Below are positions 1 to 64,000 of a DNA stretch of 64,000 nucleotides, piece by piece. The notes beneath the pieces were generated by a model. That model did no database searches, was not told the DNA's origin, and saw only the letters and a program-made list of their open reading frames with translations. Positions within the stretch are counted from its first letter, which is position 1. Every line of letters begins with the position of its first letter. Source of the DNA: a virus (taxonomy: Duplodnaviria > Caudoviricetes); the IMG/VR virus record IMGVR_UViG_3300013947_000019, positions 128,001-192,000 of that record; one strand, given 5' to 3'. Made by a program: the position numbers and the translations under genes.

Positions 1-244
1 ATATCTAGCAAGATATTGTTTTGCTCCATCGGAACGAACCAACATAGAGTAAGTAGCGGGTCAAGTCACCCATCCTCTAGATGATTCTCTTATATGTTCT
101 GATTCCTGCCCTCCACTTAGCTTAAGCAATATTACATCGTTGTGGACAGGTGCCCTCATGAGCAGGCGTATTCATGAAGCATAATACCTTGAGCCCAGAG
201 CTAATTGCTATTCTCCAAGCTTGCCGTGTCACTCAAGACACTAC

Positions 245-329
245 TGGTGGGGATAAGAAGATTTGAACTTCCACGCCTTTTGACACGAGAACCTAAATCT
301 CGCGCGTCTACCAATTCCGCCATATCCCC
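245..329 (-). tRNA. tRNA-Leu (anticodon TAG)
   Basis: Minus strand folds as a cloverleaf: acceptor GGGGATA/TATCCCC, anticodon arm CGAGA-TT-TAG-GT-TCTCG, long variable arm, GTTCAAATC T-loop, encoded CCA. Confidence 0.95.
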
Positions 330-334
330 ATAAT

Positions 335-763
335 TTAATTTTTAATTCGCCCCAATTGTACTTGACGTGTATATGCACCACAGCAATGCTTAGAACAAAA
401 TGGACCCATAATATGTTTGTTTTTCTTATCTTTTCGATTACTGTTTCGTCTTGCTTCTGATTGTTGTTTTTGTGTCCAAATAAATGTACATCCGCACCAT
501 GGGCATTTCATAAATTTATTCTTATATTTTGAATTCTCTATAGCATGTTGTTTAAGATGATATTTTTTAAGTATAACTTCTAAATTATCCGGATCATTAT
601 TATCTGGATTATGGTCTTTATGGTGAACATCTTCATCTAATTTGAGTTTACGACCAAGTTTTTCTTCCATAATAATTCTCGGATATGATCTTGTTGTATA
701 TGTACCATCAGGTTTGCGACAAGAAACTATCAATCGCCCATAATTATTTCGATATGTTTTCAT
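335..763 (-). CDS. HNH endonuclease with C-terminal Cys-rich zinc finger (free-standing, homing-type)
   Basis: VHHKDHNPDNNDPDNLEV HNH motif; CPWC...FCSKHC; lies between tRNA genes. Confidence 0.8.
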   Translation of the reverse strand: MKTYRNNYGRLIVSCRKPDGTYTTRSYPRIIMEEKLGRKLKLDEDVHHKDHNPDNNDPDNLEVILKKYHLKQHAIENSKYKNKFMKCPWCGCTFIWTQKQQSEARRNSNRKDKKNKHIMGPFCSKHCCGAYTRQVQLGRIKN

Positions 764-845
764 TATTTTAATAGACTCTTTATTAATTTGTATTGATTAT
801 TGGGGTATAAAATTATAATACCCCAATAATCAATAAAGTTTTTGC

Positions 846-1139
846 TTAATAAGACATCATCATTCCAAAGATGCCAACTGCTGCAATGGCAATAATAAAG
901 GCCAGGCCAGCAATCACAGTGCCAACAACACTGCAGATGAACCCAGCCTTACGGATACCCTCATTGTTACCGGCAGCCTTAGCCTTGTTGGACATCACGA
1001 TGCCGATGATGCCACAGACCAGACCGACGACTGCTCCAATACCGAAGAAGCAGGAAGCTGCTGCTACGATACCCAGAATCAGCGCGGCCAATGCCTGGCC
1101 ATGATTGTTAGTGTTGATGTTGTTGTTCTCCATGATCAT
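846..1139 (-). CDS. Small membrane protein (DUF4190-like)
   Basis: Hydrophobic helices ALAALILGIVA...GLVCGIIGI...AGFICSVVG; SD AAGGAG. Confidence 0.65.
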   Translation of the reverse strand: MIMENNNINTNNHGQALAALILGIVAAASCFFGIGAVVGLVCGIIGIVMSNKAKAAGNNEGIRKAGFICSVVGTVIAGLAFIIAIAAVGIFGMMMSY

Positions 1140-1188
1140 TTTCTCCTTTTAAGTATTTTATTAGTTGCACTTCAGGTTTATGTCCTGA

Positions 1189-1263
1189 TGGTCCGAGCGG
1201 GGAATTCCGAGATCCCGGCCTCTTGTGCCCAAGACAAGCGCTCTGCCTCTGAGCTACGCCCGG
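1189..1263 (-). tRNA. tRNA-Pro (anticodon TGG) with atypical T-loop
   Basis: Acceptor CCGGGCG/CGCTCGG plus ACCA; D-arm GCTC/GAGC; anticodon arm CTTGT-CT-TGG-GC-ACAAG; T-loop CTCGGAA. Confidence 0.85.
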
Positions 1264-1563
1264 ATATGAAAGAGAGGAGAGGGGTACTGAAGAATACAAG
1301 TGGGGGAACTTATATACTCCAGTACCCCTTTGGGGAGGATAGATCCTTTGCAGGGGGTAATACAAAGGATCATTTATATTAATATGCAGAACAGAAGGTT
1401 TATAAACAGGAGGTTTACAATGCAAGGTGCATACTGCATATTAATACCATAAGGAATTTAATCTATATTATAAGAATGTATGTAAGATTGTAATTTTATA
1501 ATTACTCATTCATTCTTTCTACTAATATAGTATATATCTCAAATTCCTTCGTGTTCAGATACC

Positions 1564-3429
1564 TCAGATGTAATTCTGAATGAAACCTTCCAAGTGTACA
1601 GTACGAGCAGTGGCCAATTCATAAACTAGTGTGCTATTCTCAATCATAGTGGTGATAATAGATACTGGTTCAATGATTTGATTGTTAAATCGCGTTGTGA
1701 CTTCTTCGCCATTCGCTGCAGTATACTTACCAAACTCTTCATAATGTGAATCTACACCATTGATTTCATCAGCCGCAAAGATATCATTCAGATCCGTAAT
1801 ACCTTTCAGATTAAAATTCTTAATAGAAAATTCAGAATCCGAAATATGAACATTTGCGATATATTCAGTGACCATATTGTGAAGATCAACTATATCTACA
1901 TCAAAAGGACCATTATGAATCATATCAACTAAAGTATCAATAAATGAGTATTCAAAGATTGTACCTATGATCTGATTCTTATAATTATTCTCATGACGAG
2001 CTTTCTCTACATATTCATGAGAAATCAATGCAGCAAGTGCAAGAGAGTTACAATTAAGTACACCCTTCTCTACAGCTTCGGATGCAGACAACACTGCATC
2101 CAGAATCAATTCATATTTACGTTGAGAATCCTTCATTAACTTAGAGCCAATCTCAACTTCAATAAACTGGCCATAAGAAGTACGAAGACGTTTATTAAGT
2201 TCTAGTTTCTTGACTTCAGATTTTTCTTCATCCTGTTCTTTGCGCAGTTCATCATAACGAGCCTGTGCAACAGGACCAAGTTTCTTATGAATACGAATAC
2301 CCTTTACTTCATCAATATCAACTTGATATGAATCAGTAAACATCTCTTGAATCTTAGCCAGATGCCGTACATCACAATCAAATGTACAAAGTTCTGGGAT
2401 CATATCCTTATTAGATGCAATAGCTTGCCAGATAAGAGTTTCAAAGGTCAGCTGATTAACTAAACCACCAATACCTTTTTCATCAGTAATAATTGTACTA
2501 ATATCCTCCATAACCTCAGAGCTATAGGTTCGATAATCATCTAATGTAAAGATAGCTAAATTATTATAATCCTTGAAAAACTCTTCTACAGGAGTATTCC
2601 CTCGCATACTATTCAATTCAGCAATCAGAGATTTAAGAGTTCGTCTAGAAGCCTCACTGAGGCCATTACAGAGCACAATAATTGTCTTCGGATAAAATTT
2701 GCCGTTTGTATCCTGAGCTACATATCCCATCATAGCACGAATAACTTCTTCGTGTGCAATATCCAAAACACCATTACAGTGAAAAATTACACATTCTTTT
2801 TCCTCTGCTTTCATGGGACGAATAGAGAACTGTTTTGTAGCTTTAAAGAGCGGACTATTATGTACTGTCATGTTGAAATCTGTTGCAAGATTAGATTTAG
2901 CAATGGTGATATATGCACCATTCATCATCGCATCAGCCAGATTATATTCAATAGTAGCAGCCCAATCCGGATCTTGTACACATGTATAGAGCATTTGATG
3001 TAGATACTCACGTGTCATAGGAGCCTTATATGATTCAATAGCTTTGATAATATCATGAATGGTATTTTCCCAATCACGACGAGTAACAGTGCTGCAAGTA
3101 CGAGGAATCATCCCACGGATATTCTTATACATATTGGTATACAGAACACCAAGAGAAGTAGTACCATCTCCCACTTTATTGCCCTGCTGCTGAACTGCCT
3201 GATAAAGAATCTTCAGTACATACATAGAAAGCTCATTATCGAAACGAGTTAAACGCAGAGTTTCTTTACCATCTCGAGTATAGTAGGGAAGTCCATTCTG
3301 TGTCAGATAAGCATCTTTCGCATAGGGACCAAAAACAGTGACGATATCATCATGTAATTCTTTCATGGTTTTATCCATGATATCATAAAGATAATCGCCA
3401 CGAATCGCATTAGACTGGATGTTGATCAT
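1564..3429 (-). CDS. Phage GroEL/Cpn60-like chaperonin
   Basis: N-terminal TVFGP, KVGDGTTS ATP-binding motif, C-terminal IIEP; start moved to MINIQ at 3429, downstream of a GAGGA SD. Confidence 0.75.
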   Translation of the reverse strand: MINIQSNAIRGDYLYDIMDKTMKELHDDIVTVFGPYAKDAYLTQNGLPYYTRDGKETLRLTRFDNELSMYVLKILYQAVQQQGNKVGDGTTSLGVLYTNMYKNIRGMIPRTCSTVTRRDWENTIHDIIKAIESYKAPMTREYLHQMLYTCVQDPDWAATIEYNLADAMMNGAYITIAKSNLATDFNMTVHNSPLFKATKQFSIRPMKAEEKECVIFHCNGVLDIAHEEVIRAMMGYVAQDTNGKFYPKTIIVLCNGLSEASRRTLKSLIAELNSMRGNTPVEEFFKDYNNLAIFTLDDYRTYSSEVMEDISTIITDEKGIGGLVNQLTFETLIWQAIASNKDMIPELCTFDCDVRHLAKIQEMFTDSYQVDIDEVKGIRIHKKLGPVAQARYDELRKEQDEEKSEVKKLELNKRLRTSYGQFIEVEIGSKLMKDSQRKYELILDAVLSASEAVEKGVLNCNSLALAALISHEYVEKARHENNYKNQIIGTIFEYSFIDTLVDMIHNGPFDVDIVDLHNMVTEYIANVHISDSEFSIKNFNLKGITDLNDIFAADEINGVDSHYEEFGKYTAANGEEVTTRFNNQIIEPVSIITTMIENSTLVYELATARTVHLEGFIQNYI

Positions 3430-4231
3430 CAGTTGTTTCCTCTTTTCTTCTATTGGGAATCTGAAGATTTGCAAATGGGGTAAATGTACCAAACTCGTAT
3501 TTCTTCTCTAATGTATAATAATACATCATCTCAGTCATCCTCATAATGCTTGGGTATTCTGGTTCATAGTTATACATATATCTTCCTACAATGAATGTGA
3601 TTGGGCCATTGTATTTAATACTATGTAATCTATTTGCCAAGAGTATAGCACATTCAATACTGGAACACATGACAGCATTTATTTGATATTGTTGAACAAT
3701 AGCACTTGCCATACGCATATCTAATATACGATCTGAAGTAAATACCTTTACTTTATCGATCCATGGTATAGGGAACTTATCACATTCATAACGCAAAAGA
3801 TAACCAGTTATAGTCTTCTTAGAAAAACATACACCGAACTGATCCATAATATCAGTTGGGCTAATTTTTATGATATCATTATTCAATAGGTTTGGAATCT
3901 GTTCTTCATATTGAATAATATCTATCTTATCTTTTGTATGAATAAATAAGTCCAATGGATTTAGACTATATGCACGTTGAATATAATATGCTAATTGTTC
4001 TTCATAATCATGAGAAGTAAGTATTGGATAAAATCGTTTATCTACCTGCACTGCAAAATCTTTATCAAGTAACATCATACGGAAGATATCAAAGCTATGT
4101 ACACGTGTCACATCATAATCGATAATTAACATACGTGTACTTGACATCATTTGAGGGAAAAGATCCAAACTAGGTCTACTTGCTTGAATCTCCTCTCGTG
4201 TCAATGTTTTCTTAGAATCTTCCATACTCAA
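3410..4231 (-). CDS. Hypothetical protein
   Basis: 273-aa ORF abutting both neighbours in an operon. Confidence 0.7.
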   Translation of the reverse strand: MSMEDSKKTLTREEIQASRPSLDLFPQMMSSTRMLIIDYDVTRVHSFDIFRMMLLDKDFAVQVDKRFYPILTSHDYEEQLAYYIQRAYSLNPLDLFIHTKDKIDIIQYEEQIPNLLNNDIIKISPTDIMDQFGVCFSKKTITGYLLRYECDKFPIPWIDKVKVFTSDRILDMRMASAIVQQYQINAVMCSSIECAILLANRLHSIKYNGPITFIVGRYMYNYEPEYPSIMRMTEMMYYYTLEKKYEFGTFTPFANLQIPNRRKEETTDDQHPV

Positions 4232-5287
4232 TTAAGTGAAATCATCCAAGGTGACCTGCTGAAGAGTGGCAGCAGACAAAGTCACATCTACATTATCAGT
4301 AGGAGTAGAAGGAGTACCAGCATTTGCCATATTAGCCTGGGTCTGCTGATAGGAATTACGATTACCGGTACTGTTACCACCATACTGACCACCACGACTC
4401 CACTGACCACCCTGAGAAGTACGACGATAGTTATTGGGGTTAGGACCAGTACCATTGTTGTTATTACCATAACTATTCCCACGGCTATAAGAAGACTGAC
4501 CAGTCGTGCGAGCACCACCAGTAGTAGCTGCAGTAACAGTCTTCATCTGATCAATACCCATAGAAGCGCTAATAGCCGTCAGAGCATTAATACCAGCCAT
4601 ACGATCCATCTTAGTGGCTTCCTTCACAGCATGTGCCTGAGCCATAGTAAATGCCTTACAAGCTTCATTTATAATCGTATAAAACTTCTTGAATTCACCA
4701 ATAGACTTGATATCATCCTTAGAAGAACCAGTATTATGATCATACCCGCGCATAACCTTCATTCCACTGAAAGGATATACTTCAAAGGTATTCGTTCTCT
4801 TACCAGCATCCACGTTCTTATAGATAACCAGATACAGACCCATCGGCTGATTAATATTGGAACCATTGGAAATCTCAACGATGACGTCCTTCTTCTGATT
4901 ACCTTCAACAGCAACAGACTCAAAAGTATTCGTCTGCTTCAGAGACTCCATAACTTCTTCCATAATATTGCGAAGAGCAAACATCGTACTGAAAGAGCAG
5001 ACCGCATTAAATACCTGTGCATTACGTATTGCATTAAAATCCAGAAGAGTACCGGGCTGATACGTACCGATTTCAATTGTCAGGAAACGATTCCAATAAC
5101 GAGTACGAAGGAACTTACCAACCTTATCATTGGTCATCATGACGCCTTCCGTCTGGCTATCAGTATTAGCTGGACGATTAAAAGCCTGACTATTACCACC
5201 AGCAGGACGATTATAACTATTGCGGGGAGGATAGTTGCCAGCAGGCTTAGGGCCAGAATTATACTGGGAATAGTTATTCATAGGCAT
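4232..5287 (-). CDS. Putative single-stranded DNA-binding protein
   Basis: Globular core, long G/N/Q/S-rich disordered tail and acidic-hydrophobic end LDDFT, which is the SSB architecture; near replication genes. Confidence 0.4.
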   Translation of the reverse strand: MPMNNYSQYNSGPKPAGNYPPRNSYNRPAGGNSQAFNRPANTDSQTEGVMMTNDKVGKFLRTRYWNRFLTIEIGTYQPGTLLDFNAIRNAQVFNAVCSFSTMFALRNIMEEVMESLKQTNTFESVAVEGNQKKDVIVEISNGSNINQPMGLYLVIYKNVDAGKRTNTFEVYPFSGMKVMRGYDHNTGSSKDDIKSIGEFKKFYTIINEACKAFTMAQAHAVKEATKMDRMAGINALTAISASMGIDQMKTVTAATTGGARTTGQSSYSRGNSYGNNNNGTGPNPNNYRRTSQGGQWSRGGQYGGNSTGNRNSYQQTQANMANAGTPSTPTDNVDVTLSAATLQQVTLDDFT

Positions 5288-5544
5288 ATTATATTACCAA
5301 CCTTTCTTTGAGAAAGAATCATCCTCTCAGCCCGAGATACTGAGAGGAATCATCTTTTCTATTTATTGTTATTATTCTTGTTTTACTCTCGGTATATTAT
5401 ATTGTCAATGAAATATTCTTTTACTACTATGCCGAGGTTGATTTCTTCTTAAAATATTTCTCATATAAGAAAACTCGAAAAGAAGAAAATGATAATCTTA
5501 TTAATAAGATAATCAATAATACCTGTCCAGGTATATTGGTTAAC

Positions 5545-6465
5545 TTAAGCAAGGTCAGCAGGATCCACGTCGGTATGAAACCCGGCGATATTTGGTACCT
5601 CCTCATCTGCTGCAGTCTTTACTGCATTCACAATCTCATGGATCTTATCATCTGTAACTGCATTAGTCTGCACTTTAGTGAGATCAGTTGCATCAGCATT
5701 AGATACATTATGAGAATGATCATAACAACAAGGAATACCATTTGTCTTATTTACATTTTCCAAACGAGCAGCAAAGAACATAGCCTGGATCTTCAGAATC
5801 TCCAGATCAGTATTGGTAATATACAGATCATAAGAATACTTATCTACATTCTTATCACACTCATTTTCATATGCAGCAGGATCAACAAGACCCTGCACAC
5901 ACATAGTCAAACAAGCAATGCCGAAGTATCTTTCAATATCTTTCTTCAGATTTGCAATCTCTTCGGGTTCGCGTACATGAATGAAAATAACATCATAACG
6001 CTCACGCTCATCTTCATGCATTGTCAGTACATGACGAGTCTCTTCAAGCATATTGATATTCGGCCCATCGTTAAAATTAGACCAAGCCATCTTTAACTCA
6101 TGAAGAAACTCACGATATTTATCACTCTTATCATCCATTTCTTTCTTACTATCGACTGTACTATAGTCACTGCTTACAGTCAAATTGATCAGAGTAGAAG
6201 CAACTTCTTTAATTGGATCGATTGTAGAGATATTATATACTGCCAGACTTTGATTTACGAAGTTAATGAAAGTATCTTTACCATTACCACCAGCACCACT
6301 GATCAGAATAACAACGGGCAGAGGATCATCCATCCAATTCTCATCAGTGATAACCTCTTCGATACCCTTCTGATTACTGATCGTGATATCTTTGGAGAGG
6401 CTCTCTTTCAGAGCCTTCTCCAGTTCAATAATCTTATTGAAATCTGCACCACTATATTTAAACAT
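5545..6465 (-). CDS. P-loop kinase (deoxynucleoside monophosphate kinase-like)
   Basis: ILISGAGGNGKDT Walker A, HVREPEE motif; ATG at 6465 after AGGAGG. Confidence 0.6.
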   Translation of the reverse strand: MFKYSGADFNKIIELEKALKESLSKDITISNQKGIEEVITDENWMDDPLPVVILISGAGGNGKDTFINFVNQSLAVYNISTIDPIKEVASTLINLTVSSDYSTVDSKKEMDDKSDKYREFLHELKMAWSNFNDGPNINMLEETRHVLTMHEDERERYDVIFIHVREPEEIANLKKDIERYFGIACLTMCVQGLVDPAAYENECDKNVDKYSYDLYITNTDLEILKIQAMFFAARLENVNKTNGIPCCYDHSHNVSNADATDLTKVQTNAVTDDKIHEIVNAVKTAADEEVPNIAGFHTDVDPADLA

Positions 6466-6478
6466 AAGATTACCTCCT

Positions 6479-7468
6479 TTAAATTCGAACAATGTTCGTA
6501 TAATAAGTCATTGTTGCTCCATTATGAGTTGTTTTTCCAGGACTCATCCCAAGAGGTTTGAAAATTTGCCCAAACAGTTTCATATTATCAGATACCAGAG
6601 TTTCTACATCGATAATAGATAACAACCATTCTGGAACTTCTTCTAACTCACTTGGCATAGCAATTGCTTTGATACCCTTACCCTTCTTAACTTTACCAGT
6701 TGCAGGATCAATGGTATCTCCTACTTCATCATTCTCATCAAATAACTTACAAATCTTCTTATAAATATCTGGCCATCTTTCTAATGGAGCTGCATCTTGT
6801 TTATTTCTTAACTGTACTTTGACCAAAGTAACAGTTGCTGGTAAATCAATTCGTTCTTTATCCGGCATTACATAATTCCAAATAAAGACTGCTTTATACT
6901 GACCAATTCGCATTGGATCTGCATATCCATCAGGAGTCTTTACTCGAATAGATCTCTTCAGATATCCAGTATTACCAGAACGAATTTCATTACCCATTTG
7001 TCTCTGGAAATCATTAATTGTCTTATACGTTCTTCTCAAAGATATCTTTTCATCGGGAGGATCAAGTAATTCACCCATCAATACTTTATCGTAGATAAAC
7101 TTACTTGTATCTTCAGACGCTGTACTCTTAAAGAAGTTAACACCTTTCACATCGATCTTTGGTTCTTTAAAGACAACCTCTTCCTGTCGTTTCTGAAGCC
7201 CAACATAGGACTTCTTGGCAAACGTAACCATAACTCGAGAATAATAAAACTCATTCTTCATATTAATATGCTGTCTATCTTCTTCAGCAATATTTGCAGT
7301 TCCACAATAAAACCACAAACGCTCCATAATTGCTTTTGTACTGAAGTTCGACAATACGTTTAATACACGAAGTTTATACGCTTCTCGATCTGATTTCTTT
7401 CTGAAAAGTTTTCCTTGAAGAACATTTTCGATCAGATATTTATAAAGTGAACCATAATGAAGAAAGTT
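6479..7468 (-). CDS. DNA polymerase family B, polymerase subunit, exon 3
   Basis: Open frame from AAC at 7468 (NFLHYGSL...) continues into ORF 6479..7354; KKSYVG and IDVKGV motifs. Confidence 0.85.
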   Translation of the reverse strand, partial: NFLHYGSLYKYLIENVLQGKLFRKKSDREAYKLRVLNVLSNFSTKAIMERLWFYCGTANIAEEDRQHINMKNEFYYSRVMVTFAKKSYVGLQKRQEEVVFKEPKIDVKGVNFFKSTASEDTSKFIYDKVLMGELLDPPDEKISLRRTYKTINDFQRQMGNEIRSGNTGYLKRSIRVKTPDGYADPMRIGQYKAVFIWNYVMPDKERIDLPATVTLVKVQLRNKQDAAPLERWPDIYKKICKLFDENDEVGDTIDPATGKVKKGKGIKAIAMPSELEEVPEWLLSIIDVETLVSDNMKLFGQIFKPLGMSPGKTTHNGATMTYYTNIVRI

Positions 7469-7851
7469 CCTTGTTTTCAGATAGGGTCGTTATTCCTATC
7501 CCGTTCATAATGAACCGCTTACGGATTTCCCGTAAGAGAAGACTATATCATTCAACCACGCATTGGTGTGGTATATATTCTGCGCTTTGAGCTCACTTAA
7601 GCCCTCACTTACTCACGCTACCCATTACCATGCTAATGGACGCTTTCAATTAGTCGTTGAACCTTCATCCGTTCTGGATGCTTGGCTGCGGGTTAACCAA
7701 TCCTTATCTCTTTTACGATACATCTGGTCTTTCTCCAGATCCATAATCTACATTCCTGTGATTACTTCGTGTATAAGGCTCTAAGGTATAACTTATCATA
7801 AGTTACTTACGTTCCCGTCAATTCACAGAATTTAGAGATTCCCACTTCTTA
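7469..7851 (-). mobile_element. Group I intron 2 of the DNA polymerase gene (383 nt, no ORF)
   Basis: 5' splice site after U with P1 AGATTCT/GGAATCT (U.G pair); P7 elements GTTCAACGACTA and GATATAGTCT; terminal G before AAC. Confidence 0.85.
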
Positions 7852-7860
7852 AGAATCTGT
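7852..7860 (-). CDS. DNA polymerase 9-nt micro-exon 2 (ACA GAT TCT = T-D-S)
   Basis: Restores catalytic motif C IVID-TDS-NFL in frame between exons 1 and 3. Confidence 0.85.
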
Positions 7861-8153
7861 CCTATAGTACCCCTAGTTTCCTAGTATTTAAAAGGGAGTG
7901 GACTATACAATCTCATATGAGTCGGTATTATAGTCTCTGAACGTCTACCACCGGCACTACCCGCTGAGGTATTTCGATGCGTCTGAGTGACTTGCACACT
8001 CGGTTACCCCTGACTTGATTGTTTTTATGGTTTCTGATCTTTTAAAGATATACCGCATTCACGCTTACCGTTTCCGGTTACGTTGTAGCCTATCAAGGTT
8101 ATGGGGGCTTTCCCGCAATTTAACCGATTTTACATCGACTAGATTTCAAGTTA
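7861..8153 (-). mobile_element. Group I intron 1 of the DNA polymerase gene (293 nt, no ORF)
   Basis: 5' splice site after U of GAT with P1 ATCGAT/GTCGAT; P7 elements TTCAGAGACTA and GTATAGTCC; terminal G. Confidence 0.85.
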
Positions 8154-9158
8154 ATCGATAACAATGGTACATTTTCTTTTCTGATATCGAGTTCTATCTT
8201 CATATCGGAAGATACCATGTTTATAAGCTACAAATTCCAAAACCCAATCTGTTAACTTATCAATCATCGGTTTAATCTCTTCCGGCATAATATTTGGATC
8301 GATAAACTCTACATCAGCACATGCTATATCAGAATATAAATAAGCAGGTTTCTTCAAAGATAAAAACTCTCTGATATTTGCTTTATAATATACTCTGATT
8401 CGCATCTCATCACTTAAACTATCATATACCTGACCAATCTCTTCTGGATTACACAATGATTCATGACCAAACTTCTTCGTATATCGATCTATGAACTGTT
8501 GTCGACTTGGACTAATCCCCACAACATCCCATACATCATATTTCCAATCCGGTTCTTCATGAATGATATTATATACCCAGTTATAGAATTCAGTCATATG
8601 GAAGAATAATACATTATCTTCCAATAGATTTTCAAAACATTGACAAGCTGTACTGATCTGTCCACGACCACAGGATGTAACACTCATTGCTGAATGAATG
8701 TTATATAAAAAAGAAGAAGACTGACCTTCTGCACCATATCCTGAGTTTGCGGCCTTTTTATCGTTTGCTTGCTGAAGATCCTTAACCGCTGCTAAGAATT
8801 CATCACCAGCCTGCATTGCTTTAAACTTTTCTTTCTTATGAATCTTACGAATATCAAGCATATCATCCTTGATAATTTCGACATTCACATTACGCTTTTG
8901 CGACTTTGGATAAAAATAAACACCCGACTCAGCAATCAATGGTTTAGAATTCCTAAACCAATCCACTAAACTTAATAGTGTTGCTGATGCCAAAGTGTTT
9001 TCATAATTATTAAAAATCTTTACCTCTGTATCCTTTACGCGTTTTGCATATATCTGTGCAACCATCTCTTCTATCTTACTCTTCTCTACCTCTGGATGAG
9101 TTGCACACATTGCCATTGTCATACGAGAGATCCATTCGTGCTTCATTATCTCTTTCAT
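8154..9158 (-). CDS. DNA polymerase family B, polymerase subunit, exon 1
   Basis: Motif B QQANDKKAANSGYG; ends IVID immediately before intron 1. Confidence 0.85.
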
Positions 9159-9376
9159 ATCAAGGCCTCACCTCCATAATATATAGAAGTTAGTGAAAAT
9201 GTGGAAAAAGAAACGGTTCTATATACAATTAAATATTCAAACATTAATATAAGCATTGTAGTCTGATAAACTGGACACTTATCAGACCGAGAGATGACTG
9301 AATAATGCTAAAAATGCTTGCGCAAGTATTTTTGTCTGTTCAAAAGAATAATCAACATAAGGAGGATTATTGAATT

Positions 9377-9940
9377 ATGAGTAAGTTCCTGAATGACCTC
9401 CGTGCATTTGCCAATCGTGAGGATGATGTGTTCACCAATGAGTCCACTGAGATCGATGGTTTCGATTTCGAGAACGATGAGCAGTTCATGCAGGAGTGCT
9501 ATGCTGCTTGCCTTCCTTCTATTATCCAGAATGAGCTCCTGGGTGAGTCCGCTGAGATGATGGATGAGGCTACCCGTGAGGCTTTTGTTCGTGTTGCTGA
9601 TTACCTGGAAGGCCAGGGTTATCTGCCCATGAGCGAGTCCACTAGTGTCACGCTGAACCAGAAGACCAATGTTATCCATATGGGTAAGGCTGCTACGATC
9701 GCTCGTCTGAAGTCTATTATCACCCTGAAGATGGCTCGTAAGGCTGGTGATCGTAAGTTCACCAAGTATAAGATGGGCTGCAAGATCAAGAAGGATAACA
9801 TGGCTGAGATGAAGAAGAAGTATGGTGATAAGGCTGAGCGCATTGCTAAGAAGCTGTATGCTCAGACTCAGAAGAACCATAAGGTTTCTGGTGCTGTTTC
9901 CGAGAAGAAGGAAGAGATCAAGGCTAATAAGAAGAAGTAA
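9377..9940 (+). CDS. Probable virion (head) protein
   Basis: Strong SD, late-type promoter at 9240, biased codon usage, acidic N-terminus with xxES motifs and basic C-terminus. Confidence 0.5.
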   Translation: MSKFLNDLRAFANREDDVFTNESTEIDGFDFENDEQFMQECYAACLPSIIQNELLGESAEMMDEATREAFVRVADYLEGQGYLPMSESTSVTLNQKTNVIHMGKAATIARLKSIITLKMARKAGDRKFTKYKMGCKIKKDNMAEMKKKYGDKAERIAKKLYAQTQKNHKVSGAVSEKKEEIKANKKK

Positions 9941-9945
9941 TTAAA

Positions 9946-9980
9946 TACTCCCGGGGTTATTCCTCGGGAGTTCTTCTTTT
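9946..9980 (+). terminator. Intrinsic terminator between convergent genes
   Basis: ACTCCCGGGG/CCTCGGGAGT stem followed by a T-rich tract. Confidence 0.7.
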
Positions 9981-10070
9981 AGAAAAAAAAAGAAAATATC
10001 ATTGGAAAGGATGGGAGAGTAGAGGCGGGGGAACCTCTACTCTCCCTATACACGAGAGGCAATCGATTGA

Positions 10071-10841
10071 TTACTCCTCGGTATTCTTGTTATGATACTT
10101 CTTCTCGAGCTCAGCTTCCTTATCCTGCTCGATACTCTTCATGGTGACATTATCGTAGTGATTGATGACACGCTTGAAGATCTCGGTAGTGATCTCAACA
10201 GCATCATCGAGATCGACATTGGTCAGAGAACTGACAACAATGTCACCTACATGATGCATATACTCTTCAGGATCATCTGCAGTATCCAGACCAGCGATAA
10301 TCTTATCACTGATCTCATCCATGATTGCATCGGCATCGATGTCTTCCTTCTCTTCGACAGGATTCATCATATCCTTGAAGCAACCCCATGCGGAGTTCTG
10401 CAGAGCATCCAGATCGAAGTCTTCGATCATCTCCATCAGCGCTTCAGACATAGCCTCAGCACGAGAGCTGAGAAGCGCGGTCAGATCATCCAGCTCATCC
10501 TCATGCTTCTTGCAGAAAGCAACGATGTAGGGCAGGATGTCAGCCAGGAACTTCTTGTAGAAAGACAGAACCTTCAGAATGAGCTTGGTATCCATCTCCA
10601 CATTTACGGTGATATCATCCTTGCGGGCGATATACTCCATAGTGAAGTCCTTGTTGCCCATACCGCCAGAGGTTTCCAGCTTGTCCATAAAGGAGTCAAA
10701 GCTGGAGGACATGTTGAACATTTCAGCATATTCCTCATCGATCTGAGGCAGGACGGCATTCAGCACAGTCTTGGACAGGGCATTGAAAGAATCGCACAGG
10801 GACTTGATCTCGCTCTTGGTCATAGTAACAGAGTATTTCAT
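10071..10841 (-). CDS. Hypothetical acidic protein (early-type promoter)
   Basis: ORF with biased codons; ATG at 10841 after AAAGGA. Confidence 0.7.
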   Translation of the reverse strand: MKYSVTMTKSEIKSLCDSFNALSKTVLNAVLPQIDEEYAEMFNMSSSFDSFMDKLETSGGMGNKDFTMEYIARKDDITVNVEMDTKLILKVLSFYKKFLADILPYIVAFCKKHEDELDDLTALLSSRAEAMSEALMEMIEDFDLDALQNSAWGCFKDMMNPVEEKEDIDADAIMDEISDKIIAGLDTADDPEEYMHHVGDIVVSSLTNVDLDDAVEITTEIFKRVINHYDNVTMKSIEQDKEAELEKKYHNKNTEE

Positions 10842-11068
10842 AGTAATTCCTTTCCGGCTCATTGGCCTAACCCTTTCGGGCTCTTTTGTTTATTTATCCA
10901 TCACAGGTAAATTTGATGGACTGATTATGTATTTTGATAGGTATTCTTTGTTCCTATCACAATTATAGTATATATCTCCACACCCTGTTAAAATCGGATT
11001 TTTAAATATGTATAAAATGATGCTTTTAAAGACAATATAATATAGTATTACAGTGGAGGTAATATGGT

Positions 11069-13234
11069 ATGAGTATGAATGGTATTCTGCCGATTAAAGA
11101 AGGTGGAATTGCAACAGTATTTAATGTGCTGGAATATAATCAATTTAAGCATCATGGTGATCATAAAGATAATGAACTTTTTATCACATATAGAGATGAA
11201 ACAGGAAAGAAAAATGTCCATCGGATTACAGAACCTCCGATGGAAATCTTTTTTGTAAAACCTGAATATAGAAAAACATTTTTAACACCAAGAGAATATT
11301 ATCCGATTGATAATGTATATCCTGCGAAGGTTCCTGCTCGAATGGTATTACGTAGAATTTATGATGAAATGAAAGTAATACCAGATCCAGTTGGTCAGAA
11401 GTTAGTTCAGGTATATAATAATGGAGTTACAACTGGTAATTCTCGAGTAAAGAAAGAAATCTTCAAATGGCCGTATGCATTATTTGGCGATATGTCAGTT
11501 GAAGATTATTATTGGGTTCAATTGGGTGTTCATTATGATTTATCTCATGGTGGTGTAATTGATAAAGTATTTGCCGATATCGAGAATGATATCTATGGAT
11601 TGAATTCATCTGAACAAGCAATGAATCTAGATCCGGTAAATGCTGTAACATTGATTTTTAATTTTGATCAAAAGAGTCAATGGTCGAAACTTGGCATTCA
11701 AGTATTCACTTTTTTATTAAAGGATTTTAAGAGATATCCTCAACAAGAAAAGTTTGTAAAGAACTTGGATGATTTTTATGCAGAATGTCATAAGTGTTTT
11801 GATGTTCAGACTGTTATTAAGAAAGGTAAGAAGAAAGATGTTCACACAAAAGCTGAATATCATATTGTAATGTGTGAAACAGAAGATGATCTTTTGAAGA
11901 ATGTATTTAATACAATTAATAAATTTAAACCTGATTTGTGTGAATTCTGGAATATGCCGTACGATATGCCGAAGATGAAAGCTCGTATGGAGATTCTTGG
12001 AATGGATCCGGTAGAAATTATGTCTGATAAGGATTTCTTTCCAAGAGATTGTCAGTATGTAGACTTTCATATGGATAATCGTCCGATTGATATTGCAGAG
12101 CGTAATAGTTATATTCGTATGACTTCTACAACTCAGTATATCGATCAGATGCAGAATTATGCGGGTATTCGTAAAGGACGTAAAGCATATGGTTCAAATA
12201 AGTTAGATAATATTGCAAACATTGAACTTGGTATGGGTAAGTGGGATTTCCAAAAAGGCATCGATGTGACAAATGCTGCAATCTTGGATTATTGGAACTT
12301 TGTTCTGTATAATATTCGAGATGTTTGGTGTCAATATTTGATTGACTTTGTGACCAATGATACGATGTCTCTTGTATACGATATGAATCAGCATAATTGT
12401 CCGCTTCATCATCTGGTAAAGCAGACAAAGTATCAGAAACAAATTTATTATGCTGGATATCTGAGAAGAGGATTTGTTCCAGGTCATAATATCAATGTAA
12501 ACTATACAGAGTTTGCAAATGAGGAAGAAGCTGAGAAAGTAGAAGAAGCTCGTAAACGGAAAGCTCTTCGAATGGCTTTGGATAAGTTAAATCTGGATGA
12601 AGACGATATTGATGTTTCTTTGTTAGAAGGTATTGAGTCAGTAGATGATTTGGTTACCAGTATTGGTGAAGATAGTATATCTAATTCCGATAATAATGAT
12701 GATGAAACATCTGAAGCAGCTAAAACGGAAGCAGCAAATGCATATGATGAAAATCTAGCAATCTTTGAAGATAGTCCAAATCGTAAGTTACCATTACCTG
12801 GTGGTCTAGTTGGTAATCCAGATAATAACTTTGCAAATGGTGCAGAGTTAATTGATGGTATTCCGAGTAAGCATGTTTTTGATGAGGTAATGGATGAAGA
12901 CTACGCATCTGAGTATCCTTGGGCAAAGTTTACAAGATCACTATCTCGTTCTACTCAGATTGGTAGGTTAATTATTCCTCATAAAGTCAGTAAATATCAG
13001 AATCTGTTACCACTTGGTCAGATTAAACGAAAGGAAGATACAAAGTATTATATCTCTGGTGCAGAATTTACTGGAGATTATCTTTCTCAGGATTATCTAT
13101 CTCTTGGTGCAGCATGGTTTAATCTTCCATTGTCAGATGAATGTGGTGATATTGTTGACATGATGTTGGAAGGTAATTCTCTTGATGAAGCTTTGAAGAA
13201 AGTTGAAGAAAAAGACGGACAGGACTCGAAATGA
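11069..13234 (+). CDS. DNA polymerase family B, exonuclease/motif-A subunit (split polymerase)
   Basis: ExoI FADIEND, ExoII WNMPYD, ExoIII YNIRD, motif A variant DYASEYP; lacks motifs B and C, which lie in 6479..9158. Confidence 0.85.
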   Translation: MSMNGILPIKEGGIATVFNVLEYNQFKHHGDHKDNELFITYRDETGKKNVHRITEPPMEIFFVKPEYRKTFLTPREYYPIDNVYPAKVPARMVLRRIYDEMKVIPDPVGQKLVQVYNNGVTTGNSRVKKEIFKWPYALFGDMSVEDYYWVQLGVHYDLSHGGVIDKVFADIENDIYGLNSSEQAMNLDPVNAVTLIFNFDQKSQWSKLGIQVFTFLLKDFKRYPQQEKFVKNLDDFYAECHKCFDVQTVIKKGKKKDVHTKAEYHIVMCETEDDLLKNVFNTINKFKPDLCEFWNMPYDMPKMKARMEILGMDPVEIMSDKDFFPRDCQYVDFHMDNRPIDIAERNSYIRMTSTTQYIDQMQNYAGIRKGRKAYGSNKLDNIANIELGMGKWDFQKGIDVTNAAILDYWNFVLYNIRDVWCQYLIDFVTNDTMSLVYDMNQHNCPLHHLVKQTKYQKQIYYAGYLRRGFVPGHNINVNYTEFANEEEAEKVEEARKRKALRMALDKLNLDEDDIDVSLLEGIESVDDLVTSIGEDSISNSDNNDDETSEAAKTEAANAYDENLAIFEDSPNRKLPLPGGLVGNPDNNFANGAELIDGIPSKHVFDEVMDEDYASEYPWAKFTRSLSRSTQIGRLIIPHKVSKYQNLLPLGQIKRKEDTKYYISGAEFTGDYLSQDYLSLGAAWFNLPLSDECGDIVDMMLEGNSLDEALKKVEEKDGQDSK

Positions 13235-13272
13235 GTCCTGTCTATCTTTAAAAAGGAGGAAAGCAAACAGCT

Positions 13273-14007
13273 ATGAAGCTGAAACCATTTATAGAGTTGT
13301 TACGCAGAGCGACTAAGTCAAAGTATACAAAGTTTCTGATGAGAGATAGAATGATCATGGGTTGTTATTCTGTAGATGATGATTCTGATATTGGGTTGCA
13401 TTATATTCTATATATACCAGAAGCAGAAGAGTATAATGATTCATTCTATGACATGACTTTGATCATAGAACCAAAAGAATTATTAGCCATGTATACTCGT
13501 GGTCATGCTGGGTTATTAGAAGCAAAAAAGAAAGTAAAAGCAAAACCAAAAGATGTAAAAGAAGAACTTCATATACGTGAAACATCAGATGGATTACGTT
13601 TGTGTATGATGTTTACTTGTTGTGATGAAGTGATAGGTACTGAGGTGATTAATCTTGAATATCCAGTGAGTAGTCAGTCTCCTGTGGTAGAAAATATTTG
13701 TACTACATATCAGAGAATGCTGGAATATATTAATGCTGGGGGTGTAGGAATAGCTTTTGACGCAAATCGATATAATTTATATCAGATTGCTGTAAAGTCT
13801 CCACAGATTTATTTCTTTAAGATTGACATTCGCGGAGAACGAATTAAGATACCTATTTATAAATCAATGCTTCAAAGTATGTCAGACCCAGATGAATTTT
13901 ATCTATTGGTAGAGCAAACTTGTATTGATCATTTATGGGTATATGCTATCCAGCTAACTAATAAAGGACTAACTGAGCAATACATTGGGTATATTCAGAA
14001 TTTCTAA
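13273..14007 (+). CDS. Hypothetical protein
   Basis: 244-aa ORF with AGGAGG SD. Confidence 0.7.
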   Translation: MKLKPFIELLRRATKSKYTKFLMRDRMIMGCYSVDDDSDIGLHYILYIPEAEEYNDSFYDMTLIIEPKELLAMYTRGHAGLLEAKKKVKAKPKDVKEELHIRETSDGLRLCMMFTCCDEVIGTEVINLEYPVSSQSPVVENICTTYQRMLEYINAGGVGIAFDANRYNLYQIAVKSPQIYFFKIDIRGERIKIPIYKSMLQSMSDPDEFYLLVEQTCIDHLWVYAIQLTNKGLTEQYIGYIQNF

Positions 14008-14021
14008 ATGGAGTAAAGTTT

Positions 14022-14114
14022 ATGGATAATAATGAATTTAAATTTATTGCTATAGTAGCATTCTTTATTACTGGATTTCTGTTATGTATCTATCGGATCT
14101 CTAATATTATTTAA
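14022..14114 (+). CDS. Small membrane peptide (30 aa)
   Basis: GGAG SD; MDNNEFKFIAIVAFFITGFLLCIYRISNII. Confidence 0.45.
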   Translation: MDNNEFKFIAIVAFFITGFLLCIYRISNII

Positions 14115-14128
14115 GAAAGGAGATACAT

Positions 14129-14422
14129 ATGCCACAGTTATCATTTGATGCTCGATGTAAAAATTTTGAGCCTATTTGTGAGTCAAAGTCTCCAGATATT
14201 CGAGAAGCTATCACAAACTACTGTAAAGAAAATGATATTACAATATCAGCATTCGCTAAACTTACTTATGTAAATCTTGTTCGACTTCAATCTTTTATGA
14301 AAGGATTGATCAATATTGATAAGTTTGAGTTTGGTGAATTGATGAGAATCTTAATAATCTGCGAGAGAAATAGAGGTTTATTTTTAGATTTATATCATGC
14401 TGGAAGTACTGGTATATTATAA
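14129..14422 (+). CDS. Hypothetical protein, possible helix-turn-helix
   Basis: SD AAGGAG; ITISAFAKLTYVNLVRLQSFMKG resembles an XRE-type HTH. Confidence 0.5.
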   Translation: MPQLSFDARCKNFEPICESKSPDIREAITNYCKENDITISAFAKLTYVNLVRLQSFMKGLINIDKFEFGELMRILIICERNRGLFLDLYHAGSTGIL

Positions 14423-14568
14423 AAAGAAAAGGAAGACGGGAGAGGCAATATGCCTCTCCCATCTTCTTCCACTTTAAAAGGAGTAATACGTATGGAAAAC
14501 AACATCCATTCCGTCATCACTGAACGCAAACTTCCGTTCCCCAGCAAAAGTATGCATCTATATACATG

Positions 14569-16791
14569 TTACCAACTGTAGAGATTACTCCAATCATCTC
14601 CACCACCAACATTAACACCCATCTGGCCATATGCAGGATCTACAAAGGTATTAAGTAAATTTTCATTCATATCAGTGGAACGCATGGAGTAATAGTTCTT
14701 CATAATAAGACGTTGCGTAGAATCGGGTATACTCTCAATAGCTGATAAAGTTGGATCTTCATCCAGATCAATACCTTCTATTTGATCTAGTGCTCGATAA
14801 TATTCAGCACGTTCACGTTCTGCAAGAGAAGAACTTGTTTCACAAGGTTGTTCAGTACTCAAGAAGTCAACGAGTCGATCTTCTTCATTTTCTTCTCTAT
14901 GATCAATAATGATTCGTTTAGCATTTCTCCAGGAATCACGAGTATCATATTTCTCAACATCATCATCTTCACCTTCAGTGATTGTCCAATAGATACCCTT
15001 ATTCTTTAAACCAGTACCATAACGTACCACCCACAGAATACCAAGATATGCCATTGTACAGTCATCGTGTGTAGAAGCAGAGTGATCAATACGACCATTC
15101 CGGAGTTCCATATACCGAATCTCTTCATAGAGTTCAGGGAATGCTACATGAGATGGAGAATTATGAACAATATTCTCCAACATTTCCATCATCTGTGCAC
15201 GAGAAGTAGGATTGGTATTATGACCATATTCCAATACTTCTTTATGCTTCTTCTTGGTAGCAGCATTGACACCCATGTCAATCTCTTTCTTCTTACGTTC
15301 CTTATACAGAACTCGTCCAACGGCTGTATCTCGTAGATGATCAATTAATGGTTTACCAACCGAGTTATTTTCGATCGTTAAGACACAGTTAGGATATACC
15401 TTCGTAACCAATGTAATTAATAGTTTCTTTAATTGGTCAGAAGGGATCATATTGGATTTAAAGAAAGCAATGGGCATTAATGTTTCAGGATGTACCACAA
15501 CCACTGCAGTACTATCTCGACCAAGACCACCAGAAACGTCGACACCGATTAACACTGGCTTACGACCATGATATTCTTGATAGATATTCAGATTGAAGTA
15601 TTTATTGATCTTGACTACTTCTGCAGTACCACGACGCTGCATAGACAGATCACCAATAACTTCAATATCATCTGGGTCAAATGGAGAGTTACCATTAGAG
15701 TTAATCCACTCAAGCAGATACTCACGACGTGCACGAATCGGATTATTCATCTTCTTAGCACGATCTAAATACCAATCATCAGTTTCACCGAGCTGTAGGT
15801 GCGAGAACTGAATAAATACGAAACCAGTTTTATCCGGTGTATTATAAATAATATCATAGAGTTTCTTTCTCTTCCAAGTATACATCTCTTCCTGGAAAGG
15901 AATAGAATCTTCCATCATCTTATATGCAAATGCTCCATGTGGTGTAGCTAAATCGCCAGGAGTGGTGGTAATACTAATTGCATATGGTGTCTGGTTCTTT
16001 TCAGAAATTTCTCGAGCTTTTTCGTATGCAGGCGTAGATGCACCATACATCGCTTCATTAAAGAATATGAAGGCCAACTCGTCCCACCAAATCTTAGATG
16101 CAGTTTTACCACGGGCCATAGAGTCTGCTTTGGCTTCGTTACCGGCAGATGCCATAGCTTCAATCGTTGCATTAATGGTGTTTCGAATTGTCTTTTCATT
16201 ATTCTTCACTCGGCGTTTTTCAGAAGGATCAAGTTGATCGATATTAGAGTGCTGCATGTACATAGGCAGCATCTTAATAGCATCAGAAATACGTCTGACG
16301 TTCATATTAGCATCAGATTGGTTTTTATTAAAGTGTAAGATATTAGAACCACGTACAAACTGATGTGTCCATACACAGTCAGCAATAGCAGCCCAAGTTT
16401 TACCAGTCTGTCGAGGCATAATTAAATAGGCAGAAATATTTAAACTCATTGCCCATAGGTATGCCAGGTTACCACGGTTCAATAAGAAAGGAGAACCACC
16501 ACCAACTTCAGTGGAGGCACCAGATTCAGAGACTCTGAATATTTCTCGATAGAAGTACCATCTGTTTTCTGCACATTCCCGGAATATCATGAAGCGTTCT
16601 TCGTCTGTGATATCCGGATCATAGGGATCTACTCCCTGCAGCTTTTTATTATTTAATCCAAGGAAAAAGAAATTATCAATACCTTCCTGATAAAGCACTG
16701 CAGCGATCTTAATAAACGATTTATTTTTCGTTTTAAGGTCGACATAGTACTCAGTCAAGTATTGATTGTTTGACTGTTTAACCATGCCCAT
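14569..16791 (-). CDS. terL: Terminase large subunit
   Basis: Walker A MPRQTGKT, Walker B IWWDE, motif III TTTPG, nuclease IGVDVSGG and HDDCTMA. Confidence 0.9.
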   Translation of the reverse strand: MGMVKQSNNQYLTEYYVDLKTKNKSFIKIAAVLYQEGIDNFFFLGLNNKKLQGVDPYDPDITDEERFMIFRECAENRWYFYREIFRVSESGASTEVGGGSPFLLNRGNLAYLWAMSLNISAYLIMPRQTGKTWAAIADCVWTHQFVRGSNILHFNKNQSDANMNVRRISDAIKMLPMYMQHSNIDQLDPSEKRRVKNNEKTIRNTINATIEAMASAGNEAKADSMARGKTASKIWWDELAFIFFNEAMYGASTPAYEKAREISEKNQTPYAISITTTPGDLATPHGAFAYKMMEDSIPFQEEMYTWKRKKLYDIIYNTPDKTGFVFIQFSHLQLGETDDWYLDRAKKMNNPIRARREYLLEWINSNGNSPFDPDDIEVIGDLSMQRRGTAEVVKINKYFNLNIYQEYHGRKPVLIGVDVSGGLGRDSTAVVVVHPETLMPIAFFKSNMIPSDQLKKLLITLVTKVYPNCVLTIENNSVGKPLIDHLRDTAVGRVLYKERKKKEIDMGVNAATKKKHKEVLEYGHNTNPTSRAQMMEMLENIVHNSPSHVAFPELYEEIRYMELRNGRIDHSASTHDDCTMAYLGILWVVRYGTGLKNKGIYWTITEGEDDDVEKYDTRDSWRNAKRIIIDHREENEEDRLVDFLSTEQPCETSSSLAERERAEYYRALDQIEGIDLDEDPTLSAIESIPDSTQRLIMKNYYSMRSTDMNENLLNTFVDPAYGQMGVNVGGGDDWSNLYSW

Positions 16792-16892
16792 ATGGAGTCT
16801 CACCCCTATCATAGGTTATTACTTAATTATAGTTATGTTTCAGATAAATAAAAAGAAGCTTCCCTCTCCAATTAAGGAGAGGGTTGTATAAA

Positions 16893-18200
16893 TTACATTA
16901 TAGACAATAATTCCATTGATTTATTTATGGATTTTGTACAATTATACTTTTTGTTTTTCTTATCTATATATGGAAATGGGTTACTACGTTTAATTCTTTT
17001 CTTTAATATAATAAATCCGTCTTTATCTCTATTTTGTTTAGGTCTCAATTGAATAAATCCATTCTTATCTCGTTGTGTTGAATCATATGAACTTAATTTC
17101 ATAGATTCTTCTTTATTGATCTTTTTCAATGCTTTCTGATGAGCATTCTCTCCATTATGCGATGTTGCATATTGGCTATAAGCATACCATGATTGATGTG
17201 ATTCAAATGCTTTAATCATTTCTAATTTTCCGAATTTTACTAGCTGTAGTATCTTATTGGTTTTCTTTAGCATTCGATTGATATTCTTTTTCAATAACGA
17301 TATATCTACATCATGGGTTATATTATTATAAGTAAAATGAAATCCTAAATAAACTAATCCTTGTGAAAATGGATGAATATTTGATTTTGGGTTTAGCTTT
17401 AAGTTCAAATTATCTTCAATAAATTTTCTAATCTCTTTTATACAATATTGTAAATAATTCTTATCCTTATGTATAATATAAAAATTATCCATATATCTCC
17501 CATAATATTTTATATGTAATTTTTCTTTTATAAAATGATCAAGTGAGTTTAAATAATAAACAGCTAGCCATTGAGATGTTTGAAACCCTATACAGATTCC
17601 CTTATCTGATCCATCATATTCACCAATAGCATATACTTGTTTTCTAATGAGTTCTATGCACTGATCATCAATTGGAAGTTTCTTTATTTGATTCATACAG
17701 ATCTCTCTGTCTATCTCATAGAAATAATGATGTATATCACCTGAAAATATCCAACCATCATTATTCCAATTACATTCTGTTGCTGCGTAAGATCTCATAA
17801 AATGTGATAATCTATCTAATGCTAATTTAGACCCTTTACCAGGTTGACTAGCGTAATTATCATATATTAATTTTGGGCTTATAATAGGCTCTAATATTTT
17901 AGTGCAAGCAACTCGATGTATAATTTTATCTTCAAACTGATTTGCAGTAATATTTCTTTTCTTAGGTTCATAAATTATAAAAGAATATAGTTTCTTAATT
18001 TTATAAGTATTCTCCATAAGTTGTTTACAGATATCATATGATTTAGAAAATATATCAGTATGAAATTCTGCAGTAGTATGCTGACCTTTCTTTCCATTCT
18101 CTACATAATATGCACTACTTAATATATTAGAAAACCTCATAGCATCACTGAAGTCTATAAATTTTTTATCTTTATTCTTTTTCTTTTTATTCTTACTCAT
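16893..18200 (-). CDS. DGR reverse transcriptase (catalytic motif YMDN, possibly inactive)
   Basis: EPKKRNI, DKIIHR, GDIHHYF, GICIGFQTSQ (DGR-type SQ), RYMDNF, YLGF; adjacent to TR and avd. Confidence 0.9.
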   Translation of the reverse strand: MSKNKKKKNKDKKFIDFSDAMRFSNILSSAYYVENGKKGQHTTAEFHTDIFSKSYDICKQLMENTYKIKKLYSFIIYEPKKRNITANQFEDKIIHRVACTKILEPIISPKLIYDNYASQPGKGSKLALDRLSHFMRSYAATECNWNNDGWIFSGDIHHYFYEIDREICMNQIKKLPIDDQCIELIRKQVYAIGEYDGSDKGICIGFQTSQWLAVYYLNSLDHFIKEKLHIKYYGRYMDNFYIIHKDKNYLQYCIKEIRKFIEDNLNLKLNPKSNIHPFSQGLVYLGFHFTYNNITHDVDISLLKKNINRMLKKTNKILQLVKFGKLEMIKAFESHQSWYAYSQYATSHNGENAHQKALKKINKEESMKLSSYDSTQRDKNGFIQLRPKQNRDKDGFIILKKRIKRSNPFPYIDKKNKKYNCTKSINKSMELLSIM

Positions 18201-18452
18201 TAGGTTTTATAACTCCTTAAAACTGTTTTTGAAAAAGAATTGCCCACCCTGGTCCACAGGGTGAGTGTCTCTAATCAGATAAATTACTCTAAGTTTTAAT
18301 TAAATAAAACTACGATACATCTATCTGTGCCGGGTACATTCTCCGAATATGAAATTCGGATAGGATGTAGTCTCCTTAGTTCTTTCGGACGCATTTCATC
18401 TTAACCAGCAATGGGTTTCAATTACTTTTTCTGCCTACTTAAATGAACCAAT

Positions 18453-18545
18453 CGGGCGAAACCCATTGCTATTGCTAGGGTTGTTGTTGTTGATCGTTCC
18501 ATCACTGTTCACATTGTAAACATTGCTGCTACTGTTAGGAGACGA
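18453..18545 (-). ncRNA. DGR template repeat (TR) core
   Basis: 93-nt non-coding AAC-rich copy of the VR; all 15 mismatches fall at TR adenines. Confidence 0.95.
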
Positions 18546-18576
18546 AACTAACAGACTACATCCTTTATTACAATGT

Positions 18577-19122
18577 TTACAACTTCTTTATTAATGTATA
18601 AAACCCTTCAGAATCTCTATAGTAATCACCTAAGGAAACAATTTCATTAAGTTTAGTTATTTTATATTGAAGCATATCATGTTTACGCTTCTTATAGTAT
18701 TCTTTCTTAGTTGGATAACTATTAAATTTAGATTTTATATTGCTATAGTATGCTTGTAAACTTTTAGTTAATTCGCTATATAATCTAGCATATTCTTCAG
18801 GATTTTTAAGTGTAATAATACTATTCGTAACAATCATCAATGCTCCTAAATGTCTAGCCATATCTATAGAATATTCTATCTTCTTAAGTTTCTTTTTTAA
18901 TTCTTTAAGATAATTAGGATGCATATTTGCTGCTTCAATTATACTTGTTTCTAACTCAAGTGCAGTATTATGAAGTTTCTGAACTAAATCATATCTATAT
19001 CTTTTTGGAAATACATTATCATTATTTGTAATTAAAAAGATATACTTTGTTAATGCTTCTGCTTTAAATACAACTGCAATTGGATTTTTCTTTCTTTTCA
19101 TTTGTATACTAGATCTTCCCAT
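18577..19122 (-). CDS. avd: DGR accessory variability determinant (Avd-like four-helix bundle)
   Basis: FPKRYRYDLVQKL motif, basic helical protein, located between target gene and TR. Confidence 0.8.
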   Translation of the reverse strand: MGRSSIQMKRKKNPIAVVFKAEALTKYIFLITNNDNVFPKRYRYDLVQKLHNTALELETSIIEAANMHPNYLKELKKKLKKIEYSIDMARHLGALMIVTNSIITLKNPEEYARLYSELTKSLQAYYSNIKSKFNSYPTKKEYYKKRKHDMLQYKITKLNEIVSLGDYYRDSEGFYTLIKKL

Positions 19123-19228
19123 AAAAATTACTCCTTTTAAAAATATTTAAATAATATATGATAGACGATATACAGGATTTTTAATATCCTATATAAACGT
19201 CTATCATATATTCAAAAATAAATTATAG

Positions 19229-19309
19229 CTTCAATTAACGATTATTACGCTATCTGGCGGGCAATGACTTACGCATTTGCCTTGATAGCTTCATTTACGT
19301 TAATTGAAG
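19229..19309. other. Long imperfect hairpin/cruciform just downstream of the VR
   Basis: 12-bp IR CTTCAATTAACG (19229-19240 / 19298-19309) with inner stems GCTATC/GATAGC and GGCAATG/CATTTGCC. Confidence 0.55.
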
Positions 19310-20368
19310 AGTTATACACACATGCGGGCGAAACCCACCGCTAGAGCTAGGGCGGTTGTAGTCGATCGTACCATCACTGATCACACCGTAAACATAGCTG
19401 CTACCGTAAGGAGACGATGTCCACCAATACTTAGCTGAACCATTTAAATTACAAATTCTGTTAGTATTACTATTGTAATAACTAAATCCTCCATTAACCT
19501 GTTCATATGAAGGAATAAATACTTTATTAGTAACATTATTAACTGTAACATCATTACAGTATTCCAATGCAGTAGCAGACAAATTAGAACTTTGCCAACT
19601 CACACATTTATTAGCTAAAGTGGAACCCTTATATGTATTATTACTACCAAAAGAAGTAGTTTCTGTCATTTCAGCTAATCCTAAATACCAATGTGTACCT
19701 TCCTGATGAACAACTCTCCATTCTTTATTGTCAAAGGTGACTATATTACCGACCGCAACAGTTCCACTAATAGGAATAAATACAAGTTCGACAAAATAGT
19801 CATTGGTATCTTCCGTTACTGTAACTTGTTTACTATCAGTTTTTCCGTTAAATGTACCAGATATGGTCCAAGTACCAGTATAATCGCTTCCAGGTAATTC
19901 AATTTTTGCTTTTCCTAAGGAACTGACATACGAACTATATACAGTAATACTACCTTTTGTTGCACTAAAAGTTGTATTATATGCAACACTTGGAACAGTA
20001 ACCCATATACTTTTACCAGATCCAGTAGATACTACAATTGAATCAATATTAGATGCCATTGTTTCAAATGATGCATCAGATGCTGTAGGAACACCTTTAC
20101 CGGTAATAGAGGTAGCTATCATTCTCTTACCATAAAGAATTAATTCATTAGCATTCATATCGTAATCAGTCAGCTCCTCTTTTGTTACAAATTTTTCCAT
20201 TTGTGTATTTACATTTTGAAAACTAATATCTACTGCATCTAATTTAGTTTTTACAGTTGTTTCATCAGTTTCTGATAATGATACATTATCAGCATCTGTT
20301 TTTAAATGAATTTCATCATAAGTGCCACTATCATTTTTACGATTAAGTTTCTGTTTTAAAATAGCCAT
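19295..20368 (-). CDS. DGR target: tail-fibre/receptor-binding protein with C-terminal CLec-like variable domain
   Basis: MAILKQ N-module, ITGKGVPT module, C-terminal YWWTSSP...GFRP containing the VR. Confidence 0.85.
   Translation of the reverse strand: MAILKQKLNRKNDSGTYDEIHLKTDADNVSLSETDETTVKTKLDAVDISFQNVNTQMEKFVTKEELTDYDMNANELILYGKRMIATSITGKGVPTASDASFETMASNIDSIVVSTGSGKSIWVTVPSVAYNTTFSATKGSITVYSSYVSSLGKAKIELPGSDYTGTWTISGTFNGKTDSKQVTVTEDTNDYFVELVFIPISGTVAVGNIVTFDNKEWRVVHQEGTHWYLGLAEMTETTSFGSNNTYKGSTLANKCVSWQSSNLSATALEYCNDVTVNNVTNKVFIPSYEQVNGGFSYYNSNTNRICNLNGSAKYWWTSSPYGSSYVYGVISDGTIDYNRPSSSGGFRPHVCITLQLT
19325..19417 (-). repeat. DGR variable repeat (VR)
   Basis: Aligns gap-free with TR 18453-18545; differences only at TR A positions. 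Confidence 0.95.
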
Positions 20369-20418
20369 AATATTGTTTTAAACTCCTTTCTTATTATAAA
20401 AAGATGAATGTTAAAATA

Positions 20419-20442
20419 GGCCCAACTTCAGAAATCCGGGTC
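20419..20442 (-). repeat. 24-bp recombination-like site 1 (upstream of DGR target)
   Basis: + strand GGCCCAACTTC-AG-AAATCCGGGTC. Confidence 0.7.
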
Positions 20443-20496
20443 TAGGTCAAATAAAGAAAAAAAAAGAAAATATAGGGAGGAGCCGAAGCCCCTCCC
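20428..20496. repeat. 69-bp perfect direct repeat, copy 1 (site arm plus terminator)
   Basis: Identical to 57806-57874. Confidence 0.9.
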
Positions 20497-20506
20497 TATT
20501 ATTTAT

Positions 20507-22159
20507 TTAATTTTCTTTTGTTTCAACCATTGTATTAATTCTGTTTACAGGAAATCCTGCAGCACCAGGATGACCGCCACCACCATTCAATACAGCAACA
20601 TCATAACAGTTGATATTGTTTGTATTATTGGGATTAACAGTCAGTTGGCAGATCATTTTCCCTTCATCATTTGGTTGGAAGATCATACTCATATCAATAT
20701 GCCTTCCCTGTGCATCCATATTCTTCATTGCCAACTTAGCAAAAGTATGAACATTTACTTCCTCAGGAAGCTTATTACGATGAACCTGATAAAGGATATG
20801 ATAATTCTTATCCTCAGGGAAATCTACCAGCATAGTAGCGGGTTCACCCGCAGTATCATATCCCATAAAGATATAATTCTTATGCGGTTTAGTTTCATCA
20901 ATAAGTTCTTCGCAGTAAGAGTGCAGAAAACCGGTATACTCGACATTCATACTATAGATCATCTGTACGACATTATTGACAAAAGAATATACAATATTGG
21001 GCTGCTCAACAAACTGTCTAATTTCTTTTTCTACACTATTATCTATCAAATTCTTAGATCCACAGATCGGACATCTGATATATTCTGTATCTGTAGCATA
21101 ATCATATATTCTCTGGGGAATGATTTGTCCACAGTTAATACATGTATGTGTATTATGATCCTCCATCTGTGAATCAGTATAATATATCTGAAGGATAATA
21201 GCTTCGAAAACATTCTCAATAAAATATCGATACGCAACACCAGGATCTAGCTTTTTGACATGTCGATACAGTTCAGCGTTCAGAATAATCTGAGGACTTA
21301 CATGTTGAATAATAGCCTTAATATAATCGATTTTGGGACTATTCGCCAATTCATCCAGATCAATAAGGAAATTGCCCTGTCGTCCAAGATCATATTCATT
21401 TACGTAGTAGAAATAATCTTTTACGATAGAACTATCCGACAGCCTGTCACATATATTTTTGTCTGTCCAATCGATCTTATTGGCCAGAATGAACCACAAC
21501 ATGCTAGCACAATAGCTGTTACAGATGAACATATCGACAGAAACATGCGAATTATATTTATTGGTAAATTCCTGATGGGCTGTAGTCGCAGTAACAGCGA
21601 TATCATTCTTAGGTTTGAACTCAAAGCTACCACAGCTCAGCTTATATGGATCATCACCAAGGCTAAATCTATTATAATAATCTACAGAAGATTCAGCAGG
21701 TGCAAATGGAGAGGTATCAATCTTCGTATACTTAGACTGATGATGATCAATGACGATAAAATGAATATTCTTTGGATTAAATTCACAGTACTCATCTGAG
21801 CATAGAAGAGAGTTTTCTGCGATATCATTCAATTTCTCGATTTCGATAGAACCAAAATCAGTAATCAGAATCCAGAGATCTTCGATTTTAGTTTTATACA
21901 TTTTTTGCATGCGTACCCATTTCTGGATAGTACTGTTAATGACATCATACAGCTCAGGAACCATCTTGGATGTATACACAGTATCAACATACTGTGTTCT
22001 GATGATACGTTCAGGACCAAGGTGATCTACCAAAGCGCAGGATACTCCATCCAGATCAGTATGTGTAATATGGATGAAGTTTCGATAATACTCTTTTTCA
22101 ACACCTTTCTTCATGTCTCGCAGGGAATTTACAAAGCGAATAGAATTGACAATAGACAT
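20507..22159 (-). CDS. DHH/DHHA1 family phosphoesterase with zinc-ribbon insertion
   Basis: HTDLDG, ITDF, IDHH, GGGHPGAAG; CINC...CPIC insertion. Confidence 0.8.
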   Translation of the reverse strand: MSIVNSIRFVNSLRDMKKGVEKEYYRNFIHITHTDLDGVSCALVDHLGPERIIRTQYVDTVYTSKMVPELYDVINSTIQKWVRMQKMYKTKIEDLWILITDFGSIEIEKLNDIAENSLLCSDEYCEFNPKNIHFIVIDHHQSKYTKIDTSPFAPAESSVDYYNRFSLGDDPYKLSCGSFEFKPKNDIAVTATTAHQEFTNKYNSHVSVDMFICNSYCASMLWFILANKIDWTDKNICDRLSDSSIVKDYFYYVNEYDLGRQGNFLIDLDELANSPKIDYIKAIIQHVSPQIILNAELYRHVKKLDPGVAYRYFIENVFEAIILQIYYTDSQMEDHNTHTCINCGQIIPQRIYDYATDTEYIRCPICGSKNLIDNSVEKEIRQFVEQPNIVYSFVNNVVQMIYSMNVEYTGFLHSYCEELIDETKPHKNYIFMGYDTAGEPATMLVDFPEDKNYHILYQVHRNKLPEEVNVHTFAKLAMKNMDAQGRHIDMSMIFQPNDEGKMICQLTVNPNNTNNINCYDVAVLNGGGGHPGAAGFPVNRINTMVETKEN

Positions 22160-22234
22160 AATATTATTCTCCTTTTAAAGTATTTTTATGGAAAAGAAAG
22201 TAGACAGGAGATTTAATTTCTCCTGTCTACTATT

Positions 22235-22244
22235 ATAATATATA
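22235..22244 (-). promoter_or_regulatory. Early-type phage promoter motif TATATA(T/C)TAT (representative copy)
   Basis: Also at 1527, 10965, 29610, 35767 (1 mismatch), 42523 and 61438; all intergenic, minus strand, upstream of gene clusters. Confidence 0.6.
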
Positions 22245-22270
22245 CTTCAAATATTGTTCAAAAATGGAAC

Positions 22271-22792
22271 TCAGTTTAATCCCTTGGTAATATCATCGAG
22301 TACCAGATCACCCTCATCGGGACCCTGTACATCATCGGCATCATCTACCAAAGGAATGTTGCCCATCTCATTGGTATCCATCTGAGCAGGGAATCCACGA
22401 GATGCCCAGACATCCAGGAAATGCAGCTCATCGATATAAGATGTCAGAACCACTTCATCCTGATAATAGGGATAGCAAGCACGACGAGTACCAGTATGGC
22501 CCATGCTAGCACCATAGAAGATAAACTCCTTCAGGATATTCTCACAGCAAGGCAGATACAGAGTACTGGTAGTATCATACTTACCGCTCTTGATAGCAAG
22601 CTCCTGAGGAACCAGCATCTCATACTGAGAAACGGTACCAAGAGTCTGATGGCGCATCTGAACCTTCAGATCCAAACTACGACGCAGACAGGCACTAGCC
22701 TCTTCGATAAACTTCAAACCAGCCAAAGGTTTCTCACTCTTAATCAGAAACTTATCAGGCGTTTCCGGAATAAGAATAAGTTTAAACTCCAT
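22271..22792 (-). CDS. Hypothetical protein
   Basis: 173-aa ORF with SD and late-type promoter. Confidence 0.7.
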   Translation of the reverse strand: MEFKLILIPETPDKFLIKSEKPLAGLKFIEEASACLRRSLDLKVQMRHQTLGTVSQYEMLVPQELAIKSGKYDTTSTLYLPCCENILKEFIFYGASMGHTGTRRACYPYYQDEVVLTSYIDELHFLDVWASRGFPAQMDTNEMGNIPLVDDADDVQGPDEGDLVLDDITKGLN

Positions 22793-22866
22793 AAATTCAC
22801 CCCATTCCTATAGGAAAGTATTGGAAAGAAATAATCATTACCCTTATATGTATGTCCAATGTTAAA

Positions 22867-23094
22867 TCAGTCATACTTACTAGATGGTCCTTGTGCAGCT
22901 AAGAAGTTGCGCATTAATTTATCTATAATACGACCTTCTGAAGTATTACAAGCAATTGCCATCTGTGTAATATGATAAGCAGTTTGCGATGTTACATGAT
23001 AATTCTTTCTGATGATCCTAGGTTTATGTGGATCGAAAGTAGTATCTGAACCCTGCTTATTGGTAGGTTTATGATTATGGGGTTTCGTTTTCAT
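22867..23094 (-). CDS. Small hypothetical protein
   Basis: 75-aa ORF with AAGGAG SD. Confidence 0.55.
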   Translation of the reverse strand: MKTKPHNHKPTNKQGSDTTFDPHKPRIIRKNYHVTSQTAYHITQMAIACNTSEGRIIDKLMRNFLAAQGPSSKYD

Positions 23095-23142
23095 ATCAAC
23101 AAATCTCCTTGTCCGATATGATACTCGAAGATGAATTAATTA

Positions 23143-23796
23143 TTACTCTTCAGAATCGTTAATAGGCTCATCTTCGAAAGTAGTAGCACTAGACTGGGCA
23201 GCCTTTTCAGCAGCCTCAGCTGCAGCAGCTCTACGAGCAGCACGACGTTCAGCCTTAGTCATCCCAGCATAGGGATTGGGAGTAGACTCAGTTTTAACTT
23301 CAACGGTTTCTGTATCAACGACAGGAGTCTCAGTCTCTGGAATTTCATCCACGGGATCAGCAATAGGAGCAACCTCCTCTTCCTTGATCTCAGTATTTGT
23401 ATTATCTTCAGTAGTCTCCACCACCGAGTTTTCAGGCTCTTCAACAACCGGGGAACTCGGAACCACAACAGGATCAGTTACTACAGGAGTAACAGGAATG
23501 GGCTCTTTCATAACAATCGTCTTTCCTTCGTCAGCAGGATCCATACCAGCAATCTCTTCATAAGAGAGACGATAGTTCTCAAGAGTCAAACGAACAGGAT
23601 CACTAAAGACCTTGGGTTTGTCAGTCGGAATAACCTCATATACAGTAACCTTCTCACGACCGGTCTGCTGCAGCAGACCTCCAATTACATCAATTGGAGT
23701 ACGAGTAGGCTGAGTCAGAGGACCATGTTCCGGACCGAAACAACTATGCATAGCATACAGGGGAGCATATTCCGGAATCAGAATATATTTGGTCAT
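23143..23796 (-). CDS. Hypothetical protein with acidic P/E/V/T-rich tail
   Basis: 217-aa ORF, GAGGTG SD. Confidence 0.7.
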   Translation of the reverse strand: MTKYILIPEYAPLYAMHSCFGPEHGPLTQPTRTPIDVIGGLLQQTGREKVTVYEVIPTDKPKVFSDPVRLTLENYRLSYEEIAGMDPADEGKTIVMKEPIPVTPVVTDPVVVPSSPVVEEPENSVVETTEDNTNTEIKEEEVAPIADPVDEIPETETPVVDTETVEVKTESTPNPYAGMTKAERRAARRAAAAEAAEKAAQSSATTFEDEPINDSEE

Positions 23797-23898
23797 GTTG
23801 TTTTCACCTCATACATATTAGAGTTTATAAACCATATCCTGGATCTCATTACAAGACCCAGGATATTAATGGTTATTCAAGTTTCTTGTATTAGAAAA

Positions 23899-24501
23899 TT
23901 ACTTATCTTCCTTCTTATCAGGCATATTATCAACTTTCTCCTTGAGTTTTTCGATTTCCTTAGTCATCTTATCATAACCAGCTAAGATTTGTGCACGAGA
24001 ATAGCCAGCACCACGAGCAATACCAAACATCAACTCAAGGAAAGCATTCTTCTTACGTTCAGGATGTTTATTAGAATACTGAGCACCCTTATCCACCTGA
24101 TTTCTAAGAGTGAGCCAGTTGGAAATGAAACCAACCCGGTATGCAATAATACCGAAATAAGGAATAATGGACATGACCATACTGATTACAATATGCTCAA
24201 GGAATCCATCATCTTCAATTTCTTCAGCTTCTTTGCGACCCTTTTTAATAAGTTCTAATGCTTTATCCAAATGCTTTTTAGCATTTTTCTTATCGCCATC
24301 TTTAATAGCAGAAGAAGCAGCCTTAGCCTCATCACGAACATCTTTTGCAGTACCCATCAGTGCATGTTTAATGGACTGAAATGCACCCTTATTGACTTCA
24401 TTCATAACATCAGCACACTCGAGCATAGCAGTGCCACCAAACATACGTACAGCTTCAACATCACAGCCCTCAGAAATAGCTCTCAGATCAACAAGTTCCA
24501 T
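23899..24501 (-). CDS. Probable virion protein
   Basis: 200-aa ORF with N-terminal xxE motifs and a hydrophobic segment. Confidence 0.5.
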   Translation of the reverse strand: MELVDLRAISEGCDVEAVRMFGGTAMLECADVMNEVNKGAFQSIKHALMGTAKDVRDEAKAASSAIKDGDKKNAKKHLDKALELIKKGRKEAEEIEDDGFLEHIVISMVMSIIPYFGIIAYRVGFISNWLTLRNQVDKGAQYSNKHPERKKNAFLELMFGIARGAGYSRAQILAGYDKMTKEIEKLKEKVDNMPDKKEDK

Positions 24502-24520
24502 ATTATTTTACCCCATTTCT

Positions 24521-24952
24521 TTACATATTTTCAAGATCTTCCATCATTTCGCAAGACAGATCCAGACCCTCATCACTCATAAAGCGAGGCTGATCCTTCA
24601 CACCATCACGAATATCCTTATTCGGATGACCAATCTTCTCATCATCATACCAAGGACCCTTACAAGCCTCAGTAATCACAACATTAATCTCATTCTCCTC
24701 GGAATCATCATCCAGCATCTCATCGATCGTCTCATCATCGATACCATCGCCGATGATCTTATCAAGAGCACTGTCGACTTTATTCATGACCTCAGGAGGA
24801 ATGGAATCCACATCGATCTCGGCATCCAGATCATCTTCATCTTCCGGATCCAGATACTCTTCCTCAGCATTCAGCACGGATTCCAGGATCAATTCATTCT
24901 CCTGCTCTTCACGCTTAGCCTTGTTAAAAGCTTCATTCAAGCCTTGCAGCAT
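24521..24952 (-). CDS. Highly acidic protein, probable head/scaffold component
   Basis: D/E-rich; LNEA, ILES and ITEA motifs; late-type promoter. Confidence 0.5.
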   Translation of the reverse strand: MLQGLNEAFNKAKREEQENELILESVLNAEEEYLDPEDEDDLDAEIDVDSIPPEVMNKVDSALDKIIGDGIDDETIDEMLDDDSEENEINVVITEACKGPWYDDEKIGHPNKDIRDGVKDQPRFMSDEGLDLSCEMMEDLENM

Positions 24953-25002
24953 TATGTCATACCACCTTTCTATAGTGTCGTATTATATGTTTGTTCTCAT
25001 GT

Positions 25003-26319
25003 TTATTTCTGAAGCCCCTGAATATACTTCTTATATGCACCTAAAATAATAGGAATCAAGAAATAGTTTTCACAAGTCTTCTTATCTTCAACGACCAGGT
25101 TTTCCCAGTCGATATCTTCTTTATTCCACCAAGCAATGATTGCATTTCTTAAATGGGGGTTATAATCACTTTTAACCTCTTCACCGTTGATATATTCACA
25201 TCCAGTGCATTGGCAGTTCATCTTTTCGTCAAACCATTCGGTTTCATACTTGTCATTATTCACAATCCGCTGCATGAATTCATCATCCCATTCAGGGCAC
25301 GTCGTACACATCAGATTGCAATCACAAGTAGTACCATAGTTTTCAAAGTAGATTAAATGCTTACCTTTCCATTTACCAATTCGAGGATCCATACTATAAG
25401 ATTGTGGATATTTAAACTCATCAATCTTATTCTTATGATCCTGCGAGTATAACCGATACAGAATTGATCTGCGATAGGTATAATCATCGATATAAATATC
25501 GGGACAACTCATATAGATTGGTTGGATATTCATCTTATAGTTATTGATTGCATAGAAGATCAAGCTATCATAAATAACAATACCTTCATCAAACATCATT
25601 TTCCATAAGGTAATATCCAGGAAAGCATATGTAGCATCAGTTTCTTTATCATATATTCCGTCATAGATAAATGCAGAACGAGTACGATCATAGAAAAGCA
25701 TACGATACATATCTGCCAGGTTCACATAGTTCTTGACATGATCTTGAATTTGGAAATAAGATTCTTTCTTGATCACTAAGTTCTTATCAGCACCCAGAGC
25801 AGACACTGTCATCATATAATTATCTTTTACTTGTTTCTTAAGTAAAGCAATTTGATTAACATCTCGACTAAATAATCTGAAAGAAACTTCTACAAAGGGA
25901 TTACTCCGTGCAGTCGTCATGGTTACCCCATCTACAATATATAAAGCAGGAACTTGTGACCCATTAATGGTAAACATATCTCCTTCTTTAGGTACAATTG
26001 TATTTGGGAAAATAATACCCTGACTCTGCAGGTTTTCCTCATGACCAAGCTCTTCATCAAACTCAGACTGTGTTACCAGATTATCGATACCCGACATAGG
26101 AAGGTTTTCAATCTCATTATATACAAGATTAGAAGTCGGTCCAATATAATCTTCAATATTACGGAATCCACCAATGGTAGTGGATAGATCTGCATCTACC
26201 GAGAAGTAGTCTACAAAAAGTTGTGGTGTCTGTAATACGGTTGCAGCATTGGATAATTCATTGGCAATATAATTATCCGACTGCCGTTGAATGATATCCT
26301 GCTGACTGATAATTTTCAT
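25003..26319 (-). CDS. Probable virion structural protein
   Basis: 438-aa ORF, AGGAGG SD, late-type promoter at 26369-26380. Confidence 0.5.
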   Translation of the reverse strand: MKIISQQDIIQRQSDNYIANELSNAATVLQTPQLFVDYFSVDADLSTTIGGFRNIEDYIGPTSNLVYNEIENLPMSGIDNLVTQSEFDEELGHEENLQSQGIIFPNTIVPKEGDMFTINGSQVPALYIVDGVTMTTARSNPFVEVSFRLFSRDVNQIALLKKQVKDNYMMTVSALGADKNLVIKKESYFQIQDHVKNYVNLADMYRMLFYDRTRSAFIYDGIYDKETDATYAFLDITLWKMMFDEGIVIYDSLIFYAINNYKMNIQPIYMSCPDIYIDDYTYRRSILYRLYSQDHKNKIDEFKYPQSYSMDPRIGKWKGKHLIYFENYGTTCDCNLMCTTCPEWDDEFMQRIVNNDKYETEWFDEKMNCQCTGCEYINGEEVKSDYNPHLRNAIIAWWNKEDIDWENLVVEDKKTCENYFLIPIILGAYKKYIQGLQK

Positions 26320-26441
26320 AGACTATTTCACCTCCTATTTTTACCGGATTTTCTCGGATATCTCTTTATATAGTAATGTTTTCTGTATCCTTTAGTATAA
26401 AAGATCCCTCTCCTGAGAAAGGAGAGGGAAGATTTATTTTA

Positions 26442-27155
26442 TTAAGAGAATGTAATTTCATTAGTAGAATAATCAAAATAAAAAGTAATTGAATATACAT
26501 TATCATTTATCATAGTAAATCCTAAATCTTTAGTATTACCCACACCAACATCAATTGTAGCTAGGTTTTCATAAAATAATAAATCATTTTTAAATACCAT
26601 TTTAGATATATTTAATGTTAATTTATGATAATTGGTATTTGCTGATACATATACTTTACTATACCCAGAACCAGTAATATTATTTATTGAATACGATCTA
26701 TCAGTTGATAGGTTTGTACCAGCTGTGTATATAGTATTACCGTTTATTACCGGTAATGTGGCAATACTATTTTTAAGCAATGCTCCATTAACAGAATTTA
26801 AATTTATAACTGGTAAGCTACTAATATTTCTTATATTATCAGCCATAGTTTGGAAAGTCGCCGAACTGGCAGTGCTAACACCCTTGTCAGTAATCGCACT
26901 AGCTATAAGCGACTTTCCATTACTGACAGATATTTTTACCTCATTTAATTGTGCAGTAGTAGCATAGCTACCTACTGGTTGATATACACCACTATGATTG
27001 TGGTTAGCAGCAGCGTATGAACCAGCAGGTTGGTATATTCCATTATGGTTATGATTGGCTGCTGCATAGTTTGATGGATTGATAGATCTAGATGTACCAT
27101 CATTTCCTTTATATATTAAACTCGTCTGGCCAGTCACGAGCTGGCCGGAACTCAG
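26442..27155 (-). CDS. Headless tail-fibre cassette A (no SD; frame begins inside the 24-bp site)
   Basis: Frame LSSGQLVTGQTSLIYKG starts at the CT of site 2 with an in-frame TGA just upstream; YAAANHNH repeats and ITDKGV module. Confidence 0.7.
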   Translation of the reverse strand: MSSGQLVTGQTSLIYKGNDGTSRSINPSNYAAANHNHNGIYQPAGSYAAANHNHSGVYQPVGSYATTAQLNEVKISVSNGKSLIASAITDKGVSTASSATFQTMADNIRNISSLPVINLNSVNGALLKNSIATLPVINGNTIYTAGTNLSTDRSYSINNITGSGYSKVYVSANTNYHKLTLNISKMVFKNDLLFYENLATIDVGVGNTKDLGFTMINDNVYSITFYFDYSTNEITFS

Positions 27156-27166
27156 AAATCACGGCC
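27143..27166 (-). repeat. 24-bp recombination-like site 2
   Basis: + strand GGCCGGAACTC-AG-AAATCACGGCC; terminator at 27194-27223 immediately upstream on the minus strand. Confidence 0.75.
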
Positions 27167-27229
27167 TAGGTCAAATAAAGGAAAAAAAAAAGAATACTCC
27201 CGAGGATCAACCCCCGGGAGTATCTTTTC

Positions 27230-28273
27230 TTATACCAATGTGACTGTATCCATCTTAATATCTTCAGCAGCATGACCAAAGTCTTCCGCTTTTGTATTAT
27301 AATGAATATACACGTGAATTAAATTCATATGAGTTTCCAGATCTTTTACTAGTTTCTCATACTTGCTTACTTTAACTTCACTATCAGACCATATATGCAA
27401 CTCGACATCCAATAATCCCCACTGTTTTACGATATGTTGGATTGTATTCTTATATTCAGAACCACAGTTGGCTAACCAGAGAATATTCTGTTTATCTTTC
27501 TGATCTTTATAGATCTTTCCACAATGCAGATATGCTCCTAATATACTGAATGCACCTTCTGCTACATTAATAATAGCCGGTTTTGGATTCAGTATATCTA
27601 TTGTGGAAGGAATACCATAAATCTTTGTATCATTAGGATCAGGTTTACCGCTAGCTCGATATTGCGTATATCGTTTACCAGTCTTTTGATTTTTAGATAC
27701 ATCACGAAGAATTAGATAATCAGAATATAAACTGACAAATCCGATCGTATAACTATTCAGAGTATCACAATAGTTTTCATTGAATGCAAGTCGTTGAATA
27801 TTATTGATTGATAGAAAGTCATATAAACTTAATTGGATCTTTAAATCTCGAAGTTGGTATGGTTCAAGATTTACTCCAAGGCGTTTATTGATATAAGCAA
27901 GTTTTCGACGGTTTACGTTGGTATCCAGATTAACTAGTTCATAGTCTCTTTTCTTTCTTGCTATAAACTTTTTATCTGATTTAAGATTGATCGTTTTATT
28001 GTAGTTTTCAAGTTCTAATAAAGTTTCAGCATCTCTACACCCAGCTGCTTCCAGATCTTTTGGTTTCAGGAATCCTTTAGCTCCACAAGACATTCTGAAA
28101 CAGCAGAACTTAATAGGTTCTCCAATATCTGGATCAATCTTGATACTCATGGATCCACCACCGTCTTTGTATCCTCCACAGATCCAACATTCACAGGTGG
28201 CTTGTTGACCATCACTGGATTCTACAAATTTAGGTAATGATCGAAGAAACTCCTTCGTCAATTCCAGGCTCAT
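27230..28273 (-). CDS. DNA primase (zinc finger plus TOPRIM)
   Basis: CWIC...CFRMSC zinc finger; VAEGAFS and WSDSE TOPRIM-like motifs; terminal EDFG. Confidence 0.7.
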   Translation of the reverse strand: MSLELTKEFLRSLPKFVESSDGQQATCECWICGGYKDGGGSMSIKIDPDIGEPIKFCCFRMSCGAKGFLKPKDLEAAGCRDAETLLELENYNKTINLKSDKKFIARKKRDYELVNLDTNVNRRKLAYINKRLGVNLEPYQLRDLKIQLSLYDFLSINNIQRLAFNENYCDTLNSYTIGFVSLYSDYLILRDVSKNQKTGKRYTQYRASGKPDPNDTKIYGIPSTIDILNPKPAIINVAEGAFSILGAYLHCGKIYKDQKDKQNILWLANCGSEYKNTIQHIVKQWGLLDVELHIWSDSEVKVSKYEKLVKDLETHMNLIHVYIHYNTKAEDFGHAAEDIKMDTVTLV

Positions 28274-28847
28274 GATTACTTACTCCTTTATTAAACTTCT
28301 TCTCTCGTTCCTCTGCTTCTCTTATCAGTTTATCAATCTGTTCCTGACCTTCTCTTTTGATACGATCAGTATATGTCTTGATATCTTCTTCAGTAATAGA
28401 TCGAAGAAATTGTAAAGTTTCAGTATCACTATTTAGTTTTTCTCGTCTGTTCTTCTCTTGTTTAACTTTCAATCTCCAAAATCGATATTTAATACAATCC
28501 CAACAGCTGAAAGCTAATTCAATATCCTTATCAGTATATTTATAATACTTATCAGTAACCGGATCGTATTCTGCATCAGTCATATCACCTGTAGCATTCC
28601 TACATCTTATTCCACCGCTCGATATAACTGGAATTACTTCATATCTTTCTCTAATGTTTCTATATACCGAAGCAGAATATAATTTCCAGCTATCTGGATT
28701 AATTGCATATATCTTCTTAAAAGACTTCAACGGAATTTTAGTAATATTTCTACAACTATCTCTCCAGGAATTTATATTAATAATGATAATAGCAATCAGC
28801 GGAGATAGAAGCATTAATATTATAAAAAGTGTATTATCGTTTCCCAT
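28230..28847 (-). CDS. Hypothetical membrane-anchored protein
   Basis: N-terminal TM helix; SD GGAG. Confidence 0.6.
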   Translation of the reverse strand: MGNDNTLFIILMLLSPLIAIIIININSWRDSCRNITKIPLKSFKKIYAINPDSWKLYSASVYRNIRERYEVIPVISSGGIRCRNATGDMTDAEYDPVTDKYYKYTDKDIELAFSCWDCIKYRFWRLKVKQEKNRREKLNSDTETLQFLRSITEEDIKTYTDRIKREGQEQIDKLIREAEEREKKFNKGVSNHEPGIDEGVSSIIT

Positions 28848-28849
28848 AT

Positions 28850-29167
28850 TTAATTCATCTCCATATGATCAAATAGATTTTCGAGTCGGTAGCCAGATTT
28901 CGGATTATACATTGTAATCGTACCTCGTGTACTAGTTATATCTGATTTTTCAGAATAATTTGCATTAGTTGTGATAGTACAGTTAGTATCACCACAATAA
29001 TCATTAGATAATGCTAGATAAAATGAGGCACTCAGAATTGCCAATTTCTTTGCTTTCTCAAGACTATAACTATCATCGCCACTATCGCAAATCTCCATTA
29101 TCTTTCTCTGGATTTCTTGTACTTCAGCTTCATCTATAGGAGTTTTAAACCGATCAAATAATCCCAT
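28850..29167 (-). CDS. Hypothetical protein
   Basis: 105-aa ORF coupled to neighbours. Confidence 0.6.
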   Translation of the reverse strand: MGLFDRFKTPIDEAEVQEIQRKIMEICDSGDDSYSLEKAKKLAILSASFYLALSNDYCGDTNCTITTNANYSEKSDITSTRGTITMYNPKSGYRLENLFDHMEMN

Positions 29168-29547
29168 TAATTTCTTTCCTCCACCGTATAAATCTTACCA
29201 TCGATACTAATAATATTATATTTTTCAGTAAATTCATTCATAGTTACAGAATCATCTACTGATACTTGATACTGAGTTTTATATGCAGTCGGTTTATCCT
29301 GTAAATAAAAACATAGAGTACTAGTAAGACCGACACTTATCATAGTAGCAACTAAGATAATAACTGGTGTTCTACACCACCAACAAGATTCTTCAACATC
29401 ATCATATTTCTTAATAGAATGTATGATAATAACTAATGAAATAATACCGAGAATAAGCACAATAAGAGATATAGTACACTTAATATCCCAAATATGTCCT
29501 GTTTCTGCTACTATTTCCATAGAATTAAGAATTGTTACGCCCTTCAT
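29167..29547 (-). CDS. Hypothetical two-TM membrane protein
   Basis: Two hydrophobic helices; GGAGG SD before MKGV. Confidence 0.6.
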   Translation of the reverse strand: MKGVTILNSMEIVAETGHIWDIKCTISLIVLILGIISLVIIIHSIKKYDDVEESCWWCRTPVIILVATMISVGLTSTLCFYLQDKPTAYKTQYQVSVDDSVTMNEFTEKYNIISIDGKIYTVEERN

Positions 29548-29638
29548 AAATAAAGCCTCCATAATGTTATTATAGTTTGGTTAGTATAATATTCCTTTTA
29601 TACACTAATATAATATATATTTAGAATTTCACTACTCG

Positions 29639-29650
29639 AACAAACCTATA
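29639..29650 (+). promoter_or_regulatory. Late-type phage promoter motif (A/G)ACA-N6-TA (representative copy)
   Basis: Also at 9240(+), 11031(+), 44073(+), 5395, 16828, 22845, 24984, 26369, 34421, 36606, 44046 and 55846 (-). Confidence 0.6.
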
Positions 29651-29712
29651 ATATGACAAGGTGATTTAAAAGAAACACCACTAAGCTCACTACGAAGGGG
29701 TGTGTATAAAAT

Positions 29713-32118
29713 ATGAATGAAAAACTCTTGTCCACTCTTGTAAATGGGTTGGATGATTCACTGCCCCGCGCAGCGAAAGATAAGATTACACAGAGTATCA
29801 CTTCAGTTTCTCGTACATTGAATGATGCTAAAATGAATAGTACCAAAACTACGCTTCTTGGTTATGGTACAAAGAATGATAAAGTAAAGGGGACAAAGCT
29901 CCCTGATATTTCTACTGATGCTCAAATTTATACAAATATTTCTGATATGATCAATGGATCCAATAATAATGATGTAGCCGGATTTGGTACATTAATGGAT
30001 TCATTAGTCATGAAGAACAAGAAATACTACACGATTATCAAGGACTATGAAATCATGCCGATTTTGATTCCTCAGATTAATCGTGTACTGATGTTCTTGG
30101 TAAATGAATGTCTATCTCCCGATATTCAGAATGATGCTACTTTCTTGATCAAATATAAAGGATCTACTGCAGTAAATGCTATTCAGTCTGATATTGAACA
30201 GATTAAGAAAGAGATGAAGCTTGATAACACTCTTCGTGATGTTTATATGAATCGATATAAGCTTGGTCATGAATACATGCTTGTGATTGATTATAATGAA
30301 ACATTTGATCATATGCTTCAAATGATCAAACAGAAGGGTCTGAATGAATCTACTCGTAATATGACAGATATGGATTTTCTTGATCAGTCCTATACTGATC
30401 TTTCCAGTTCTATTAATGAGTGTTCTGTTGATATGAAGATCCTATCTCTTCGTGAATCTCATGGAATGACTGCAGATGGTACTGTACTTCGTCAACAGTC
30501 CAGTGATGAAGGATTCATTGATGAGAATACAATTAAGCTTTCTTTTGATAATATGAATATTGTGGTAGAGAAATCTCCCATTGCTCATATGATGAAGGAG
30601 GCCCATGGTGAATTGTTATCTGAAGCTTATTCTGAGTTTAAGCTTGAGAATGTCATGAAGAGATCTACGAATGGAACTCTGAATGAAGCTGTGGTCGATA
30701 CGTCTAAATTAACTATGATTGTTCAAAAGATGAAGCAGAAGCAGCTTCGTCGGTGTATGTTAGAAAGACTTGATCCTGCTAGAGTTTTCTGTTTGAAGAT
30801 TGGTGGTCGTGTAATTGGTTACTTTGTTGTAAATGATATTACAATGGATACAGGTACGACAAATGTAATCAACTTTGCACAAGCATTAAAAGATCAGCTG
30901 CTGAAGTCTCGTGCTACGAATCTGCAGCAGTCTACGAAGACTGCAGAAGAGATTATCTCTAAAACTCTTGCAGAAAAGATCATTAATACCTTTGATCCAA
31001 ATATTGGTATTAATCGTGTTGAAGATATTGATCTGATGCATGATTTTGTTCTCAATAATGAAATCTATAAAGGTAATAAGAGAATCACTTTCTATTATGC
31101 AGATGAGATCTTTGATCTTTCTAGAGCAGATGATTCTATTCTGACAAATGCCGTATTCTTTACTAAATTATATTCTACCCTACTGATGAATAATATCATG
31201 ACCAAGGTTCTTCGTGGACGTGGCAGACAGATTCATACAGTTCATATGGGTGCATCTCCCAATGTTCAGCGTTATCTGCAGAATGCGATGGCTTCTCTCA
31301 CAATGCCTGAAAATAACTTAGGTACATTACATGGGTCATTTGAACAAATTTTGAACCCGTTTAATGCTTCTTCGGATATTATAATTCCAACAGACGATGG
31401 AACAGAAAAATATATCGAAACAGATTATATTCCTGGACAGGATGTCGATATGAACGATGACTTCCTGCGAACTCTATTGAATGCAATTGTGTCTTCGTTT
31501 GGTTTAGACTCTGCTGTTATTGATGCTACAAATGGTAATCTCCAGTTTGCTCGTACATTATCTATGGAGTCTTTGCAAATCTGTAATGCTATTCGTAATG
31601 AACAGCAGGATCTTCATGATAACTGGGAAGCTATGTGTTTACGTATCCTGGAAATTTGTGGCTCTGACCAGACACGAGAAGCAATTGATCAGGGATTGAT
31701 TGAAGTTCAGTTCTTTACTCCGAAATCTCTTGTTATGCAGAATACAATTGAAGACTTGAATAATGCAAAATCTTATGCAGAAAGTATTGCAGATATTATT
31801 CCTGAATTCAATGTAGATAATGCAGAGCAGAAGAGAACGAAGTTTATCTATTCTCGTATTAAATCTATGGTAAATCTGGATTGGTCTAAGATTGATGAGG
31901 ATGTTAAGAACGCTGGTATTGATGCAATTGCTGATGATATTGAAGCTAAGATCCAGCAGACAATCCAGGAATACAAAGACAATACTGTCGAGCAGAAATA
32001 TGGTGATATGAATGGTGATGGTATTGTTACGGATGATGAAGATGAACTAACTGATGAAGAGAAAGAGTTCCTTCCTGGGGAGGAAGATAACTCTGATATG
32101 GAAGACATTGAACTCTAA
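29713..32118 (+). CDS. Putative portal protein
   Basis: 801 aa, late-type promoter, PQINRVLMFLVNECLSPD segment reminiscent of jumbo-phage portals, acidic C-tail, internal xxES motifs. Confidence 0.55.
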   Translation: MNEKLLSTLVNGLDDSLPRAAKDKITQSITSVSRTLNDAKMNSTKTTLLGYGTKNDKVKGTKLPDISTDAQIYTNISDMINGSNNNDVAGFGTLMDSLVMKNKKYYTIIKDYEIMPILIPQINRVLMFLVNECLSPDIQNDATFLIKYKGSTAVNAIQSDIEQIKKEMKLDNTLRDVYMNRYKLGHEYMLVIDYNETFDHMLQMIKQKGLNESTRNMTDMDFLDQSYTDLSSSINECSVDMKILSLRESHGMTADGTVLRQQSSDEGFIDENTIKLSFDNMNIVVEKSPIAHMMKEAHGELLSEAYSEFKLENVMKRSTNGTLNEAVVDTSKLTMIVQKMKQKQLRRCMLERLDPARVFCLKIGGRVIGYFVVNDITMDTGTTNVINFAQALKDQLLKSRATNLQQSTKTAEEIISKTLAEKIINTFDPNIGINRVEDIDLMHDFVLNNEIYKGNKRITFYYADEIFDLSRADDSILTNAVFFTKLYSTLLMNNIMTKVLRGRGRQIHTVHMGASPNVQRYLQNAMASLTMPENNLGTLHGSFEQILNPFNASSDIIIPTDDGTEKYIETDYIPGQDVDMNDDFLRTLLNAIVSSFGLDSAVIDATNGNLQFARTLSMESLQICNAIRNEQQDLHDNWEAMCLRILEICGSDQTREAIDQGLIEVQFFTPKSLVMQNTIEDLNNAKSYAESIADIIPEFNVDNAEQKRTKFIYSRIKSMVNLDWSKIDEDVKNAGIDAIADDIEAKIQQTIQEYKDNTVEQKYGDMNGDGIVTDDEDELTDEEKEFLPGEEDNSDMEDIEL

Positions 32119-32186
32119 ATAAATAGACACGAGGGTCTTTCATTAGATCCTCGTGCTTCTATTTTATAACTGAAAGGAGCATCTAA

Positions 32187-32933
32187 ATGAATTCTCCGCA
32201 TATTCCTATTCAAAGTTTTTATGCATATGAAACTACACGGCTCAGAGATGTATTAATACCTTCCAGTGCATTTATTTCAATGGTTAATTATATGGAAGAC
32301 ATTGATTTGGATATTGAATTTGCAGCAACTGATAAAGATGGTAATAAAGATAAAGTTTGGATGGCTCCCTACATGTTTGTAGATCCCGCTAAGAATCTGA
32401 TTACTACTCAAGGAAATTCATTGGAGGATCAACTACAATTCAAACGTGCACAATATCAGATTGTATTAAATCGCATTGAAATGTGCAAATATAACGCAAT
32501 TGCTGAAGCAACTATGAATTATATTGACTCCGATCCTGATAGTCGTGCTATCATACATCTATCTTCTGGTAGAGTAATACCGTTTAAAAATAGTTGTGTA
32601 GAGGATCTGACTATTATAAATCTAAAGAATAGATTACCCAATATTATTGAAGACTTAAAATCACAAAATAATGAAGATAGTGATGATGAAACAGAAAATT
32701 ATGCACTTGCTACATTTAAACACAAGAAGCTCCAATTCAATATAACTGAAGATCAATATCGATTGATGTATTGTTTCAAATACATAAAAGAAGATCCATA
32801 TAACCCCAAGGGATTAGGTTTGGTATCAAGTCATCATCAGCAAGCACCATATGAGTTGACTACAGGTATAGATATAGCTACGTATGTCTTAGATCGATTT
32901 AAGAAAGGCGCAAAAATTATTTGCGTTACTTAA
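32187..32933 (+). CDS. Hypothetical protein
   Basis: 248-aa ORF with AAGGAG SD. Confidence 0.7.
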   Translation: MNSPHIPIQSFYAYETTRLRDVLIPSSAFISMVNYMEDIDLDIEFAATDKDGNKDKVWMAPYMFVDPAKNLITTQGNSLEDQLQFKRAQYQIVLNRIEMCKYNAIAEATMNYIDSDPDSRAIIHLSSGRVIPFKNSCVEDLTIINLKNRLPNIIEDLKSQNNEDSDDETENYALATFKHKKLQFNITEDQYRLMYCFKYIKEDPYNPKGLGLVSSHHQQAPYELTTGIDIATYVLDRFKKGAKIICVT

Positions 32934-32971
32934 AAAGAATATGGGAGGGCAAATCACCCTCCCATTCTTTA

Positions 32972-33778
32972 TTACTCAGTCTTGGGCTCCTCAGTAGTAG
33001 GAGTCTCAGGAACTTCAGGAGTAGGCTCCACAACGGGCTCCTCTTCCTCACCAGGCTTAGTACCCTCAACAGGTTCACCAACATTTTCAATATCTTCGAT
33101 CAACTTGCCATTGACATACAGGATAGGATAGTTGGTCTGCCAATTGAACTTAGTATCACCAGTAGGATTGGTGAAGATGCAAACCAGCTTGTCATCAGCC
33201 AGAGCAGTCTTCGTATTATCAACGTTTACAGTAACACCATTGAAGGAACTAGTCTGATTACCATAAGGTTGGATAACGATCAGATTAAGCCAATCGGGAT
33301 CAGGATTATCATTGAGGTTATACTCATTACTCTTGAAGTTGATCGTAACATCCTTAGCGGCACCCTTAGTACCAATACGGATAGATCCAATATAGTTATT
33401 ATTGACGTTAACAGTAGCGCCATCAACCACATTGTAGATATTCACTTCATTATGAGAGCAGCATCCCCAAACGAAATAGTTACGGGAGATAGAAGATCCA
33501 TCAGCCAGCTTACCATTCATTTCGAAGAAGTTATACAGCTTTTCACCATTCAGACCAAAGAAACAACCTTCAACAGTCAGCTTCATATCATTGGCATTGA
33601 TAACAACACCCATGGATTTCTTAGTAGGGGCCAAACCATAGAAACGACAATTCTTAATGGTAACGGACTTAGCAGCAGTGATCGTAATCAATGCATCCTT
33701 GGTAAAATCAACACCATTGAAGACAACGTCCTTCTCAGGGGCGTTGATGACTACGGGCTTAGTAAACACAGTACTCAT
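32972..33778 (-). CDS. Probable structural protein, beta-helix-like
   Basis: Repeated VTIxNCxF / LTVEGCFF / ISRNYF strands; P/E-rich tail. Confidence 0.5.
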   Translation of the reverse strand: MSTVFTKPVVINAPEKDVVFNGVDFTKDALITITAAKSVTIKNCRFYGLAPTKKSMGVVINANDMKLTVEGCFFGLNGEKLYNFFEMNGKLADGSSISRNYFVWGCCSHNEVNIYNVVDGATVNVNNNYIGSIRIGTKGAAKDVTINFKSNEYNLNDNPDPDWLNLIVIQPYGNQTSSFNGVTVNVDNTKTALADDKLVCIFTNPTGDTKFNWQTNYPILYVNGKLIEDIENVGEPVEGTKPGEEEEPVVEPTPEVPETPTTEEPKTE

Positions 33779-33780
33779 AA

Positions 33781-34353
33781 TTACACCTCCTGATAGAAGT
33801 TCTGGGCAACATTAGCATTCGCACCAGCAATCGTCACATTCTTTTCGACAGTAAGCTCTTCCTCAACTTCTGCAGCAGGGAGAACAATAGTCACAGGGGT
33901 ATCACCCTCAGCAGTAGCTTCTGCCACCACGTCTGCGATCTTCTTCTCAGTAGGATCCACAGTGATCGTCTGAGAGCCATCCGGAGCTACAAAAGAGCCA
34001 CCAATAGAAACAATCTTAGCAACCGGAATACGAGCTTCAAACTCTTCATCCTCTTCTGTATACTTCACAGAAATAGCATTAACATCCAGCATCTTGGAAG
34101 CATCAAACAGATTGGCAACGCCATCCGTAATATAACCATTACAAGGGACGTTATCATAGATACGACCATTGGGATTATAAACTTCACGGCGCTTCAGTTC
34201 AATACCAATCAGCTCAGCATTGGAAATGGTCTTATTCTCATAAGGTCCAGCAACCACAATAGATTCGAGAGTGGAACCCATTTCCAGATAGTACTCAGCA
34301 CCATTGCCTAACAGAGTAGCAGCAACAGTGATCTTACTGGTAAAACTATCCAT
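33781..34353 (-). CDS. Probable structural protein
   Basis: 190-aa ORF, late-type promoter, biased codons. Confidence 0.55.
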   Translation of the reverse strand: MDSFTSKITVAATLLGNGAEYYLEMGSTLESIVVAGPYENKTISNAELIGIELKRREVYNPNGRIYDNVPCNGYITDGVANLFDASKMLDVNAISVKYTEEDEEFEARIPVAKIVSIGGSFVAPDGSQTITVDPTEKKIADVVAEATAEGDTPVTIVLPAAEVEEELTVEKNVTIAGANANVAQNFYQEV

Positions 34354-34490
34354 AACAAATAACCACCTTTCTTAATTAATATATGGTATGATCTACTTTC
34401 ATTAATAGATCATAGATCATTATAATAATGTCAAAAAATTAATATAAAAGATGAAATGGGAGGGGAAACAACCCCTCCCATCTCTAATTA

Positions 34491-35705
34491 TCAAATAATA
34501 ACAATTGTCTTCATAGGTCTCTGAGAATCTAACTTACTCTCATCTATATCTGGTATACGAGGATCTTTATCCAATAGTACGACGGCTTGATCTACACCAG
34601 AATTTTTATTATGACAATTGTAAGACTGACCTTCACCAAATACATACATTTTAGATGTAGTTTCTTTTGGTGGTCTGCCAACTCGTTTACCATTCTTAGA
34701 TAACGTAGGTTTCTTTGGTTCTGACCTACGTATTAATTCAGTTGGCATATCTGTTCTATCATAGATAGATAGAGGAGGCATATTAAATTTTTCTCTAAAT
34801 TCTTTCTGCCTTTTATAGAGCATAGCTCTCTGTAGTGCTTCTTCTTCCTCTTTGGATAGCTCAGGTTTTTCTTCTCTTTCTTTCCTGTGACGTTCTCTGA
34901 GTTTACGTTCTTTTTCTGGATTATTTAATACATATTGATTATAGAAACCGATACCTTGTTCCAAACGTTCATTATCGAAAGTAATACCTTCAAAGTACTC
35001 TTTATCCAACATCAAATCTTCCAATCGTTCTGGATCCATTTCTCCAAATCGCTGATTTAGTTCATTGATTCTTCGATAGAAAGTTCTGTTAGACATACCA
35101 TATGCTTCATGACAAAATCTAAAAAGATCAGCTGTTGAGAACTCTTTCTTTTTCCACATGATAAAGATCTCCCAGAAATCATATGGCATTGGAATTTTCG
35201 GACGACCAATAGATACGATACGTTTTCTGCGTGCGGCATCAATTCCTTCTCGTTGTCTAGAGATCGTATTTTCACGCTCATTCTGTGCAACAAAAGATAA
35301 TACTTGAAGCATCATATCTGTAATAAATTTAGATATCAAATCTTCTGGATCACCAGTTGTATTCAACAATGGCATATCAATTACATAGATCCCACATCCA
35401 AGATCTTGTGTAATCATTCTCCATTGATCAATAATCTCTTGATAATTACGACCAAGTCTATCGATTGATTTGATTACGATAATATCCCCTTTGCGTAATA
35501 TTCGTATTAATTTCTTATAGGCTGGTCGGTTAAATGATTTGCCTGATTGTTTGTCTATGAAGATCTTGGTAGAACGTACACCATATTCCTCCATAGCAAT
35601 TTCTTGTCGATCTGTTTTCTGTTGTGTTGTAGAAACTCGACAATAGCCCCATACTTCACCCATGTCATTAATGAGATAGCCATCGTCACCCTTTTTAATA
35701 GCCAT
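34491..35705 (-). CDS. Serine recombinase (resolvase/invertase family) with long C-terminal extension
   Basis: YCRVST catalytic Ser, SGK...RP, IDRLGRN, ERE...RQREGI, GRP, HTH-like SNRTFYR. Confidence 0.9.
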   Translation of the reverse strand: MAIKKGDDGYLINDMGEVWGYCRVSTTQQKTDRQEIAMEEYGVRSTKIFIDKQSGKSFNRPAYKKLIRILRKGDIIVIKSIDRLGRNYQEIIDQWRMITQDLGCGIYVIDMPLLNTTGDPEDLISKFITDMMLQVLSFVAQNERENTISRQREGIDAARRKRIVSIGRPKIPMPYDFWEIFIMWKKKEFSTADLFRFCHEAYGMSNRTFYRRINELNQRFGEMDPERLEDLMLDKEYFEGITFDNERLEQGIGFYNQYVLNNPEKERKLRERHRKEREEKPELSKEEEEALQRAMLYKRQKEFREKFNMPPLSIYDRTDMPTELIRRSEPKKPTLSKNGKRVGRPPKETTSKMYVFGEGQSYNCHNKNSGVDQAVVLLDKDPRIPDIDESKLDSQRPMKTIVII

Positions 35706-35816
35706 GTCTCTTCACTCCCTTTATTCATATTATTTGATAGACATACCCTTCTATTCTATCATAATTATAATATATGGATGAATTTTGTTTGCTCGGAGTT
35801 AACATAATAATACAAT

Positions 35817-35990
35817 CGATTATGCCACTATTTTGAGAAATGGGTTGTTTTATTATACAACAAAACTGAATACAGTTCAAAAGTAAAGAAAAGTAGAAAG
35901 TTACAAAGATTGGTAATTGACAAATCGATGCGAAATTCTATATGAGTACAACTTAATATTTATTCTGGTAACTTTCAAGTGGCATAATCG
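35817..35990. repeat. 13-bp perfect inverted repeat flanking 148 bp, upstream of the recombinase
   Basis: CGATTATGCCACT (35817-35829) / AGTGGCATAATCG (35978-35990). Confidence 0.6.
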
Positions 35991-36097
35991 TTTTATATAA
36001 TAAGAAGGATCCCCGGGACAACCCGGGGATTCCTTCCTTTTTAGATAATAGCTATACTTGTCTGGACACAAGACTTGAAAATACATTACCATGAATT

Positions 36098-36574
36098 TTA
36101 CTTACTGACACCATCCGATTTCGCATCAGTAAATACGCCGTGAAGCATTGCATTAGATGTATCAGATTCATACTTTCTGTACTTTTCAACAGCTTTCGTA
36201 ATATTACCGTCTAAATGTTGATCACGTAAACCTTCAGCAAGAACCATAACAACACTAGCAAGCTCAGAAAGTTTTGTACTGGTAATCTCTCCAGCATTTG
36301 CCAAAGCATTGATTTTCTTCATCGTATCAAGATCAACTTGATGATACTGAGCCATATCTTTCTTCAGATCAGATATATCACCAATCAGATCATCGATCTT
36401 TTTGGTTTGATTATCAAGCTGTTCTTTACGTGCTTTTTCCTTATCATCGGCAGTTCTTTTATTGTCTTCTTCACGTTTGTCACGTTTACGAGTTGCTGAT
36501 GTATACATCCAACCCATGACTAGTAATAAAAATGGGGTAGCTGCTGAAATGACTTTCATTATGTTTTCGAACAC
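36098..36574 (-). CDS. Membrane-anchored coiled-coil protein (possible holin-like)
   Basis: Single N-terminal TM helix followed by coiled coil; late-type promoter. Confidence 0.45.
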   Translation of the reverse strand: MFENIMKVISAATPFLLLVMGWMYTSATRKRDKREEDNKRTADDKEKARKEQLDNQTKKIDDLIGDISDLKKDMAQYHQVDLDTMKKINALANAGEITSTKLSELASVVMVLAEGLRDQHLDGNITKAVEKYRKYESDTSNAMLHGVFTDAKSDGVSK

Positions 36575-36663
36575 CTGTACTTCACCCCCTTCATGGTATA
36601 GTATTTATATAGATGTTTTATGGAAAAAAGAAAAGGGTGGGGAATATCCCCACCCATAATCTT

Positions 36664-37398
36664 TTAAATATCCCAAGGAATGATAAATCGTTCCATTGTA
36701 GAAGGCCAGGCGACTCTGTCCGGGCTTTCAATGTAATCATGATCAACAAGATAGTCTCGCTGATATTTATCATTCATGAGAGGGATAAAGATGACATGAT
36801 CATCCTCTGCTACATACTTAGTAGAATTTTCTGTAACAGAGATGATTCGATATGTCAGGCAGGAATCTTCTGCACTGTTATTTGCTGGATCAGTTTTCTG
36901 TTCATTCTTAGCAATGTCCAGAATAGATACTGTCAAGAACTCAATCCCTTTTCTCGTAGTACTAGTACCAGTTAGCACTTCATATGCGATAACAAGACGA
37001 AGCTCCATCTGCATCTTTTCTTCCAGGATACTTTCTGCATACAGCAGTTTGCGAAGTTCATCCATAGTCATATAAATACCAGCAGATAAACCATCCATCA
37101 TATAAGGATATCCATCCATAGGAAGATAATCCTTAGGTTTTGAATGGAATAGTGATCCAGTAGTATTCTCATAATAAGAGCCAACAGATACAGATACCTG
37201 TAATGCTTCTTTATGAAGAATACGTGCCTTCAGTTGTTCCATGATCCCATCATAGGCTTTTTCATCTTTTGACGTGTGAGCCATATTCAGATCAAGTGCG
37301 ATATCGCCCAGATCAGTCATAGGACCAGGAGAAGCCACTGCGAAGAATGCAGTGGCTCTCATAGGTTTATTATTCGGCTGCTTCAGAACAACTTTCAT
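36664..37398 (-). CDS. Hypothetical protein
   Basis: Start reassigned to MKVVLK after AGGAGG. Confidence 0.65.
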   Translation of the reverse strand: MKVVLKQPNNKPMRATAFFAVASPGPMTDLGDIALDLNMAHTSKDEKAYDGIMEQLKARILHKEALQVSVSVGSYYENTTGSLFHSKPKDYLPMDGYPYMMDGLSAGIYMTMDELRKLLYAESILEEKMQMELRLVIAYEVLTGTSTTRKGIEFLTVSILDIAKNEQKTDPANNSAEDSCLTYRIISVTENSTKYVAEDDHVIFIPLMNDKYQRDYLVDHDYIESPDRVAWPSTMERFIIPWDI

Positions 37399-38035
37399 TG
37401 TTGCCCTCCTGTTCTTTCTTGACTCGCTCTTCCAACTCAGCATTGGTAAAGAGACGAATATGCATCTTGGGCTCTTCAGCCAAAGCACCGATGATATTCT
37501 TCGGAACATCATAGATCATGGGATACATAACGATACCAGACTTACGATTGCTTAAATCAACATCCTTGATATATTCAGGGATATTGATGCACATCATTCC
37601 AAAGTTTTCATCAGGGTGTTCGCCGATACCAAAGATAATGACCAACAGATCATCAGACATACTCAGGGTATCATGTGTGAAGATTGTCAAGAAAGGTACG
37701 AATGTACCCTTGGAGCACAGTTCAAGAAGCTCCTTCTTAATTGCTTCGTTATTAAGTTCTTCAGGTTTAAACTCCGCAATATCGACACCATGACACTCAC
37801 CGCAGTACTGATGAACTGTACCAGCAACCTGATTGGGAATGGTATCGATCAGTTCTCTGGTACCTTCTTTGGTATACAGATGGCCAATACGATGAACTGC
37901 CAGAGATTCCAGAACAGAGTAATTATACTCCAGCATCTCAGGAGTATTCTCTGCATTGCTGGTCTTAGATTGACTCTTCGCAGTAAATGCGCCATAGATC
38001 TTACTGATGATATCAGAATGATACAGAATCTGCAT
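37370..38035 (-). CDS. Hypothetical protein
   Basis: 221-aa ORF with AGGAGG SD. Confidence 0.7.
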   Translation of the reverse strand: MQILYHSDIISKIYGAFTAKSQSKTSNAENTPEMLEYNYSVLESLAVHRIGHLYTKEGTRELIDTIPNQVAGTVHQYCGECHGVDIAEFKPEELNNEAIKKELLELCSKGTFVPFLTIFTHDTLSMSDDLLVIIFGIGEHPDENFGMMCINIPEYIKDVDLSNRKSGIVMYPMIYDVPKNIIGALAEEPKMHIRLFTNAELEERVKKEQEGNNESCSEAAE

Positions 38036-38085
38036 TGTATTGCATCTCCTCCTTTATATTAATTATAGGTTTGTTTTGATGTTTT

Positions 38086-38943
38086 TCAAAGAGTAAAATC
38101 ACCCAAAGACTGATATTCGTCAGGAACATGCTCTGGCTCTGGCATATCATCATCAGTCAATACAGCATTCTTATCCAGAGTGGGAGCAGTATTGAGATAC
38201 TCGATAAACTTCTCCTCTTCTTCAGTTACATCCAATACATAGGTATTAATAATATCCTTTATTTTCTGGATACTAAACCCGTATATCGACGCATTTGTAG
38301 AAGCACACAGAATAGTGCTGCACATCTTTTTGCTTACATTCGACAGAAGTATCGCTTTGGAAGATTTAATAAAGTCTTCTTCATCGATATAACTGTCAAA
38401 ATAGTCAAAATCATCTTTTGCTATCTTTACAAATACGCCATCATATGTAAGATCAAAAGCAGAAGAATCCTTGTCATACATATTACTAAGCCAATCAATA
38501 AGCTTAACTGCATTTTTGATATCTTTCTTATCCAGATCATCCTTAGAAGGAATAGATTCTGTTAAAGGATATACATTGATAGTCATATCAATATAGTGAT
38601 CATGAAATTCGTATTCTCCTTTAAAAGTATGCGTAGGATATTTTGCATTAAGATTACTAATAATCCCATATGCAAGCTTCATACCCTTTGCAATATTGAG
38701 TTCCCAAGGCAACTCATTGCTTTTAAATATGATTTTTGTGTATAGAGTAAGTTTATCATATCCATTAAACTTACTCGTACTATATCTGCGAAGCATTGTA
38801 ATACGCGCATACTTATCGTAGTATTTATCACGGTTATATCCATGCTTCACAGTTTCGCCATATACCATGCTAATGGTATTATATACCTGACCGAATATTT
38901 TCGATTCAGTTGTTTCAATTGGTCTTGTAGCTTTACTACGCAT
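38086..38943 (-). CDS. Hypothetical protein
   Basis: 285-aa ORF with AAGGA SD. Confidence 0.7.
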   Translation of the reverse strand: MRSKATRPIETTESKIFGQVYNTISMVYGETVKHGYNRDKYYDKYARITMLRRYSTSKFNGYDKLTLYTKIIFKSNELPWELNIAKGMKLAYGIISNLNAKYPTHTFKGEYEFHDHYIDMTINVYPLTESIPSKDDLDKKDIKNAVKLIDWLSNMYDKDSSAFDLTYDGVFVKIAKDDFDYFDSYIDEEDFIKSSKAILLSNVSKKMCSTILCASTNASIYGFSIQKIKDIINTYVLDVTEEEEKFIEYLNTAPTLDKNAVLTDDDMPEPEHVPDEYQSLGDFTL

Positions 38944-38984
38944 TTTATATTCCTTTCATAATAAAGAAAGAAAAGGGACTGGAA

Positions 38985-40946
38985 TTACTCCAGTCCCATC
39001 TCTTTTGCTTCTTCCATGAACCAATCTTGTGCAGTGAAAATATCCTTTTTCTTGTCAGGTTCTTTTACCATCTCATATTTATAATTAGGAAGAATCTTTC
39101 TCAGATTCGTATTATCCTTCATATAAATTTTCAGATGTTTCATCAACCTTTCACGGATTTCTTCATCTTCCACAAGAATTAAGAGTTCATGTCTTCTGTT
39201 CAAATTCCGGCCCATCAGATCAGCAGAACCAATATAGATTCTTGCATTCTTCCCAGTTCCGAATTGATAGACTCTAGAATGCTCCAAGAATCTGCCAACC
39301 AGACTGTAGATCTTGATATTCTTCATAGGCTCAATAACACAAGCACCACGAACAAGCATCGTGATCTTTACTCCAGCTTTAGCAGCATCTTGAATAGCTT
39401 CAGCAATCTCCACATCAGTGAAACCATTGCACTTGATGAAGATATAACCATCCTTTCCAGATTTAGCTCGTTTGATTTCTGTCTTGATTTCATCTTTGAT
39501 CGTATCTTTCATATTATAAGGAGCATAAACCACCTTACGAGATTTAAATACTCCCTGATCAGAAGTCATTAAATCAAAGAATCGAGTCAGGTCAAAACAC
39601 ATATCCTGATCAGCAGTGAAATAACTATAATCAGTATACTGTTTGGCATTAGACTCACTATAGTTACCAGTACCTATCTGGGCATATGTTTTCAGACCCT
39701 TCTTCTCTTTCCGAGTAATCAGACATAGCTTAGCATGTGTCTTCATATCCGGAGAAGTAAAAGCGATCCGAACACCACCTTCTCTCAAGATTGTAGAGAT
39801 CTCAATATTGTGGTGCTCATCAAAACGTGCTTTCAGTTCAATCAGAACTGTTACAGACTTTCCTTTATCAGCTGCCTTCAGTAAGGCCTGGACAATCTTA
39901 CTATTATTAGCAACACGATATAGACTGATCTTGATTGATACCACATTGGGATCATCAGCAGCTTCTTCCAAGAATCTGACCATAGTTTGATCATATGATT
40001 CATATGGGTGGAAAGCCAACCGATCCTTCTGTTTAATATAATCAAAGATCGAAGACTTCGGGAAAGTCTTAACTGGTTTCATCTTTCGACACTTATCTTT
40101 TTCAGCAAAGATTTCACCAGGAAGAGACTTCAAACTAGAGAGACCAATCTCTTTACTGGCGAAAATGATTGTGTCAGACCGCAAGGGAAGTAGGTTACGG
40201 AGAAGTTTGATGTCAGATTTCTCTGTTGATCCAATTTCGAGAGTAGTTATCCAGGAACGCTCTCTTTCCTTCAAAGTCTTAACAATCTGCTGATAAGCAT
40301 CAAGCTGCTCTCGATCAATCTGATCGAATACCTGAGCCGATCTGAGAATTGTAAATGGGAAAGAAGAAATAATCTTTCGATCCTTAAACATGAATTCCAG
40401 ATTATCCTGAATCAAATCAAGAATTGAAACACAATACTTCTTTCCAGGAACGGCAATATACCGATCGATTCCTTTCGGAATTTCAATATATTGCAACTTC
40501 TCAGAGTCAGACTTAGATTTCCGAGTACGCACCAATAGATACGTACCTGGATGAAGATTGAGTGTCTTAGATTTATCAACGTTCATAGGCTGAAGTACAG
40601 GGAATACTTCAGACTTAAATGTCTGCTCTACCCACTTAGCAGAGTTCTTCTTCAGATCATCAACAGGAACTACCAACTGATAATTCTTGTTGAACTTATG
40701 CCATCGCTTAACCATCTTTTGATAGAAGGATGCGATAGCATCTTTGAACTCATCCAGAGTATCATCATCCAAACCGAATGTAAGTTCGATCGGATAACGG
40801 ACCTGCATAAATTCAGTCAGGTTAGAAGCAACGATTCCGAAGAACATTGCTCTCTCACCCAAAGGGATAGATTTCCTGTCAGTCTCATCAAGACAACGCT
40901 GATTGAAACTGATCCAGGAAATATCTCTGTTTAGAATTTTGCCCAA
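38985..40946 (-). CDS. ppk1: Polyphosphate kinase 1
   Basis: NRDISWISFNQR, HPYESY, ELKARFDE, KTHAK (phospho-His), GTGNY, GRFLEHSR, SADLMGRNL. Confidence 0.92.
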   Translation of the reverse strand: MGKILNRDISWISFNQRCLDETDRKSIPLGERAMFFGIVASNLTEFMQVRYPIELTFGLDDDTLDEFKDAIASFYQKMVKRWHKFNKNYQLVVPVDDLKKNSAKWVEQTFKSEVFPVLQPMNVDKSKTLNLHPGTYLLVRTRKSKSDSEKLQYIEIPKGIDRYIAVPGKKYCVSILDLIQDNLEFMFKDRKIISSFPFTILRSAQVFDQIDREQLDAYQQIVKTLKERERSWITTLEIGSTEKSDIKLLRNLLPLRSDTIIFASKEIGLSSLKSLPGEIFAEKDKCRKMKPVKTFPKSSIFDYIKQKDRLAFHPYESYDQTMVRFLEEAADDPNVVSIKISLYRVANNSKIVQALLKAADKGKSVTVLIELKARFDEHHNIEISTILREGGVRIAFTSPDMKTHAKLCLITRKEKKGLKTYAQIGTGNYSESNAKQYTDYSYFTADQDMCFDLTRFFDLMTSDQGVFKSRKVVYAPYNMKDTIKDEIKTEIKRAKSGKDGYIFIKCNGFTDVEIAEAIQDAAKAGVKITMLVRGACVIEPMKNIKIYSLVGRFLEHSRVYQFGTGKNARIYIGSADLMGRNLNRRHELLILVEDEEIRERLMKHLKIYMKDNTNLRKILPNYKYEMVKEPDKKKDIFTAQDWFMEEAKEMGLE

Positions 40947-40952
40947 TTGGCA

Positions 40953-41225
40953 TCACTCCTTTTCAGTACGAAGTTCAGGATGCGTAGCCCAGAACTGTTC
41001 ATATCTCTCCTGAAGAGATTTCTGAGCTCGCTTGACCAGAGTATTCAACTCTTCAGCAGTCGCTGCGCGGAGAATCGACTCAAGCTGATAGTTCTCAGAG
41101 ATCAGCTCATTGATCGATACATCCTTCTCTGCAACCTTCTTATGGAGAGCTTCGATCTGCTTCTTCAGATTTTCATTCTCCTCCAACTGGATCAGATACA
41201 TCTGATAGGAATTAACCTCACTCAT
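40953..41225 (-). CDS. Small coiled-coil hypothetical protein
   Basis: ORF with SD in early-type cluster. Confidence 0.6.
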   Translation of the reverse strand: MSEVNSYQMYLIQLEENENLKKQIEALHKKVAEKDVSINELISENYQLESILRAATAEELNTLVKRAQKSLQERYEQFWATHPELRTEKE

Positions 41226-41547
41226 CTTTATTATCCTCCTTTTTGTATTCGTCTACATAGTAGATGTAATGCTTCAGTAAACCTTTACCTTCCAGGTAAT
41301 CACGGATTGCGAGTCCAGATTCATCCAGAAGACAAAGAATCCCAATGCAGTCCTCCAGATCGACAACTGCTTCATCGATCAACATCTCATAGATCTCCGT
41401 TTTCTTATCTTGAGCTTTGATCTTAATGCGGAGATTGGCATTTTCGAGAGTAAGTCGCTCAATCTCTTTTTTCTGCTCATAAAGCTTGCGCTTAACAACA
41501 TCTTCATGTTGTTTATACGTAAGCTCACCTTTACCACGACGACCCAT
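41218..41547 (-). CDS. Small coiled-coil hypothetical protein
   Basis: AGGAGG SD. Confidence 0.6.
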   Translation of the reverse strand: MGRRGKGELTYKQHEDVVKRKLYEQKKEIERLTLENANLRIKIKAQDKKTEIYEMLIDEAVVDLEDCIGILCLLDESGLAIRDYLEGKGLLKHYIYYVDEYKKEDNKDE

Positions 41548-41559
41548 ATGGACACCTCC

Positions 41560-41844
41560 TTAGTATAGATCTTCAGAGAAGAGTTCAGTGCTTGCATGTT
41601 TATTTGCTAAAGTAGTAGCAGACAGCTGTCCACATTTCTTAGCAATAATATAAGCATCTTCTCTGGAATAGAACTTTCCTTCATGATCCAGAAATCCTTG
41701 TTCAACATCTCTCTTATCAATAAAGGTTCCAAACTTGCGAATAATATTGAGTTGAGCTAGACCATCGGCATGCCGGATGCAGCCAATAATAAGTTCAGTA
41801 TTCAGTATATGATTATGCCACTTAACTGCAGCACATACTATCAT
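41560..41844 (-). CDS. Hypothetical phage protein
   Basis: IVCAA...RH...QGFLD...SREDA; SD AAGGAG. Confidence 0.6.
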   Translation of the reverse strand: MIVCAAVKWHNHILNTELIIGCIRHADGLAQLNIIRKFGTFIDKRDVEQGFLDHEGKFYSREDAYIIAKKCGQLSATTLANKHASTELFSEDLY

Positions 41845-41846
41845 AA

Positions 41847-42305
41847 CTACTCCTTTCCATTCTGAGAAATCAAATTCGCAGCCTCAAAGAAAGGCTGCGT
41901 GATTTCATCAGCAATAACAAATTTTTTCTTAACCATCATAGAGATGATTTTCTCCCGACTCATATAGGGAACCATATCCCACATGATGATTGGTGTATTC
42001 TTTGTGATATTCCACACAAAGGTGCGTTTGATTTGTTCAGTCTTCGCAGATTGAAGTACAATTTTGATCAGCTTTTCAGCTTTATCAAAATGATCAGTCT
42101 GACCATCCGTGATCTTCTGAATATACATAGCACACATTTTGTAGAAGTCTCTTGGTCTGAGCACATTCCAAATATACCACTTAGAGATAAAGTACTTCTT
42201 ATATTCAGGAAGATCCAAAATATCATTAAGAAGCTTTTCAAACTCCTCATACTTACAGGAGTTCATTACTTGAATGATTCTCCTGTTCATTTTGATGATA
42301 CTCAT
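41847..42305 (-). CDS. Hypothetical protein
   Basis: 152-aa ORF, GGAGG SD. Confidence 0.6.
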   Translation of the reverse strand: MSIIKMNRRIIQVMNSCKYEEFEKLLNDILDLPEYKKYFISKWYIWNVLRPRDFYKMCAMYIQKITDGQTDHFDKAEKLIKIVLQSAKTEQIKRTFVWNITKNTPIIMWDMVPYMSREKIISMMVKKKFVIADEITQPFFEAANLISQNGKE

Positions 42306-42466
42306 ACTGGAACCTCCATAGGCATCCTCTCACCCACATAAGTAAACGTATCTTCCGGATGTGCTTTCTGATACTCATGTAATTCTGTCTTGGGAACACT
42401 CATCGTTTTCCCAAACTCCGAGATCATATAAAATCTCAGATTCTTCCCATATACATACCATTTCAT
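42302..42466 (-). CDS. Small hypothetical protein (54 aa, absent from the ORF track)
   Basis: AAGGAGG SD; MKWYVYGKNL...; stop overlaps next start (ATGA). Confidence 0.55.
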   Translation of the reverse strand: MKWYVYGKNLRFYMISEFGKTMSVPKTELHEYQKAHPEDTFTYVGERMPMEVPV

Positions 42467-42608
42467 ATTGGTACCTCCTTATAAAATATGATAGAAAGTT
42501 TTCATTTACTTTCTTCACTTATATAATATATACTTCAAATATAATTGCTTATCGGAACTAAAAGAGGAGACCTTTTCAGGCCTCCTCATATTTAGTGTTA
42601 ATTAGATA

Positions 42609-43847
42609 TTAGATTTTAACAAGTTTCTCCCAAGTAGCGGGATTTACTGTACCACGAGTAAAAACAGTACCAATTCTGAAGTCAGACTGGAATCTCTTCA
42701 GAGCTGCCATCATATTAGGACCAAATACACCATCCAATGTGCTAACATCATAGCCATTTGCGACAAGTAAACCCTGTGCAAGCATCGTCAATTTACCGCT
42801 GCATCCATAATGAAGAGTATCACAAGCAGCCTTTGTCTTCGGGCCCCAGATACCATCTACAGACAACTTAGCATTTACCTGACGATTTAATTCGGTCTGC
42901 AGTGCTTTAATAGTTCCCTTACGAGAAGCAGGGCCCCAGATACCATCAACAACAAGACCCGTCTTATATCCATTATTCAGCCAAGTCTGGAATTGTTTTA
43001 ACAAACGAATCTTAGTAGGTTGACAAACTTCTTCGGTAGGATCTTCTTTTTCATCTGTAGTAGGAGTAGTAGGTGTCGTCGGCTGAGTAGGAGTTACAAC
43101 AACAGGAGTAACCTTCTTCTTATGAGATTCCTGCAGAACCTTAATAGTAGCAGCACCAATAATACCATCAGCTTCCAACTTATTAGCAGTCTGGAACTGT
43201 TTCGTAGCATTCATAGAAGCAGGACCAAAAGCTCCATCAATACTGATATCATACTTCTGGATTAGCTTTAATTCAAACTGAGCCCAATATGCAGCAGTGC
43301 CAGTAGTACCATTCTTTACCAATGTAGGAACAGGGAAGGGATTATCCAAAGTCTCAATAGACTCATAAGGAAGAGCACCATAACCAGCAATGTAAGCGCT
43401 GGTAGTAGAATAGCTCTTATGGCGTACAGTACTATTGGTGGAGTTACCTTCAATCGTATATACAGTATTACCAACAACCTTCTCTACAAATCCTACATGA
43501 TGGAAAGTTCCATTACGTTGACCATTCCAATTAAAGAAGATCAGATCTGCAGGCTTAGGAGTATATGCAGTAGGACTCTTTCCAAACTTTGTAGGAATCA
43601 AGAACTCACGGTTTACAGTAGTACAACCAGCAAAGTTCGGGCAAACCCAAGTAGGAACATTGTTTGTACGCAGATGATAGGTAACAAAAATTGCACAATA
43701 TGGAGTACTTGACAAAGAGAAGTTCGTTCCACAAAGATTATTGTAATAACGAATAAACTCGTCATCACCAGTACCAGTACCACCAACAAGTCCAACACAC
43801 TTCATTGCAGCAGCGACAATTGTATCACGAATAGCAGCATAAGCCAT
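42609..43847 (-). CDS. Endolysin: CHAP amidase plus peptidoglycan-binding repeats
   Basis: YCAIFV, HHVGFV, TIEGN; repeated DGxxGPxT and FQ...L..DG motifs. Confidence 0.85.
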   Translation of the reverse strand: MAYAAIRDTIVAAAMKCVGLVGGTGTGDDEFIRYYNNLCGTNFSLSSTPYCAIFVTYHLRTNNVPTWVCPNFAGCTTVNREFLIPTKFGKSPTAYTPKPADLIFFNWNGQRNGTFHHVGFVEKVVGNTVYTIEGNSTNSTVRHKSYSTTSAYIAGYGALPYESIETLDNPFPVPTLVKNGTTGTAAYWAQFELKLIQKYDISIDGAFGPASMNATKQFQTANKLEADGIIGAATIKVLQESHKKKVTPVVVTPTQPTTPTTPTTDEKEDPTEEVCQPTKIRLLKQFQTWLNNGYKTGLVVDGIWGPASRKGTIKALQTELNRQVNAKLSVDGIWGPKTKAACDTLHYGCSGKLTMLAQGLLVANGYDVSTLDGVFGPNMMAALKRFQSDFRIGTVFTRGTVNPATWEKLVKI

Positions 43848-44116
43848 ATAAATGGCCTCCTTTCTATTTAATATACATATTAAAATATGGGAGGAATAGC
43901 AGTCACCAGAATGTCATCTATATCACTTTTACAAGGAGGTAAAATGGCAAGACAAGCTTTCAAACGGTTCAGAGGAAAAGGAACAGAAAGGATGACAATA
44001 ACCTATAATATTCACTCATACTTATAGGGTTTCTGATGACTGCTATATAGTAATGTCAAGCCGAAATAGCACAACAATAGTATAATGACAACTAACGGAA
44101 GGAGGGACTTCTGATC

Positions 44117-44797
44117 ATGGGAATGAATCCAAGTACCTATAAACAAGTAGTAGAAAATATGGAAAAAGTTGCTCAGCTGGTTGATGAATTGAAAACATTA
44201 ACTGGTAAAGTTGATACTGATGAAGAGTCTATTAAAAGTCTTTCTGATAAGATCGATGCAATGTCCAAAGAACTTGGCGATCTGACTGATCTTCCGATGA
44301 CTGTGAAAGAGATGTATGATGTCATTAAGGAAGTTGAAGATAAAGTTCTGAATCCTGATCCTACTACGAACACTGGTGATATTGTCAGCACGGATGATGG
44401 AGTGAAGGTAGTTGGTGTTCATACGAATACCACTAATAAAGATTCTGACACTGCTCCTAATAGCTATAAGCAAGGCTTGACCCTTGAGTTGAAGAAAGCT
44501 GAAGTGATTGGACTGAAAGGACAGGATGGTATCACGAAGGATTATATCTTTGTGATTACGCTCAATCAAGATACTGCAATTGCCGGTGAAACCGCAGTTG
44601 CCAGTGGTAAGTATTCCATCCAGCAGATTGCTTACGGAGATACTGCTGGTATTGAATATTCTCGTGTGAGCACCAGTGATACAAAGTGGGGCGATTGGTC
44701 TAAGATGTCAGGTGAAGGCGGCAATCAGTTTGTACAATCTGATACTGAACCTACTGACCAAAAGGCTGGGGATTATTGGTGTGAGCCTATTAAGTGA
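44117..44797 (+). CDS. Tail-associated protein
   Basis: Coiled-coil N-terminus, WGDWSK, C-terminal QSDTEPTDQKAGDYW shared with the next gene. Confidence 0.55.
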   Translation: MGMNPSTYKQVVENMEKVAQLVDELKTLTGKVDTDEESIKSLSDKIDAMSKELGDLTDLPMTVKEMYDVIKEVEDKVLNPDPTTNTGDIVSTDDGVKVVGVHTNTTNKDSDTAPNSYKQGLTLELKKAEVIGLKGQDGITKDYIFVITLNQDTAIAGETAVASGKYSIQQIAYGDTAGIEYSRVSTSDTKWGDWSKMSGEGGNQFVQSDTEPTDQKAGDYWCEPIK

Positions 44798-44900
44798 TAA
44801 CTATAGAATCACTTAATATAAATTTAAGTTTCTGTTATGTACAATCACTCATGGGGTGACAATCTATGTAAAAAATTATGATTAAGGAGTGAATATTAAA

Positions 44901-46154
44901 ATGGCCAAGTATATTACTTATCGTTTTAAATCTTTCAATGGTACGGATTATGATACCTATCATCTGGAATCTCGTTCCAGCATGATCCTGCGTTTCAATT
45001 CTGATGGTGCTCAGCAGACTGGCGATAAGGCCACTGTTGAGTCTTCTCTGGCTGCTCTGGAGAGCACTGTTGCTGGTATTGTTTCTACTGGCGGCGAGAA
45101 AAATAAGATTAATGCTATCACTGCTAATGGTACCGCATGTACAATTACGGATACGACTGCTACGATTCCTGCTGCTACTGCTTCTGCTTGGGGTGTTGTT
45201 AAGGTTGATACTGCGCTGAATGCATCTTCTACCAACCCTGTTCAGAATAAGGCTATTAATACTGCACTGGGTCTCAAAGCTGATAAGACCACTCTGAATA
45301 GTTATATTCCCACTTCTAAGATGGGTATTGCCAGCGGTGTTGCTACTTTGGATACTACTGGTAAAGTTCCTTCTGCCCAGCTGCCTTCTTATGTTGATGA
45401 TGTTCTGGAATATGATAAGTTAGCTTCTTTCCCTGAAACTGGTGAGACTGGTAAGATTTACATTGCTAAGGATACCAACGTAACATATCGTTGGGGTGGT
45501 ACTGGGTATGTTGAGATCTCTGCTTCTCTGGCTCTGGGTACGACTTCTTCTACTGCTTACTATGGTGATAAGGGTAAGGTTGCTTATGAGCATTCCCAGT
45601 CTGCACATGCTCGTACAGATGCTACTGCTACTGCAGCTTCTACTAACAATGGTAAGATTAAGATTAATGGTAGTGATGTAACTGTTTATACGCATCCTGG
45701 CTATACTGCTAAGACTTCTGCTCTGTATAAGATCACGGTTGATGCGCTGGGTCATGTTTCTGCTACCGCTGCTGTTGCCAAGGGTGATCTGACTGGTATT
45801 ATTGGTAACTTTGGCGCTGCTTCTTCTTCTGCTGCTGGTTCTACCGGTCTGGTTCCTGCTCCTGCTAAGGGTGATCAGAGTAAGTTCCTGCGTGCTGATG
45901 GTACCTGGGTTGTTCCCACTGATACCAATACGGATACCAAGAATACTGCTGGTTCTACTAATGATGCAGCTAAGCTGTTCCTGGTTGGTGCTAAGAGTCA
46001 GGCGGCTAACCCGCAGACATTCTCTAACAGCAGTGTCTATGCTACTGCTGGTCGTATCTATAGTAATAATCGTATGGTTATTGATGTTCAGACCGGTAGC
46101 ACCCAGCCTACTAATCAGTCCGCTGGTGATCTGTGGTTTGAGACCGTTTCCTGA
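44901..46154 (+). CDS. Tail fibre protein
   Basis: GVATLDTTGKVPSAQLPSYVDDV, GLVPAP...FLRADGTW and VDALGHV fibre motifs; A/T/G/S-rich. Confidence 0.75.
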   Translation: MAKYITYRFKSFNGTDYDTYHLESRSSMILRFNSDGAQQTGDKATVESSLAALESTVAGIVSTGGEKNKINAITANGTACTITDTTATIPAATASAWGVVKVDTALNASSTNPVQNKAINTALGLKADKTTLNSYIPTSKMGIASGVATLDTTGKVPSAQLPSYVDDVLEYDKLASFPETGETGKIYIAKDTNVTYRWGGTGYVEISASLALGTTSSTAYYGDKGKVAYEHSQSAHARTDATATAASTNNGKIKINGSDVTVYTHPGYTAKTSALYKITVDALGHVSATAAVAKGDLTGIIGNFGAASSSAAGSTGLVPAPAKGDQSKFLRADGTWVVPTDTNTDTKNTAGSTNDAAKLFLVGAKSQAANPQTFSNSSVYATAGRIYSNNRMVIDVQTGSTQPTNQSAGDLWFETVS

Positions 46155-46259
46155 TTTATTTCGAGTTTATATAGGGGACTCGTTTTGAGTCCCCTAATCG
46201 AAAAAGAATAACATAAACGTTTTTATAATACAATAAATTTATAAAAGGAGTGAATGCAC

Positions 46260-47462
46260 ATGGCGACGTTAAAGCAGCGGCTGAATCGCAAGAACTCCAG
46301 TGGAACGTATGATACCGTTTATCTGGAGACTTCTTCCGAAGTCGTTAAAAGACCGTCTGGTACGACGGTTGAAAGTGATTTAACCAATTATCTGCCAAAA
46401 GTCCAAGACTCGGATTCTGTGCCAGAAAGCCTAACGCACGGCCAGCTCTGTACTGGCCTAAATAAGGGTTTCTTGAGACTTAATAATTCTACAATACAAT
46501 TAGCGAGTCAATCTAGTATAGATACTCTTAGTGGTAATATATCTACAATAAACAATGAAATATCAAGTTTAAAATCCTCTGTCAGTAATGGCAAAAGTTT
46601 AATTGCCGCAGCGGTAACTGACAAGGGAGTACCAACCGCTGCATCTGATAGTTTTACTACTATGAGTAATAATATCAGAAAGATTAATGATCCAGTACCA
46701 GTTCAATCTCTTCCTGAAGGATATACCCAGGTTAATTATATATTAACAGATGGAAAAGCTTATATTGATAGCGGAATATCTAACTTTTTGATACGTTCAT
46801 TAATAACTAATACAAACTGGTATCAGCATTTTTCGCTTAGGTATATATTTTCTATACCAAACGCAGATACTATACCAGATGTATCTCTTGTTACAGATGC
46901 TTTTAGAATATTTGGTAATACTGTATTTAATATTAGTTGTTACAAAAATACAACTGGATACAGCAATAATAGTATATCTAAATGCGATGAAAATGATAAT
47001 AAACGATTTACAATACGATTATATCCAATTGCGACAGATTCATATGTAATCAATACTCTTATAACAACACTAAGTGATACTATAATTGATTATAAACTTA
47101 TGTCAAGTGTAGGATATGGTGGAGGAAACTATTATTGTAATATGCAAAATTATATAGGTAATACAAGCACAGGATCCAATATAGAAACGAAAAGAATGGG
47201 TAATGATTCTAATTCTTTCTATCTTGGACGAGGATTAGTATCAAGAATGCCCGAATCTATACCATCTAAAATTTATCTATTTAATTTATCATATTGTCCT
47301 AGAGATATTACTCCTCAAAACTATAATCCAGCAACTGATATTATAGAATATTCTAATATGATACCTTGCATTAATCCTTCTGGTGAAGTCGGAATGTATG
47401 ACACGGTAAGACAACGATTCTTTGGTAATGCTAACACTGAAGGTAGTTTTACTTATGGATAA
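46260..47462 (+). CDS. Tail-fibre/receptor-binding protein; candidate shufflon expression locus
   Basis: SD AAGGAG; 57-aa MATLKQRL N-module, then LTHGQLCTG, VTDKGV module, LPEGYTQ...GMYDTV domain. Confidence 0.75.
   Translation: MATLKQRLNRKNSSGTYDTVYLETSSEVVKRPSGTTVESDLTNYLPKVQDSDSVPESLTHGQLCTGLNKGFLRLNNSTIQLASQSSIDTLSGNISTINNEISSLKSSVSNGKSLIAAAVTDKGVPTAASDSFTTMSNNIRKINDPVPVQSLPEGYTQVNYILTDGKAYIDSGISNFLIRSLITNTNWYQHFSLRYIFSIPNADTIPDVSLVTDAFRIFGNTVFNISCYKNTTGYSNNSISKCDENDNKRFTIRLYPIATDSYVINTLITTLSDTIIDYKLMSSVGYGGGNYYCNMQNYIGNTSTGSNIETKRMGNDSNSFYLGRGLVSRMPESIPSKIYLFNLSYCPRDITPQNYNPATDIIEYSNMIPCINPSGEVGMYDTVRQRFFGNANTEGSFTYG
46420..46443 (+). repeat. 24-bp recombination-like site in inverted orientation (central CT) inside CDS 46260
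   Basis: TGCCAGAAAGC-CT-AACGCACGGCC; right arm matches site 2 at 9 of 11; CT is the first two bases of Leu58. Confidence 0.5.
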
Positions 47463-47466
47463 GAAA

Positions 47467-47499
47467 TCCCCTCCCAAATTGGGAGGGGAAATCTTTTTG
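47467..47499. terminator. Terminator between convergent fibre genes
   Basis: TCCCCTCCCAA/TTGGGAGGGGA stem with flanking T tract. Confidence 0.7.
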
Positions 47500-47799
47500 T
47501 TAGCTTTGTTTAGTAGCATTGGCTTTTAGCCATGTGAAAAACACATCAGAACAAGTTGCACCTTCAGAGAATGTAATAGTGTGATCAGAACCATTCCATC
47601 TCTTAGTATCAAAGTAATACAATGTTTTTCCACCAACCCCAGCATTTAAACTTACATCTCTGTTTGAAACTGGATCAATAACTATGCTTGTATATTTGGA
47701 GCCAGCATGTGTTACATCTATCTTCTCAGTGAGTTTAGCCTCAGTAGGATATAATGTATCATTTAACAGCCAAGTACCAGCTAATGTTACAGTCTCCCG
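47500..47799 (-). pseudogene. Frameshifted C-terminal domain (about 99 codons) of CDS 47787..49796
   Basis: Stop-free frame ETVTLAGTWLLND...WLKANATKQS with no start at its 5' end; lies in the -1 frame relative to the upstream gene end. Confidence 0.65.
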
Positions 47800-49796
47800 C
47801 TAAGAGAAATATCAATACAAATATGAGGTCTGAATCCTAAGGTTACGCTATAATGATTACTACTAATAGCGCCATCACTATCAACTGAATCATTATACCC
47901 AGATGAAGATGAAGTAAGAGCCCACCAATAAGAAGCTTCTCCCTTGTATCTACAAATACGATTAGCATTATTTTTATAATAACTAAATCCGCTATTTAAT
48001 TGTGTTCTTGATGGTAAAAATACCTTTCCAGTATAGCTATCTATAGTTTGAGCTACCATATAATTTTGAGCAGTACTAGAGAAATTAGAAAGATATTCTG
48101 TACATTTAGTAGTTAATACTGTAGATGTACATTCTTCAACGATAGTACTATTAGCCAAATACCATTTCGTTCCCTCATTATGAACTACTAAGAAGCTCTT
48201 ATCATCAAACGTTACGGTATTACCAACAACAAGATCACCAGTCAGAGGAATATTAGTAGATTGAGGCTTTGCTTTTCGAATACAAACAATACCTGAACCA
48301 CCTTTGCCGCCAGAAGAATAACTTGCTGAATTAGTACCTTGACCGCCGCCACCACCACCACCAGTATTAGCCATTCCTGCACCTGCTGGATATTTATAGT
48401 TTCCTCCATTACCTCCTCCACCTTTACCACCAGAACCTGCACCACCATTTACATCATAATCAGCGATATTAGTAGAGTTGCATCCTCCACCACCTCCGCC
48501 TGCGTACAGCTTACCGGAAGATTCTCCAAATTCTCTAGTGGTAGTACCTTGACCAGATCCAGCAGAAGTACTTGCACCATCAGAACCACCTTTACCACCA
48601 GTATATGCACCACCATCACCACCAGCAGAGCCTCCATCAGCAGTAGTAGAATTAGTTCTTCCTCCCTTACCACCATTAGCTGAAAGAATATTACCAAAAC
48701 TTGTAGTTTCTCCATTAGATCCAGTAGAACCATTAGCTCCACCATTACCAATTGTGACATCAATTCTTGTATTTGCTGTAATTTTATTATTAAGACGTGT
48801 AGCAGTATATCCTCCTCCTCCACCAGAAGATCCGGAAGTACTAGAGCGATTTCCGCCTCCTCCACCGCCACCAACACAGAAAATATCAATATTATTATCA
48901 TCTAATAATTTAAACTCACCAGAACTTAATAACTCAACAACACCATCTTCAAATCGAATTCGATAATCACCAGTATAAGTAAAATCAAGCCCAGAGTTAT
49001 TGATATTAATTACAATATGCGGACGGAAGCCATTCCCTAATGTTGGAGTAGAACTTCCAGTTATTTCACCAGATGCATATACATAACGCATACCATTAGA
49101 AGATGTCCCATATCTATCTGACATCCACCAAGCTCTAGCTGAATCATTATAATTACAAATACGGTTTGTATTGCTATTATAATACTCAAATCCTCCATTA
49201 CACTGATCATATGTAGGAACAAATACCTTAGCAGTAACATATTCCACAGTTACATCTAAGCAGTATTCCTTAGCAATAGTACTTAGCTGCTCACTCTCAT
49301 ATGTACTAGCAACATTAGCAAGTGTAGAATTTTTATATGCTAAGTTTCCAGTGCTAAAAGAAGTTATACTATAGATATCTTTTGCGGCTAAATACCAATG
49401 TGTACCTTCCTGATGAACAACTCTCCAAGATTTATTGTCAAAGGTGACCAAGTTGCCAACTGCCAAGTCACCAACCAAAGGGATAAAGTCATTACGGAAG
49501 TCAACAAAGTAGTCGACTGTACCACTCTTGATAGTCACTGTCTTGCTGACAGTCTTTCCACCAACGGTACCGGTAATAGACCATTCTCCTTCAGGGTTAT
49601 CTTCAGGAAGTGTGATCTTTGCTGCACCAATAGAACTGATATATTTACTATCTACAGATACACCATCTTTTACTGCAGTAAAAGTAGTAGTTGTAGCTAC
49701 TGTAGGAATAGTTAACCAAATTGAATACGTACCACCAACAGTTGAACCAGAGGTGGCATATCCAATCGATATAGCATTACCATATATGATAGCCAT
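47787..49796 (-). CDS. Receptor-binding protein with two CLec-like domains and a glycine-rich domain
   Basis: Two VTFD..WRVVH...WW...GFRPH domains paralogous to the DGR target; GGGGGG repeats. Confidence 0.75.
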   Translation of the reverse strand: MAIIYGNAISIGYATSGSTVGGTYSIWLTIPTVATTTTFTAVKDGVSVDSKYISSIGAAKITLPEDNPEGEWSITGTVGGKTVSKTVTIKSGTVDYFVDFRNDFIPLVGDLAVGNLVTFDNKSWRVVHQEGTHWYLAAKDIYSITSFSTGNLAYKNSTLANVASTYESEQLSTIAKEYCLDVTVEYVTAKVFVPTYDQCNGGFEYYNSNTNRICNYNDSARAWWMSDRYGTSSNGMRYVYASGEITGSSTPTLGNGFRPHIVININNSGLDFTYTGDYRIRFEDGVVELLSSGEFKLLDDNNIDIFCVGGGGGGGNRSSTSGSSGGGGGYTATRLNNKITANTRIDVTIGNGGANGSTGSNGETTSFGNILSANGGKGGRTNSTTADGGSAGGDGGAYTGGKGGSDGASTSAGSGQGTTTREFGESSGKLYAGGGGGGCNSTNIADYDVNGGAGSGGKGGGGNGGNYKYPAGAGMANTGGGGGGGQGTNSASYSSGGKGGSGIVCIRKAKPQSTNIPLTGDLVVGNTVTFDDKSFLVVHNEGTKWYLANSTIVEECTSTVLTTKCTEYLSNFSSTAQNYMVAQTIDSYTGKVFLPSRTQLNSGFSYYKNNANRICRYKGEASYWWALTSSSSGYNDSVDSDGAISSNHYSVTLGFRPHICIDISLSGRL

Positions 49797-49867
49797 ATAA
49801 AATGGACCTCCTTTTTATATATTAAAATAGATAGGGTAGTGCTGGATGCACTACCCCACTTTTATAT

Positions 49868-51223
49868 TTAAATAGTAACCCAAGTTTCAGATGAGTCATT
49901 ATATAATTTAGCTTCCTGGGGTTGCGCTAAACCATTCTCATCACCAATATATACTGCATCTATACCCAATTCTAATTGTGTATCTGAATTATTAATAGCT
50001 TTCCACATATTAGTACTTGAATTACTTTTAATTAATAGATGATTATATTTAAGTGGAGGATTTATTGTAAAAGATGAATAAAATCCTGCAGATCTAACAC
50101 CGTGTAACAACATAACACCATTTCTAACATTCATACTATTTTCATAATCACAAATATATGGTATAGTAAGAGTTAATTTCTCAAATGTGTTATTAGTTGT
50201 ATTAAATTTATAACAGTAATCACAAGTATTTATGCCTGCTCCACCCATATCATAAAAATTCGTCATAGACTTAAAATAATATATATAATCGCCCATTACA
50301 TACACTTTACCAAATGCTACACTCTCTGGTATAGTAGCAACAACTGATATACTATTAGATGTTAAATCATACATACGTACTGAATTTACAGAATAATCAT
50401 AGTCTTGGCGATATCCAGTTGTTCCACCAAACATATACAAATATCTATTATCTTTTATACAAACTGCTTGACCACAGTATCTATAAGTAGATGTATCATA
50501 CCTAATACGCGTAAAAGTGTCTGTTGTTGTATCAAATTTATTTATATTACCATTCGTATAATTATAATCAGAACCTTCATAACCTCCAACCAAATAGATA
50601 TCTGTACCATTTCTACAACAACCCATAAGAGCAGAACTAGATAAAAATGTACTATTATCTACTTTAGTTAATGTTGGAGAATCAGTATTTGTGCCATCTA
50701 TTTTAATATATGATCTAAATGAAGCTTGTGAATAACCATTTATACCACCAAAGGAATATAATTTATGACCAACTCCTACTAGACTTACACCCCAAGAATA
50801 CGGAATTCCATAAGTGGTTAATGATGATCCATTATCTGAAATAGCCACATAAAATGTTAATTCTCCAGTATTAATATTTAATTTACAAATATTTACACCA
50901 GAATATGTAGTGCTATTTTTTGAATATTGATAATAAACATAACAAAATACACCATCATCATTATCAGCAATAGATATTATCTGATAAGAAGTAGGCGTAT
51001 TTGAAAATCCAGTAGAATTTAGTGTATATTTAAATTGCTTAATAGTATTATTGCTTAAATCAACATTGGGGGTAATTTGTATATTTATTGGATTAATACC
51101 ACTGCACCATAGTTTACTCGTATCACTCGGAGGAGTAGAACCATAATCAATATTCAATTGCACTCCTTTATTAGCACGGCTACCACCACGAATAGTAACA
51201 CCATTACCCATGATAGTTCCCAT
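49868..51223 (-). CDS. Kelch-repeat beta-propeller tail protein
   Basis: LYSFGG, IYLVGG and LYMFGG repeats. Confidence 0.7.
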   Translation of the reverse strand: MGTIMGNGVTIRGGSRANKGVQLNIDYGSTPPSDTSKLWCSGINPINIQITPNVDLSNNTIKQFKYTLNSTGFSNTPTSYQIISIADNDDGVFCYVYYQYSKNSTTYSGVNICKLNINTGELTFYVAISDNGSSLTTYGIPYSWGVSLVGVGHKLYSFGGINGYSQASFRSYIKIDGTNTDSPTLTKVDNSTFLSSSALMGCCRNGTDIYLVGGYEGSDYNYTNGNINKFDTTTDTFTRIRYDTSTYRYCGQAVCIKDNRYLYMFGGTTGYRQDYDYSVNSVRMYDLTSNSISVVATIPESVAFGKVYVMGDYIYYFKSMTNFYDMGGAGINTCDYCYKFNTTNNTFEKLTLTIPYICDYENSMNVRNGVMLLHGVRSAGFYSSFTINPPLKYNHLLIKSNSSTNMWKAINNSDTQLELGIDAVYIGDENGLAQPQEAKLYNDSSETWVTI

Positions 51224-51224
51224 C

Positions 51225-51662
51225 TTACTTCACCTCCGAAACAGTAACTAAAACTGTTACATCAGTTTCAGGAACAGCATCCATACATTCAGCATGAATA
51301 GTACCATCCACATTCAAGAACTGCAGAAAGCTACTACCAGCATCCAAGAATGCGCCATATGCAACCGTGTTCAGAGTAGGATCAATCTTACTCTTAGCAG
51401 TAGTACCAGCAATGGTAACATTCTGACTATATACGACTTGATTACCACTATCAGTTCCTTCTGTCCAACTATCAGCTTTTAATACAACTTCGATATATGG
51501 ATCCTTTGTTGCATCCTTTGTAGCAAAGGTTTCAAGCTTTTGACTGACCGTTGTATTATCTGTTTCTGACATGATAACTGCATCGGCTGTAGTCTCTAAA
51601 CGGACGACATCATAACTGCCCTCCGCGTTCCTTCTGTGTAATCTCTGTTTTAGAACGGCCAT
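51225..51662 (-). CDS. Tail-fibre adaptor with MAxLKQRL N-module
   Basis: MAVLKQRLHRRNAEGSYD N-terminus paralogous to 19295, 46260 and 54043. Confidence 0.65.
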   Translation of the reverse strand: MAVLKQRLHRRNAEGSYDVVRLETTADAVIMSETDNTTVSQKLETFATKDATKDPYIEVVLKADSWTEGTDSGNQVVYSQNVTIAGTTAKSKIDPTLNTVAYGAFLDAGSSFLQFLNVDGTIHAECMDAVPETDVTVLVTVSEVK

Positions 51663-51732
51663 TTTCACCACTTTCCTTTCTAAAACCCCTTCAGAGGGTA
51701 GTTTAGAGCAAAATGCACTTTTGGACTTTATC

Positions 51733-51756
51733 TGCCAAAAACTAGAAAATCGGATC
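51733..51756 (-). repeat. Degenerate 24-bp recombination-like site 3
   Basis: + strand TGCCAAAAACT-AG-AAAATCGGATC. Confidence 0.4.
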
Positions 51757-51767
51757 GATTAAGATAT

Positions 51768-52412
51768 TTACCATGCATAACAATTAAATCCAATAGTTGC
51801 TAATTCATTTTTAATAGCTGATGTCATACCACCGGTTATTAATAAATATCGAGAATAATTAGCATTAAAATTACCACTAGGATATCCACCAATAAAATAA
51901 TTTATAGTTTCACCAGATTCTAATTTTAGTGTAATATAATTCCAATATGGGTCATATACTGTCATACTAGTAAATTTAGTAAGAGGAGATATGTATGTGT
52001 TATTGCTTCCTAAATATACTGAATATGTTGCAGTTAAATATCCTGATATAGTATATGTTTTATCTAAATGATTAGAAGGCATACTACGAGTATATAACTC
52101 TCCAATATATTGAATGACTAATCCTTGATTTATATTCCTGATATTACTAGCCATTTGCGAGAAGGCAGTAGAAGCTGCTGTGCTAACACCTTTGTCAGTA
52201 ATCGCACTCGCAATCTGCGCCTTCCCGCTACTGACAGATGTTTTTAGTTCGTTATATTGAGCTACTGTAACATATGTACCATTGTGGTTATGATTCGCTG
52301 CTGCATAATTGCCCTTAGGCTGGTAGTTTTCTGGTTTAATGATCCGGCCAGTACCATCATATCCTTTGTATATCAATCCGGTTTGACCTGTCACAAGCTG
52401 GCCGGATTTCAG
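51768..52412 (-). CDS. Headless tail-fibre cassette B
   Basis: Frame LKSGQLVTGQTGLIYKG starts at the CT of site 4; no SD; ITDKGV module. Confidence 0.7.
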   Translation of the reverse strand: MKSGQLVTGQTGLIYKGYDGTGRIIKPENYQPKGNYAAANHNHNGTYVTVAQYNELKTSVSSGKAQIASAITDKGVSTAASTAFSQMASNIRNINQGLVIQYIGELYTRSMPSNHLDKTYTISGYLTATYSVYLGSNNTYISPLTKFTSMTVYDPYWNYITLKLESGETINYFIGGYPSGNFNANYSRYLLITGGMTSAIKNELATIGFNCYAW

Positions 52413-52423
52413 AAATCACGGCA
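52400..52423 (-). repeat. 24-bp recombination-like site 4
   Basis: + strand GGCCGGATTTC-AG-AAATCACGGCA; terminator hairpin at 52432-52454 upstream. Confidence 0.75.
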
Positions 52424-52461
52424 AGAGAAGAACCTCCCCTATTTTAGGGGAGGTGTTCTTT

Positions 52462-52629
52462 TTAACCAGCTATATTTTCAGGGTACTTCTCATCCAGTAG
52501 ATCACAAAGTTCACTATACTGATCTTCAGTAAGTCTCTTCTTAGCATAAAACATATCCAGACGTTCCTGTGCTTCTTCTCGAGTTTTATAGAAATGACGA
52601 TTAATTAAAATCTTCATAGATCTATACAT
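52462..52629 (-). CDS. Small XkdX-like tail-fibre-associated protein (55 aa, absent from the ORF track)
   Basis: GGAGGA SD; MYRSMKILI...LDMFY...LTEDQYSEL. Confidence 0.55.
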   Translation of the reverse strand: MYRSMKILINRHFYKTREEAQERLDMFYAKKRLTEDQYSELCDLLDEKYPENIAG

Positions 52630-52632
52630 AAA

Positions 52633-52944
52633 TTATTCCTCCCCTAAGTCAGTAATATCTTCTTGATATACAGATTCAACTGTTTCAGCAAGAGATTGTT
52701 CGAGTTCTGTAGCATCATCGATAGCCTTCTGCTCAGCAGTTTTTACCTCAACACCATCTCGATAAAATTTATTTTCATTAAGATTATATTGATCACCCAC
52801 TGCAGCAGGAATTGATCCAAGACATTTACAATTTGGAAACTCGGGAGCATTTTCATCCGCCATCCAAATAATGTTAGTGACAATATTATTCTCATCTAAT
52901 AAAGCATAATTCTGTACTAGATTATGATTTTCAACTGCATACAT
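52633..52944 (-). CDS. Probable tail-fibre assembly chaperone
   Basis: YALLDENNIVTNII...VGDQY pattern; follows a glycine-rich fibre gene. Confidence 0.55.
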   Translation of the reverse strand: MYAVENHNLVQNYALLDENNIVTNIIWMADENAPEFPNCKCLGSIPAAVGDQYNLNENKFYRDGVEVKTAEQKAIDDATELEQSLAETVESVYQEDITDLGEE

Positions 52945-52971
52945 TAAAATATTACTCCTTTCTTATTTTAA

Positions 52972-54021
52972 TTAACGCGCATTACGGATACAAACTATAC
53001 CTGAACCACCAGCACCACTATTGCGCCTAATTAATTGATTTTCAGGATTACTTCTAAAGTATCCTCCACCGCCACCACCAGATCCAGTATTGATAGTGCC
53101 ACCAGTTACATCTCTAATTAATCCTCCAGTATCTTTATGTCCCTCGTATACCTGAAGACCCTGTCCACCGCCACCATTTCCAGGAAAAGTATCACGTAAA
53201 TGCATAGCTGCACCACCTCCACCAGCATATAACTTACCTGTAGCTTCTCCAAATTCTCTGGTGGTGGTACCTTGACTTGTACCAAAATACTTTTTACCTA
53301 GTGTTCCTGTATATGGTGCAGCAGATCCTTCACTAGGATTACTATATGATAATCCACCATCAGACCCGCCATACATTGTAAATATACGTTGAGATAATGT
53401 ACTACCCGTTACACTTGGAGCACCAGATGATCCGCCATTAGATGCAGTGGTATTTGCCATTGTTAAATTCTTAGCAGTTGCAGCGGTTCCACCGTTTACA
53501 CTATATGATCCAAATGATGTCATTCCTCCATTATTTCCAGGTGTGTAATCGCTAGCATCATTATCAGTATTATATGCAGCAGATTCACCACCTGCACCAA
53601 TTATAATTTTAAAAGTATTACCTTTAGTTATAGATAATGATCTAACAGTTTTAGTATAACCAGAGCCGCCACCATGTCCACCCATACCATTAGAACTGCC
53701 CATAGCATAACCAACACCACCAGAAGCTCCACCACCAACCATAAATACATCAATCTTACTAGCAGTATTTCCAAGATCACCTATAGTTAACGTTCCACTA
53801 GTTTTGAAACGAATGACAAAATTTCCTTCTAAGTTTCCTTCAGTAGCATAACTGCCAGTATAAGTAAAAGCAAACGGTGTGCTAGCAGAGTAAAATAATC
53901 TGGCTTTTCCACCTACACCAATATATGCTTTCTGCACCTTTCTTGCCTTACCATTTACACCAATATAGATATTCTTTACTAATCGTGCCTTACTGCTCAC
54001 ACCAATATATAAATTAGCCAT
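52972..54021 (-). CDS. Glycine-rich tail-fibre tip protein
   Basis: IYIGVNGKARKV repeats, VGGGASGG, GTTTREFGE..GKLYAGGG shared with 47787. Confidence 0.7.
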   Translation of the reverse strand: MANLYIGVSSKARLVKNIYIGVNGKARKVQKAYIGVGGKARLFYSASTPFAFTYTGSYATEGNLEGNFVIRFKTSGTLTIGDLGNTASKIDVFMVGGGASGGVGYAMGSSNGMGGHGGGSGYTKTVRSLSITKGNTFKIIIGAGGESAAYNTDNDASDYTPGNNGGMTSFGSYSVNGGTAATAKNLTMANTTASNGGSSGAPSVTGSTLSQRIFTMYGGSDGGLSYSNPSEGSAAPYTGTLGKKYFGTSQGTTTREFGEATGKLYAGGGGAAMHLRDTFPGNGGGGQGLQVYEGHKDTGGLIRDVTGGTINTGSGGGGGGYFRSNPENQLIRRNSGAGGSGIVCIRNAR

Positions 54022-54042
54022 CTCCAATACACCTCCAATAAT

Positions 54043-54417
54043 TTAGCTATACTGAAGATAGATTCTACCGGTAGTAAGAGCTGTTGTTCCAGAAGTCATT
54101 GCACTTGTTCCTGCATAAATTGCTCTAGCAGAAGCTGTACCAACAGCTGTATCTAAAGTTGTCTGACCTGTACCACCTCTTGCTACTGCTAATGTACCAC
54201 TGGTAATATTAGCAGCTGAATGATTGTGAGAAGCTGCTGCATAGCTACCAGCTGGCTGTTTTCCATTAATAGCAGTATCCATGCTAGCAATTTTTGAACT
54301 AAGCAAAGTATTGTCTGTATCTGACATCTTGATCACAGTGGCAATAGTTTCAAGATATATGATATCATAGGTACCGCTATCATTTTTCCTATTTAATCTT
54401 TGTTTCAAGATAGCCAT
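54043..54417 (-). CDS. Short tail-fibre protein with MAILKQRL N-module
   Basis: N-module, SHNH, GTLAVARGGTG. Confidence 0.7.
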   Translation of the reverse strand: MAILKQRLNRKNDSGTYDIIYLETIATVIKMSDTDNTLLSSKIASMDTAINGKQPAGSYAAASHNHSAANITSGTLAVARGGTGQTTLDTAVGTASARAIYAGTSAMTSGTTALTTGRIYLQYS

Positions 54418-54457
54418 AGTTGGGCTCCTTTCTAGAAATGAATGCTTCCACCAGATT

Positions 54458-54481
54458 GGCCCAACTTCAGAAAATCCGGTC
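54458..54481 (-). repeat. 24-bp recombination-like site 5
   Basis: + strand GGCCCAACTTC-AG-AAAATCCGGTC; terminator at 54505-54530 upstream. Confidence 0.7.
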
Positions 54482-54539
54482 TATGGTGAATAAAAGAAAA
54501 AGAATACCCCTGGGAATATTCCCAGGGGTAATTCTATCA

Positions 54540-55802
54540 TTACTTAAACATCAACTTATACGTACGGTTACTGTTTGCATCCGTAGCACGTGCTTTATTT
54601 AAATCAAATCTCATACGAGTCTTCTTTTTCTTAGGTAAGATCTCTTTATAGTCATCACCATTCAGAATCTTACCATTCTTGGTACTGACAGCAACAAACT
54701 TCCAATCGCCAGTAGGATCAAGAGGATCACATAACACCTGTACATTATATGTACCTTCTAACTGTACATTGCGTTCCCATGGTGTCAATTTAATCTTATC
54801 TTTATTCTCCATCAGTGTCTTGGCAAATTCACCAGCTAATATTTTCTGATCAGCATCACTCATACTGCTTTTCTTCTGACGTTCAATTTTTCCATATGGA
54901 GAATCATCATCGTCATCATCGTCCAGCATATTACGACTAATTCCTCTGACCATTGTCAGGCTTTTCTTACCACCGCCATCTTTATCCTTCTTGCCTTTTT
55001 TACCTTTCTTCCCACTTCCAGTATCAATATCATCCATACCACCACGCAGAATACGAGCAGCCATATTGGCGACAGCTTTACTGCTATCAGAACCTTCAGT
55101 TTCTTTCTTATCTTTCTCTTTCTTATATTCCAGATCAGAAATAACCTTAGCAATACTACCAAGTTCTTTAACAGCACTGAGCTTTGAATTCTTTGCACTG
55201 ATCATATTACCAATCTGACTAGAACGATACATTGTCTTCGCATTATTTCGACTATTATTCAGATCCGCTTCAATATCAGCAGCAATCTTATCAAACTCAA
55301 AGATAGTATCTTGCAGCATACTGACAACAGGAGCAAAACGTTTACCATAAGTAGTATCAAGAGTAGTCATATTTGCTTTGCGAGCTTTCGCTTTACTCTT
55401 ACGACTATCCTTATAGCCATCATTCTCCTCATCATCTTCATCAATATCATCTTCATCGGTCTGATCATCAAACATATGATCAGCATTATTGAAGACCATA
55501 TTTAGCAGATTCTCTTTCTTCTTTTTCAGTTTCTTCTTGGACTGAGATTTCTTGCTATCACGATAATCCTCAGTCTTCTGATAAGCAGTAACTTTCTGTT
55601 TTTCTTCTTTATATTTCTGAAGTTTAGCTTCAAGAGAAGAAATATCAGCAGTCAGTGCTGCCTTCTTCTGATCAGTATGAGATGCAGTTGGTTTTAATAC
55701 AATAAAACCATCTTTATCTCGATCCATATCATTTAAACCAGAAGCATCTCGATATCGTTCTTTACCCATTTCAAGAATATCTAAATCAATATGATTCGGC
55801 AT
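54540..55802 (-). CDS. Hypothetical highly charged protein
   Basis: 420-aa ORF, K- and D-rich tracts, late-type promoter. Confidence 0.7.
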   Translation of the reverse strand: MPNHIDLDILEMGKERYRDASGLNDMDRDKDGFIVLKPTASHTDQKKAALTADISSLEAKLQKYKEEKQKVTAYQKTEDYRDSKKSQSKKKLKKKKENLLNMVFNNADHMFDDQTDEDDIDEDDEENDGYKDSRKSKAKARKANMTTLDTTYGKRFAPVVSMLQDTIFEFDKIAADIEADLNNSRNNAKTMYRSSQIGNMISAKNSKLSAVKELGSIAKVISDLEYKKEKDKKETEGSDSSKAVANMAARILRGGMDDIDTGSGKKGKKGKKDKDGGGKKSLTMVRGISRNMLDDDDDDDSPYGKIERQKKSSMSDADQKILAGEFAKTLMENKDKIKLTPWERNVQLEGTYNVQVLCDPLDPTGDWKFVAVSTKNGKILNGDDYKEILPKKKKTRMRFDLNKARATDANSNRTYKLMFK

Positions 55803-55933
55803 ATCTATAACTCTCCTTTCGAGATAATACTATTAGGAAGTCTATTATAGGTATGTCAAAATCATGTTTTTGTACAAAAATGTTATATTTAATAGAAACC
55901 CCCTCTCCAATAATTGGAGAGGGGTGATTAATT

Positions 55934-56167
55934 TTATTCAGTAGGATTGTTCAAATAATCCAGATATGCAGCGAGTGCTTCTTCAGGAGTATTGAACTCT
56001 TTATTCAGAGTATCTTCAATAACCAATACTCTATCAATATTGGTGATATATCCGCGACGACCAGTGCAGATAACATCCTCATTCTCGTAGTTAAAATTCT
56101 TAATACCAAGAGCTATACGTGCATCAGGAGCAGTCTCCCCAGCTTTAACAACATAACCAGTATACAT
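55934..56167 (-). CDS. Small protein downstream of cassette C (possible fibre chaperone)
   Basis: AGGAGG SD, 77 aa. Confidence 0.55.
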   Translation of the reverse strand: MYTGYVVKAGETAPDARIALGIKNFNYENEDVICTGRRGYITNIDRVLVIEDTLNKEFNTPEEALAAYLDYLNNPTE

Positions 56168-56192
56168 AGTATTTATTCCTCCTTGATAAAAA

Positions 56193-57809
56193 TTAGTTAA
56201 TATTAGTAACTACACCATTTTTAATAACAGCTGCTAGTTGGATCGAGAATCCATCGGCAGACTGATAATAAACTTGATTTACACCAAAGTTAAGTTTCGT
56301 CTTTCCATCATTATACATCTCAGTAGAATTGAAATAAGAAGAAGGATCACAGACTATAGTTCCAGGTTCTAAGTCAGTACTATTAATAGCAAATTTAGCA
56401 ATAGTATGATACCATTTACGATTAGCGTAGTTTGATCCACTACCGTGGTAATATCCACCAATAAGATATACATTTCCTTTATAGTAACCATAGTAATAAA
56501 TATAACCATTACCATATTGTTGTGGCAATATACTATCAAGACCTGACGTGATTCCTGTTTTTATGTTATAAATACTAACACTTTGACATGCAATAACATC
56601 AGTATCTGCTGTTCCAGTTGACATTGCGCCGAATGTATATAATAAATCACCAATCTGAATACAGCTTCCACCAGTTCTATATGTGGCAGAACTACTAGAA
56701 CCAGTATAATGATAAATAATTTTAAGTTCAGATAATGCATATTTTGTAATAAGATTTGTTGCTAAATCTATTTTTCCGTTTAAACCACAGTTAGAAGTTC
56801 CACTAATTCCACCAAAGAATTCTAGTGCATTATCATTTAAAACAAAAGGACCGTTATAAATAAAACTCATATCTCTAATATCAGCTAGCATTGTTATAGT
56901 ATTAGTATCTAAATCAATTACATGTATTGAATGATATGATCCAGAATTAGCTACCATAATATATAATTTATTTCCAATGATTTTAGTAGAATTAATACTC
57001 TGAACTGAACCATATCCAGATTGCACTAAGTCATATCTTGTTGTAACTGCAGTTTTAGTATTATAAACCCACATATATACTACTAAATTAGCATTGTTAC
57101 TGCCGCCAATATATCCCAAAGCATATATATTATCATTATATGTTAGATTAGTATTGCTGAAATTTGTTGCATCTAATCTTCCATTTGCTTCATACGATGG
57201 TTTAGATGGTAGATATGGTACTACCGTATAAATATCAGTATCAATATCATATGCATAACTGTAATTATTAACAGTATTTGATATTACTGCAGTTCCAGGA
57301 CCATCATTACCGGTGGTACCACTAATTCTATATCCACCTAAACAATATAAAACACTACCAATTAAACCAGACCAACCACCACATAAACAATATTCTGTTT
57401 CTGTTTTAATATTATTAGCCGTTCCATCTGCTGTATAAATACCACTTTTAATCTGAATATCATTTATCTCAGAAGAGGCGCGTTTAACCCATAGACCATT
57501 TTGTGCAGTAGGTTGAGTAGTTTGACAAAAGATATTTAATGAACTATCACCACTATATGAATTGATGGATCGAATATTAGTTGCCATCTGATCAAACATT
57601 TCAGTAGAAGCAGTAGGTACACCTTTTTCAGTGATAGCTTCAGATATTTTTTCTTTACCATACTTTACAAGTTCATCATTCATTTCACCTACTACTCCTT
57701 CCACTTCAGATTTTAAAGCATAATCATCTGGTGTAATAATCCGGCCAGTACCATCACTACCTTTATATATAAGACCTGTACTACCTGTCACAAGCTGGCC
57801 GGAACTCAG
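56193..57809 (-). CDS. Headless tail-fibre cassette C (Kelch beta-propeller)
   Basis: Frame LSSGQLVTGSTGLIYKG starts at the CT of site 6; no SD; ITEKGV module; LYCLGG and VYLIGG repeats. Confidence 0.7.
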   Translation of the reverse strand: MSSGQLVTGSTGLIYKGSDGTGRIITPDDYALKSEVEGVVGEMNDELVKYGKEKISEAITEKGVPTASTEMFDQMATNIRSINSYSGDSSLNIFCQTTQPTAQNGLWVKRASSEINDIQIKSGIYTADGTANNIKTETEYCLCGGWSGLIGSVLYCLGGYRISGTTGNDGPGTAVISNTVNNYSYAYDIDTDIYTVVPYLPSKPSYEANGRLDATNFSNTNLTYNDNIYALGYIGGSNNANLVVYMWVYNTKTAVTTRYDLVQSGYGSVQSINSTKIIGNKLYIMVANSGSYHSIHVIDLDTNTITMLADIRDMSFIYNGPFVLNDNALEFFGGISGTSNCGLNGKIDLATNLITKYALSELKIIYHYTGSSSSATYRTGGSCIQIGDLLYTFGAMSTGTADTDVIACQSVSIYNIKTGITSGLDSILPQQYGNGYIYYYGYYKGNVYLIGGYYHGSGSNYANRKWYHTIAKFAINSTDLEPGTIVCDPSSYFNSTEMYNDGKTKLNFGVNQVYYQSADGFSIQLAAVIKNGVVTNIN

Positions 57810-57820
57810 AAATCCGGGTC
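57797..57820 (-). repeat. 24-bp recombination-like site 6
   Basis: + strand GGCCGGAACTC-AG-AAATCCGGGTC. Confidence 0.75.
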
Positions 57821-57874
57821 TAGGTCAAATAAAGAAAAAAAAAGAAAATATAGGGAGGAGCCGAAGCCCCTCCC
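57806..57874. repeat. 69-bp perfect direct repeat, copy 2
   Basis: Identical to 20428-20496. Confidence 0.9.
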
Positions 57875-57884
57875 CAGTTATTTT

Positions 57885-58046
57885 CTACCCCCGAACATTT
57901 CGGAAAGTCAATGCCGTATATAGTAACATTGCACCAAGCCACTGTAAGCTAGTAGGCCAATCGCCTTTCTGAATAATATTGACAACTAAACTACCAAGTG
58001 CTCCTACTACCATCATGATCGGGAAAATGATACGTAACAGATCCAT
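57885..58046 (-). CDS. Small two-TM membrane protein (53 aa, absent from the ORF track)
   Basis: AAGGAG SD; MDLLRIIFPIMMVVGALGSLVV... Confidence 0.55.
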   Translation of the reverse strand: MDLLRIIFPIMMVVGALGSLVVNIIQKGDWPTSLQWLGAMLLYTALTFRNVRG

Positions 58047-58098
58047 ACTTAACTTTTCTCCTTCTTACTAGTATTGTACAGATATGTTACTTATATCA

Positions 58099-58632
58099 TT
58101 ATTTTACTTCTTTTCCAGTAAACGGCACATTATCATAGAGATCTCTTCTACGAGAATTATACTTGGGGATTTCTACACGAACATGCAGAGAAAGATGCAT
58201 TTCACTATCTGTGATCTCACATGTAGTCTTACCTCGTCTGAAGATAACTTCTTTGAAAGCATTACTGGATGCATCATACTCATACAGATGTGCACCTTCA
58301 TTGATCATGTCACTCATATATGCCGGAATTGCATAATATATAGCTTTCATATCAATTTCAGCTGCCTCTTCTGTTGGATGTCTATTAAAACCAAGCAATT
58401 CGCAGGTAGCTTTATCAAGCTTACTGAAATCCAACTTAGAGCATGTTGACTGATAATACTGATCACCAATGGTATCAAGAATACCATTGATACAATACAT
58501 CAGACCAGTAGCACTTTCAATAAGATTTCGATCCTTTGATACACTAATATTCTTCAGATTATTAACTGCATTAGTCAGAATCTGAATAATTGTAGTGATA
58601 GTAGGATCTATAGTTGTATTAGGAATGATCAT
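58099..58632 (-). CDS. Hypothetical protein
   Basis: 177-aa ORF in operon. Confidence 0.6.
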   Translation of the reverse strand: MIIPNTTIDPTITTIIQILTNAVNNLKNISVSKDRNLIESATGLMYCINGILDTIGDQYYQSTCSKLDFSKLDKATCELLGFNRHPTEEAAEIDMKAIYYAIPAYMSDMINEGAHLYEYDASSNAFKEVIFRRGKTTCEITDSEMHLSLHVRVEIPKYNSRRRDLYDNVPFTGKEVK

Positions 58633-58652
58633 AACAATATCAATACCCTTTC

Positions 58653-59042
58653 TTATATTTTGAGTTTCCTTCGATGAGGAAGAGTGAGAAAGACTTCTCT
58701 ATAGGTATCTGCGACTCTACAATAGATCTCATATTGATAATCTTTCGGTACTAATGATGAACTTATAAGCAACCTACCAGTTTTAGATTCCATGATACTA
58801 TAACTATCTAAACAATGCTTAGCCATCTTTCGGATTTTCTTTTCTATCTTGTGTTTTGGTAGATAAGAATATCTTGTGAGTAAACCATTGTAGAAGCTAT
58901 AATACATTCGATATAGATACAATACAGATGTTCTGTATCGAATCCACTCCATGTCATAATCATATGCAGCAAGTTCAGCTATACTATTCAGTTCTTCACT
59001 AGCTAAACGTGGAGTGCTTCTGATAAAATCGTCAATGATCAT
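58653..59042 (-). CDS. Hypothetical protein
   Basis: 129-aa ORF overlapping the upstream stop. Confidence 0.6.
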   Translation of the reverse strand: MIIDDFIRSTPRLASEELNSIAELAAYDYDMEWIRYRTSVLYLYRMYYSFYNGLLTRYSYLPKHKIEKKIRKMAKHCLDSYSIMESKTGRLLISSSLVPKDYQYEIYCRVADTYREVFLTLPHRRKLKI

Positions 59043-59464
59043 ATCTTTACTCCAGGTCGTCTCTTCAGAAGAATAAACCCATCCTTCGTAGTAAACCCAG
59101 CTTCACGCTTTTCAACAATTCCTTCAGCTTGTCCAAAGATCTCATTGAAATCTACTGGTTTCTTTTTGGGAGGACTTGTTGAAGCTGGAGAAGGTGAGTC
59201 ATCGTCCTCATCATCTTCCAGAATATCATCCAAGATATCCCGAAGAGATGCAACTTCCTCTCGGCTCAGACTAATACCTTTACCGAGTTTGATCTCTCCA
59301 TCCTTTTCATAACAAGCACGGATATCATACTTAGGATCCTTGTCATTCCAAGAGATCTTAGCTACGATCTTATTGTGCTTATCGCTCAGAAAACCATACT
59401 CCTTATGAATCTCATAAGAGAAATCATTGGAATCCTTTTTCTTATTCATATGAACTTTCGCCAT
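59039..59464 (-). CDS. PC4/YdbC-like ssDNA-binding protein
   Basis: ISWNDKDPKYDIR...GKGISLSREE. Confidence 0.75.
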   Translation of the reverse strand: MAKVHMNKKKDSNDFSYEIHKEYGFLSDKHNKIVAKISWNDKDPKYDIRACYEKDGEIKLGKGISLSREEVASLRDILDDILEDDEDDDSPSPASTSPPKKKPVDFNEIFGQAEGIVEKREAGFTTKDGFILLKRRPGVKI

Positions 59465-59479
59465 ATTTGATACACTCCT

Positions 59480-59968
59480 TTATCTCTTCTCATTCAGAAC
59501 CTTCAGATAATCATCATAGAATCCTTCTGCCATATCATCCAACTGTTCCTTGGTGAGATCTTCGAACTTCACATACCCACCATCATAGAAAAGAATGGCA
59601 GCAGTGACGACACCACAAGAGAAATAATCAGGCTCCGGTTCAGGGACGAGTCTCTTAACAGTCTCATAAAAAGCCTGTGCAGATTCTGCATTCTTGAATT
59701 CAATTGCTTTACCATCATATGTCAGAGGATGACCATTATCACGGAAGATATAATACTCCATCTTCTTGGTCTTATAGAGCTCATCGCCAGGAGTATCATT
59801 CAGCATGATACTCATCCCGTTGGTTGCAACATGGGCCCATACAGTATCATCTCCAAACAGAGAGATACTAGCATTGGGATGCATTCCAGACAGAACCTTA
59901 ATCAGATCACCAACGGTCTTGCCTGTTAGATCTGTGCGCTTATTGATATCATAGAAAGGCTTATCCAT
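59480..59968 (-). CDS. Hypothetical protein
   Basis: 162-aa ORF with GGAGG SD. Confidence 0.6.
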   Translation of the reverse strand: MDKPFYDINKRTDLTGKTVGDLIKVLSGMHPNASISLFGDDTVWAHVATNGMSIMLNDTPGDELYKTKKMEYYIFRDNGHPLTYDGKAIEFKNAESAQAFYETVKRLVPEPEPDYFSCGVVTAAILFYDGGYVKFEDLTKEQLDDMAEGFYDDYLKVLNEKR

Positions 59969-59974
59969 TTTTGT

Positions 59975-60196
59975 TCAGTCCTCCAATGTCTTCTCGATTT
60001 TCTTCTTGATCCACTTTCTGAAGATCTTCTCACAAGCCTCCATCATCTCATTGATGACTTTATCCAACTTACTTCCTTCCATCGATTTCGGTACTACGAT
60101 ATTGATACTGATACTCATCTTTGCATCAGTCTGTTTATTAGTACCACTAATCGAAGGAGGAAGCTGGAAATAACAGTTAGTTCTCCTGTTTACCAT
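59975..60196 (-). CDS. Hypothetical protein
   Basis: 73-aa ORF. Confidence 0.5.
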   Translation of the reverse strand: MVNRRTNCYFQLPPSISGTNKQTDAKMSISINIVVPKSMEGSKLDKVINEMMEACEKIFRKWIKKKIEKTLED

Positions 60197-60467
60197 CTTC
60201 CGTATTCTCCTTATCTACCAGTTTGATTGTGATATCAGGCATCGATTTCACATCTGCACTGATATACAACCATACACGATCAGGTTCACCATTAGCAATA
60301 TCATCTTTATCGCTGAAATGAAGAACTATCTCATTATTAATATAGTCTTCATTACCTACCAGCTGTTCATGGATAGATTTTGCGACCCGAAAAGTTTCCT
60401 CCGGATTTTCACAACTGATAGTTACAACCTTACCAGGATGATATTCTCTGGAAGTATTAGTACTCAT
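60177..60467 (-). CDS. Hypothetical protein
   Basis: 96-aa ORF, AAGGAG SD. Confidence 0.6.
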   Translation of the reverse strand: MSTNTSREYHPGKVVTISCENPEETFRVAKSIHEQLVGNEDYINNEIVLHFSDKDDIANGEPDRVWLYISADVKSMPDITIKLVDKENTEDGKQEN

Positions 60468-60490
60468 TGCTTATACTCCTTCTTAGTTAC

Positions 60491-61375
60491 TTAGCGGAAC
60501 TTAGCCCAATTACCAGTCTTTTTCTTTTCCTCCTTGGCAACATCCTTCGCTTTCTCAGTCACTTTATCTGCCAGCTTCTTCTTAGTAGACTTAGCATCCT
60601 GAGCTTTCTTCATACGGCTGACCAAATAAGGGATTGCATCATCGGGATCATATACTTCTGCGTTATAGCTGTACTCAAACTTCACACGAACAGGGAACTC
60701 CTGATAAGCACCAGCATTGATCATGACAACAACGTCATCATCCTTCTTCTTGGTCTTACCAACAGTTTCCACTTCTACCTTGAAGTTTTCGTCCCACAGA
60801 GATACATTATACGCAGCGGCCAGAACCATTGCCAGGTTACAATGCATCACGACAACCTCTGCATCCTCCTGAACCTTCTTCTTACCATCCTTGATACGAA
60901 TAGCCAGCTGATCACGATTATCCCGCTCAATCTCATATATAGGAATTGTCATTGTCTCAAAAGAGATTGCCTTATCCAGATCACCTACAAACATGTATCC
61001 ATTGAACACATTCAATGCAGGATGAGGAACAATGCGACCATTCCCATTCACAGCATTGCCCACAGTGCTGGTAGCCAGCTCCGGAGCAAAATATACTTTA
61101 ACCTGAATCTGGCCATTACAATAGCTGACCAGATTCATATGCAGATACCCCAGCTCAGCCAGAGTATACTTACCATTCTTTTTAATAATACGGTCCATCA
61201 GATCCGTAATCGTCTGCTTCAACAGATGTCCTCCAGGGCATCCAGCAGGCTGATACGTAAGTCGATTGATCGGCTTACCCTCTTCATTCATAATTGTCTG
61301 ATTAATCATCGTGGAATTTTCCATGTTTGCAGTATCCTCCTTCTTGTTCAGAATCTTGCTGTTGTCGATGATCAT
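60491..61375 (-). CDS. Hypothetical protein (first gene after an early-type promoter)
   Basis: AAGGAGG SD, biased codons. Confidence 0.7.
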   Translation of the reverse strand: MIIDNSKILNKKEDTANMENSTMINQTIMNEEGKPINRLTYQPAGCPGGHLLKQTITDLMDRIIKKNGKYTLAELGYLHMNLVSYCNGQIQVKVYFAPELATSTVGNAVNGNGRIVPHPALNVFNGYMFVGDLDKAISFETMTIPIYEIERDNRDQLAIRIKDGKKKVQEDAEVVVMHCNLAMVLAAAYNVSLWDENFKVEVETVGKTKKKDDDVVVMINAGAYQEFPVRVKFEYSYNAEVYDPDDAIPYLVSRMKKAQDAKSTKKKLADKVTEKAKDVAKEEKKKTGNWAKFR

Positions 61376-61524
61376 TTTTCATTTCCTCCTTAATTTAATT
61401 ACTCTTTCGAGTTATTTCTTTCTTGATCACTATATGTATAATATATATCTGAAAACAAATTGAGAAAAGAAGGGAGCCCAGGGTTAATCCCCTGGACTCT
61501 CCTTTCTTGCTAACAAGATATCAG

Positions 61525-63990
61525 TTATAATAAAGTCATTATAACTCGTCCAATAGAAGTTAATACTTCTTTTGGAACAGTAATCTTATCTGAATAGATA
61601 GAAGCATCATATGCAGCCTGGAAATTAAATTGTGGATCACGTGCAGTTACCCAAGATAAATACTGCTGGTACACATTAATCATTACAGACCGCAAATCGA
61701 TTAATTGCTTCTTCAAGTCCGCCTTTACTGTAGTGTTCTGTTTGGTTGTAGAAATTAAATAGTATTTATTGATCAATTTGATCATATAATGAATACGACA
61801 TAATTGATCAATAACTCCTTGTTTATTTCCTGCCTTCATATTCACTTTCAGTAATTGATTTGCTTCTCGGAAATATTTATCCAGTTGATCAACTTCTCGA
61901 CGATGGATAATAATATTACCATCCTTATCAAGTTTGATCTTAAAACTGTGTAAATACTTCTTGAAATTCTGATAAGCAGATTCATCCATAGTAGCCATCT
62001 GGTAATTGAAAATTGCTTCACCCAATGGATCATATGGATTTAAATCTAACACTGCAGACTCTGTTACAGGAATATTTGTGCTCTGAACTGCCCTCTGTTG
62101 GGCTCTCCGAATACTTTCAATTCGTAGAAGCTTCTTTGTAACCTTATCTACGAGTATCTGGTCATACTCTTTGATTAAACCGCTTGTAACGTACAAAGCG
62201 AAGTTTGTATACAAGAAATCTTCAGGTCTCGTTAAAGACGGTTCACGAATCATTGGCTTCTGTCCAGGTTCAGTACCAGCATTAATAATATCTGCAACAA
62301 AGCGACTGCAGAACCAACGCTGCTCCGGATTATCTGCAATACCAAAGAAGTTCTTGAATAATCCAGCAAAGTCGTATCTGAATTTTGTCTTATTCTTAAC
62401 AAAATACTCCAGACGTTTCTTCATAGCAGCAAGCTGACTAGCAGTTACAGGGATACAATATAATGCATAGGTAACATCTTCATTCGTATAGGGAGAATTA
62501 TGAATGCTCTCCTTCACAAATGACCCATTAGATAGTTCAGTTAACTTTGTCTTTCGTCCAAAAGAATACATATTCTTTAGACTTGAATCGAAACTGATTG
62601 TACAATGAGAGAAATGTGATCCAGTGGCTTTCTTAATTGCATTTGCAAGAAGTGTGCCAGTATGAACACAAAGAACATAAACAGGATATAAAGTTCGATC
62701 ATCCGTAGATTCATTGATTGGATCAAAGAATTTAACTTTATCCAACATTTCAAACTTATAACCAGTTTCATTTACAAAATCACCATTAGATATACCAGGA
62801 GTATTATCAAAGAAATTACGTGAACCATCATTGTATGGAATATCAGAAATATCAACTTCCTCATTCTTTTTATTGAACTTAGATTTGAATTCTTCTCTCC
62901 TCCGTTCTTGCTCACGTTTCTTTGCATACTTCTTCTTAGCTTTACGAGCTTTAGCTAACTGTCTATCCTTCTGTTTCTTTTTAAATTGTTCTTTGCGTTC
63001 TCTTTCTGCTTTCTCTCGTTCTTCTCGATACTTAATCTCTTCTTCAGTTTCATGACCAACTGCACGGATACCATACTTCTTAGATATCACATCCTGTTGG
63101 TCTCGATCAATCCCCTGAAGTTGATAAGCATCTTCATTAATTGGTTTATCAAGAGGTATAATCTGGAATCCTTGATTCACTTGATATACATTAATTGTAC
63201 CGCAGCAACTATCATATTTATAATAATTAGAAATAGATCCAATACATTCATCTAAAGTATTATATACAACTCCATATATGAATGGATTACTAGGAGTATA
63301 TGAGATTGTTGGTATCTTAGATTGTTGATCACAAGTCCAGCAATACCCAGTTTCATTCATCGTATTATGATAGATTTTATCCATTATCATAAAAATAGTT
63401 TTACAAGATTCTAAGAAAAACAGATATCTATCAATAATATTATTGAATTCATATACATACTTTATATAATCTTTCTTCTTATCAAAATGAACCAAAGAAC
63501 TATCTACCTGATTATCATGTAAATATAATCCAGGATATTCACGAACAGGATAAACAATATAGTTTTTCTGGTCAAAATATGTATTGATTCGTCTTGATAA
63601 TTTCTTTAACATCTTTTGCCTACTGTTCATTATGGTAAGTTTGTCTCTAATCATCGATGATCCATTCATCTTTGATTTCGGATTAGCGCTTTCCATAATT
63701 GTAGTTGTAGCACTATAAGTTACATTATCATATGCTGGGATTATAGAACCATCTGTATTACAGATCAATAAAAGAAGTTTATTATACTTTCCATATTTTT
63801 CAGCAATTAAATTTACTGAGGTATATGTTTTTCCATTGATTGTAATAGGTTCGCATTCCCAATTATCTTTAGTAGAATATCTAGATCGATGCACAATAAT
63901 GATCATGTCATATCTAGTGGCTCTACCAAATAATCTATCAGGGCTAATTATATTACCAGCACTATGATATACATTAGATTGAATATACAC
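61525..63990 (-). CDS. Large protein with permuted papain-like (YiiX/NlpC-P60) domain, probably virion-associated; true start may lie beyond the window
   Basis: FSHCTISFD...RYDFAG...WFCSRFVA (His before Cys); several xxES motifs. Confidence 0.6.
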   Translation of the reverse strand: MYIQSNVYHSAGNIISPDRLFGRATRYDMIIIVHRSRYSTKDNWECEPITINGKTYTSVNLIAEKYGKYNKLLLLICNTDGSIIPAYDNVTYSATTTIMESANPKSKMNGSSMIRDKLTIMNSRQKMLKKLSRRINTYFDQKNYIVYPVREYPGLYLHDNQVDSSLVHFDKKKDYIKYVYEFNNIIDRYLFFLESCKTIFMIMDKIYHNTMNETGYCWTCDQQSKIPTISYTPSNPFIYGVVYNTLDECIGSISNYYKYDSCCGTINVYQVNQGFQIIPLDKPINEDAYQLQGIDRDQQDVISKKYGIRAVGHETEEEIKYREEREKAERERKEQFKKKQKDRQLAKARKAKKKYAKKREQERRREEFKSKFNKKNEEVDISDIPYNDGSRNFFDNTPGISNGDFVNETGYKFEMLDKVKFFDPINESTDDRTLYPVYVLCVHTGTLLANAIKKATGSHFSHCTISFDSSLKNMYSFGRKTKLTELSNGSFVKESIHNSPYTNEDVTYALYCIPVTASQLAAMKKRLEYFVKNKTKFRYDFAGLFKNFFGIADNPEQRWFCSRFVADIINAGTEPGQKPMIREPSLTRPEDFLYTNFALYVTSGLIKEYDQILVDKVTKKLLRIESIRRAQQRAVQSTNIPVTESAVLDLNPYDPLGEAIFNYQMATMDESAYQNFKKYLHSFKIKLDKDGNIIIHRREVDQLDKYFREANQLLKVNMKAGNKQGVIDQLCRIHYMIKLINKYYLISTTKQNTTVKADLKKQLIDLRSVMINVYQQYLSWVTARDPQFNFQAAYDASIYSDKITVPKEVLTSIGRVIMTLL

Positions 63991-64000
63991 TACACCAGGA

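Follow-up and report, generated by a model that had tools for sequence, protein, structure and literature searches.

The 64,000-nucleotide stretch of DNA analysed here (the window) corresponds to bases 128001-192000 of a 259,863-bp record that is complete per CheckV, the host element being a gut jumbo phage of ~260 kb with an AR9/PBS1-type polymerase. On the minus strand of the window, two open reading frames related to DNA polymerases (exons 1 and 3; Table 1) are separated by an insert of 685 nt. Profile searches with exon 1 returned matches to PF20286 (divDNApol; 1.9e-14, profile positions 33-200), PF00136 (5.5e-10) and phrog_2927 (6.8e-29), whilst those with exon 3 returned PF20286 (3.2e-28, profile positions 418-690) and phrog_2927 (3.3e-39). 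In tblastn searches, both exons had their nearest named relatives, 24-30% identical, among polymerase catalytic subunits, namely those of AR9 and PBS1, two phages of Bacillus, and those of Staphylococcus jumbo phages, with the match of exon 3 to the AR9/PBS1 polymerase beginning at query residue 1. On these similarities, the split gene is predicted to encode the catalytic subunit of a divergent family B DNA polymerase (PF20286, AR9/phiKZ type).

The DTDS of motif C is complete in the window only once a micro-exon of nine nucleotides, lying between two introns, is included. Joining exon 1 through this micro-exon to exon 3, which by direct reading opens as AAC TTT CTT CAT TAT GGT at 7468, generated IVIDTDSNFLHYG and a stop-free frame of 335 + 3 + 329 = 667 aa. 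The original prediction had described two introns of 293 and 383 nt, a 9-nt exon encoding the TDS of motif C and a reconstituted 667-aa frame reading IVID-TDS-NFLHYG; direct reading reproduced both introns at every coordinate, joining the exons restored the frame, and the identity of the micro-exon was borne out by the homologues described below.

Table 1. Coordinates in the window of the exons, introns and predicted intron pairings of the split polymerase gene
Feature	Position	Strand	Remarks
Exon 1	8154..9158	minus	335 aa, C-terminal end KRKCTIVID; last codons ATC GAT, then in-frame TAA
Intron 1	7861..8153	minus	293 nt, putative ORF-less group I intron; first codon in-frame UAA; terminal G 7861
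Intron 1 P10 strand AAUCU	8145-8141	minus	
Intron 1 P1 guide GUCGAU	8139-8134	minus	pairs with AUCGAU of exon 1 end; closing U8154.G8139
Intron 1 P3	8127-8123 / 7926-7922	minus	
Intron 1 P4	8117-8112 / 8003-8002 + 7981-7978	minus	hairpin 8001-7985 inserted in 3' strand
Intron 1 P5	8107-8104 / 8010-8007	minus	branched P5 extension including GAAA loop
Intron 1 P7	7937-7929 / 7907-7900	minus	GACUAUA/UAUAGUC
Intron 1 P8	7921-7912	minus	
Intron 1 P9/P9a	7896-7870	minus	
Micro-exon ACAGATTCT = ACAGAUUCU	7852..7860	minus	Thr-Asp-Ser of motif C; another TAA directly after
Intron 2	7469..7851	minus	383 nt, putative ORF-less group I intron; first codon in-frame UAA; terminal G 7469
Intron 2 P10 strand AAGAAG	7850-7845	minus	can pair with UUUCUU 7465-7460 of exon 3
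Intron 2 P1 guide GGAAUCU	7842-7836	minus	pairs with AGAUUCU 7858-7852; closing U7852.G7842
Intron 2 P3	7831-7824 / 7584-7577	minus	
Intron 2 P4	7820-7814 / 7692-7687	minus	
Intron 2 P6/P6a	7685-7662	minus	
Intron 2 P7	7657-7651 / 7545-7540	minus	GACUA/UAGUC
Intron 2 P7.1/7.2 region	7649-7585	minus	65-nt insert between P7 and P3'
Intron 2 P8	7572-7555	minus	
Intron 2 P9, P9.1, P9.2	7536-7518, 7515-7503, 7501-7479	minus	
Exon 3	6479..7468	minus	329 aa, coding 7468-6482, stop codon 6481-6479; N-terminal NFLHYG

The exon 1 and exon 3 tblastn matches in AR9, PBS1 and Staphylococcus phage SA1 lay exactly 9 nt (three residues) apart, and the polymerases of these phages carry VDTDSNF (protein strings VLVVDTDSNFLML and LTVDTDSNFVHL). 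DTDS was found at motif C in all 84 full-length homologues retrieved, comprising those of AR9 and SA1 and a further 82 from a protein search (653-716 aa, 41-77% identical to exon 3), in which no full-length protein exceeded 77% identity.

Seven closer relatives (L004, L005 and L009-L013) were obtained from scans of IMG/VR and of metagenome contigs, and were sorted by the spacing of their exon matches and by sequence. Two of these are intronless, with an exon-match gap of 9 nt, namely L005 (72% amino acid identity; ATTGAC ACAGACTCC AATTTC) and L012 (88%; ATCGAT ACCGACTCT AACTTC), and their codons run uninterrupted as GAY ACN GAY TCN AAY TTY. L004 and L013 carry intron 1 alone (gaps of 304 and 299 nt), with ACAGAYTCA directly adjoining exon 3. 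L010 carries an intron 1 that contains an ORF, without intron 2 (gap of 1076 nt), and L011, a 258-kb contig, carries intron 1 with the ORF of L010 together with intron 2 (gap of 1464 nt). The layout of L009 is that of the window, with both introns present and ORF-less (gap of 686 nt). L005 and L012 lack intron 1 to the base; intron 2 is likewise missing to the base in these two and in L004, L010 and L013, being present in L009 and L011. The existence of alleles without one or both introns indicates that each intron is a separate unit with base-exact splice sites. A single 685-nt intron, or a twintron, was also considered and ruled out, as L004, L010 and L013 harbour intron 1 alone with the TDS codons contiguous with exon 3. 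In the eleven remoter relatives (L014-L024, ~29% identity), the spacing fitted an intronless site wherever the contig included both exons.

Other introns were located at or near the same site in this polymerase family. Staphylococcus phage vB_StaM_PB50 (OR770614; L003 2609-2787) harbours a group I intron of ~180 nt exactly at the D|T site of intron 1, and Listeria phage LPJP1 (MZ422438; L028 ~1217-1691) harbours one of ~475 nt inserted 4 nt upstream (GTGGT|...|TGATACCGACTCA). In GenBank, the polymerase halves of both phages are annotated as two separate CDS and the introns are unannotated. The series of alleles at this site thus extends to six types, these being no intron, intron 1, intron 1 with an HNH ORF, the latter together with intron 2, both introns ORF-less, and the different intron 4 nt upstream; motif C is an intron hot spot in this AR9/PBS1-type polymerase family. 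Scanning of IMG/VR with the exact 27-nt ligated junction gave no match, that is, neither a spliced nor an identical intronless copy, and scans of the same resource with the micro-exon followed by the first bases of intron 2, and with a pattern for the P4'-P7 core of intron 2, also gave no match. Megablast of the gene against phage records returned two matches only, of 40-48 nt, both to pieces of the introns.

The fold of intron 1 was mapped by hand for P1, P3-P9 and P10, with P, R and S blocks of AAAUUGCGGGAAAG, GUUCAGAGACUAUA and UUGUAUAGUCC, each of the 73 pairs so listed being canonical in the window. Across a five-sequence alignment (A2), 97.2% of cells were paired; 17 of the 73 pairs had changed on both sides with none of these broken, located in P1, P3, P5a, P5b, P6, P7, P8 and the inserted hairpin, with all of these compensatory changes stemming from one outgroup, the nrdD homologue described below, and hence amounting to one independent comparison. 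As a control, sliding the partners by 1-3 columns reduced pairing to 33-39%, with 0-3 both-side changes. P9a was excluded from the pair count, since MAFFT offsets its 3' strand by one base between versions of the intron, and was judged by eye. Together with blastn matches to the intron regions of 180 phage records, this predicted architecture identifies intron 1 as a group I intron. The 5-bp hairpin in the 3' strand of P4 (7985-8001, minus strand) occupies an unusual place, and two of its pairs are compensatory in the nrdD homologue.

This homologue (L025; MT835556, positions 2487-2761) originates from a human faecal phage scaffold, is 68% identical to intron 1, and splits an nrdD-like anaerobic ribonucleotide reductase gene at the glycyl-radical motif, RTCG|YIGS. 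Its guide layout is that of intron 1 in the window, the P1 strand being immediately preceded on its 5' side by a P10 strand of 7 bp, which supports the assignment of P10 in intron 1 as a pairing of AAUCU (8145-8141) with AGAUU (7858-7854). The nrdD gene family also hosts the sunY/nrdD intron of phage T4. An ORF with HNH-like sequence lies just downstream of the L025 intron (3028-3306). In L010 and L011, an ORF is held within P8 of intron 1 itself (252 aa in L011) and encodes an HNH_3 domain (PF13392, 1.5e-12), the sole PDB sequence match of which was I-HmuI (1U3E, E 0.005).

For intron 2, the mapped P3, P4, P6, P7, P8, P9, P9.1 and P9.2 are all canonical, the R/S elements are GUUCAACGACUAA/GAUAUAGUCU, and the insert between P7 and P3' stands in the place of P7.1/P7.2, which assigns the intron the layout of subgroup IA. 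Similarity by blastn extended to intron regions in 131 phage records. A paralogue (L026) lies outside the window at 68456-69620 of the genome, minus strand, with blocks of ~80% identity, and retains P1, P3, P8 and P9.1 of intron 2 with different sequences, that is, through compensatory changes; it also contains a 261-aa HNH_3 ORF in P6, which extends through the 5' strand of P7. On this comparative evidence, intron 2 is likewise classified as a group I intron, of subgroup IA layout. For the gene that the paralogue splits, the ORFs on either side (368 and 243 aa) gave no Pfam match. A one-base shift in the splice sites of intron 2 (TC|...G|GAAC) would still yield S-N, and was rejected because the 5' site would then follow a C rather than the U of the U.G pair.

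The pairings also verified the U.G-closed P1, the P7 elements and the terminal G that had been proposed for each intron. Neither intron of the window contains an ORF of at least 60 aa on the strand of the gene, the longest being 38 aa, so that no HNH ORF is present, and the earlier statement that neither encodes an endonuclease holds.

A search with group I intron models, which had been put forward as a check, separated the two introns. The curated gathering threshold of RF00028 is 50 bits, and matches below it were collected in E-value mode. Intron 2 was recovered below threshold at 45 bits in an end-to-end alignment (E 5.1e-10 in a 1-kb search, 3.2e-11 in a genome search) and is thus supported by E-value, whereas intron 1, at 13.7 bits and E 1.2, is not. 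At the gathering threshold, Rfam identified two tRNAs in the window and no intron; the tRNA genes lie at 248-329 and 1192-1263 on the minus strand. The original prediction would have taken an absence of group I model hits as a refutation, which is an unsafe criterion, because at E <= 0.1 RF00028 also missed the homologous nrdD intron of L025 and the introns of PB50 and LPJP1. We read the sub-threshold scores as low sensitivity of RF00028 for these phage introns, not as counter-evidence. The source genome contains at least five group I introns in all. One further RF00028 match (L006; genome 109245-109659, minus strand, 47.7 bits) follows an ORF ending in RNA polymerase Rpb1 domain 2, and therefore splits a phage RNA polymerase beta-prime-like gene, and another (L008) lies at 208020-208346 on the plus strand (27.4 bits). 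A short HNH-like match was also observed in the window at 533-688, minus strand, within an open frame of 153 aa.

The guide sequences of both introns converge on the micro-exon. As had been proposed, P1 of intron 2 takes up seven of its nine bases (AGAUUCU/GGAAUCU), and five of these, AGAUU (7858-7854), are common to P10 of intron 1, which renders the two pairings mutually exclusive. Their duplex energies are -5.9 kcal/mol for intron 2 P1 and -1.4 kcal/mol for intron 1 P10, and from these values the micro-exon would be expected to be held by intron 2 P1 most of the time. Both pairings lie wholly within the micro-exon, such that neither intron requires the prior removal of the other. The first bases of exon 3 offer no match to the P10 guide of intron 1, hence nothing favours skipping of the micro-exon; skipping would keep the frame and lose a catalytic aspartate. 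As both introns begin with an in-frame UAA, ribosomes translating unspliced RNA would stop exactly at each 5' splice site. We infer splicing at both introns with retention of the nine nucleotides.

The locus is very probably the product of two unrelated mobile group I introns that inserted independently at the DTDS of motif C, which is the best-conserved part of the polymerase gene, with the layout a by-product of homing into conserved DNA. Intron 1 would have entered between the codons for D and T, and intron 2, 9 nt further downstream, between those for S and N. To set its splice sites, intron 1 would pair GUCGAU with the last bases of exon 1 (P1) and AAUCU with the micro-exon (P10), whilst intron 2 would pair GGAAUCU with the micro-exon (P1) and AAGAAG with the first bases of exon 3 (P10). 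Excision of both introns by the guanosine-initiated two-step reaction would then be required to give an mRNA encoding IVID-TDS-NFLHYG and an active 667-aa polymerase.

It had also been suggested that the order of splicing, or skipping of the exon, could regulate replication, with the introns competing for the micro-exon bases and so tuning the level of active polymerase. The mutual exclusion of the AGAUU pairings and their unequal energies are compatible with such a device, as is the length of the exon, the skipping of which is in frame, and precedents of exon skipping by phage group I introns are reported from Twort orf142 and phage SIOphi (PMC11878797). However, among sister phages that are 88-99% identical in protein sequence, some lack introns at this site, some have intron 1 alone and others have the pair, which argues against a conserved regulatory role and indicates that the introns behave as dispensable mobile elements. 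The containment of both pairings within the micro-exon also removes any obligatory order of splicing, the missing exon 3 match of the intron 1 P10 guide leaves skipping unfavoured, and any two group I introns situated so close together would inevitably have overlapping P10 and P1 pairings. We consider the regulatory proposal unlikely, and the suggestion of the original prediction was not upheld on this point.

Independent insertion of mobile introns is consistent with the variation seen around intron 2. Relative to L004, intron 1 of the window is 98-100% identical up to P7' and ~70% identical over its last 60 nt, and exon 3 is 82% identical in its first 50 nt, returning to 96-98% beyond ~150 nt. 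The last ~60 nt of intron 1 occur in two versions that have the same architecture and different stems (CUAG/CUAG versus UCGG/CCGA), one version being shared by the three alleles that possess intron 2, and the other by the three intron 1 alleles that lack it. The same division between alleles with and without intron 2 is seen, free of exceptions, at synonymous sites 3, 6, 9 and 12 of exon 3, with L011 reverting to the other haplotype from site 18 onwards. Such a pattern is what co-conversion tracts of differing length around intron 2 would leave; the linkage of the P9 version and the exon sites to intron 2 is drawn from six alleles, and could instead reflect adaptation of P10 or P9. Sites 6 and 9 of exon 3 also improve P10 of intron 2, and selection for this pairing may contribute to the pattern at the exon sites.

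The introns of the window are endonuclease-free, so that their present mobility is presumptive. Given that 9 nt separate intron 2 from an intron able to carry an endonuclease, hitchhiking on the endonuclease of intron 1 appears a reasonable route for its spread, and the ORF-less intron 2 probably travels with the HNH-bearing intron 1 or with a neighbouring patch of recombination. A different benefit could be envisaged if intron 2 served as a shield, splitting the 3'-exon target and thereby guarding the gene from an I-HmuI-like nicking enzyme encoded by intron 1 of competing phages. Enzymes of the I-HmuI type bind mainly 3'-exon DNA, and the HNH_3 endonuclease found in the L010 and L011 forms of intron 1 has I-HmuI as its nearest solved relative. 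An intron endonuclease is reported to mediate competition between jumbo phages (PMC11620839). L011, however, possesses both the endonuclease gene and intron 2, a combination that fits hitchhiking equally well, and a shielding role is improbable. Similarly doubtful is a composite account in which the 9-nt exon is contested by two selfish elements, with intron 2 co-converting with an HNH-bearing intron 1 and splitting its target, resulting in immunity to nicking, whilst the shared AGAUU favours the removal of intron 2 first and yields an occasional in-frame polymerase lacking TDS.

A comparison of the window with L009, the other allele in which both introns are ORF-less, revealed ~95 differences among 2001 coding bases, all of them synonymous, which points to strong purifying selection on the exons. 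A stretch of 745 nt, spanning the two introns with the micro-exon and extending 30 nt into either flank, was 98.4% identical between the two, and the introns are thus either constrained or recently shared. Although stop codons interrupt the ORF and Rfam returned no intron at the gathering threshold, a decaying pseudogene or a chimeric mis-assembly of the 685-nt insert is scarcely credible, given that the double-intron layout is common to three independent assemblies (the window record, L009 and L011), and so is not an assembly artefact, that the coding differences are all synonymous, and that each insert contains a complete ribozyme core and is bounded to the exact base.

Several known systems resemble the layout at this locus. 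Phage genes with several group I introns share with it ORF-less or HNH-bearing introns, short internal exons and an essential DNA-metabolism gene, and differ from it in the length of the internal exon, 9 nt here, and in its location within motif C of a divergent family B polymerase, where splicing is predicted. A small exon between two introns has been reported in phiNIT1 (PMC11878797), and blocks of sequence from both introns of the window recur in introns of Staphylococcus and Bacillus phages. Mini-exons of fewer than ~4 codons 'occur regularly' in mitochondrial genes (PMC10352661), and those of fungal mitochondria, cox1 for instance, similarly comprise a few conserved codons between self-splicing introns and were found by means of intronless homologues. 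Those introns, however, are organellar, belong to groups I and II and in many cases depend on maturases or host factors, whereas the introns of the window are found in a phage and are compact, at 293 and 383 nt.

Phages SPO1 (I-HmuI, 1U3E) and Bastille (I-BasI) likewise carry an intron for an HNH nicking endonuclease in a conserved polymerase motif, as L010 and L011 do here, but their polymerases belong to family A, their introns are single and at other sites, and intron 1 of the window is ORF-less. The Jug gut jumbo phages average ~18.5 group I introns per genome, with DNA polymerase genes often split (PMC12880540), and they, along with the intron endonuclease of PhiPA3 (PMC11620839), offer further examples of jumbo-phage polymerase genes invaded by group I introns. 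These phages belong to a different clade from the AR9/PBS1-type 260-kb phage, and neither this site nor a 9-nt exon is described in the two papers. PB50 and LPJP1, which have a polymerase of the same family, contain one intron each, with little sequence similarity to those of the window. The layout is a further case of the tiny exons between group I introns known from fungal mitochondria and phages, and implies no new mechanism; it is distinguished by its site, the T-D-S of motif C, and by an unusually complete series of alleles.

With standard gene callers, and with Rfam at the curated cut-off, this locus emerges as two polymerase fragments without an intron, whilst recognition of the 9-nt exon restores an intact polymerase. 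The six allele types constitute a compact natural series for the gain, loss and co-conversion of introns and endonucleases in uncultured jumbo phages. In this regard, L010 (OBLI01004671.1), which bears the HNH-encoding intron 1, and the intronless L012 (OBLI01009858.1, 88% protein identity) belong to the same ENA assembly set, such that donor and potential recipient alleles may co-occur in one sample.

Follow-up and report, generated by a model that had tools for sequence, protein, structure and literature searches.

To our knowledge, DGRs and fibre-inversion switches are two known programmed ways of changing a phage receptor-binding protein, and they have been described separately. In the Min system of the plasmid prophage p15B, the Gin/G segment of Mu and the Cin/C segment of P1, a serine recombinase acts at dyad sites within a tail-fibre gene, each having a 2-bp core, and inversion joins a constant N-terminal part to alternative C-terminal parts. 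Multi-cassette inversion at a tail-fibre gene's distal end has been reported for the Rin shufflon of Bifidobacterium and Eggerthella prophages, the configurations of which are found in metagenomic reads (PMC8778435), and multi-cassette tail-fibre inversion also for the compact shufflon (about 1.7 kb) of BV01-like phages (PMC13596623). In Eggerthella prophages, the shufflon and the DGR belong to different prophage clades and are not combined (PMC8778435). A search of the literature on DGRs with shufflons, invertases, DNA inversion or jumbo phages yielded no paper in which both are coupled.

This study concerns a window of 64,000 nucleotides (positions 128,001 to 192,000 of IMG/VR virus record IMGVR_UViG_3300013947_000019) from the 260-kb genome of a gut jumbo phage, here referred to as G000. 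It contains a 3.6-kb DGR block (site, leader, target, avd, TR, RT and terminator) that is likely to be one of the cassettes in an inversion switch for tail fibres, which works at genome scale and is operated by a serine recombinase, with rewriting of the fibre tip as a second layer. As in Gin, Cin and Min, a serine recombinase of the resolvase/invertase family is encoded, which would act on the cassette sites, and these are 11-2-11 dyads with a CT core, inverted relative to an expression locus (E) and placed inside the fibre reading frame. Unlike in those systems, the recombinase has 404 aa, versus about 190 aa (catalytic domain and C-terminal HTH) in the classical enzymes; the cassettes are scattered among essential genes across about 66 kb, and the inversions cover from 5 to at least 26 kb; every cassette comes with a terminator of its own; and a second class appears to consist of whole-gene cassettes working by transcriptional fusion, one of which is a complete DGR. 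The Rin and BV01-like shufflons differ in being compact and without a DGR.

The DGR itself has the gene order of that of Bordetella phage BPP-1 (Mtd, Avd, TR, bRT), namely target, avd, TR and RT, and shares with BPP-1 and Treponema TvpA adenine-specific TR-to-VR mutagenesis directed at a receptor-binding protein, in its C-terminal tip of lectin fold. It differs from both in that recombinase sites lie on either side of the whole element, which is found at different places in the genome, that the target has no start of its own in some lineages, and that the RT box is YMDN in this clade.

Structure of the DGR and its target fibre

The sequence-only reading had placed target, avd, TR and RT together behind a site and a terminator. 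This layout is confirmed, and a complete DGR occupies 16893-20368 on the minus strand, with the following features.

16862-16883, minus strand: terminator at the end of the DGR cassette, a short way upstream of the late promoter of TerL, AACATAACTATAAT (16826-16839)
16893-18200, minus strand: RT, 435 aa (RVT_1, 2.3e-11; IGFQTSQ motif)
18243-18265, minus strand: hairpin and T-run between TR and RT
18453-18545, minus strand: TR, 93 nt with 31 adenines
18577-19122, minus strand: Avd-like accessory gene, 181 aa (phrog_3206 'Avd protein of DGR', 1.3e-8)
19153-19210, minus strand: inverted repeat between target and avd, kept across lineages (alignment of G000, G001, L104 and L111)
19295-20368, minus strand: DGR target, forming a complete tail-fibre gene that has an SD of its own, a MAILKQ N-module and a C-type-lectin-like variable tip
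19325-19417, minus strand: VR, at the 3' end of the target gene

The catalytic box of the RT reads YMDN, not YMDD, as it does in the six closest homologues. Relatives of this RT were found in IMG/VR only in the genomes G001 (91% identity) and G003, and none were found in JGI metagenomes. The Avd-like gene matches Pfam bAvd at 1e-4, below the curated cut-off (23 bits, cut-off 40), and NF033474 at 6e-6, also below it (26, cut-off 80).

TR and VR are mismatched at 15 of 93 positions, all 15 of them TR adenines, and no second VR was found in the 260-kb genome. When five target homologues were aligned, the variable columns were those of the VR. G003 is 99.25% identical to G000 over 11.7 kb and has an identical TR, with 19 differences in or just beside the VR (19339-19432); because the VR differs while the TR does not in so close a genome, the DGR is active. 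The model of the target has pLDDT > 90 over residues 200-357, and aligns with TvpA (2y3c; Z 8.2, rmsd 3.7, 122 residues aligned), with many C-type lectin domains (Z 6.4-7.8) and with 9qa6 (Z 15.2; all VIA-align), which places the VR in a predicted C-terminal tip of C-type-lectin fold. A Foldseek search with the whole target model gave no match at E <= 0.001.

Recombination sites and complete-gene cassettes

Two further features precede the target and its leader.

20419-20442, minus strand: cassette recombination site, 24 bp, 11-2-11, with the central CT at 20430-20431
20472-20499, minus strand: intrinsic terminator (12-bp stem with 7 GC pairs, T-run) that insulates the cassette from the upstream DHH gene

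The degenerate 24-mer has four matches versus none in 100 shuffles, so the site is beyond chance. Across the genome, eight clear cassette sites were recognized, every one of them on the minus strand, and all cassettes, including that of the DGR, lie behind a strong terminator; the sites at 20419 and 57797 are 89% identical over 91 nt with the terminator included. A first search, even genome-wide, found no inverted copies of the site. The inverted partner is a divergent half-site in E, which was traced by synteny with G001; the synteny of G000 with this genome breaks at 20427, within the site.

Short stop-terminated frames, reported from the sequence alone at three sites, were recovered as LKLGLF (20419, the only site at which this peptide is read), LKLGQSGGSIHF (54458) and LVFGR (51733, a degenerate site); downstream of each come an SD and a gene whose product begins MA(I/V)LKQ. 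In-frame fusions at other cassettes read ...PESL(K/S)(S/T)GQ.... For the ORFs without a start, GTG starts were considered and rejected, as were translational bypass, frameshift, splicing and integron-like excision, since two cassettes have no GTG and fusions with E exist.

The expression locus and the candidate recombinase

The proposed partner of the cassettes and the enzyme that may act on them lie further along the window.

34491-35705, minus strand: candidate recombinase of the serine type, 404 aa (PF00239, 2.7e-29; phrog_125 'DNA invertase', 8e-50)
46210-46229, plus strand: AACATAAACGTTTTTATAAT, upstream of E and after a terminator, also present before E in G001
46260-46432, plus strand: expression locus E; its N-module, MATLKQ...SVPESL, finishes within the E site (46420-46443; central CT 46431-46432)

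E is joined to many different cassettes in other assemblies, and because E has the plus-strand orientation and the eight cassette sites the opposite one, a single inversion separates any given cassette from E. By sequence, the 34491-35705 protein relates to Sin/Bin3, gamma-delta resolvase and the DNA-invertase chains 4m6f/3uj3. No Pfam family was matched by its C-terminal 239 residues (about 166-404), and the similarity to phrog_125 extends only up to residue 226. It is the sole recombinase in the genome; unlike in a strict shufflon of the R64 Rci type, no tyrosine recombinase (PF00589) was detected in the whole 260 kb. As the sole candidate, at twice the size of a classical invertase, it is probably the protein that exchanges strands at the cassette sites, and its gene is kept beside the system, also in the deeper-branching contig L124.

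E::DGR junctions and stored states in relatives

The proposal made from the sequence alone that the entire DGR is a switchable cassette is strongly supported by natural E::DGR junctions at the central CT in related genomes. In G001, E is joined at the CT to the entire DGR block (82.8% identity to window positions 20427 down to 16847), and the RT is followed by the same terminator and then by a full site. The same junction at the CT is present in the L111-L114 group (8 contigs from at least 4 samples), and further E::DGR junction peptides are P0156, P0184, P0190 and P0194. The junction peptide predicted for the species of G000 (E N-module followed by KLGLF) is matched exactly by P0183 (7 contigs, the longest of 259,631 bp), and it is from this peptide that the 26-kb inversion is proposed for this species. 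The DGR is stored in G000, G003 and L104, and the state changes repeatedly among G000, L104, L111 and G001; L103, L105, L106 and L107 were left out of this comparison, as these contigs end before the target. In L104 as well as G001, a site is present on both flanks of the DGR block. More than one rearrangement step separates G001 from G000, including a translocated 6-kb block.

E is also found joined to other cassettes. Contig L117, with 99.86% identity, carries a 5.3-kb inversion at the same CT that joins E to the cassette at 51733 (junction peptide P0154); E and site 51733 share almost nothing beyond the CT, which argues against homologous recombination. P0157 is a junction of E with a cassette like that at 54458, and in the P0163 lineage E is joined to a non-DGR cassette. 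With E joined to the DGR, to the 51733 cassette and to a 54458-like cassette, the second class suggested earlier, complete genes used by transcriptional fusion, gains support. The L117 inversion and the P0183 junction together indicate that alternative orientations are present within one species.

Contigs L124 and L125, of a deeper lineage, have E and the DGR target as one in-frame fusion. In L126 of that lineage, the target is stored without a start, and 14 of 16 VR mismatches are at TR adenines; the stored target sits behind a terminator. Because this target has no start of its own, its translation depends on E. A DGR with two states within one species, and a sister lineage in which the stored target lacks a start, make a natural case for asking whether DGR activity is regulated.

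A proposed two-layer switch

The cassette in this window is in the stored state, on the minus strand and behind the terminator of the early DHH gene. A serine recombinase, probably that encoded at 34491-35705, would exchange strands at the central CT of the 24-bp sites, and a single inversion between CT 20430-20431 and CT 46431-46432 (26 kb) would place the promoter and N-module of E directly upstream of this cassette. Translation from E would in that case stop past ...PESLKLGLF, with the fibre read from the SD and ATG of its own gene, so that E::DGR would be a transcriptional fusion. As a second layer, the DGR would rewrite the lectin-like tip of that fibre at adenine-templated positions. A whole DGR would be one unit of an inversion switch, stored and E-joined within one species, and the system lets one ask how discrete fibre types combine with near-continuous variation of one fibre. 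In these gut jumbo phages, which are abundant, gene callers and DGR finders are expected to miss or mis-annotate E peptides that are truncated and targets that lack a start.

The stored copy would be less expressed, and the output of RT, Avd and TR RNA would change with the state of the cassette. Whether the switch also gates the DGR is a tentative extension. The fibre, and perhaps Avd, TR RNA and RT, may be strongly transcribed only at E, in which case hypermutation would fall mainly on the displayed and selected fibre, a stored VR would be a frozen memory, and a two-tier system (inversion for coarse changes, retro-mutagenesis for fine ones) would be kept across a gut jumbo phage clade. Against gating, the VR differs between G000 and G003, both of which have the DGR stored.

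Leader motifs and alternative explanations

That divergence fits a rather doubtful alternative, in which the DGR moves as a cassette and is constantly expressed from its own promoters. The switch would then only set the output of E, E::DGR would be mainly a parked state with a truncated E peptide, and the DGR would be ungated. A minus-strand TATAAT at 20393-20398, flagged in the sequence-only reading as a possible promoter, indeed lies in the target leader, within the following feature.

20393-20412, minus strand: AACATTCATCTTTTTATAAT, candidate own promoter of the target, present only in this lineage

AACA-N6-TTTTTATAAT occurs only twice in 260 kb, before the DGR target and before E (46210-46229), and this exclusive sharing is in line with constitutive expression. 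The TTTTTATAAT motif, which may be the cassette's own promoter, is created by a 12-nt insertion that is confined to the G000/G003 lineage, in which the stored state is observed; ahead of the target it is missing from G001 and L111, both of which have the DGR at E. A near-match to the early-promoter motif of the phage also precedes avd (19144-19160). However, the motif is absent in L104 too, where the DGR is stored; the spacing in the DGR and E leaders is AACA-N10-TATAAT versus AACA-N4-TATAAT in the late-promoter consensus of the phage (derived from an AACA-N6-T(A/G) scan); and the AACA before E is not kept in L111. The strong terminator ahead of all cassettes, that of the DGR included, and the stored target without any start codon in the deeper lineage likewise speak against constant expression. 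A sigma-70 promoter scan of 16700-20700 gave matches no more than shuffles and none in the leader, and a crude analysis of AACA positions for the late promoter gave no motif.

Returning to the reading of the DGR block as a cassette of a programmed switch, it is very improbable that the DGR positions reflect rare evolutionary rearrangements by homologous or illegitimate recombination at short repeats. The identity shared by sites 20419 and 57797 would be enough for homologous exchange, G001 and G000 are more than one step apart, and G003 carries a foreign cassette at site 27143. Nevertheless, the same CT is used even where almost no other bases are shared, as between E and site 51733 in a 99.86%-identical genome, two states are recorded within one species, the state has changed repeatedly among G000, L104, L111 and G001, and the neighbouring gene for a serine recombinase is conserved, in L124 as well. 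Least credible of all is that the repeat serves the fibre genes as a promoter, an operator or an RNA hairpin: although it is an imperfect palindrome between terminator and gene start, a layout compatible with an operator, it does not match the AR9-type early and late promoter motifs used elsewhere in the phage, and the synteny breakpoints and in-frame protein fusions of many assemblies map exactly to its centre.

The DGR block and its activity

The sequence-only reading had placed the target, avd, TR and RT together behind a site and a terminator; this arrangement was borne out, and the order of the elements on the minus strand was confirmed as follows.

20472-20499, minus: terminator with a 12-bp stem, first in the order of the block
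20419-20442, minus: 24-bp cassette site, after the terminator and followed by the leader
19295-20368, minus: fibre gene (DGR target), 357 aa, starting MAILKQ
19325-19417, minus: VR, within the target
18577-19122, minus: Avd-like gene, after the target
18453-18545, minus: TR, after the Avd-like gene
16893-18200, minus: reverse transcriptase (RVT_1)
16862-16883, minus: closing terminator, after the RT

TR and VR have 15 mismatches over 93 positions, each at a TR adenine, and a search of the whole genome found no VR besides 19325-19417. The related phage G003 is 99.25% identical to the window genome (88 differences over 11.7 kb); its TR is unchanged, and 19 of the 88 differences lie in or just beside the VR. 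The adenine-confined mismatches and the divergence of the G003 VR under an identical TR show a genuine DGR that is active. The C-terminal 160 residues of the target were modelled at pLDDT above 90, and many C-type lectin domains align with the modelled C-terminus, as does the DGR target TvpA (2y3c) at Z 8.2. Compared with a standard DGR, that of the window phage is ordinary apart from its RT, in which, as in the five closest homologues (P0034-P0039), the catalytic box is YMDN or YVDN, not YMDD; 92 more distant homologues carry YMDDF. The VR divergence suggests that an RT with a YMDN-type box still works.

In G003 (L083) and in the related contig L104, the VR has 3 nt (one codon) more than the TR within an AAC-repeat stretch, i.e., a TR-VR indel and not a substitution. 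A long inverted repeat (ATATGATAGACG...CGTCTATCATAT, 19153-19210) between target and avd is kept in the window phage, G001, L104 and L111, with variable loop and downstream bases. Two DUF6273 domains, lectin-like and homologous to the target tip (60-76% nucleotide identity), are encoded by a 669-aa fibre gene (47787-49796); with no TR to match them, they are non-diversified paralogues.

Sites, expression locus and recombinase

The genome has eight clear copies of the cassette site, every one of them on the minus strand and preceded by a terminator and T-run. This same-strand layout was considered as a bar to inversion and dropped when a divergent plus-strand partner was found inside gene 46254-47462, in E, the expression locus of the fibre N-module. 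The N-module MATLKQ...SVPESL (46260-46432) ends ...GCCAGAAAGC/CT/AACGCACGGCC and runs on in frame into a cassette. According to the junction table, all rearrangements share this CT as the joining point; the right arm always comes from a cassette, and the left arm from E or from the terminator side. A core of 2 bp is consistent with a serine recombinase; exactly one recombinase is encoded in the genome (34491-35705, 404 aa, Resolvase domain, phrog_125 'DNA invertase' match at 8e-50), and no tyrosine recombinase was found in the whole genome. Three sites are followed by short stop-terminated frames and then complete genes, just as had been described.

Operation of the switch

In proteins of other assemblies, the E N-module is fused to varied cassettes, always via ...PESL(K/S/T)(S/T)GQ...; P0002 and P0004 join it to homologues of the window's start-less ORFs at sites 27143 and 57797, respectively. 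In L117, a contig 99.86% identical to the window genome, E is joined to the degenerate site 51733 by a 5.3-kb inversion, for which homologous recombination is unlikely because the two sites share little beyond CT. The inversion to site 27143, 19 kb long, is seen in another contig, L110, where the neighbouring block is inverted as well.

At site 27143, G003 differs in its cassette; the breakpoints fall on the end of the site and on the stop codon. In this 99%-identical genome, a complete MAILKQ gene (L002 2282-3325) replaces the 231-aa ORF without a start. It has no copy anywhere in the window phage's genome. Cassettes are also exchanged between phages. DHH and other ordinary genes form a 6-kb block (20532-26442) between sites 20419 and 27143, and its counterpart in the related genome G001 (5031-10939) lies between two other sites; therefore, non-fibre genes travel as passengers of the switch.

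The DGR block as a probable switch cassette

That the DGR is itself a switchable cassette, as the sequence-only reading proposed, is very probable and is upheld by E::DGR junctions at CT in G001, in L111-L114 and in several peptides. In G001 (256 kb, ~83-88% identity), the whole block (window 20427 back to 16847) follows the E homologue at CT; the E frame ends ...SLSSGLFIHSFQ and a stop, and the target begins from its own SD. The 8 contigs of the L111-L114 group (at least 4 samples, ~89% identity) have the same junction, as do peptides P0156, P0184 (24 contigs), P0190 and P0194. For the window phage's own species, the predicted product of E and site 20419 (the first 58 residues of P0154 plus KLGLF, 63 aa) is exactly matched by P0183 (on 7 contigs of up to 259,631 bp); LKLGLF with its stop can be read in this genome only at site 20419. 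The DGR is stored behind the DHH terminator in the window phage, G003 and L104. Together with the joined junctions, this points to both states in one species, alternating among lineages, the joined state there being read from the P0183 peptide. The block is flanked by sites on both sides in L104 and G001, which have a further site after the RT terminator. Between RT and TerL, the window has just a terminator and the TerL late promoter. At this place, L104 (9311-10012) has an extra site and a 226-aa start-less cassette.

Dependence of DGR expression on the switch

Dependence of DGR expression on the switch seems somewhat improbable in the window phage. Leaders of other complete-gene cassettes span 15-25 nt; the DGR leader of the window phage and G003 carries an extra CTTTTTATAATAA, yielding AACATTCATCTTTTTATAAT, whose only genome match is AACATAAACGTTTTTATAAT before E. 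The motif is missing before the target in G001 and L111, where the DGR sits at E, which would fit a promoter of its own gained by the stored cassette. The stored DGR of L104 lacks it as well, and the spacing of the motif is off the late-promoter consensus. The VR has diverged between the window phage and G003, both with a stored DGR; the state may have flipped between them during this divergence.

In a deeper lineage (E N-module ~72% identical), the target lacks its own start. L124 and L125 have it joined to E by an in-frame fusion across the site, with avd, TR, RT, a terminator and then the next site behind it. In L126, a different cassette is fused to E, and the start-less target sits behind TerL and a terminator; of the 16 mismatches in its VR, 14 fall on TR adenines. 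Translation of the target in this lineage depends on the switch.

Comparison with known systems

The switch resembles Min, Gin and Cin in its candidate serine recombinase, 2-bp core and constant head joined to variable tips, but it is dispersed over ~66 kb, uses whole-gene cassettes as well, and has a candidate recombinase of double the usual size. It is not a Rci-type shufflon. Compact phage shufflons and phage DGRs have both been published (PMC8778435, PMC13596623); a literature search for a shufflon or inversion switch linked to a DGR in one system found no such paper.

The phage and its promoter motifs

The window (bases 128001-192000) belongs to a single phage contig of 259,863 bp, whose large terminase is closest (~33% identity) to those of PBS1/AR9-type Bacillus and Staphylococcus jumbo phages. 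In AR9, early genes have the published consensus AAATATATATTAT-(6N)-G, and late genes have AACA-(6N)-T(A/G) (PMC5312081). AR9-like motifs are used here, the late one as AACA-N4-TATAAT (e.g., 16826-16839, before TerL) and early ones of TATATATTATA type at 22226, 29601 and 42514. Minus-strand near-matches to the early motif (CATATATTAT...) directly precede the serine recombinase gene (at 35759-35776) and avd (at 19144-19160). A tRNA-Leu gene (anticodon TAG) occupies 245-329 on the minus strand.

Follow-up and report, generated by a model that had tools for sequence, protein, structure and literature searches.

What is the role of the short quasi-palindromic motifs that recur beside tail-fibre genes in a gut jumbo phage, and how could the fibre-family reading frames that stand behind them without a start codon come to be expressed? 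We addressed these questions in a window of 64,000 nucleotides lying within the 259,863-bp record of a phage of approximately 260 kb (G000), and in related genomes and contigs.

Putative crossover sites and expression site

All seven sites that a preliminary description had placed in the window were recovered, coordinates and sequences included. Its count of seven sites and six cassettes, however, proved too low, because the genome was found to hold ten sites and nine cassettes, with three sites past the window end at genome positions 209920, 211552, and 214018. Each site displays an 11-2-11 architecture, in which half-sites of the consensus GGCCGGATTTY form an imperfect dyad around an asymmetric 2-bp core. 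In the coding orientation, this core was CT in 22 of 22 sites of G000 and the related genome G001, as well as in all seven extra head junctions. A position weight matrix (PWM) trained on seven of the sites was scanned over the 260-kb genome, as had been suggested in that description, and gave eight matches of at least 30 bits, compared with a top score of 20.2 bits across 20 shuffled genomes. A loose 17-nt pattern with two mismatches allowed yielded eight matches against 4.7 expected, not above chance, and the PWM was used instead.

The sites span genome positions 148419 to 214041 (66 kb), with core genes interspersed, and every one of them lies directly 5' of a fibre-family ORF, in agreement with the earlier claim. 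The minus strand carries nine of the ten sites, all of them non-head, and the head site alone is on the plus strand. The minus-strand sites share the order terminator, upstream arm, CT, and cassette arm, with site F lacking the terminator; in G000 and G001 taken together, a GC-rich hairpin followed by a T tract precedes 19 of the 20 non-head sites. Within the window, strong hairpin terminators were located 20–30 nt upstream of the sites at 20419, 27143, 52400, 54458, and 57797 and were absent at 51733, so that the five terminators described previously were all confirmed.

The constant head (46260..46431, plus strand) consists of the start codon and a 57-aa N-terminal module (MATLKQRLNRKN...VPES-L), and ends with the first base of the CT core. 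The head-bearing fibre gene (46254-47462, plus strand) is the third in a plus-strand operon, after 44117-44797 and 44889-46154, and encloses the expression-site crossover (46420..46443, plus strand), TGCCAGAAAGC-CT-AACGCACGGCC, made up of the head arm, the core, and the E-cassette arm. The cassette E body (46432..47462, plus strand) is the one currently expressed in this genome and is followed by a bidirectional terminator (47467-47489). Site 46420 scored low on the PWM, and its head half-site agrees with the common consensus at just 6 of 11 positions, which counts against the switch proposed below. Despite this low score, the head arm was kept as TGCCA(G/C)AAAGC in every relative examined, and the site with reversed centre noted earlier in the plus-strand fibre gene was thereby borne out; its conservation indicates a real but distinct 'head' half-site.

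Cassettes and the proposed switch

Six of the nine cassettes (C, G, K, X, Y, and Z) are headless, having no start codon, and three (A, F, and H) are complete genes; the earlier notion of cassettes as C-terminal modules thus held for the former and failed for the latter. All six headless cassettes fuse in frame to the 57-aa head, with predicted products of 271–595 aa, and two of them have an in-frame TGA within the upstream arm. One of these two is cassette C (26442..27155, minus strand; head fusion 294 aa), which begins within site C (27143..27166, minus strand; GGCCGTGATTT-CT-GAGTTCCGGCC; upstream terminator 27193-27224). Cassette G (51768..52412, minus strand; head fusion 271 aa) begins within site G (52400..52423, minus strand; TGCCGTGATTT-CT-GAAATCCGGCC; upstream terminator 52432-52454), and cassette K (56193..57809, minus strand; head fusion 595 aa) within site K (57797..57820, minus strand; GACCCGGATTT-CT-GAGTTCCGGCC; upstream terminator 57851-57876).

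Cassette A (19295..20368, minus strand), complete as a fibre gene and equipped with an RBS and a head of its own, has a 3' end that is the variable repeat of a DGR; it lies behind site A (20419..20442, minus strand; GACCCGGATTT-CT-GAAGTTGGGCC), with a terminator just upstream (20472-20499). The upstream modules of sites K and A are 97% identical, the identity beginning exactly at the site centre. Cassette F (51225..51662, minus strand) is likewise complete, with its own head (MAVLKQRLHRRN...), and its site (51733..51756, minus strand; GATCCGATTTT-CT-AGTTTTTGGCA), which follows the stop codon of cassette G, has a degenerate upstream arm. Cassette H (54043..54417, minus strand) is complete as well, encodes 124 aa, has a head of its own, and is located behind site H (54458..54481, minus strand; GACCGGATTTT-CT-GAAGTTGGGCC; upstream terminator 54505-54530). 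No upstream promoter was evident for these three complete cassettes, and joining the head to them yields a stub of only 62–69 aa (63 aa in the case of A).

Sequence differences directly downstream of the sites were mainly synonymous, and the dN/dS values of orthologous headless cassettes ranged from 0.32 to 0.38 (0.34 for cassette K and its G001 orthologue). Since the headless cassettes are open and under purifying selection, they must be expressed at some time. One conceivable route is that the 24-bp dyad is a fibre-gene promoter or operator and that the headless ORFs are translated on their own from unusual starts such as the in-frame CTG found at the centre of every site; the motif does occupy a promoter-like position between terminator and gene, also ahead of the three complete genes with an RBS. 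The headless ORFs, however, have no Shine-Dalgarno sequence, whereas the headed genes have AAAGGAG, and the Z-type cassette offers not even a GTG. A sigma-70 promoter scan found nothing specific, being no better than in shuffles (85 vs 68; 50 vs 49), a result that has no bearing on whether the cassettes lack promoters, and the phage may use its own polymerase. Moreover, the same cassettes are fused to the head elsewhere, with the junction at the motif centre, and their flanks re-assort at the motif. This explanation was accordingly judged very improbable.

We instead favour, with a probability of roughly 0.8, multi-site DNA inversion run by a serine recombinase, which would select the tail-fibre (receptor-binding) gene to be expressed. 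In the proposed switch, the single plus-strand expression site would provide promoter, RBS, and the 57-aa N-terminal anchor, ending in the half-site TGCCAGAAAGC followed by CT, and each of the nine minus-strand cassettes would start with a cassette half-site behind an upstream half-site. The strong terminator ahead of eight of the nine would keep them silent, and the silent cassettes are presumably untranscribed. When the expression site and a cassette site of opposite orientation are cleaved and exchanged at CT, everything in between would be inverted, that is, segments of 5.3 to 39.6 kb in this genome. The invertible segments contain the primase, virion proteins, polyphosphate kinase, the endolysin, and the recombinase gene itself. 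As a result, either a headless cassette would be fused in frame to the head, or one of the complete fibre genes, which seem to lack a promoter, would be brought behind the promoter after the short stub. The formerly expressed cassette would end up behind the upstream module of its partner, with a terminator everywhere except at F. A point against the proposed switch is that nine sites in direct repeat could be expected to provoke lethal deletions.

Recombinant junctions in related genomes

The preliminary description had proposed that related genomes be compared for inversions ending at the central dinucleotides. As predicted, the junction 46431|27155, which places the crossover at site C, was present in two contigs (L020 and L041) 92–96% identical to G000. 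In L041, G000 positions 168793-174431 are joined at CT to 155154->149992, constituting a clean 19.3-kb inversion isomer, and synteny extends more than 5 kb on each side of the junction, into the adjoining core genes. The head was also found joined to the downstream flank of site A (G001 and L042), to K-type cassettes (L023 and L043), and to C-type cassettes (L021 and L022), bringing the cassette types found at the head across the compared genomes to four (E, A, C, and K). Furthermore, called database proteins proved to be head-to-cassette fusions, of the C type in P0001 and P0002 and of the K type in P0003, with junctions reading ...VPESL|SSGQLVTG.... These observations supported the earlier proposals that the head becomes fused to other cassettes and that large parts of the genome are flipped.

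The most extensive rearrangement was observed in G001 (256 kb), which has twelve sites versus ten in G000, four of the twelve being on the opposite strand. Synteny between the two genomes breaks at genome position 174431/2, corresponding to window position 46431/2. The G001 orthologue of the E body is a headless cassette in a silent position (site k227283), preceded by a terminator and an upstream arm of the normal kind, as the reciprocal product of the exchange. At least five junctions are re-assorted relative to G000 (E_U|A_D, G_U|E_D, A_U|K_D, K_U|F_D, and C_U|Z_D): the upstream flank of site G, for example, is joined to the E body, and the cassette arm of site F is placed behind the K upstream module (l232593). 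Between the two genomes, homology switches within 6 nt of CT, blocks are inverted, and sites occur on both strands. Because the head arm has no homology to the other upstream arms, homologous recombination cannot place the head junctions. When the path from G000 to G001 was worked out by hand, three hub inversions gave the block order -S6 -S5 (-S4) S3 S7 and four junctions. The remaining order requires cassette gain or loss together with a transposed block, which counts against an account by inversions only, and we therefore claim no unique path.

The finding of the fusions as DNA in several assemblies also bears on whether head and cassette might be joined in RNA, through trans-splicing or template switching, as the position of the headless ORFs behind terminators might suggest. 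Intron-like structure is absent around the sites, and dyad symmetry with a 2-bp core suits a DNA recombinase; we consider joining of this kind scarcely credible.

A more serious alternative is that the sites are evolutionary hot spots, either module boundaries used during co-infection by related phages or traces of rare past events, and not parts of a switch that is programmed, frequent, and operated by the recombinase of the phage itself. Consistent with this, a genome 99% identical to G000 (G003) shows no change of arrangement at sites A and C, and the replacement of its cassette C has its 3' boundary at the stop codon, which carries no site, so that this difference is not a site inversion. 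In addition, identity was only 82–96% for all rearranged relatives in which both flanks can be seen, and co-existing isomers were not demonstrated among the assembled contigs. On the other hand, the junctions coincide with the CT of dyad sites, including those between partners that share no flanking homology, and the rearrangements are intragenomic inversions of core blocks and not imports. The open, selectively maintained headless cassettes, the modules of terminator and half-site ahead of all silent cassettes except one, and the conservation of the recombinase likewise disfavour hot spots.

Divergence at 46432 was, moreover, already seen among Logan contigs of runs X2–X4, which are approximately 99% identical to the window and were evaluated as assembled contigs only, with depths and uncovered stretches set aside. 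The assembled contig of X3 stops exactly at 46432, that of X2 continues from 46432 into other sequence, and in assembled contigs of X2 and X4 a silent-type arm precedes the E body. A 32-nt joint 46432->49448 in these contigs is too short to identify the partner cassette. Weighing both sides, we regard hot spots as unlikely; the inversion switch, as proposed, would operate frequently and reversibly within one population.

Beyond these relatives, a megablast search with 14 kb against GenBank phages gave no match. A distant relative (G002; 287 kb, 51% GC) has a recombinase 57% identical and heads; matching sites and headless cassettes were not found in it, and the system is thus not traceable that far.

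The candidate recombinase and possible genomic consequences of the switch

The serine recombinase (34491..35705, minus strand; 404 aa) is encoded 10.7 kb from the head site, within an invertible block, and no other recombinase gene occurs in the 260-kb genome. PF00239 matched it at residues 19-161 (2.7e-29) and matched nowhere else in the genome, phrog_125 'DNA invertase' matched at 8e-50, and its Y-C-R-V-S motif lines up with the region of the Sin active-site serine. PF00589 (tyrosine recombinase) gave no match genome-wide, compared with a match in 14 of 14 control genomes. The preliminary assignment to Gin/Cin/Hin-like serine invertases was right as to the serine family, whereas among solved structures Bin3/Sin (7e-26) and gamma-delta resolvase (1e-18) came closest, ahead of Gin (1e-12). 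The protein falls outside the Hin/Gin invertase subfamily (~190 aa), resembles resolvases more closely, and bears an extension of approximately 190 aa; these points count against the proposed switch. A Pfam search with its last 235 aa matched no family, and no NCBIfam model reached its cut-off, the Mpi model scoring 32 bits against a cut-off of 272. Helices at residues 175-233 of an AlphaFold model, itself poor (pLDDT 55), hint at an HTH domain. As the sole candidate in the genome, this recombinase, which is 96% identical in G001, is presumably the catalyst at the sites.

A protein search with the recombinase returned partial matches only (44–46% identity), and contigs bearing it were mostly just 2–30 kb long. 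Its nearest bacterial homologues, at approximately 50% identity, occur in Lachnospiraceae and other Firmicutes, a weak hint that the phage host may belong among them.

If the proposed switch is true, the order of core genes in this virus would be built to vary, as a side effect of switching host range. The phage could hold about ten receptor-binding options behind one promoter while exposing one of them, and would combine a DGR with a cassette switch within one fibre family. For this common group of gut phages, metagenomic assemblies would be expected to break or be mis-joined at these sites, and the 24-bp site with its hub-and-spoke topology may serve as a multi-state genetic switch. In a stronger form, on which we are evenly divided, the switch would act in about every infection cycle: the gene order of this abundant gut phage would not be fixed, a single hub site would keep re-permuting 66 kb (about one quarter of the genome, with the primase, virion genes, and endolysin in it), and the DGR-target cassette would layer hypermutation on cassette choice.

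Comparison with known inversion systems

Gin of Mu, Cin of P1, Pin of e14, and Min of the plasmid-prophage p15B are tail-fibre inversion systems with a serine recombinase, and Min, with six sites, forms many isomers. Their segments are compact (3–4 kb), carry fibre and assembly genes only, and adjoin the recombinase gene. Further hallmarks of that class are a recombinational enhancer, dependence on Fis or HU, and isomers that co-exist in one population. Like Gin and Min, the present system has short imperfect-dyad sites with an asymmetric 2-bp core in the fibre gene, and constant 5' and alternative 3' parts. Unlike them, it has ten sites over 66 kb among core genes, with inversions of up to 40 kb, and no compact segment next to the recombinase gene. 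Its sites are 11-2-11 in place of 12-2-12, its 404-aa recombinase is nearer Sin and gamma-delta than Gin, nearly every silent cassette has its own terminator, and three complete genes would be switched by promoter capture.

In the vsa system of Mycoplasma pulmonis, one expression site provides the promoter and the 5' coding end that many silent genes lack, and a tyrosine recombinase activates them through site-specific inversion, using a conserved site close to the 5' end. The single expression site serving silent genes activated by inversion is common to both; vsa, however, encodes a bacterial surface lipoprotein at one locus, whereas the present layout extends across a viral genome. The Mpi master invertase of Bacteroides fragilis is one serine recombinase acting on many genome-dispersed sites, and flips small promoter segments that each have their own local repeat pair. 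A single serine recombinase and dispersed sites are shared with Mpi, but all sites here have one partner in common, so that each inversion is large and depends on the others.

Tyrosine recombinases and clustered segments characterize the R64/IncI shufflon (Rci) and the Rin shufflon of Bifidobacterium prophages (PMC6109161). Several inversely oriented short sites, and a constant N-terminal region with alternative adhesin or fibre C-termini, are features in common with them. The label 'shufflon' in the preliminary description therefore fits as to multiple sites, both orientations, and alternative 3' ends, and fails in its strict sense, because this genome has no tyrosine recombinase. In Anabaena cyanophages, an invertible region of approximately 30 kb with one inverted-repeat pair gives two isomers (bioRxiv 10.64898/2026.02.14.705889), a large phage-genome block thus occurring in two orientations as here; the abstract of that report makes no mention of cassette choice, in-frame fusion, or a multi-site network. 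Among the inversion systems turned up by our literature search, no layout like the present one was found. Taken together, the logic is that of the Gin/Min systems and of the shufflon, and the dispersed, genome-scale layout is new.

Recombination sites and the cassettes behind them

The source record of the window (G000), of which the window covers bases 128001-192000, comprises 259,863 bp, is rated 100% complete, and has a GC content of approximately 36%. In the preliminary description, a dispersed tail-fibre switch operating by inversion at 24-bp sites with an 11-2-11 layout had been proposed, and all seven of its sites (starting at 20419, 27143, 46420, 51733, 52400, 54458, and 57797) were recovered with identical sequences. 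A position weight matrix trained on seven sites gave eight matches of at least 30 bits in the genome, against a maximum of 20.2 bits in the 20 shuffled genomes used as background, and the whole-genome search located three further sites past the window end on the same, minus strand (genome positions 209920, 211552, and 214018). In the coding direction, each site consists of an 11-nt upstream arm, CT, and an 11-nt cassette arm, both arms being inexact copies of GGCCGGATTTY in inverted orientation to each other. The CT core was unvarying in all 22 sites of G000 and its relative G001 (IMGVR_UViG_3300045988_127368; 256 kb; approximately 85% identical), as well as in seven more head junctions. In these two genomes, 19 of the 20 non-head sites come approximately 10–30 nt after a GC-rich hairpin with a T tract; the one exception is site F of G000, which the cassette G stop codon precedes.

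The head site (46420-46443, plus strand) occupies codons 57–63 of gene 46254-47462, the only plus-strand member of the fibre family, in which a 57-aa N-terminal module (the head) is followed by the site and by the expressed cassette, E. Its first arm, TGCCAGAAAGC, is atypical, and its distances to the partner sites are 5.3, 6.0, 8.0, 11.4, 19.3, 26.0, 35.5, 37.1, and 39.6 kb. Six minus-strand cassettes (C, G, and K in the window; X, Y, and Z beyond it) are headless, with a frame that opens at the central CT and reads L-(S/K)-(S/L)-G-Q.... Strong Shine-Dalgarno sequences accompany the complete genes of this genome, and the six headless cassettes have neither such a sequence nor a start codon; in two of the six, an in-frame TGA lies within the upstream arm. 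Since paralogues differ mostly synonymously directly past the site, and since dN/dS against the G001 orthologues was 0.32–0.38, the headless cassettes are, judging from these comparisons, coding sequences under selection. Cassettes A, F, and H are complete genes, each with a ribosome-binding site (RBS) and the N-terminal motif MA(I/V)LKQ(K/R)L... Fusion of the head at CT is predicted to give open frames with C (294 aa), G (271), K (595), X (478), Y (583), and Z (560), and with A, F, or H a stub of 62–69 aa ahead of the RBS and ATG that the cassette itself carries. Unselected cassettes are presumably silent.

At sites A and K, the modules upstream (20428-20504 and 57806-57883; each made up of a terminator, a T tract, and the upstream arm) share 97% identity over 78 nt. 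This identity sets in precisely at the centre of the site, and the sequences outside the modules are unrelated. Either a past exchange at CT or the duplication of an insulator module would produce such a pattern. Directly upstream of the expression site, gene 44889-46154, which matches tail and fibre PHROG families, starts with a weaker copy of the head motif (..FNGTDYDTYHLE..), and another head-like motif lies at genome position 38228.

Recombinant junctions in relatives

The relatives derive from human and animal gut metagenomes. The 11.4-kb contig L041, 92–96% identical to G000, joins genome positions 168793-174431 at CT to 155154->149992, giving the order endolysin, tail operon, head, cassette C, virion protein gene 25003-26319, and beyond. 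It is the exact product of flipping window positions 27155-46431 (19.3 kb), and its junction, 46431|27155, is the one anticipated in the preliminary description. The same head|C junction was present in L020, and head|C-type junctions were found in two further contigs (L021 and L022), head|K-type junctions in L023 and L043, and a head|A-type junction in L042, which comes from a 258-kb contig. Three independently called database proteins (P0001-P0003) were also head fusions, namely ...VPESL|SSGQLVTGQTSLIYKG... and a K-type fusion of 563 aa. The head arm and the remaining upstream arms are not homologous, and different cassettes carry different cassette arms; the exchange therefore takes place at CT itself, and these sequences point to conservative site-specific rather than homologous recombination.

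G001 is collinear with G000 apart from blocks that end at the sites, and four of its twelve sites lie on the opposite strand. Comparison of the 600 nt flanking each site on either side showed that upstream (U) and downstream (D) flanks had been re-assorted, with homology changing within at most 6 nt of CT. The re-assorted junctions were head_U|A_D, G_U|E_D, A_U|K_D, K_U|F_D, C_U|Z-like_D, and H_U|new, the first four of which form one chain passing through the head. A fifth junction, missing from G001, would close the chain into a single cycle, such as would arise if a single hub site took part in one exchange after another. G000 expresses the E body; the G001 counterpart is a headless, silent cassette that is preceded by a terminator and an upstream arm of the normal kind. 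The G001 order cannot be reached through inversions alone. The intergenic stretch 16813-16892, which separates the reverse transcriptase gene from that of the terminase, is a rearrangement boundary in G001 and L023; G001 has a site (i222855) at the matching boundary, and G000 has none at 16813-16892.

A closer relative, G003, shares 98.6–99.2% identity with G000 over 25 kb in the same order, and carries at 11752-12834 of its contig L024 a complete headed cassette in place of headless C (window 26443-27154). The replacement starts at the site centre on its 5′ side and ends at the stop codon on its 3′ side, a position that lacks a site; a second route of cassette turnover therefore exists. No such system was found in the more distant G002.

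Assembled contigs (Logan) from four runs of a single 2016 study were also compared, and many of them were at least 99% identical to the window. A 12.4-kb contig of run X3 stops exactly at 46432, and one of X2 leaves the head there for other sequence (99.7% identity over the matching 1251 nt). In X2 and X4, the E body follows ...TTTT-CT-GAAACGA.., an arm of the silent type, and different upstream modules were found at 51758 and 57812. The arrangement hence varies among near-identical strains, and these assembled contigs give a weak hint of branching.

The recombinase and the genes between the sites

The gene at 34491-35705 (minus strand) encodes a serine recombinase (Resolvase catalytic domain, 2.7e-29; PHROG family 'DNA invertase', 8e-50), which is the sole PF00239 match in the genome and the presumed catalyst; the genome contains no tyrosine recombinase. 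Among solved structures, the nearest were Bin3/Sin (7e-26) and gamma-delta resolvase, Gin being more distant (1e-12). Over residues 1–216, the protein is similar to the usual small serine recombinases of Firmicutes. The last ~235 aa (34494-35198), of which ~190 exceed the usual length of such enzymes, matched no Pfam family, include a conserved charged helical stretch, and are kept in relatives down to 59% identity. The structural model of the enzyme was poor. The G001 recombinase is 96% identical, and hundreds of homologues with 86–88% identity occur in gut metagenomes, mainly on short contigs.

Core genes, and with them the recombinase gene, sit among the sites; they include those for a DHH phosphoesterase (20507-22159), virion proteins (25003-26319 and 29713-32118), a primase (27230-28273), an endolysin (42609-43847), and further fibre-like proteins (47787-51223 and 52972-54027). 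An invertible block also holds a full-length polyphosphate kinase PPK1 gene (38985-40946; four Pfam domains, best E-value 5e-65). No recombination site accompanies the fibre-like genes 47787-49796 and 52972-54027, which encode glycine-rich domains (PF21722).

Downstream of cassette A lie the terminase (14569-16812) and reverse transcriptase (16893-18200; PF00078, phrog_1423) genes, the latter within a complete diversity-generating retroelement (DGR; 16893-20368). Its template repeat (TR; 18453-18545) and variable repeat (19325-19417, at the 3′ end of cassette A) mismatch exclusively at TR adenines. In G001, the whole 3.6-kb DGR module has sites on both sides and is inverted behind the head. 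Gene 47787-49796 ends in DUF6273, the kind of C-terminal domain found in the DGR target, and is 67% identical to cassette A over 600 nt.

Proposed mechanism and comparison with known systems

In the proposed mechanism, a recombinase dimer would bind each 24-bp site, and the head site would synapse with an inverted cassette site. Staggered 2-bp cuts at CT and subunit rotation would then swap partners, with polarity set by the asymmetric core, and the block in between would flip, so that the head and its promoter read into the new cassette. The former cassette would gain its partner's upstream module, which holds a terminator everywhere except at site F. The geometry, reading frames, and natural recombinants were observed. 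Switching is presumably frequent, and deletions among the nine direct repeats may be prevented by a topological filter or by a need for the special head half-site.

The predicted frames and the recombinant junctions in relatives support the reading of the locus as an inversion-based fibre switch. Known inversion systems include those of Mu, P1, and prophages, and shufflons such as the Rin shufflon of Bifidobacterium prophages (PMC6109161); for cyanophages, a two-isomer 30-kb invertible region is reported (bioRxiv 10.64898/2026.02.14.705889). A survey of programmed inversions in bacteria states that its scan did not extend to viruses (PMC9881135), and our literature search on inversion systems found no dispersed, multi-site, hub-type phage system. 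Among inversion-based fibre switches, a known class, the present system is a variant that stands out by a layout dispersed on the genome scale, by cassettes that terminators insulate, by combining headless with complete cassettes, and by its connection to a DGR.
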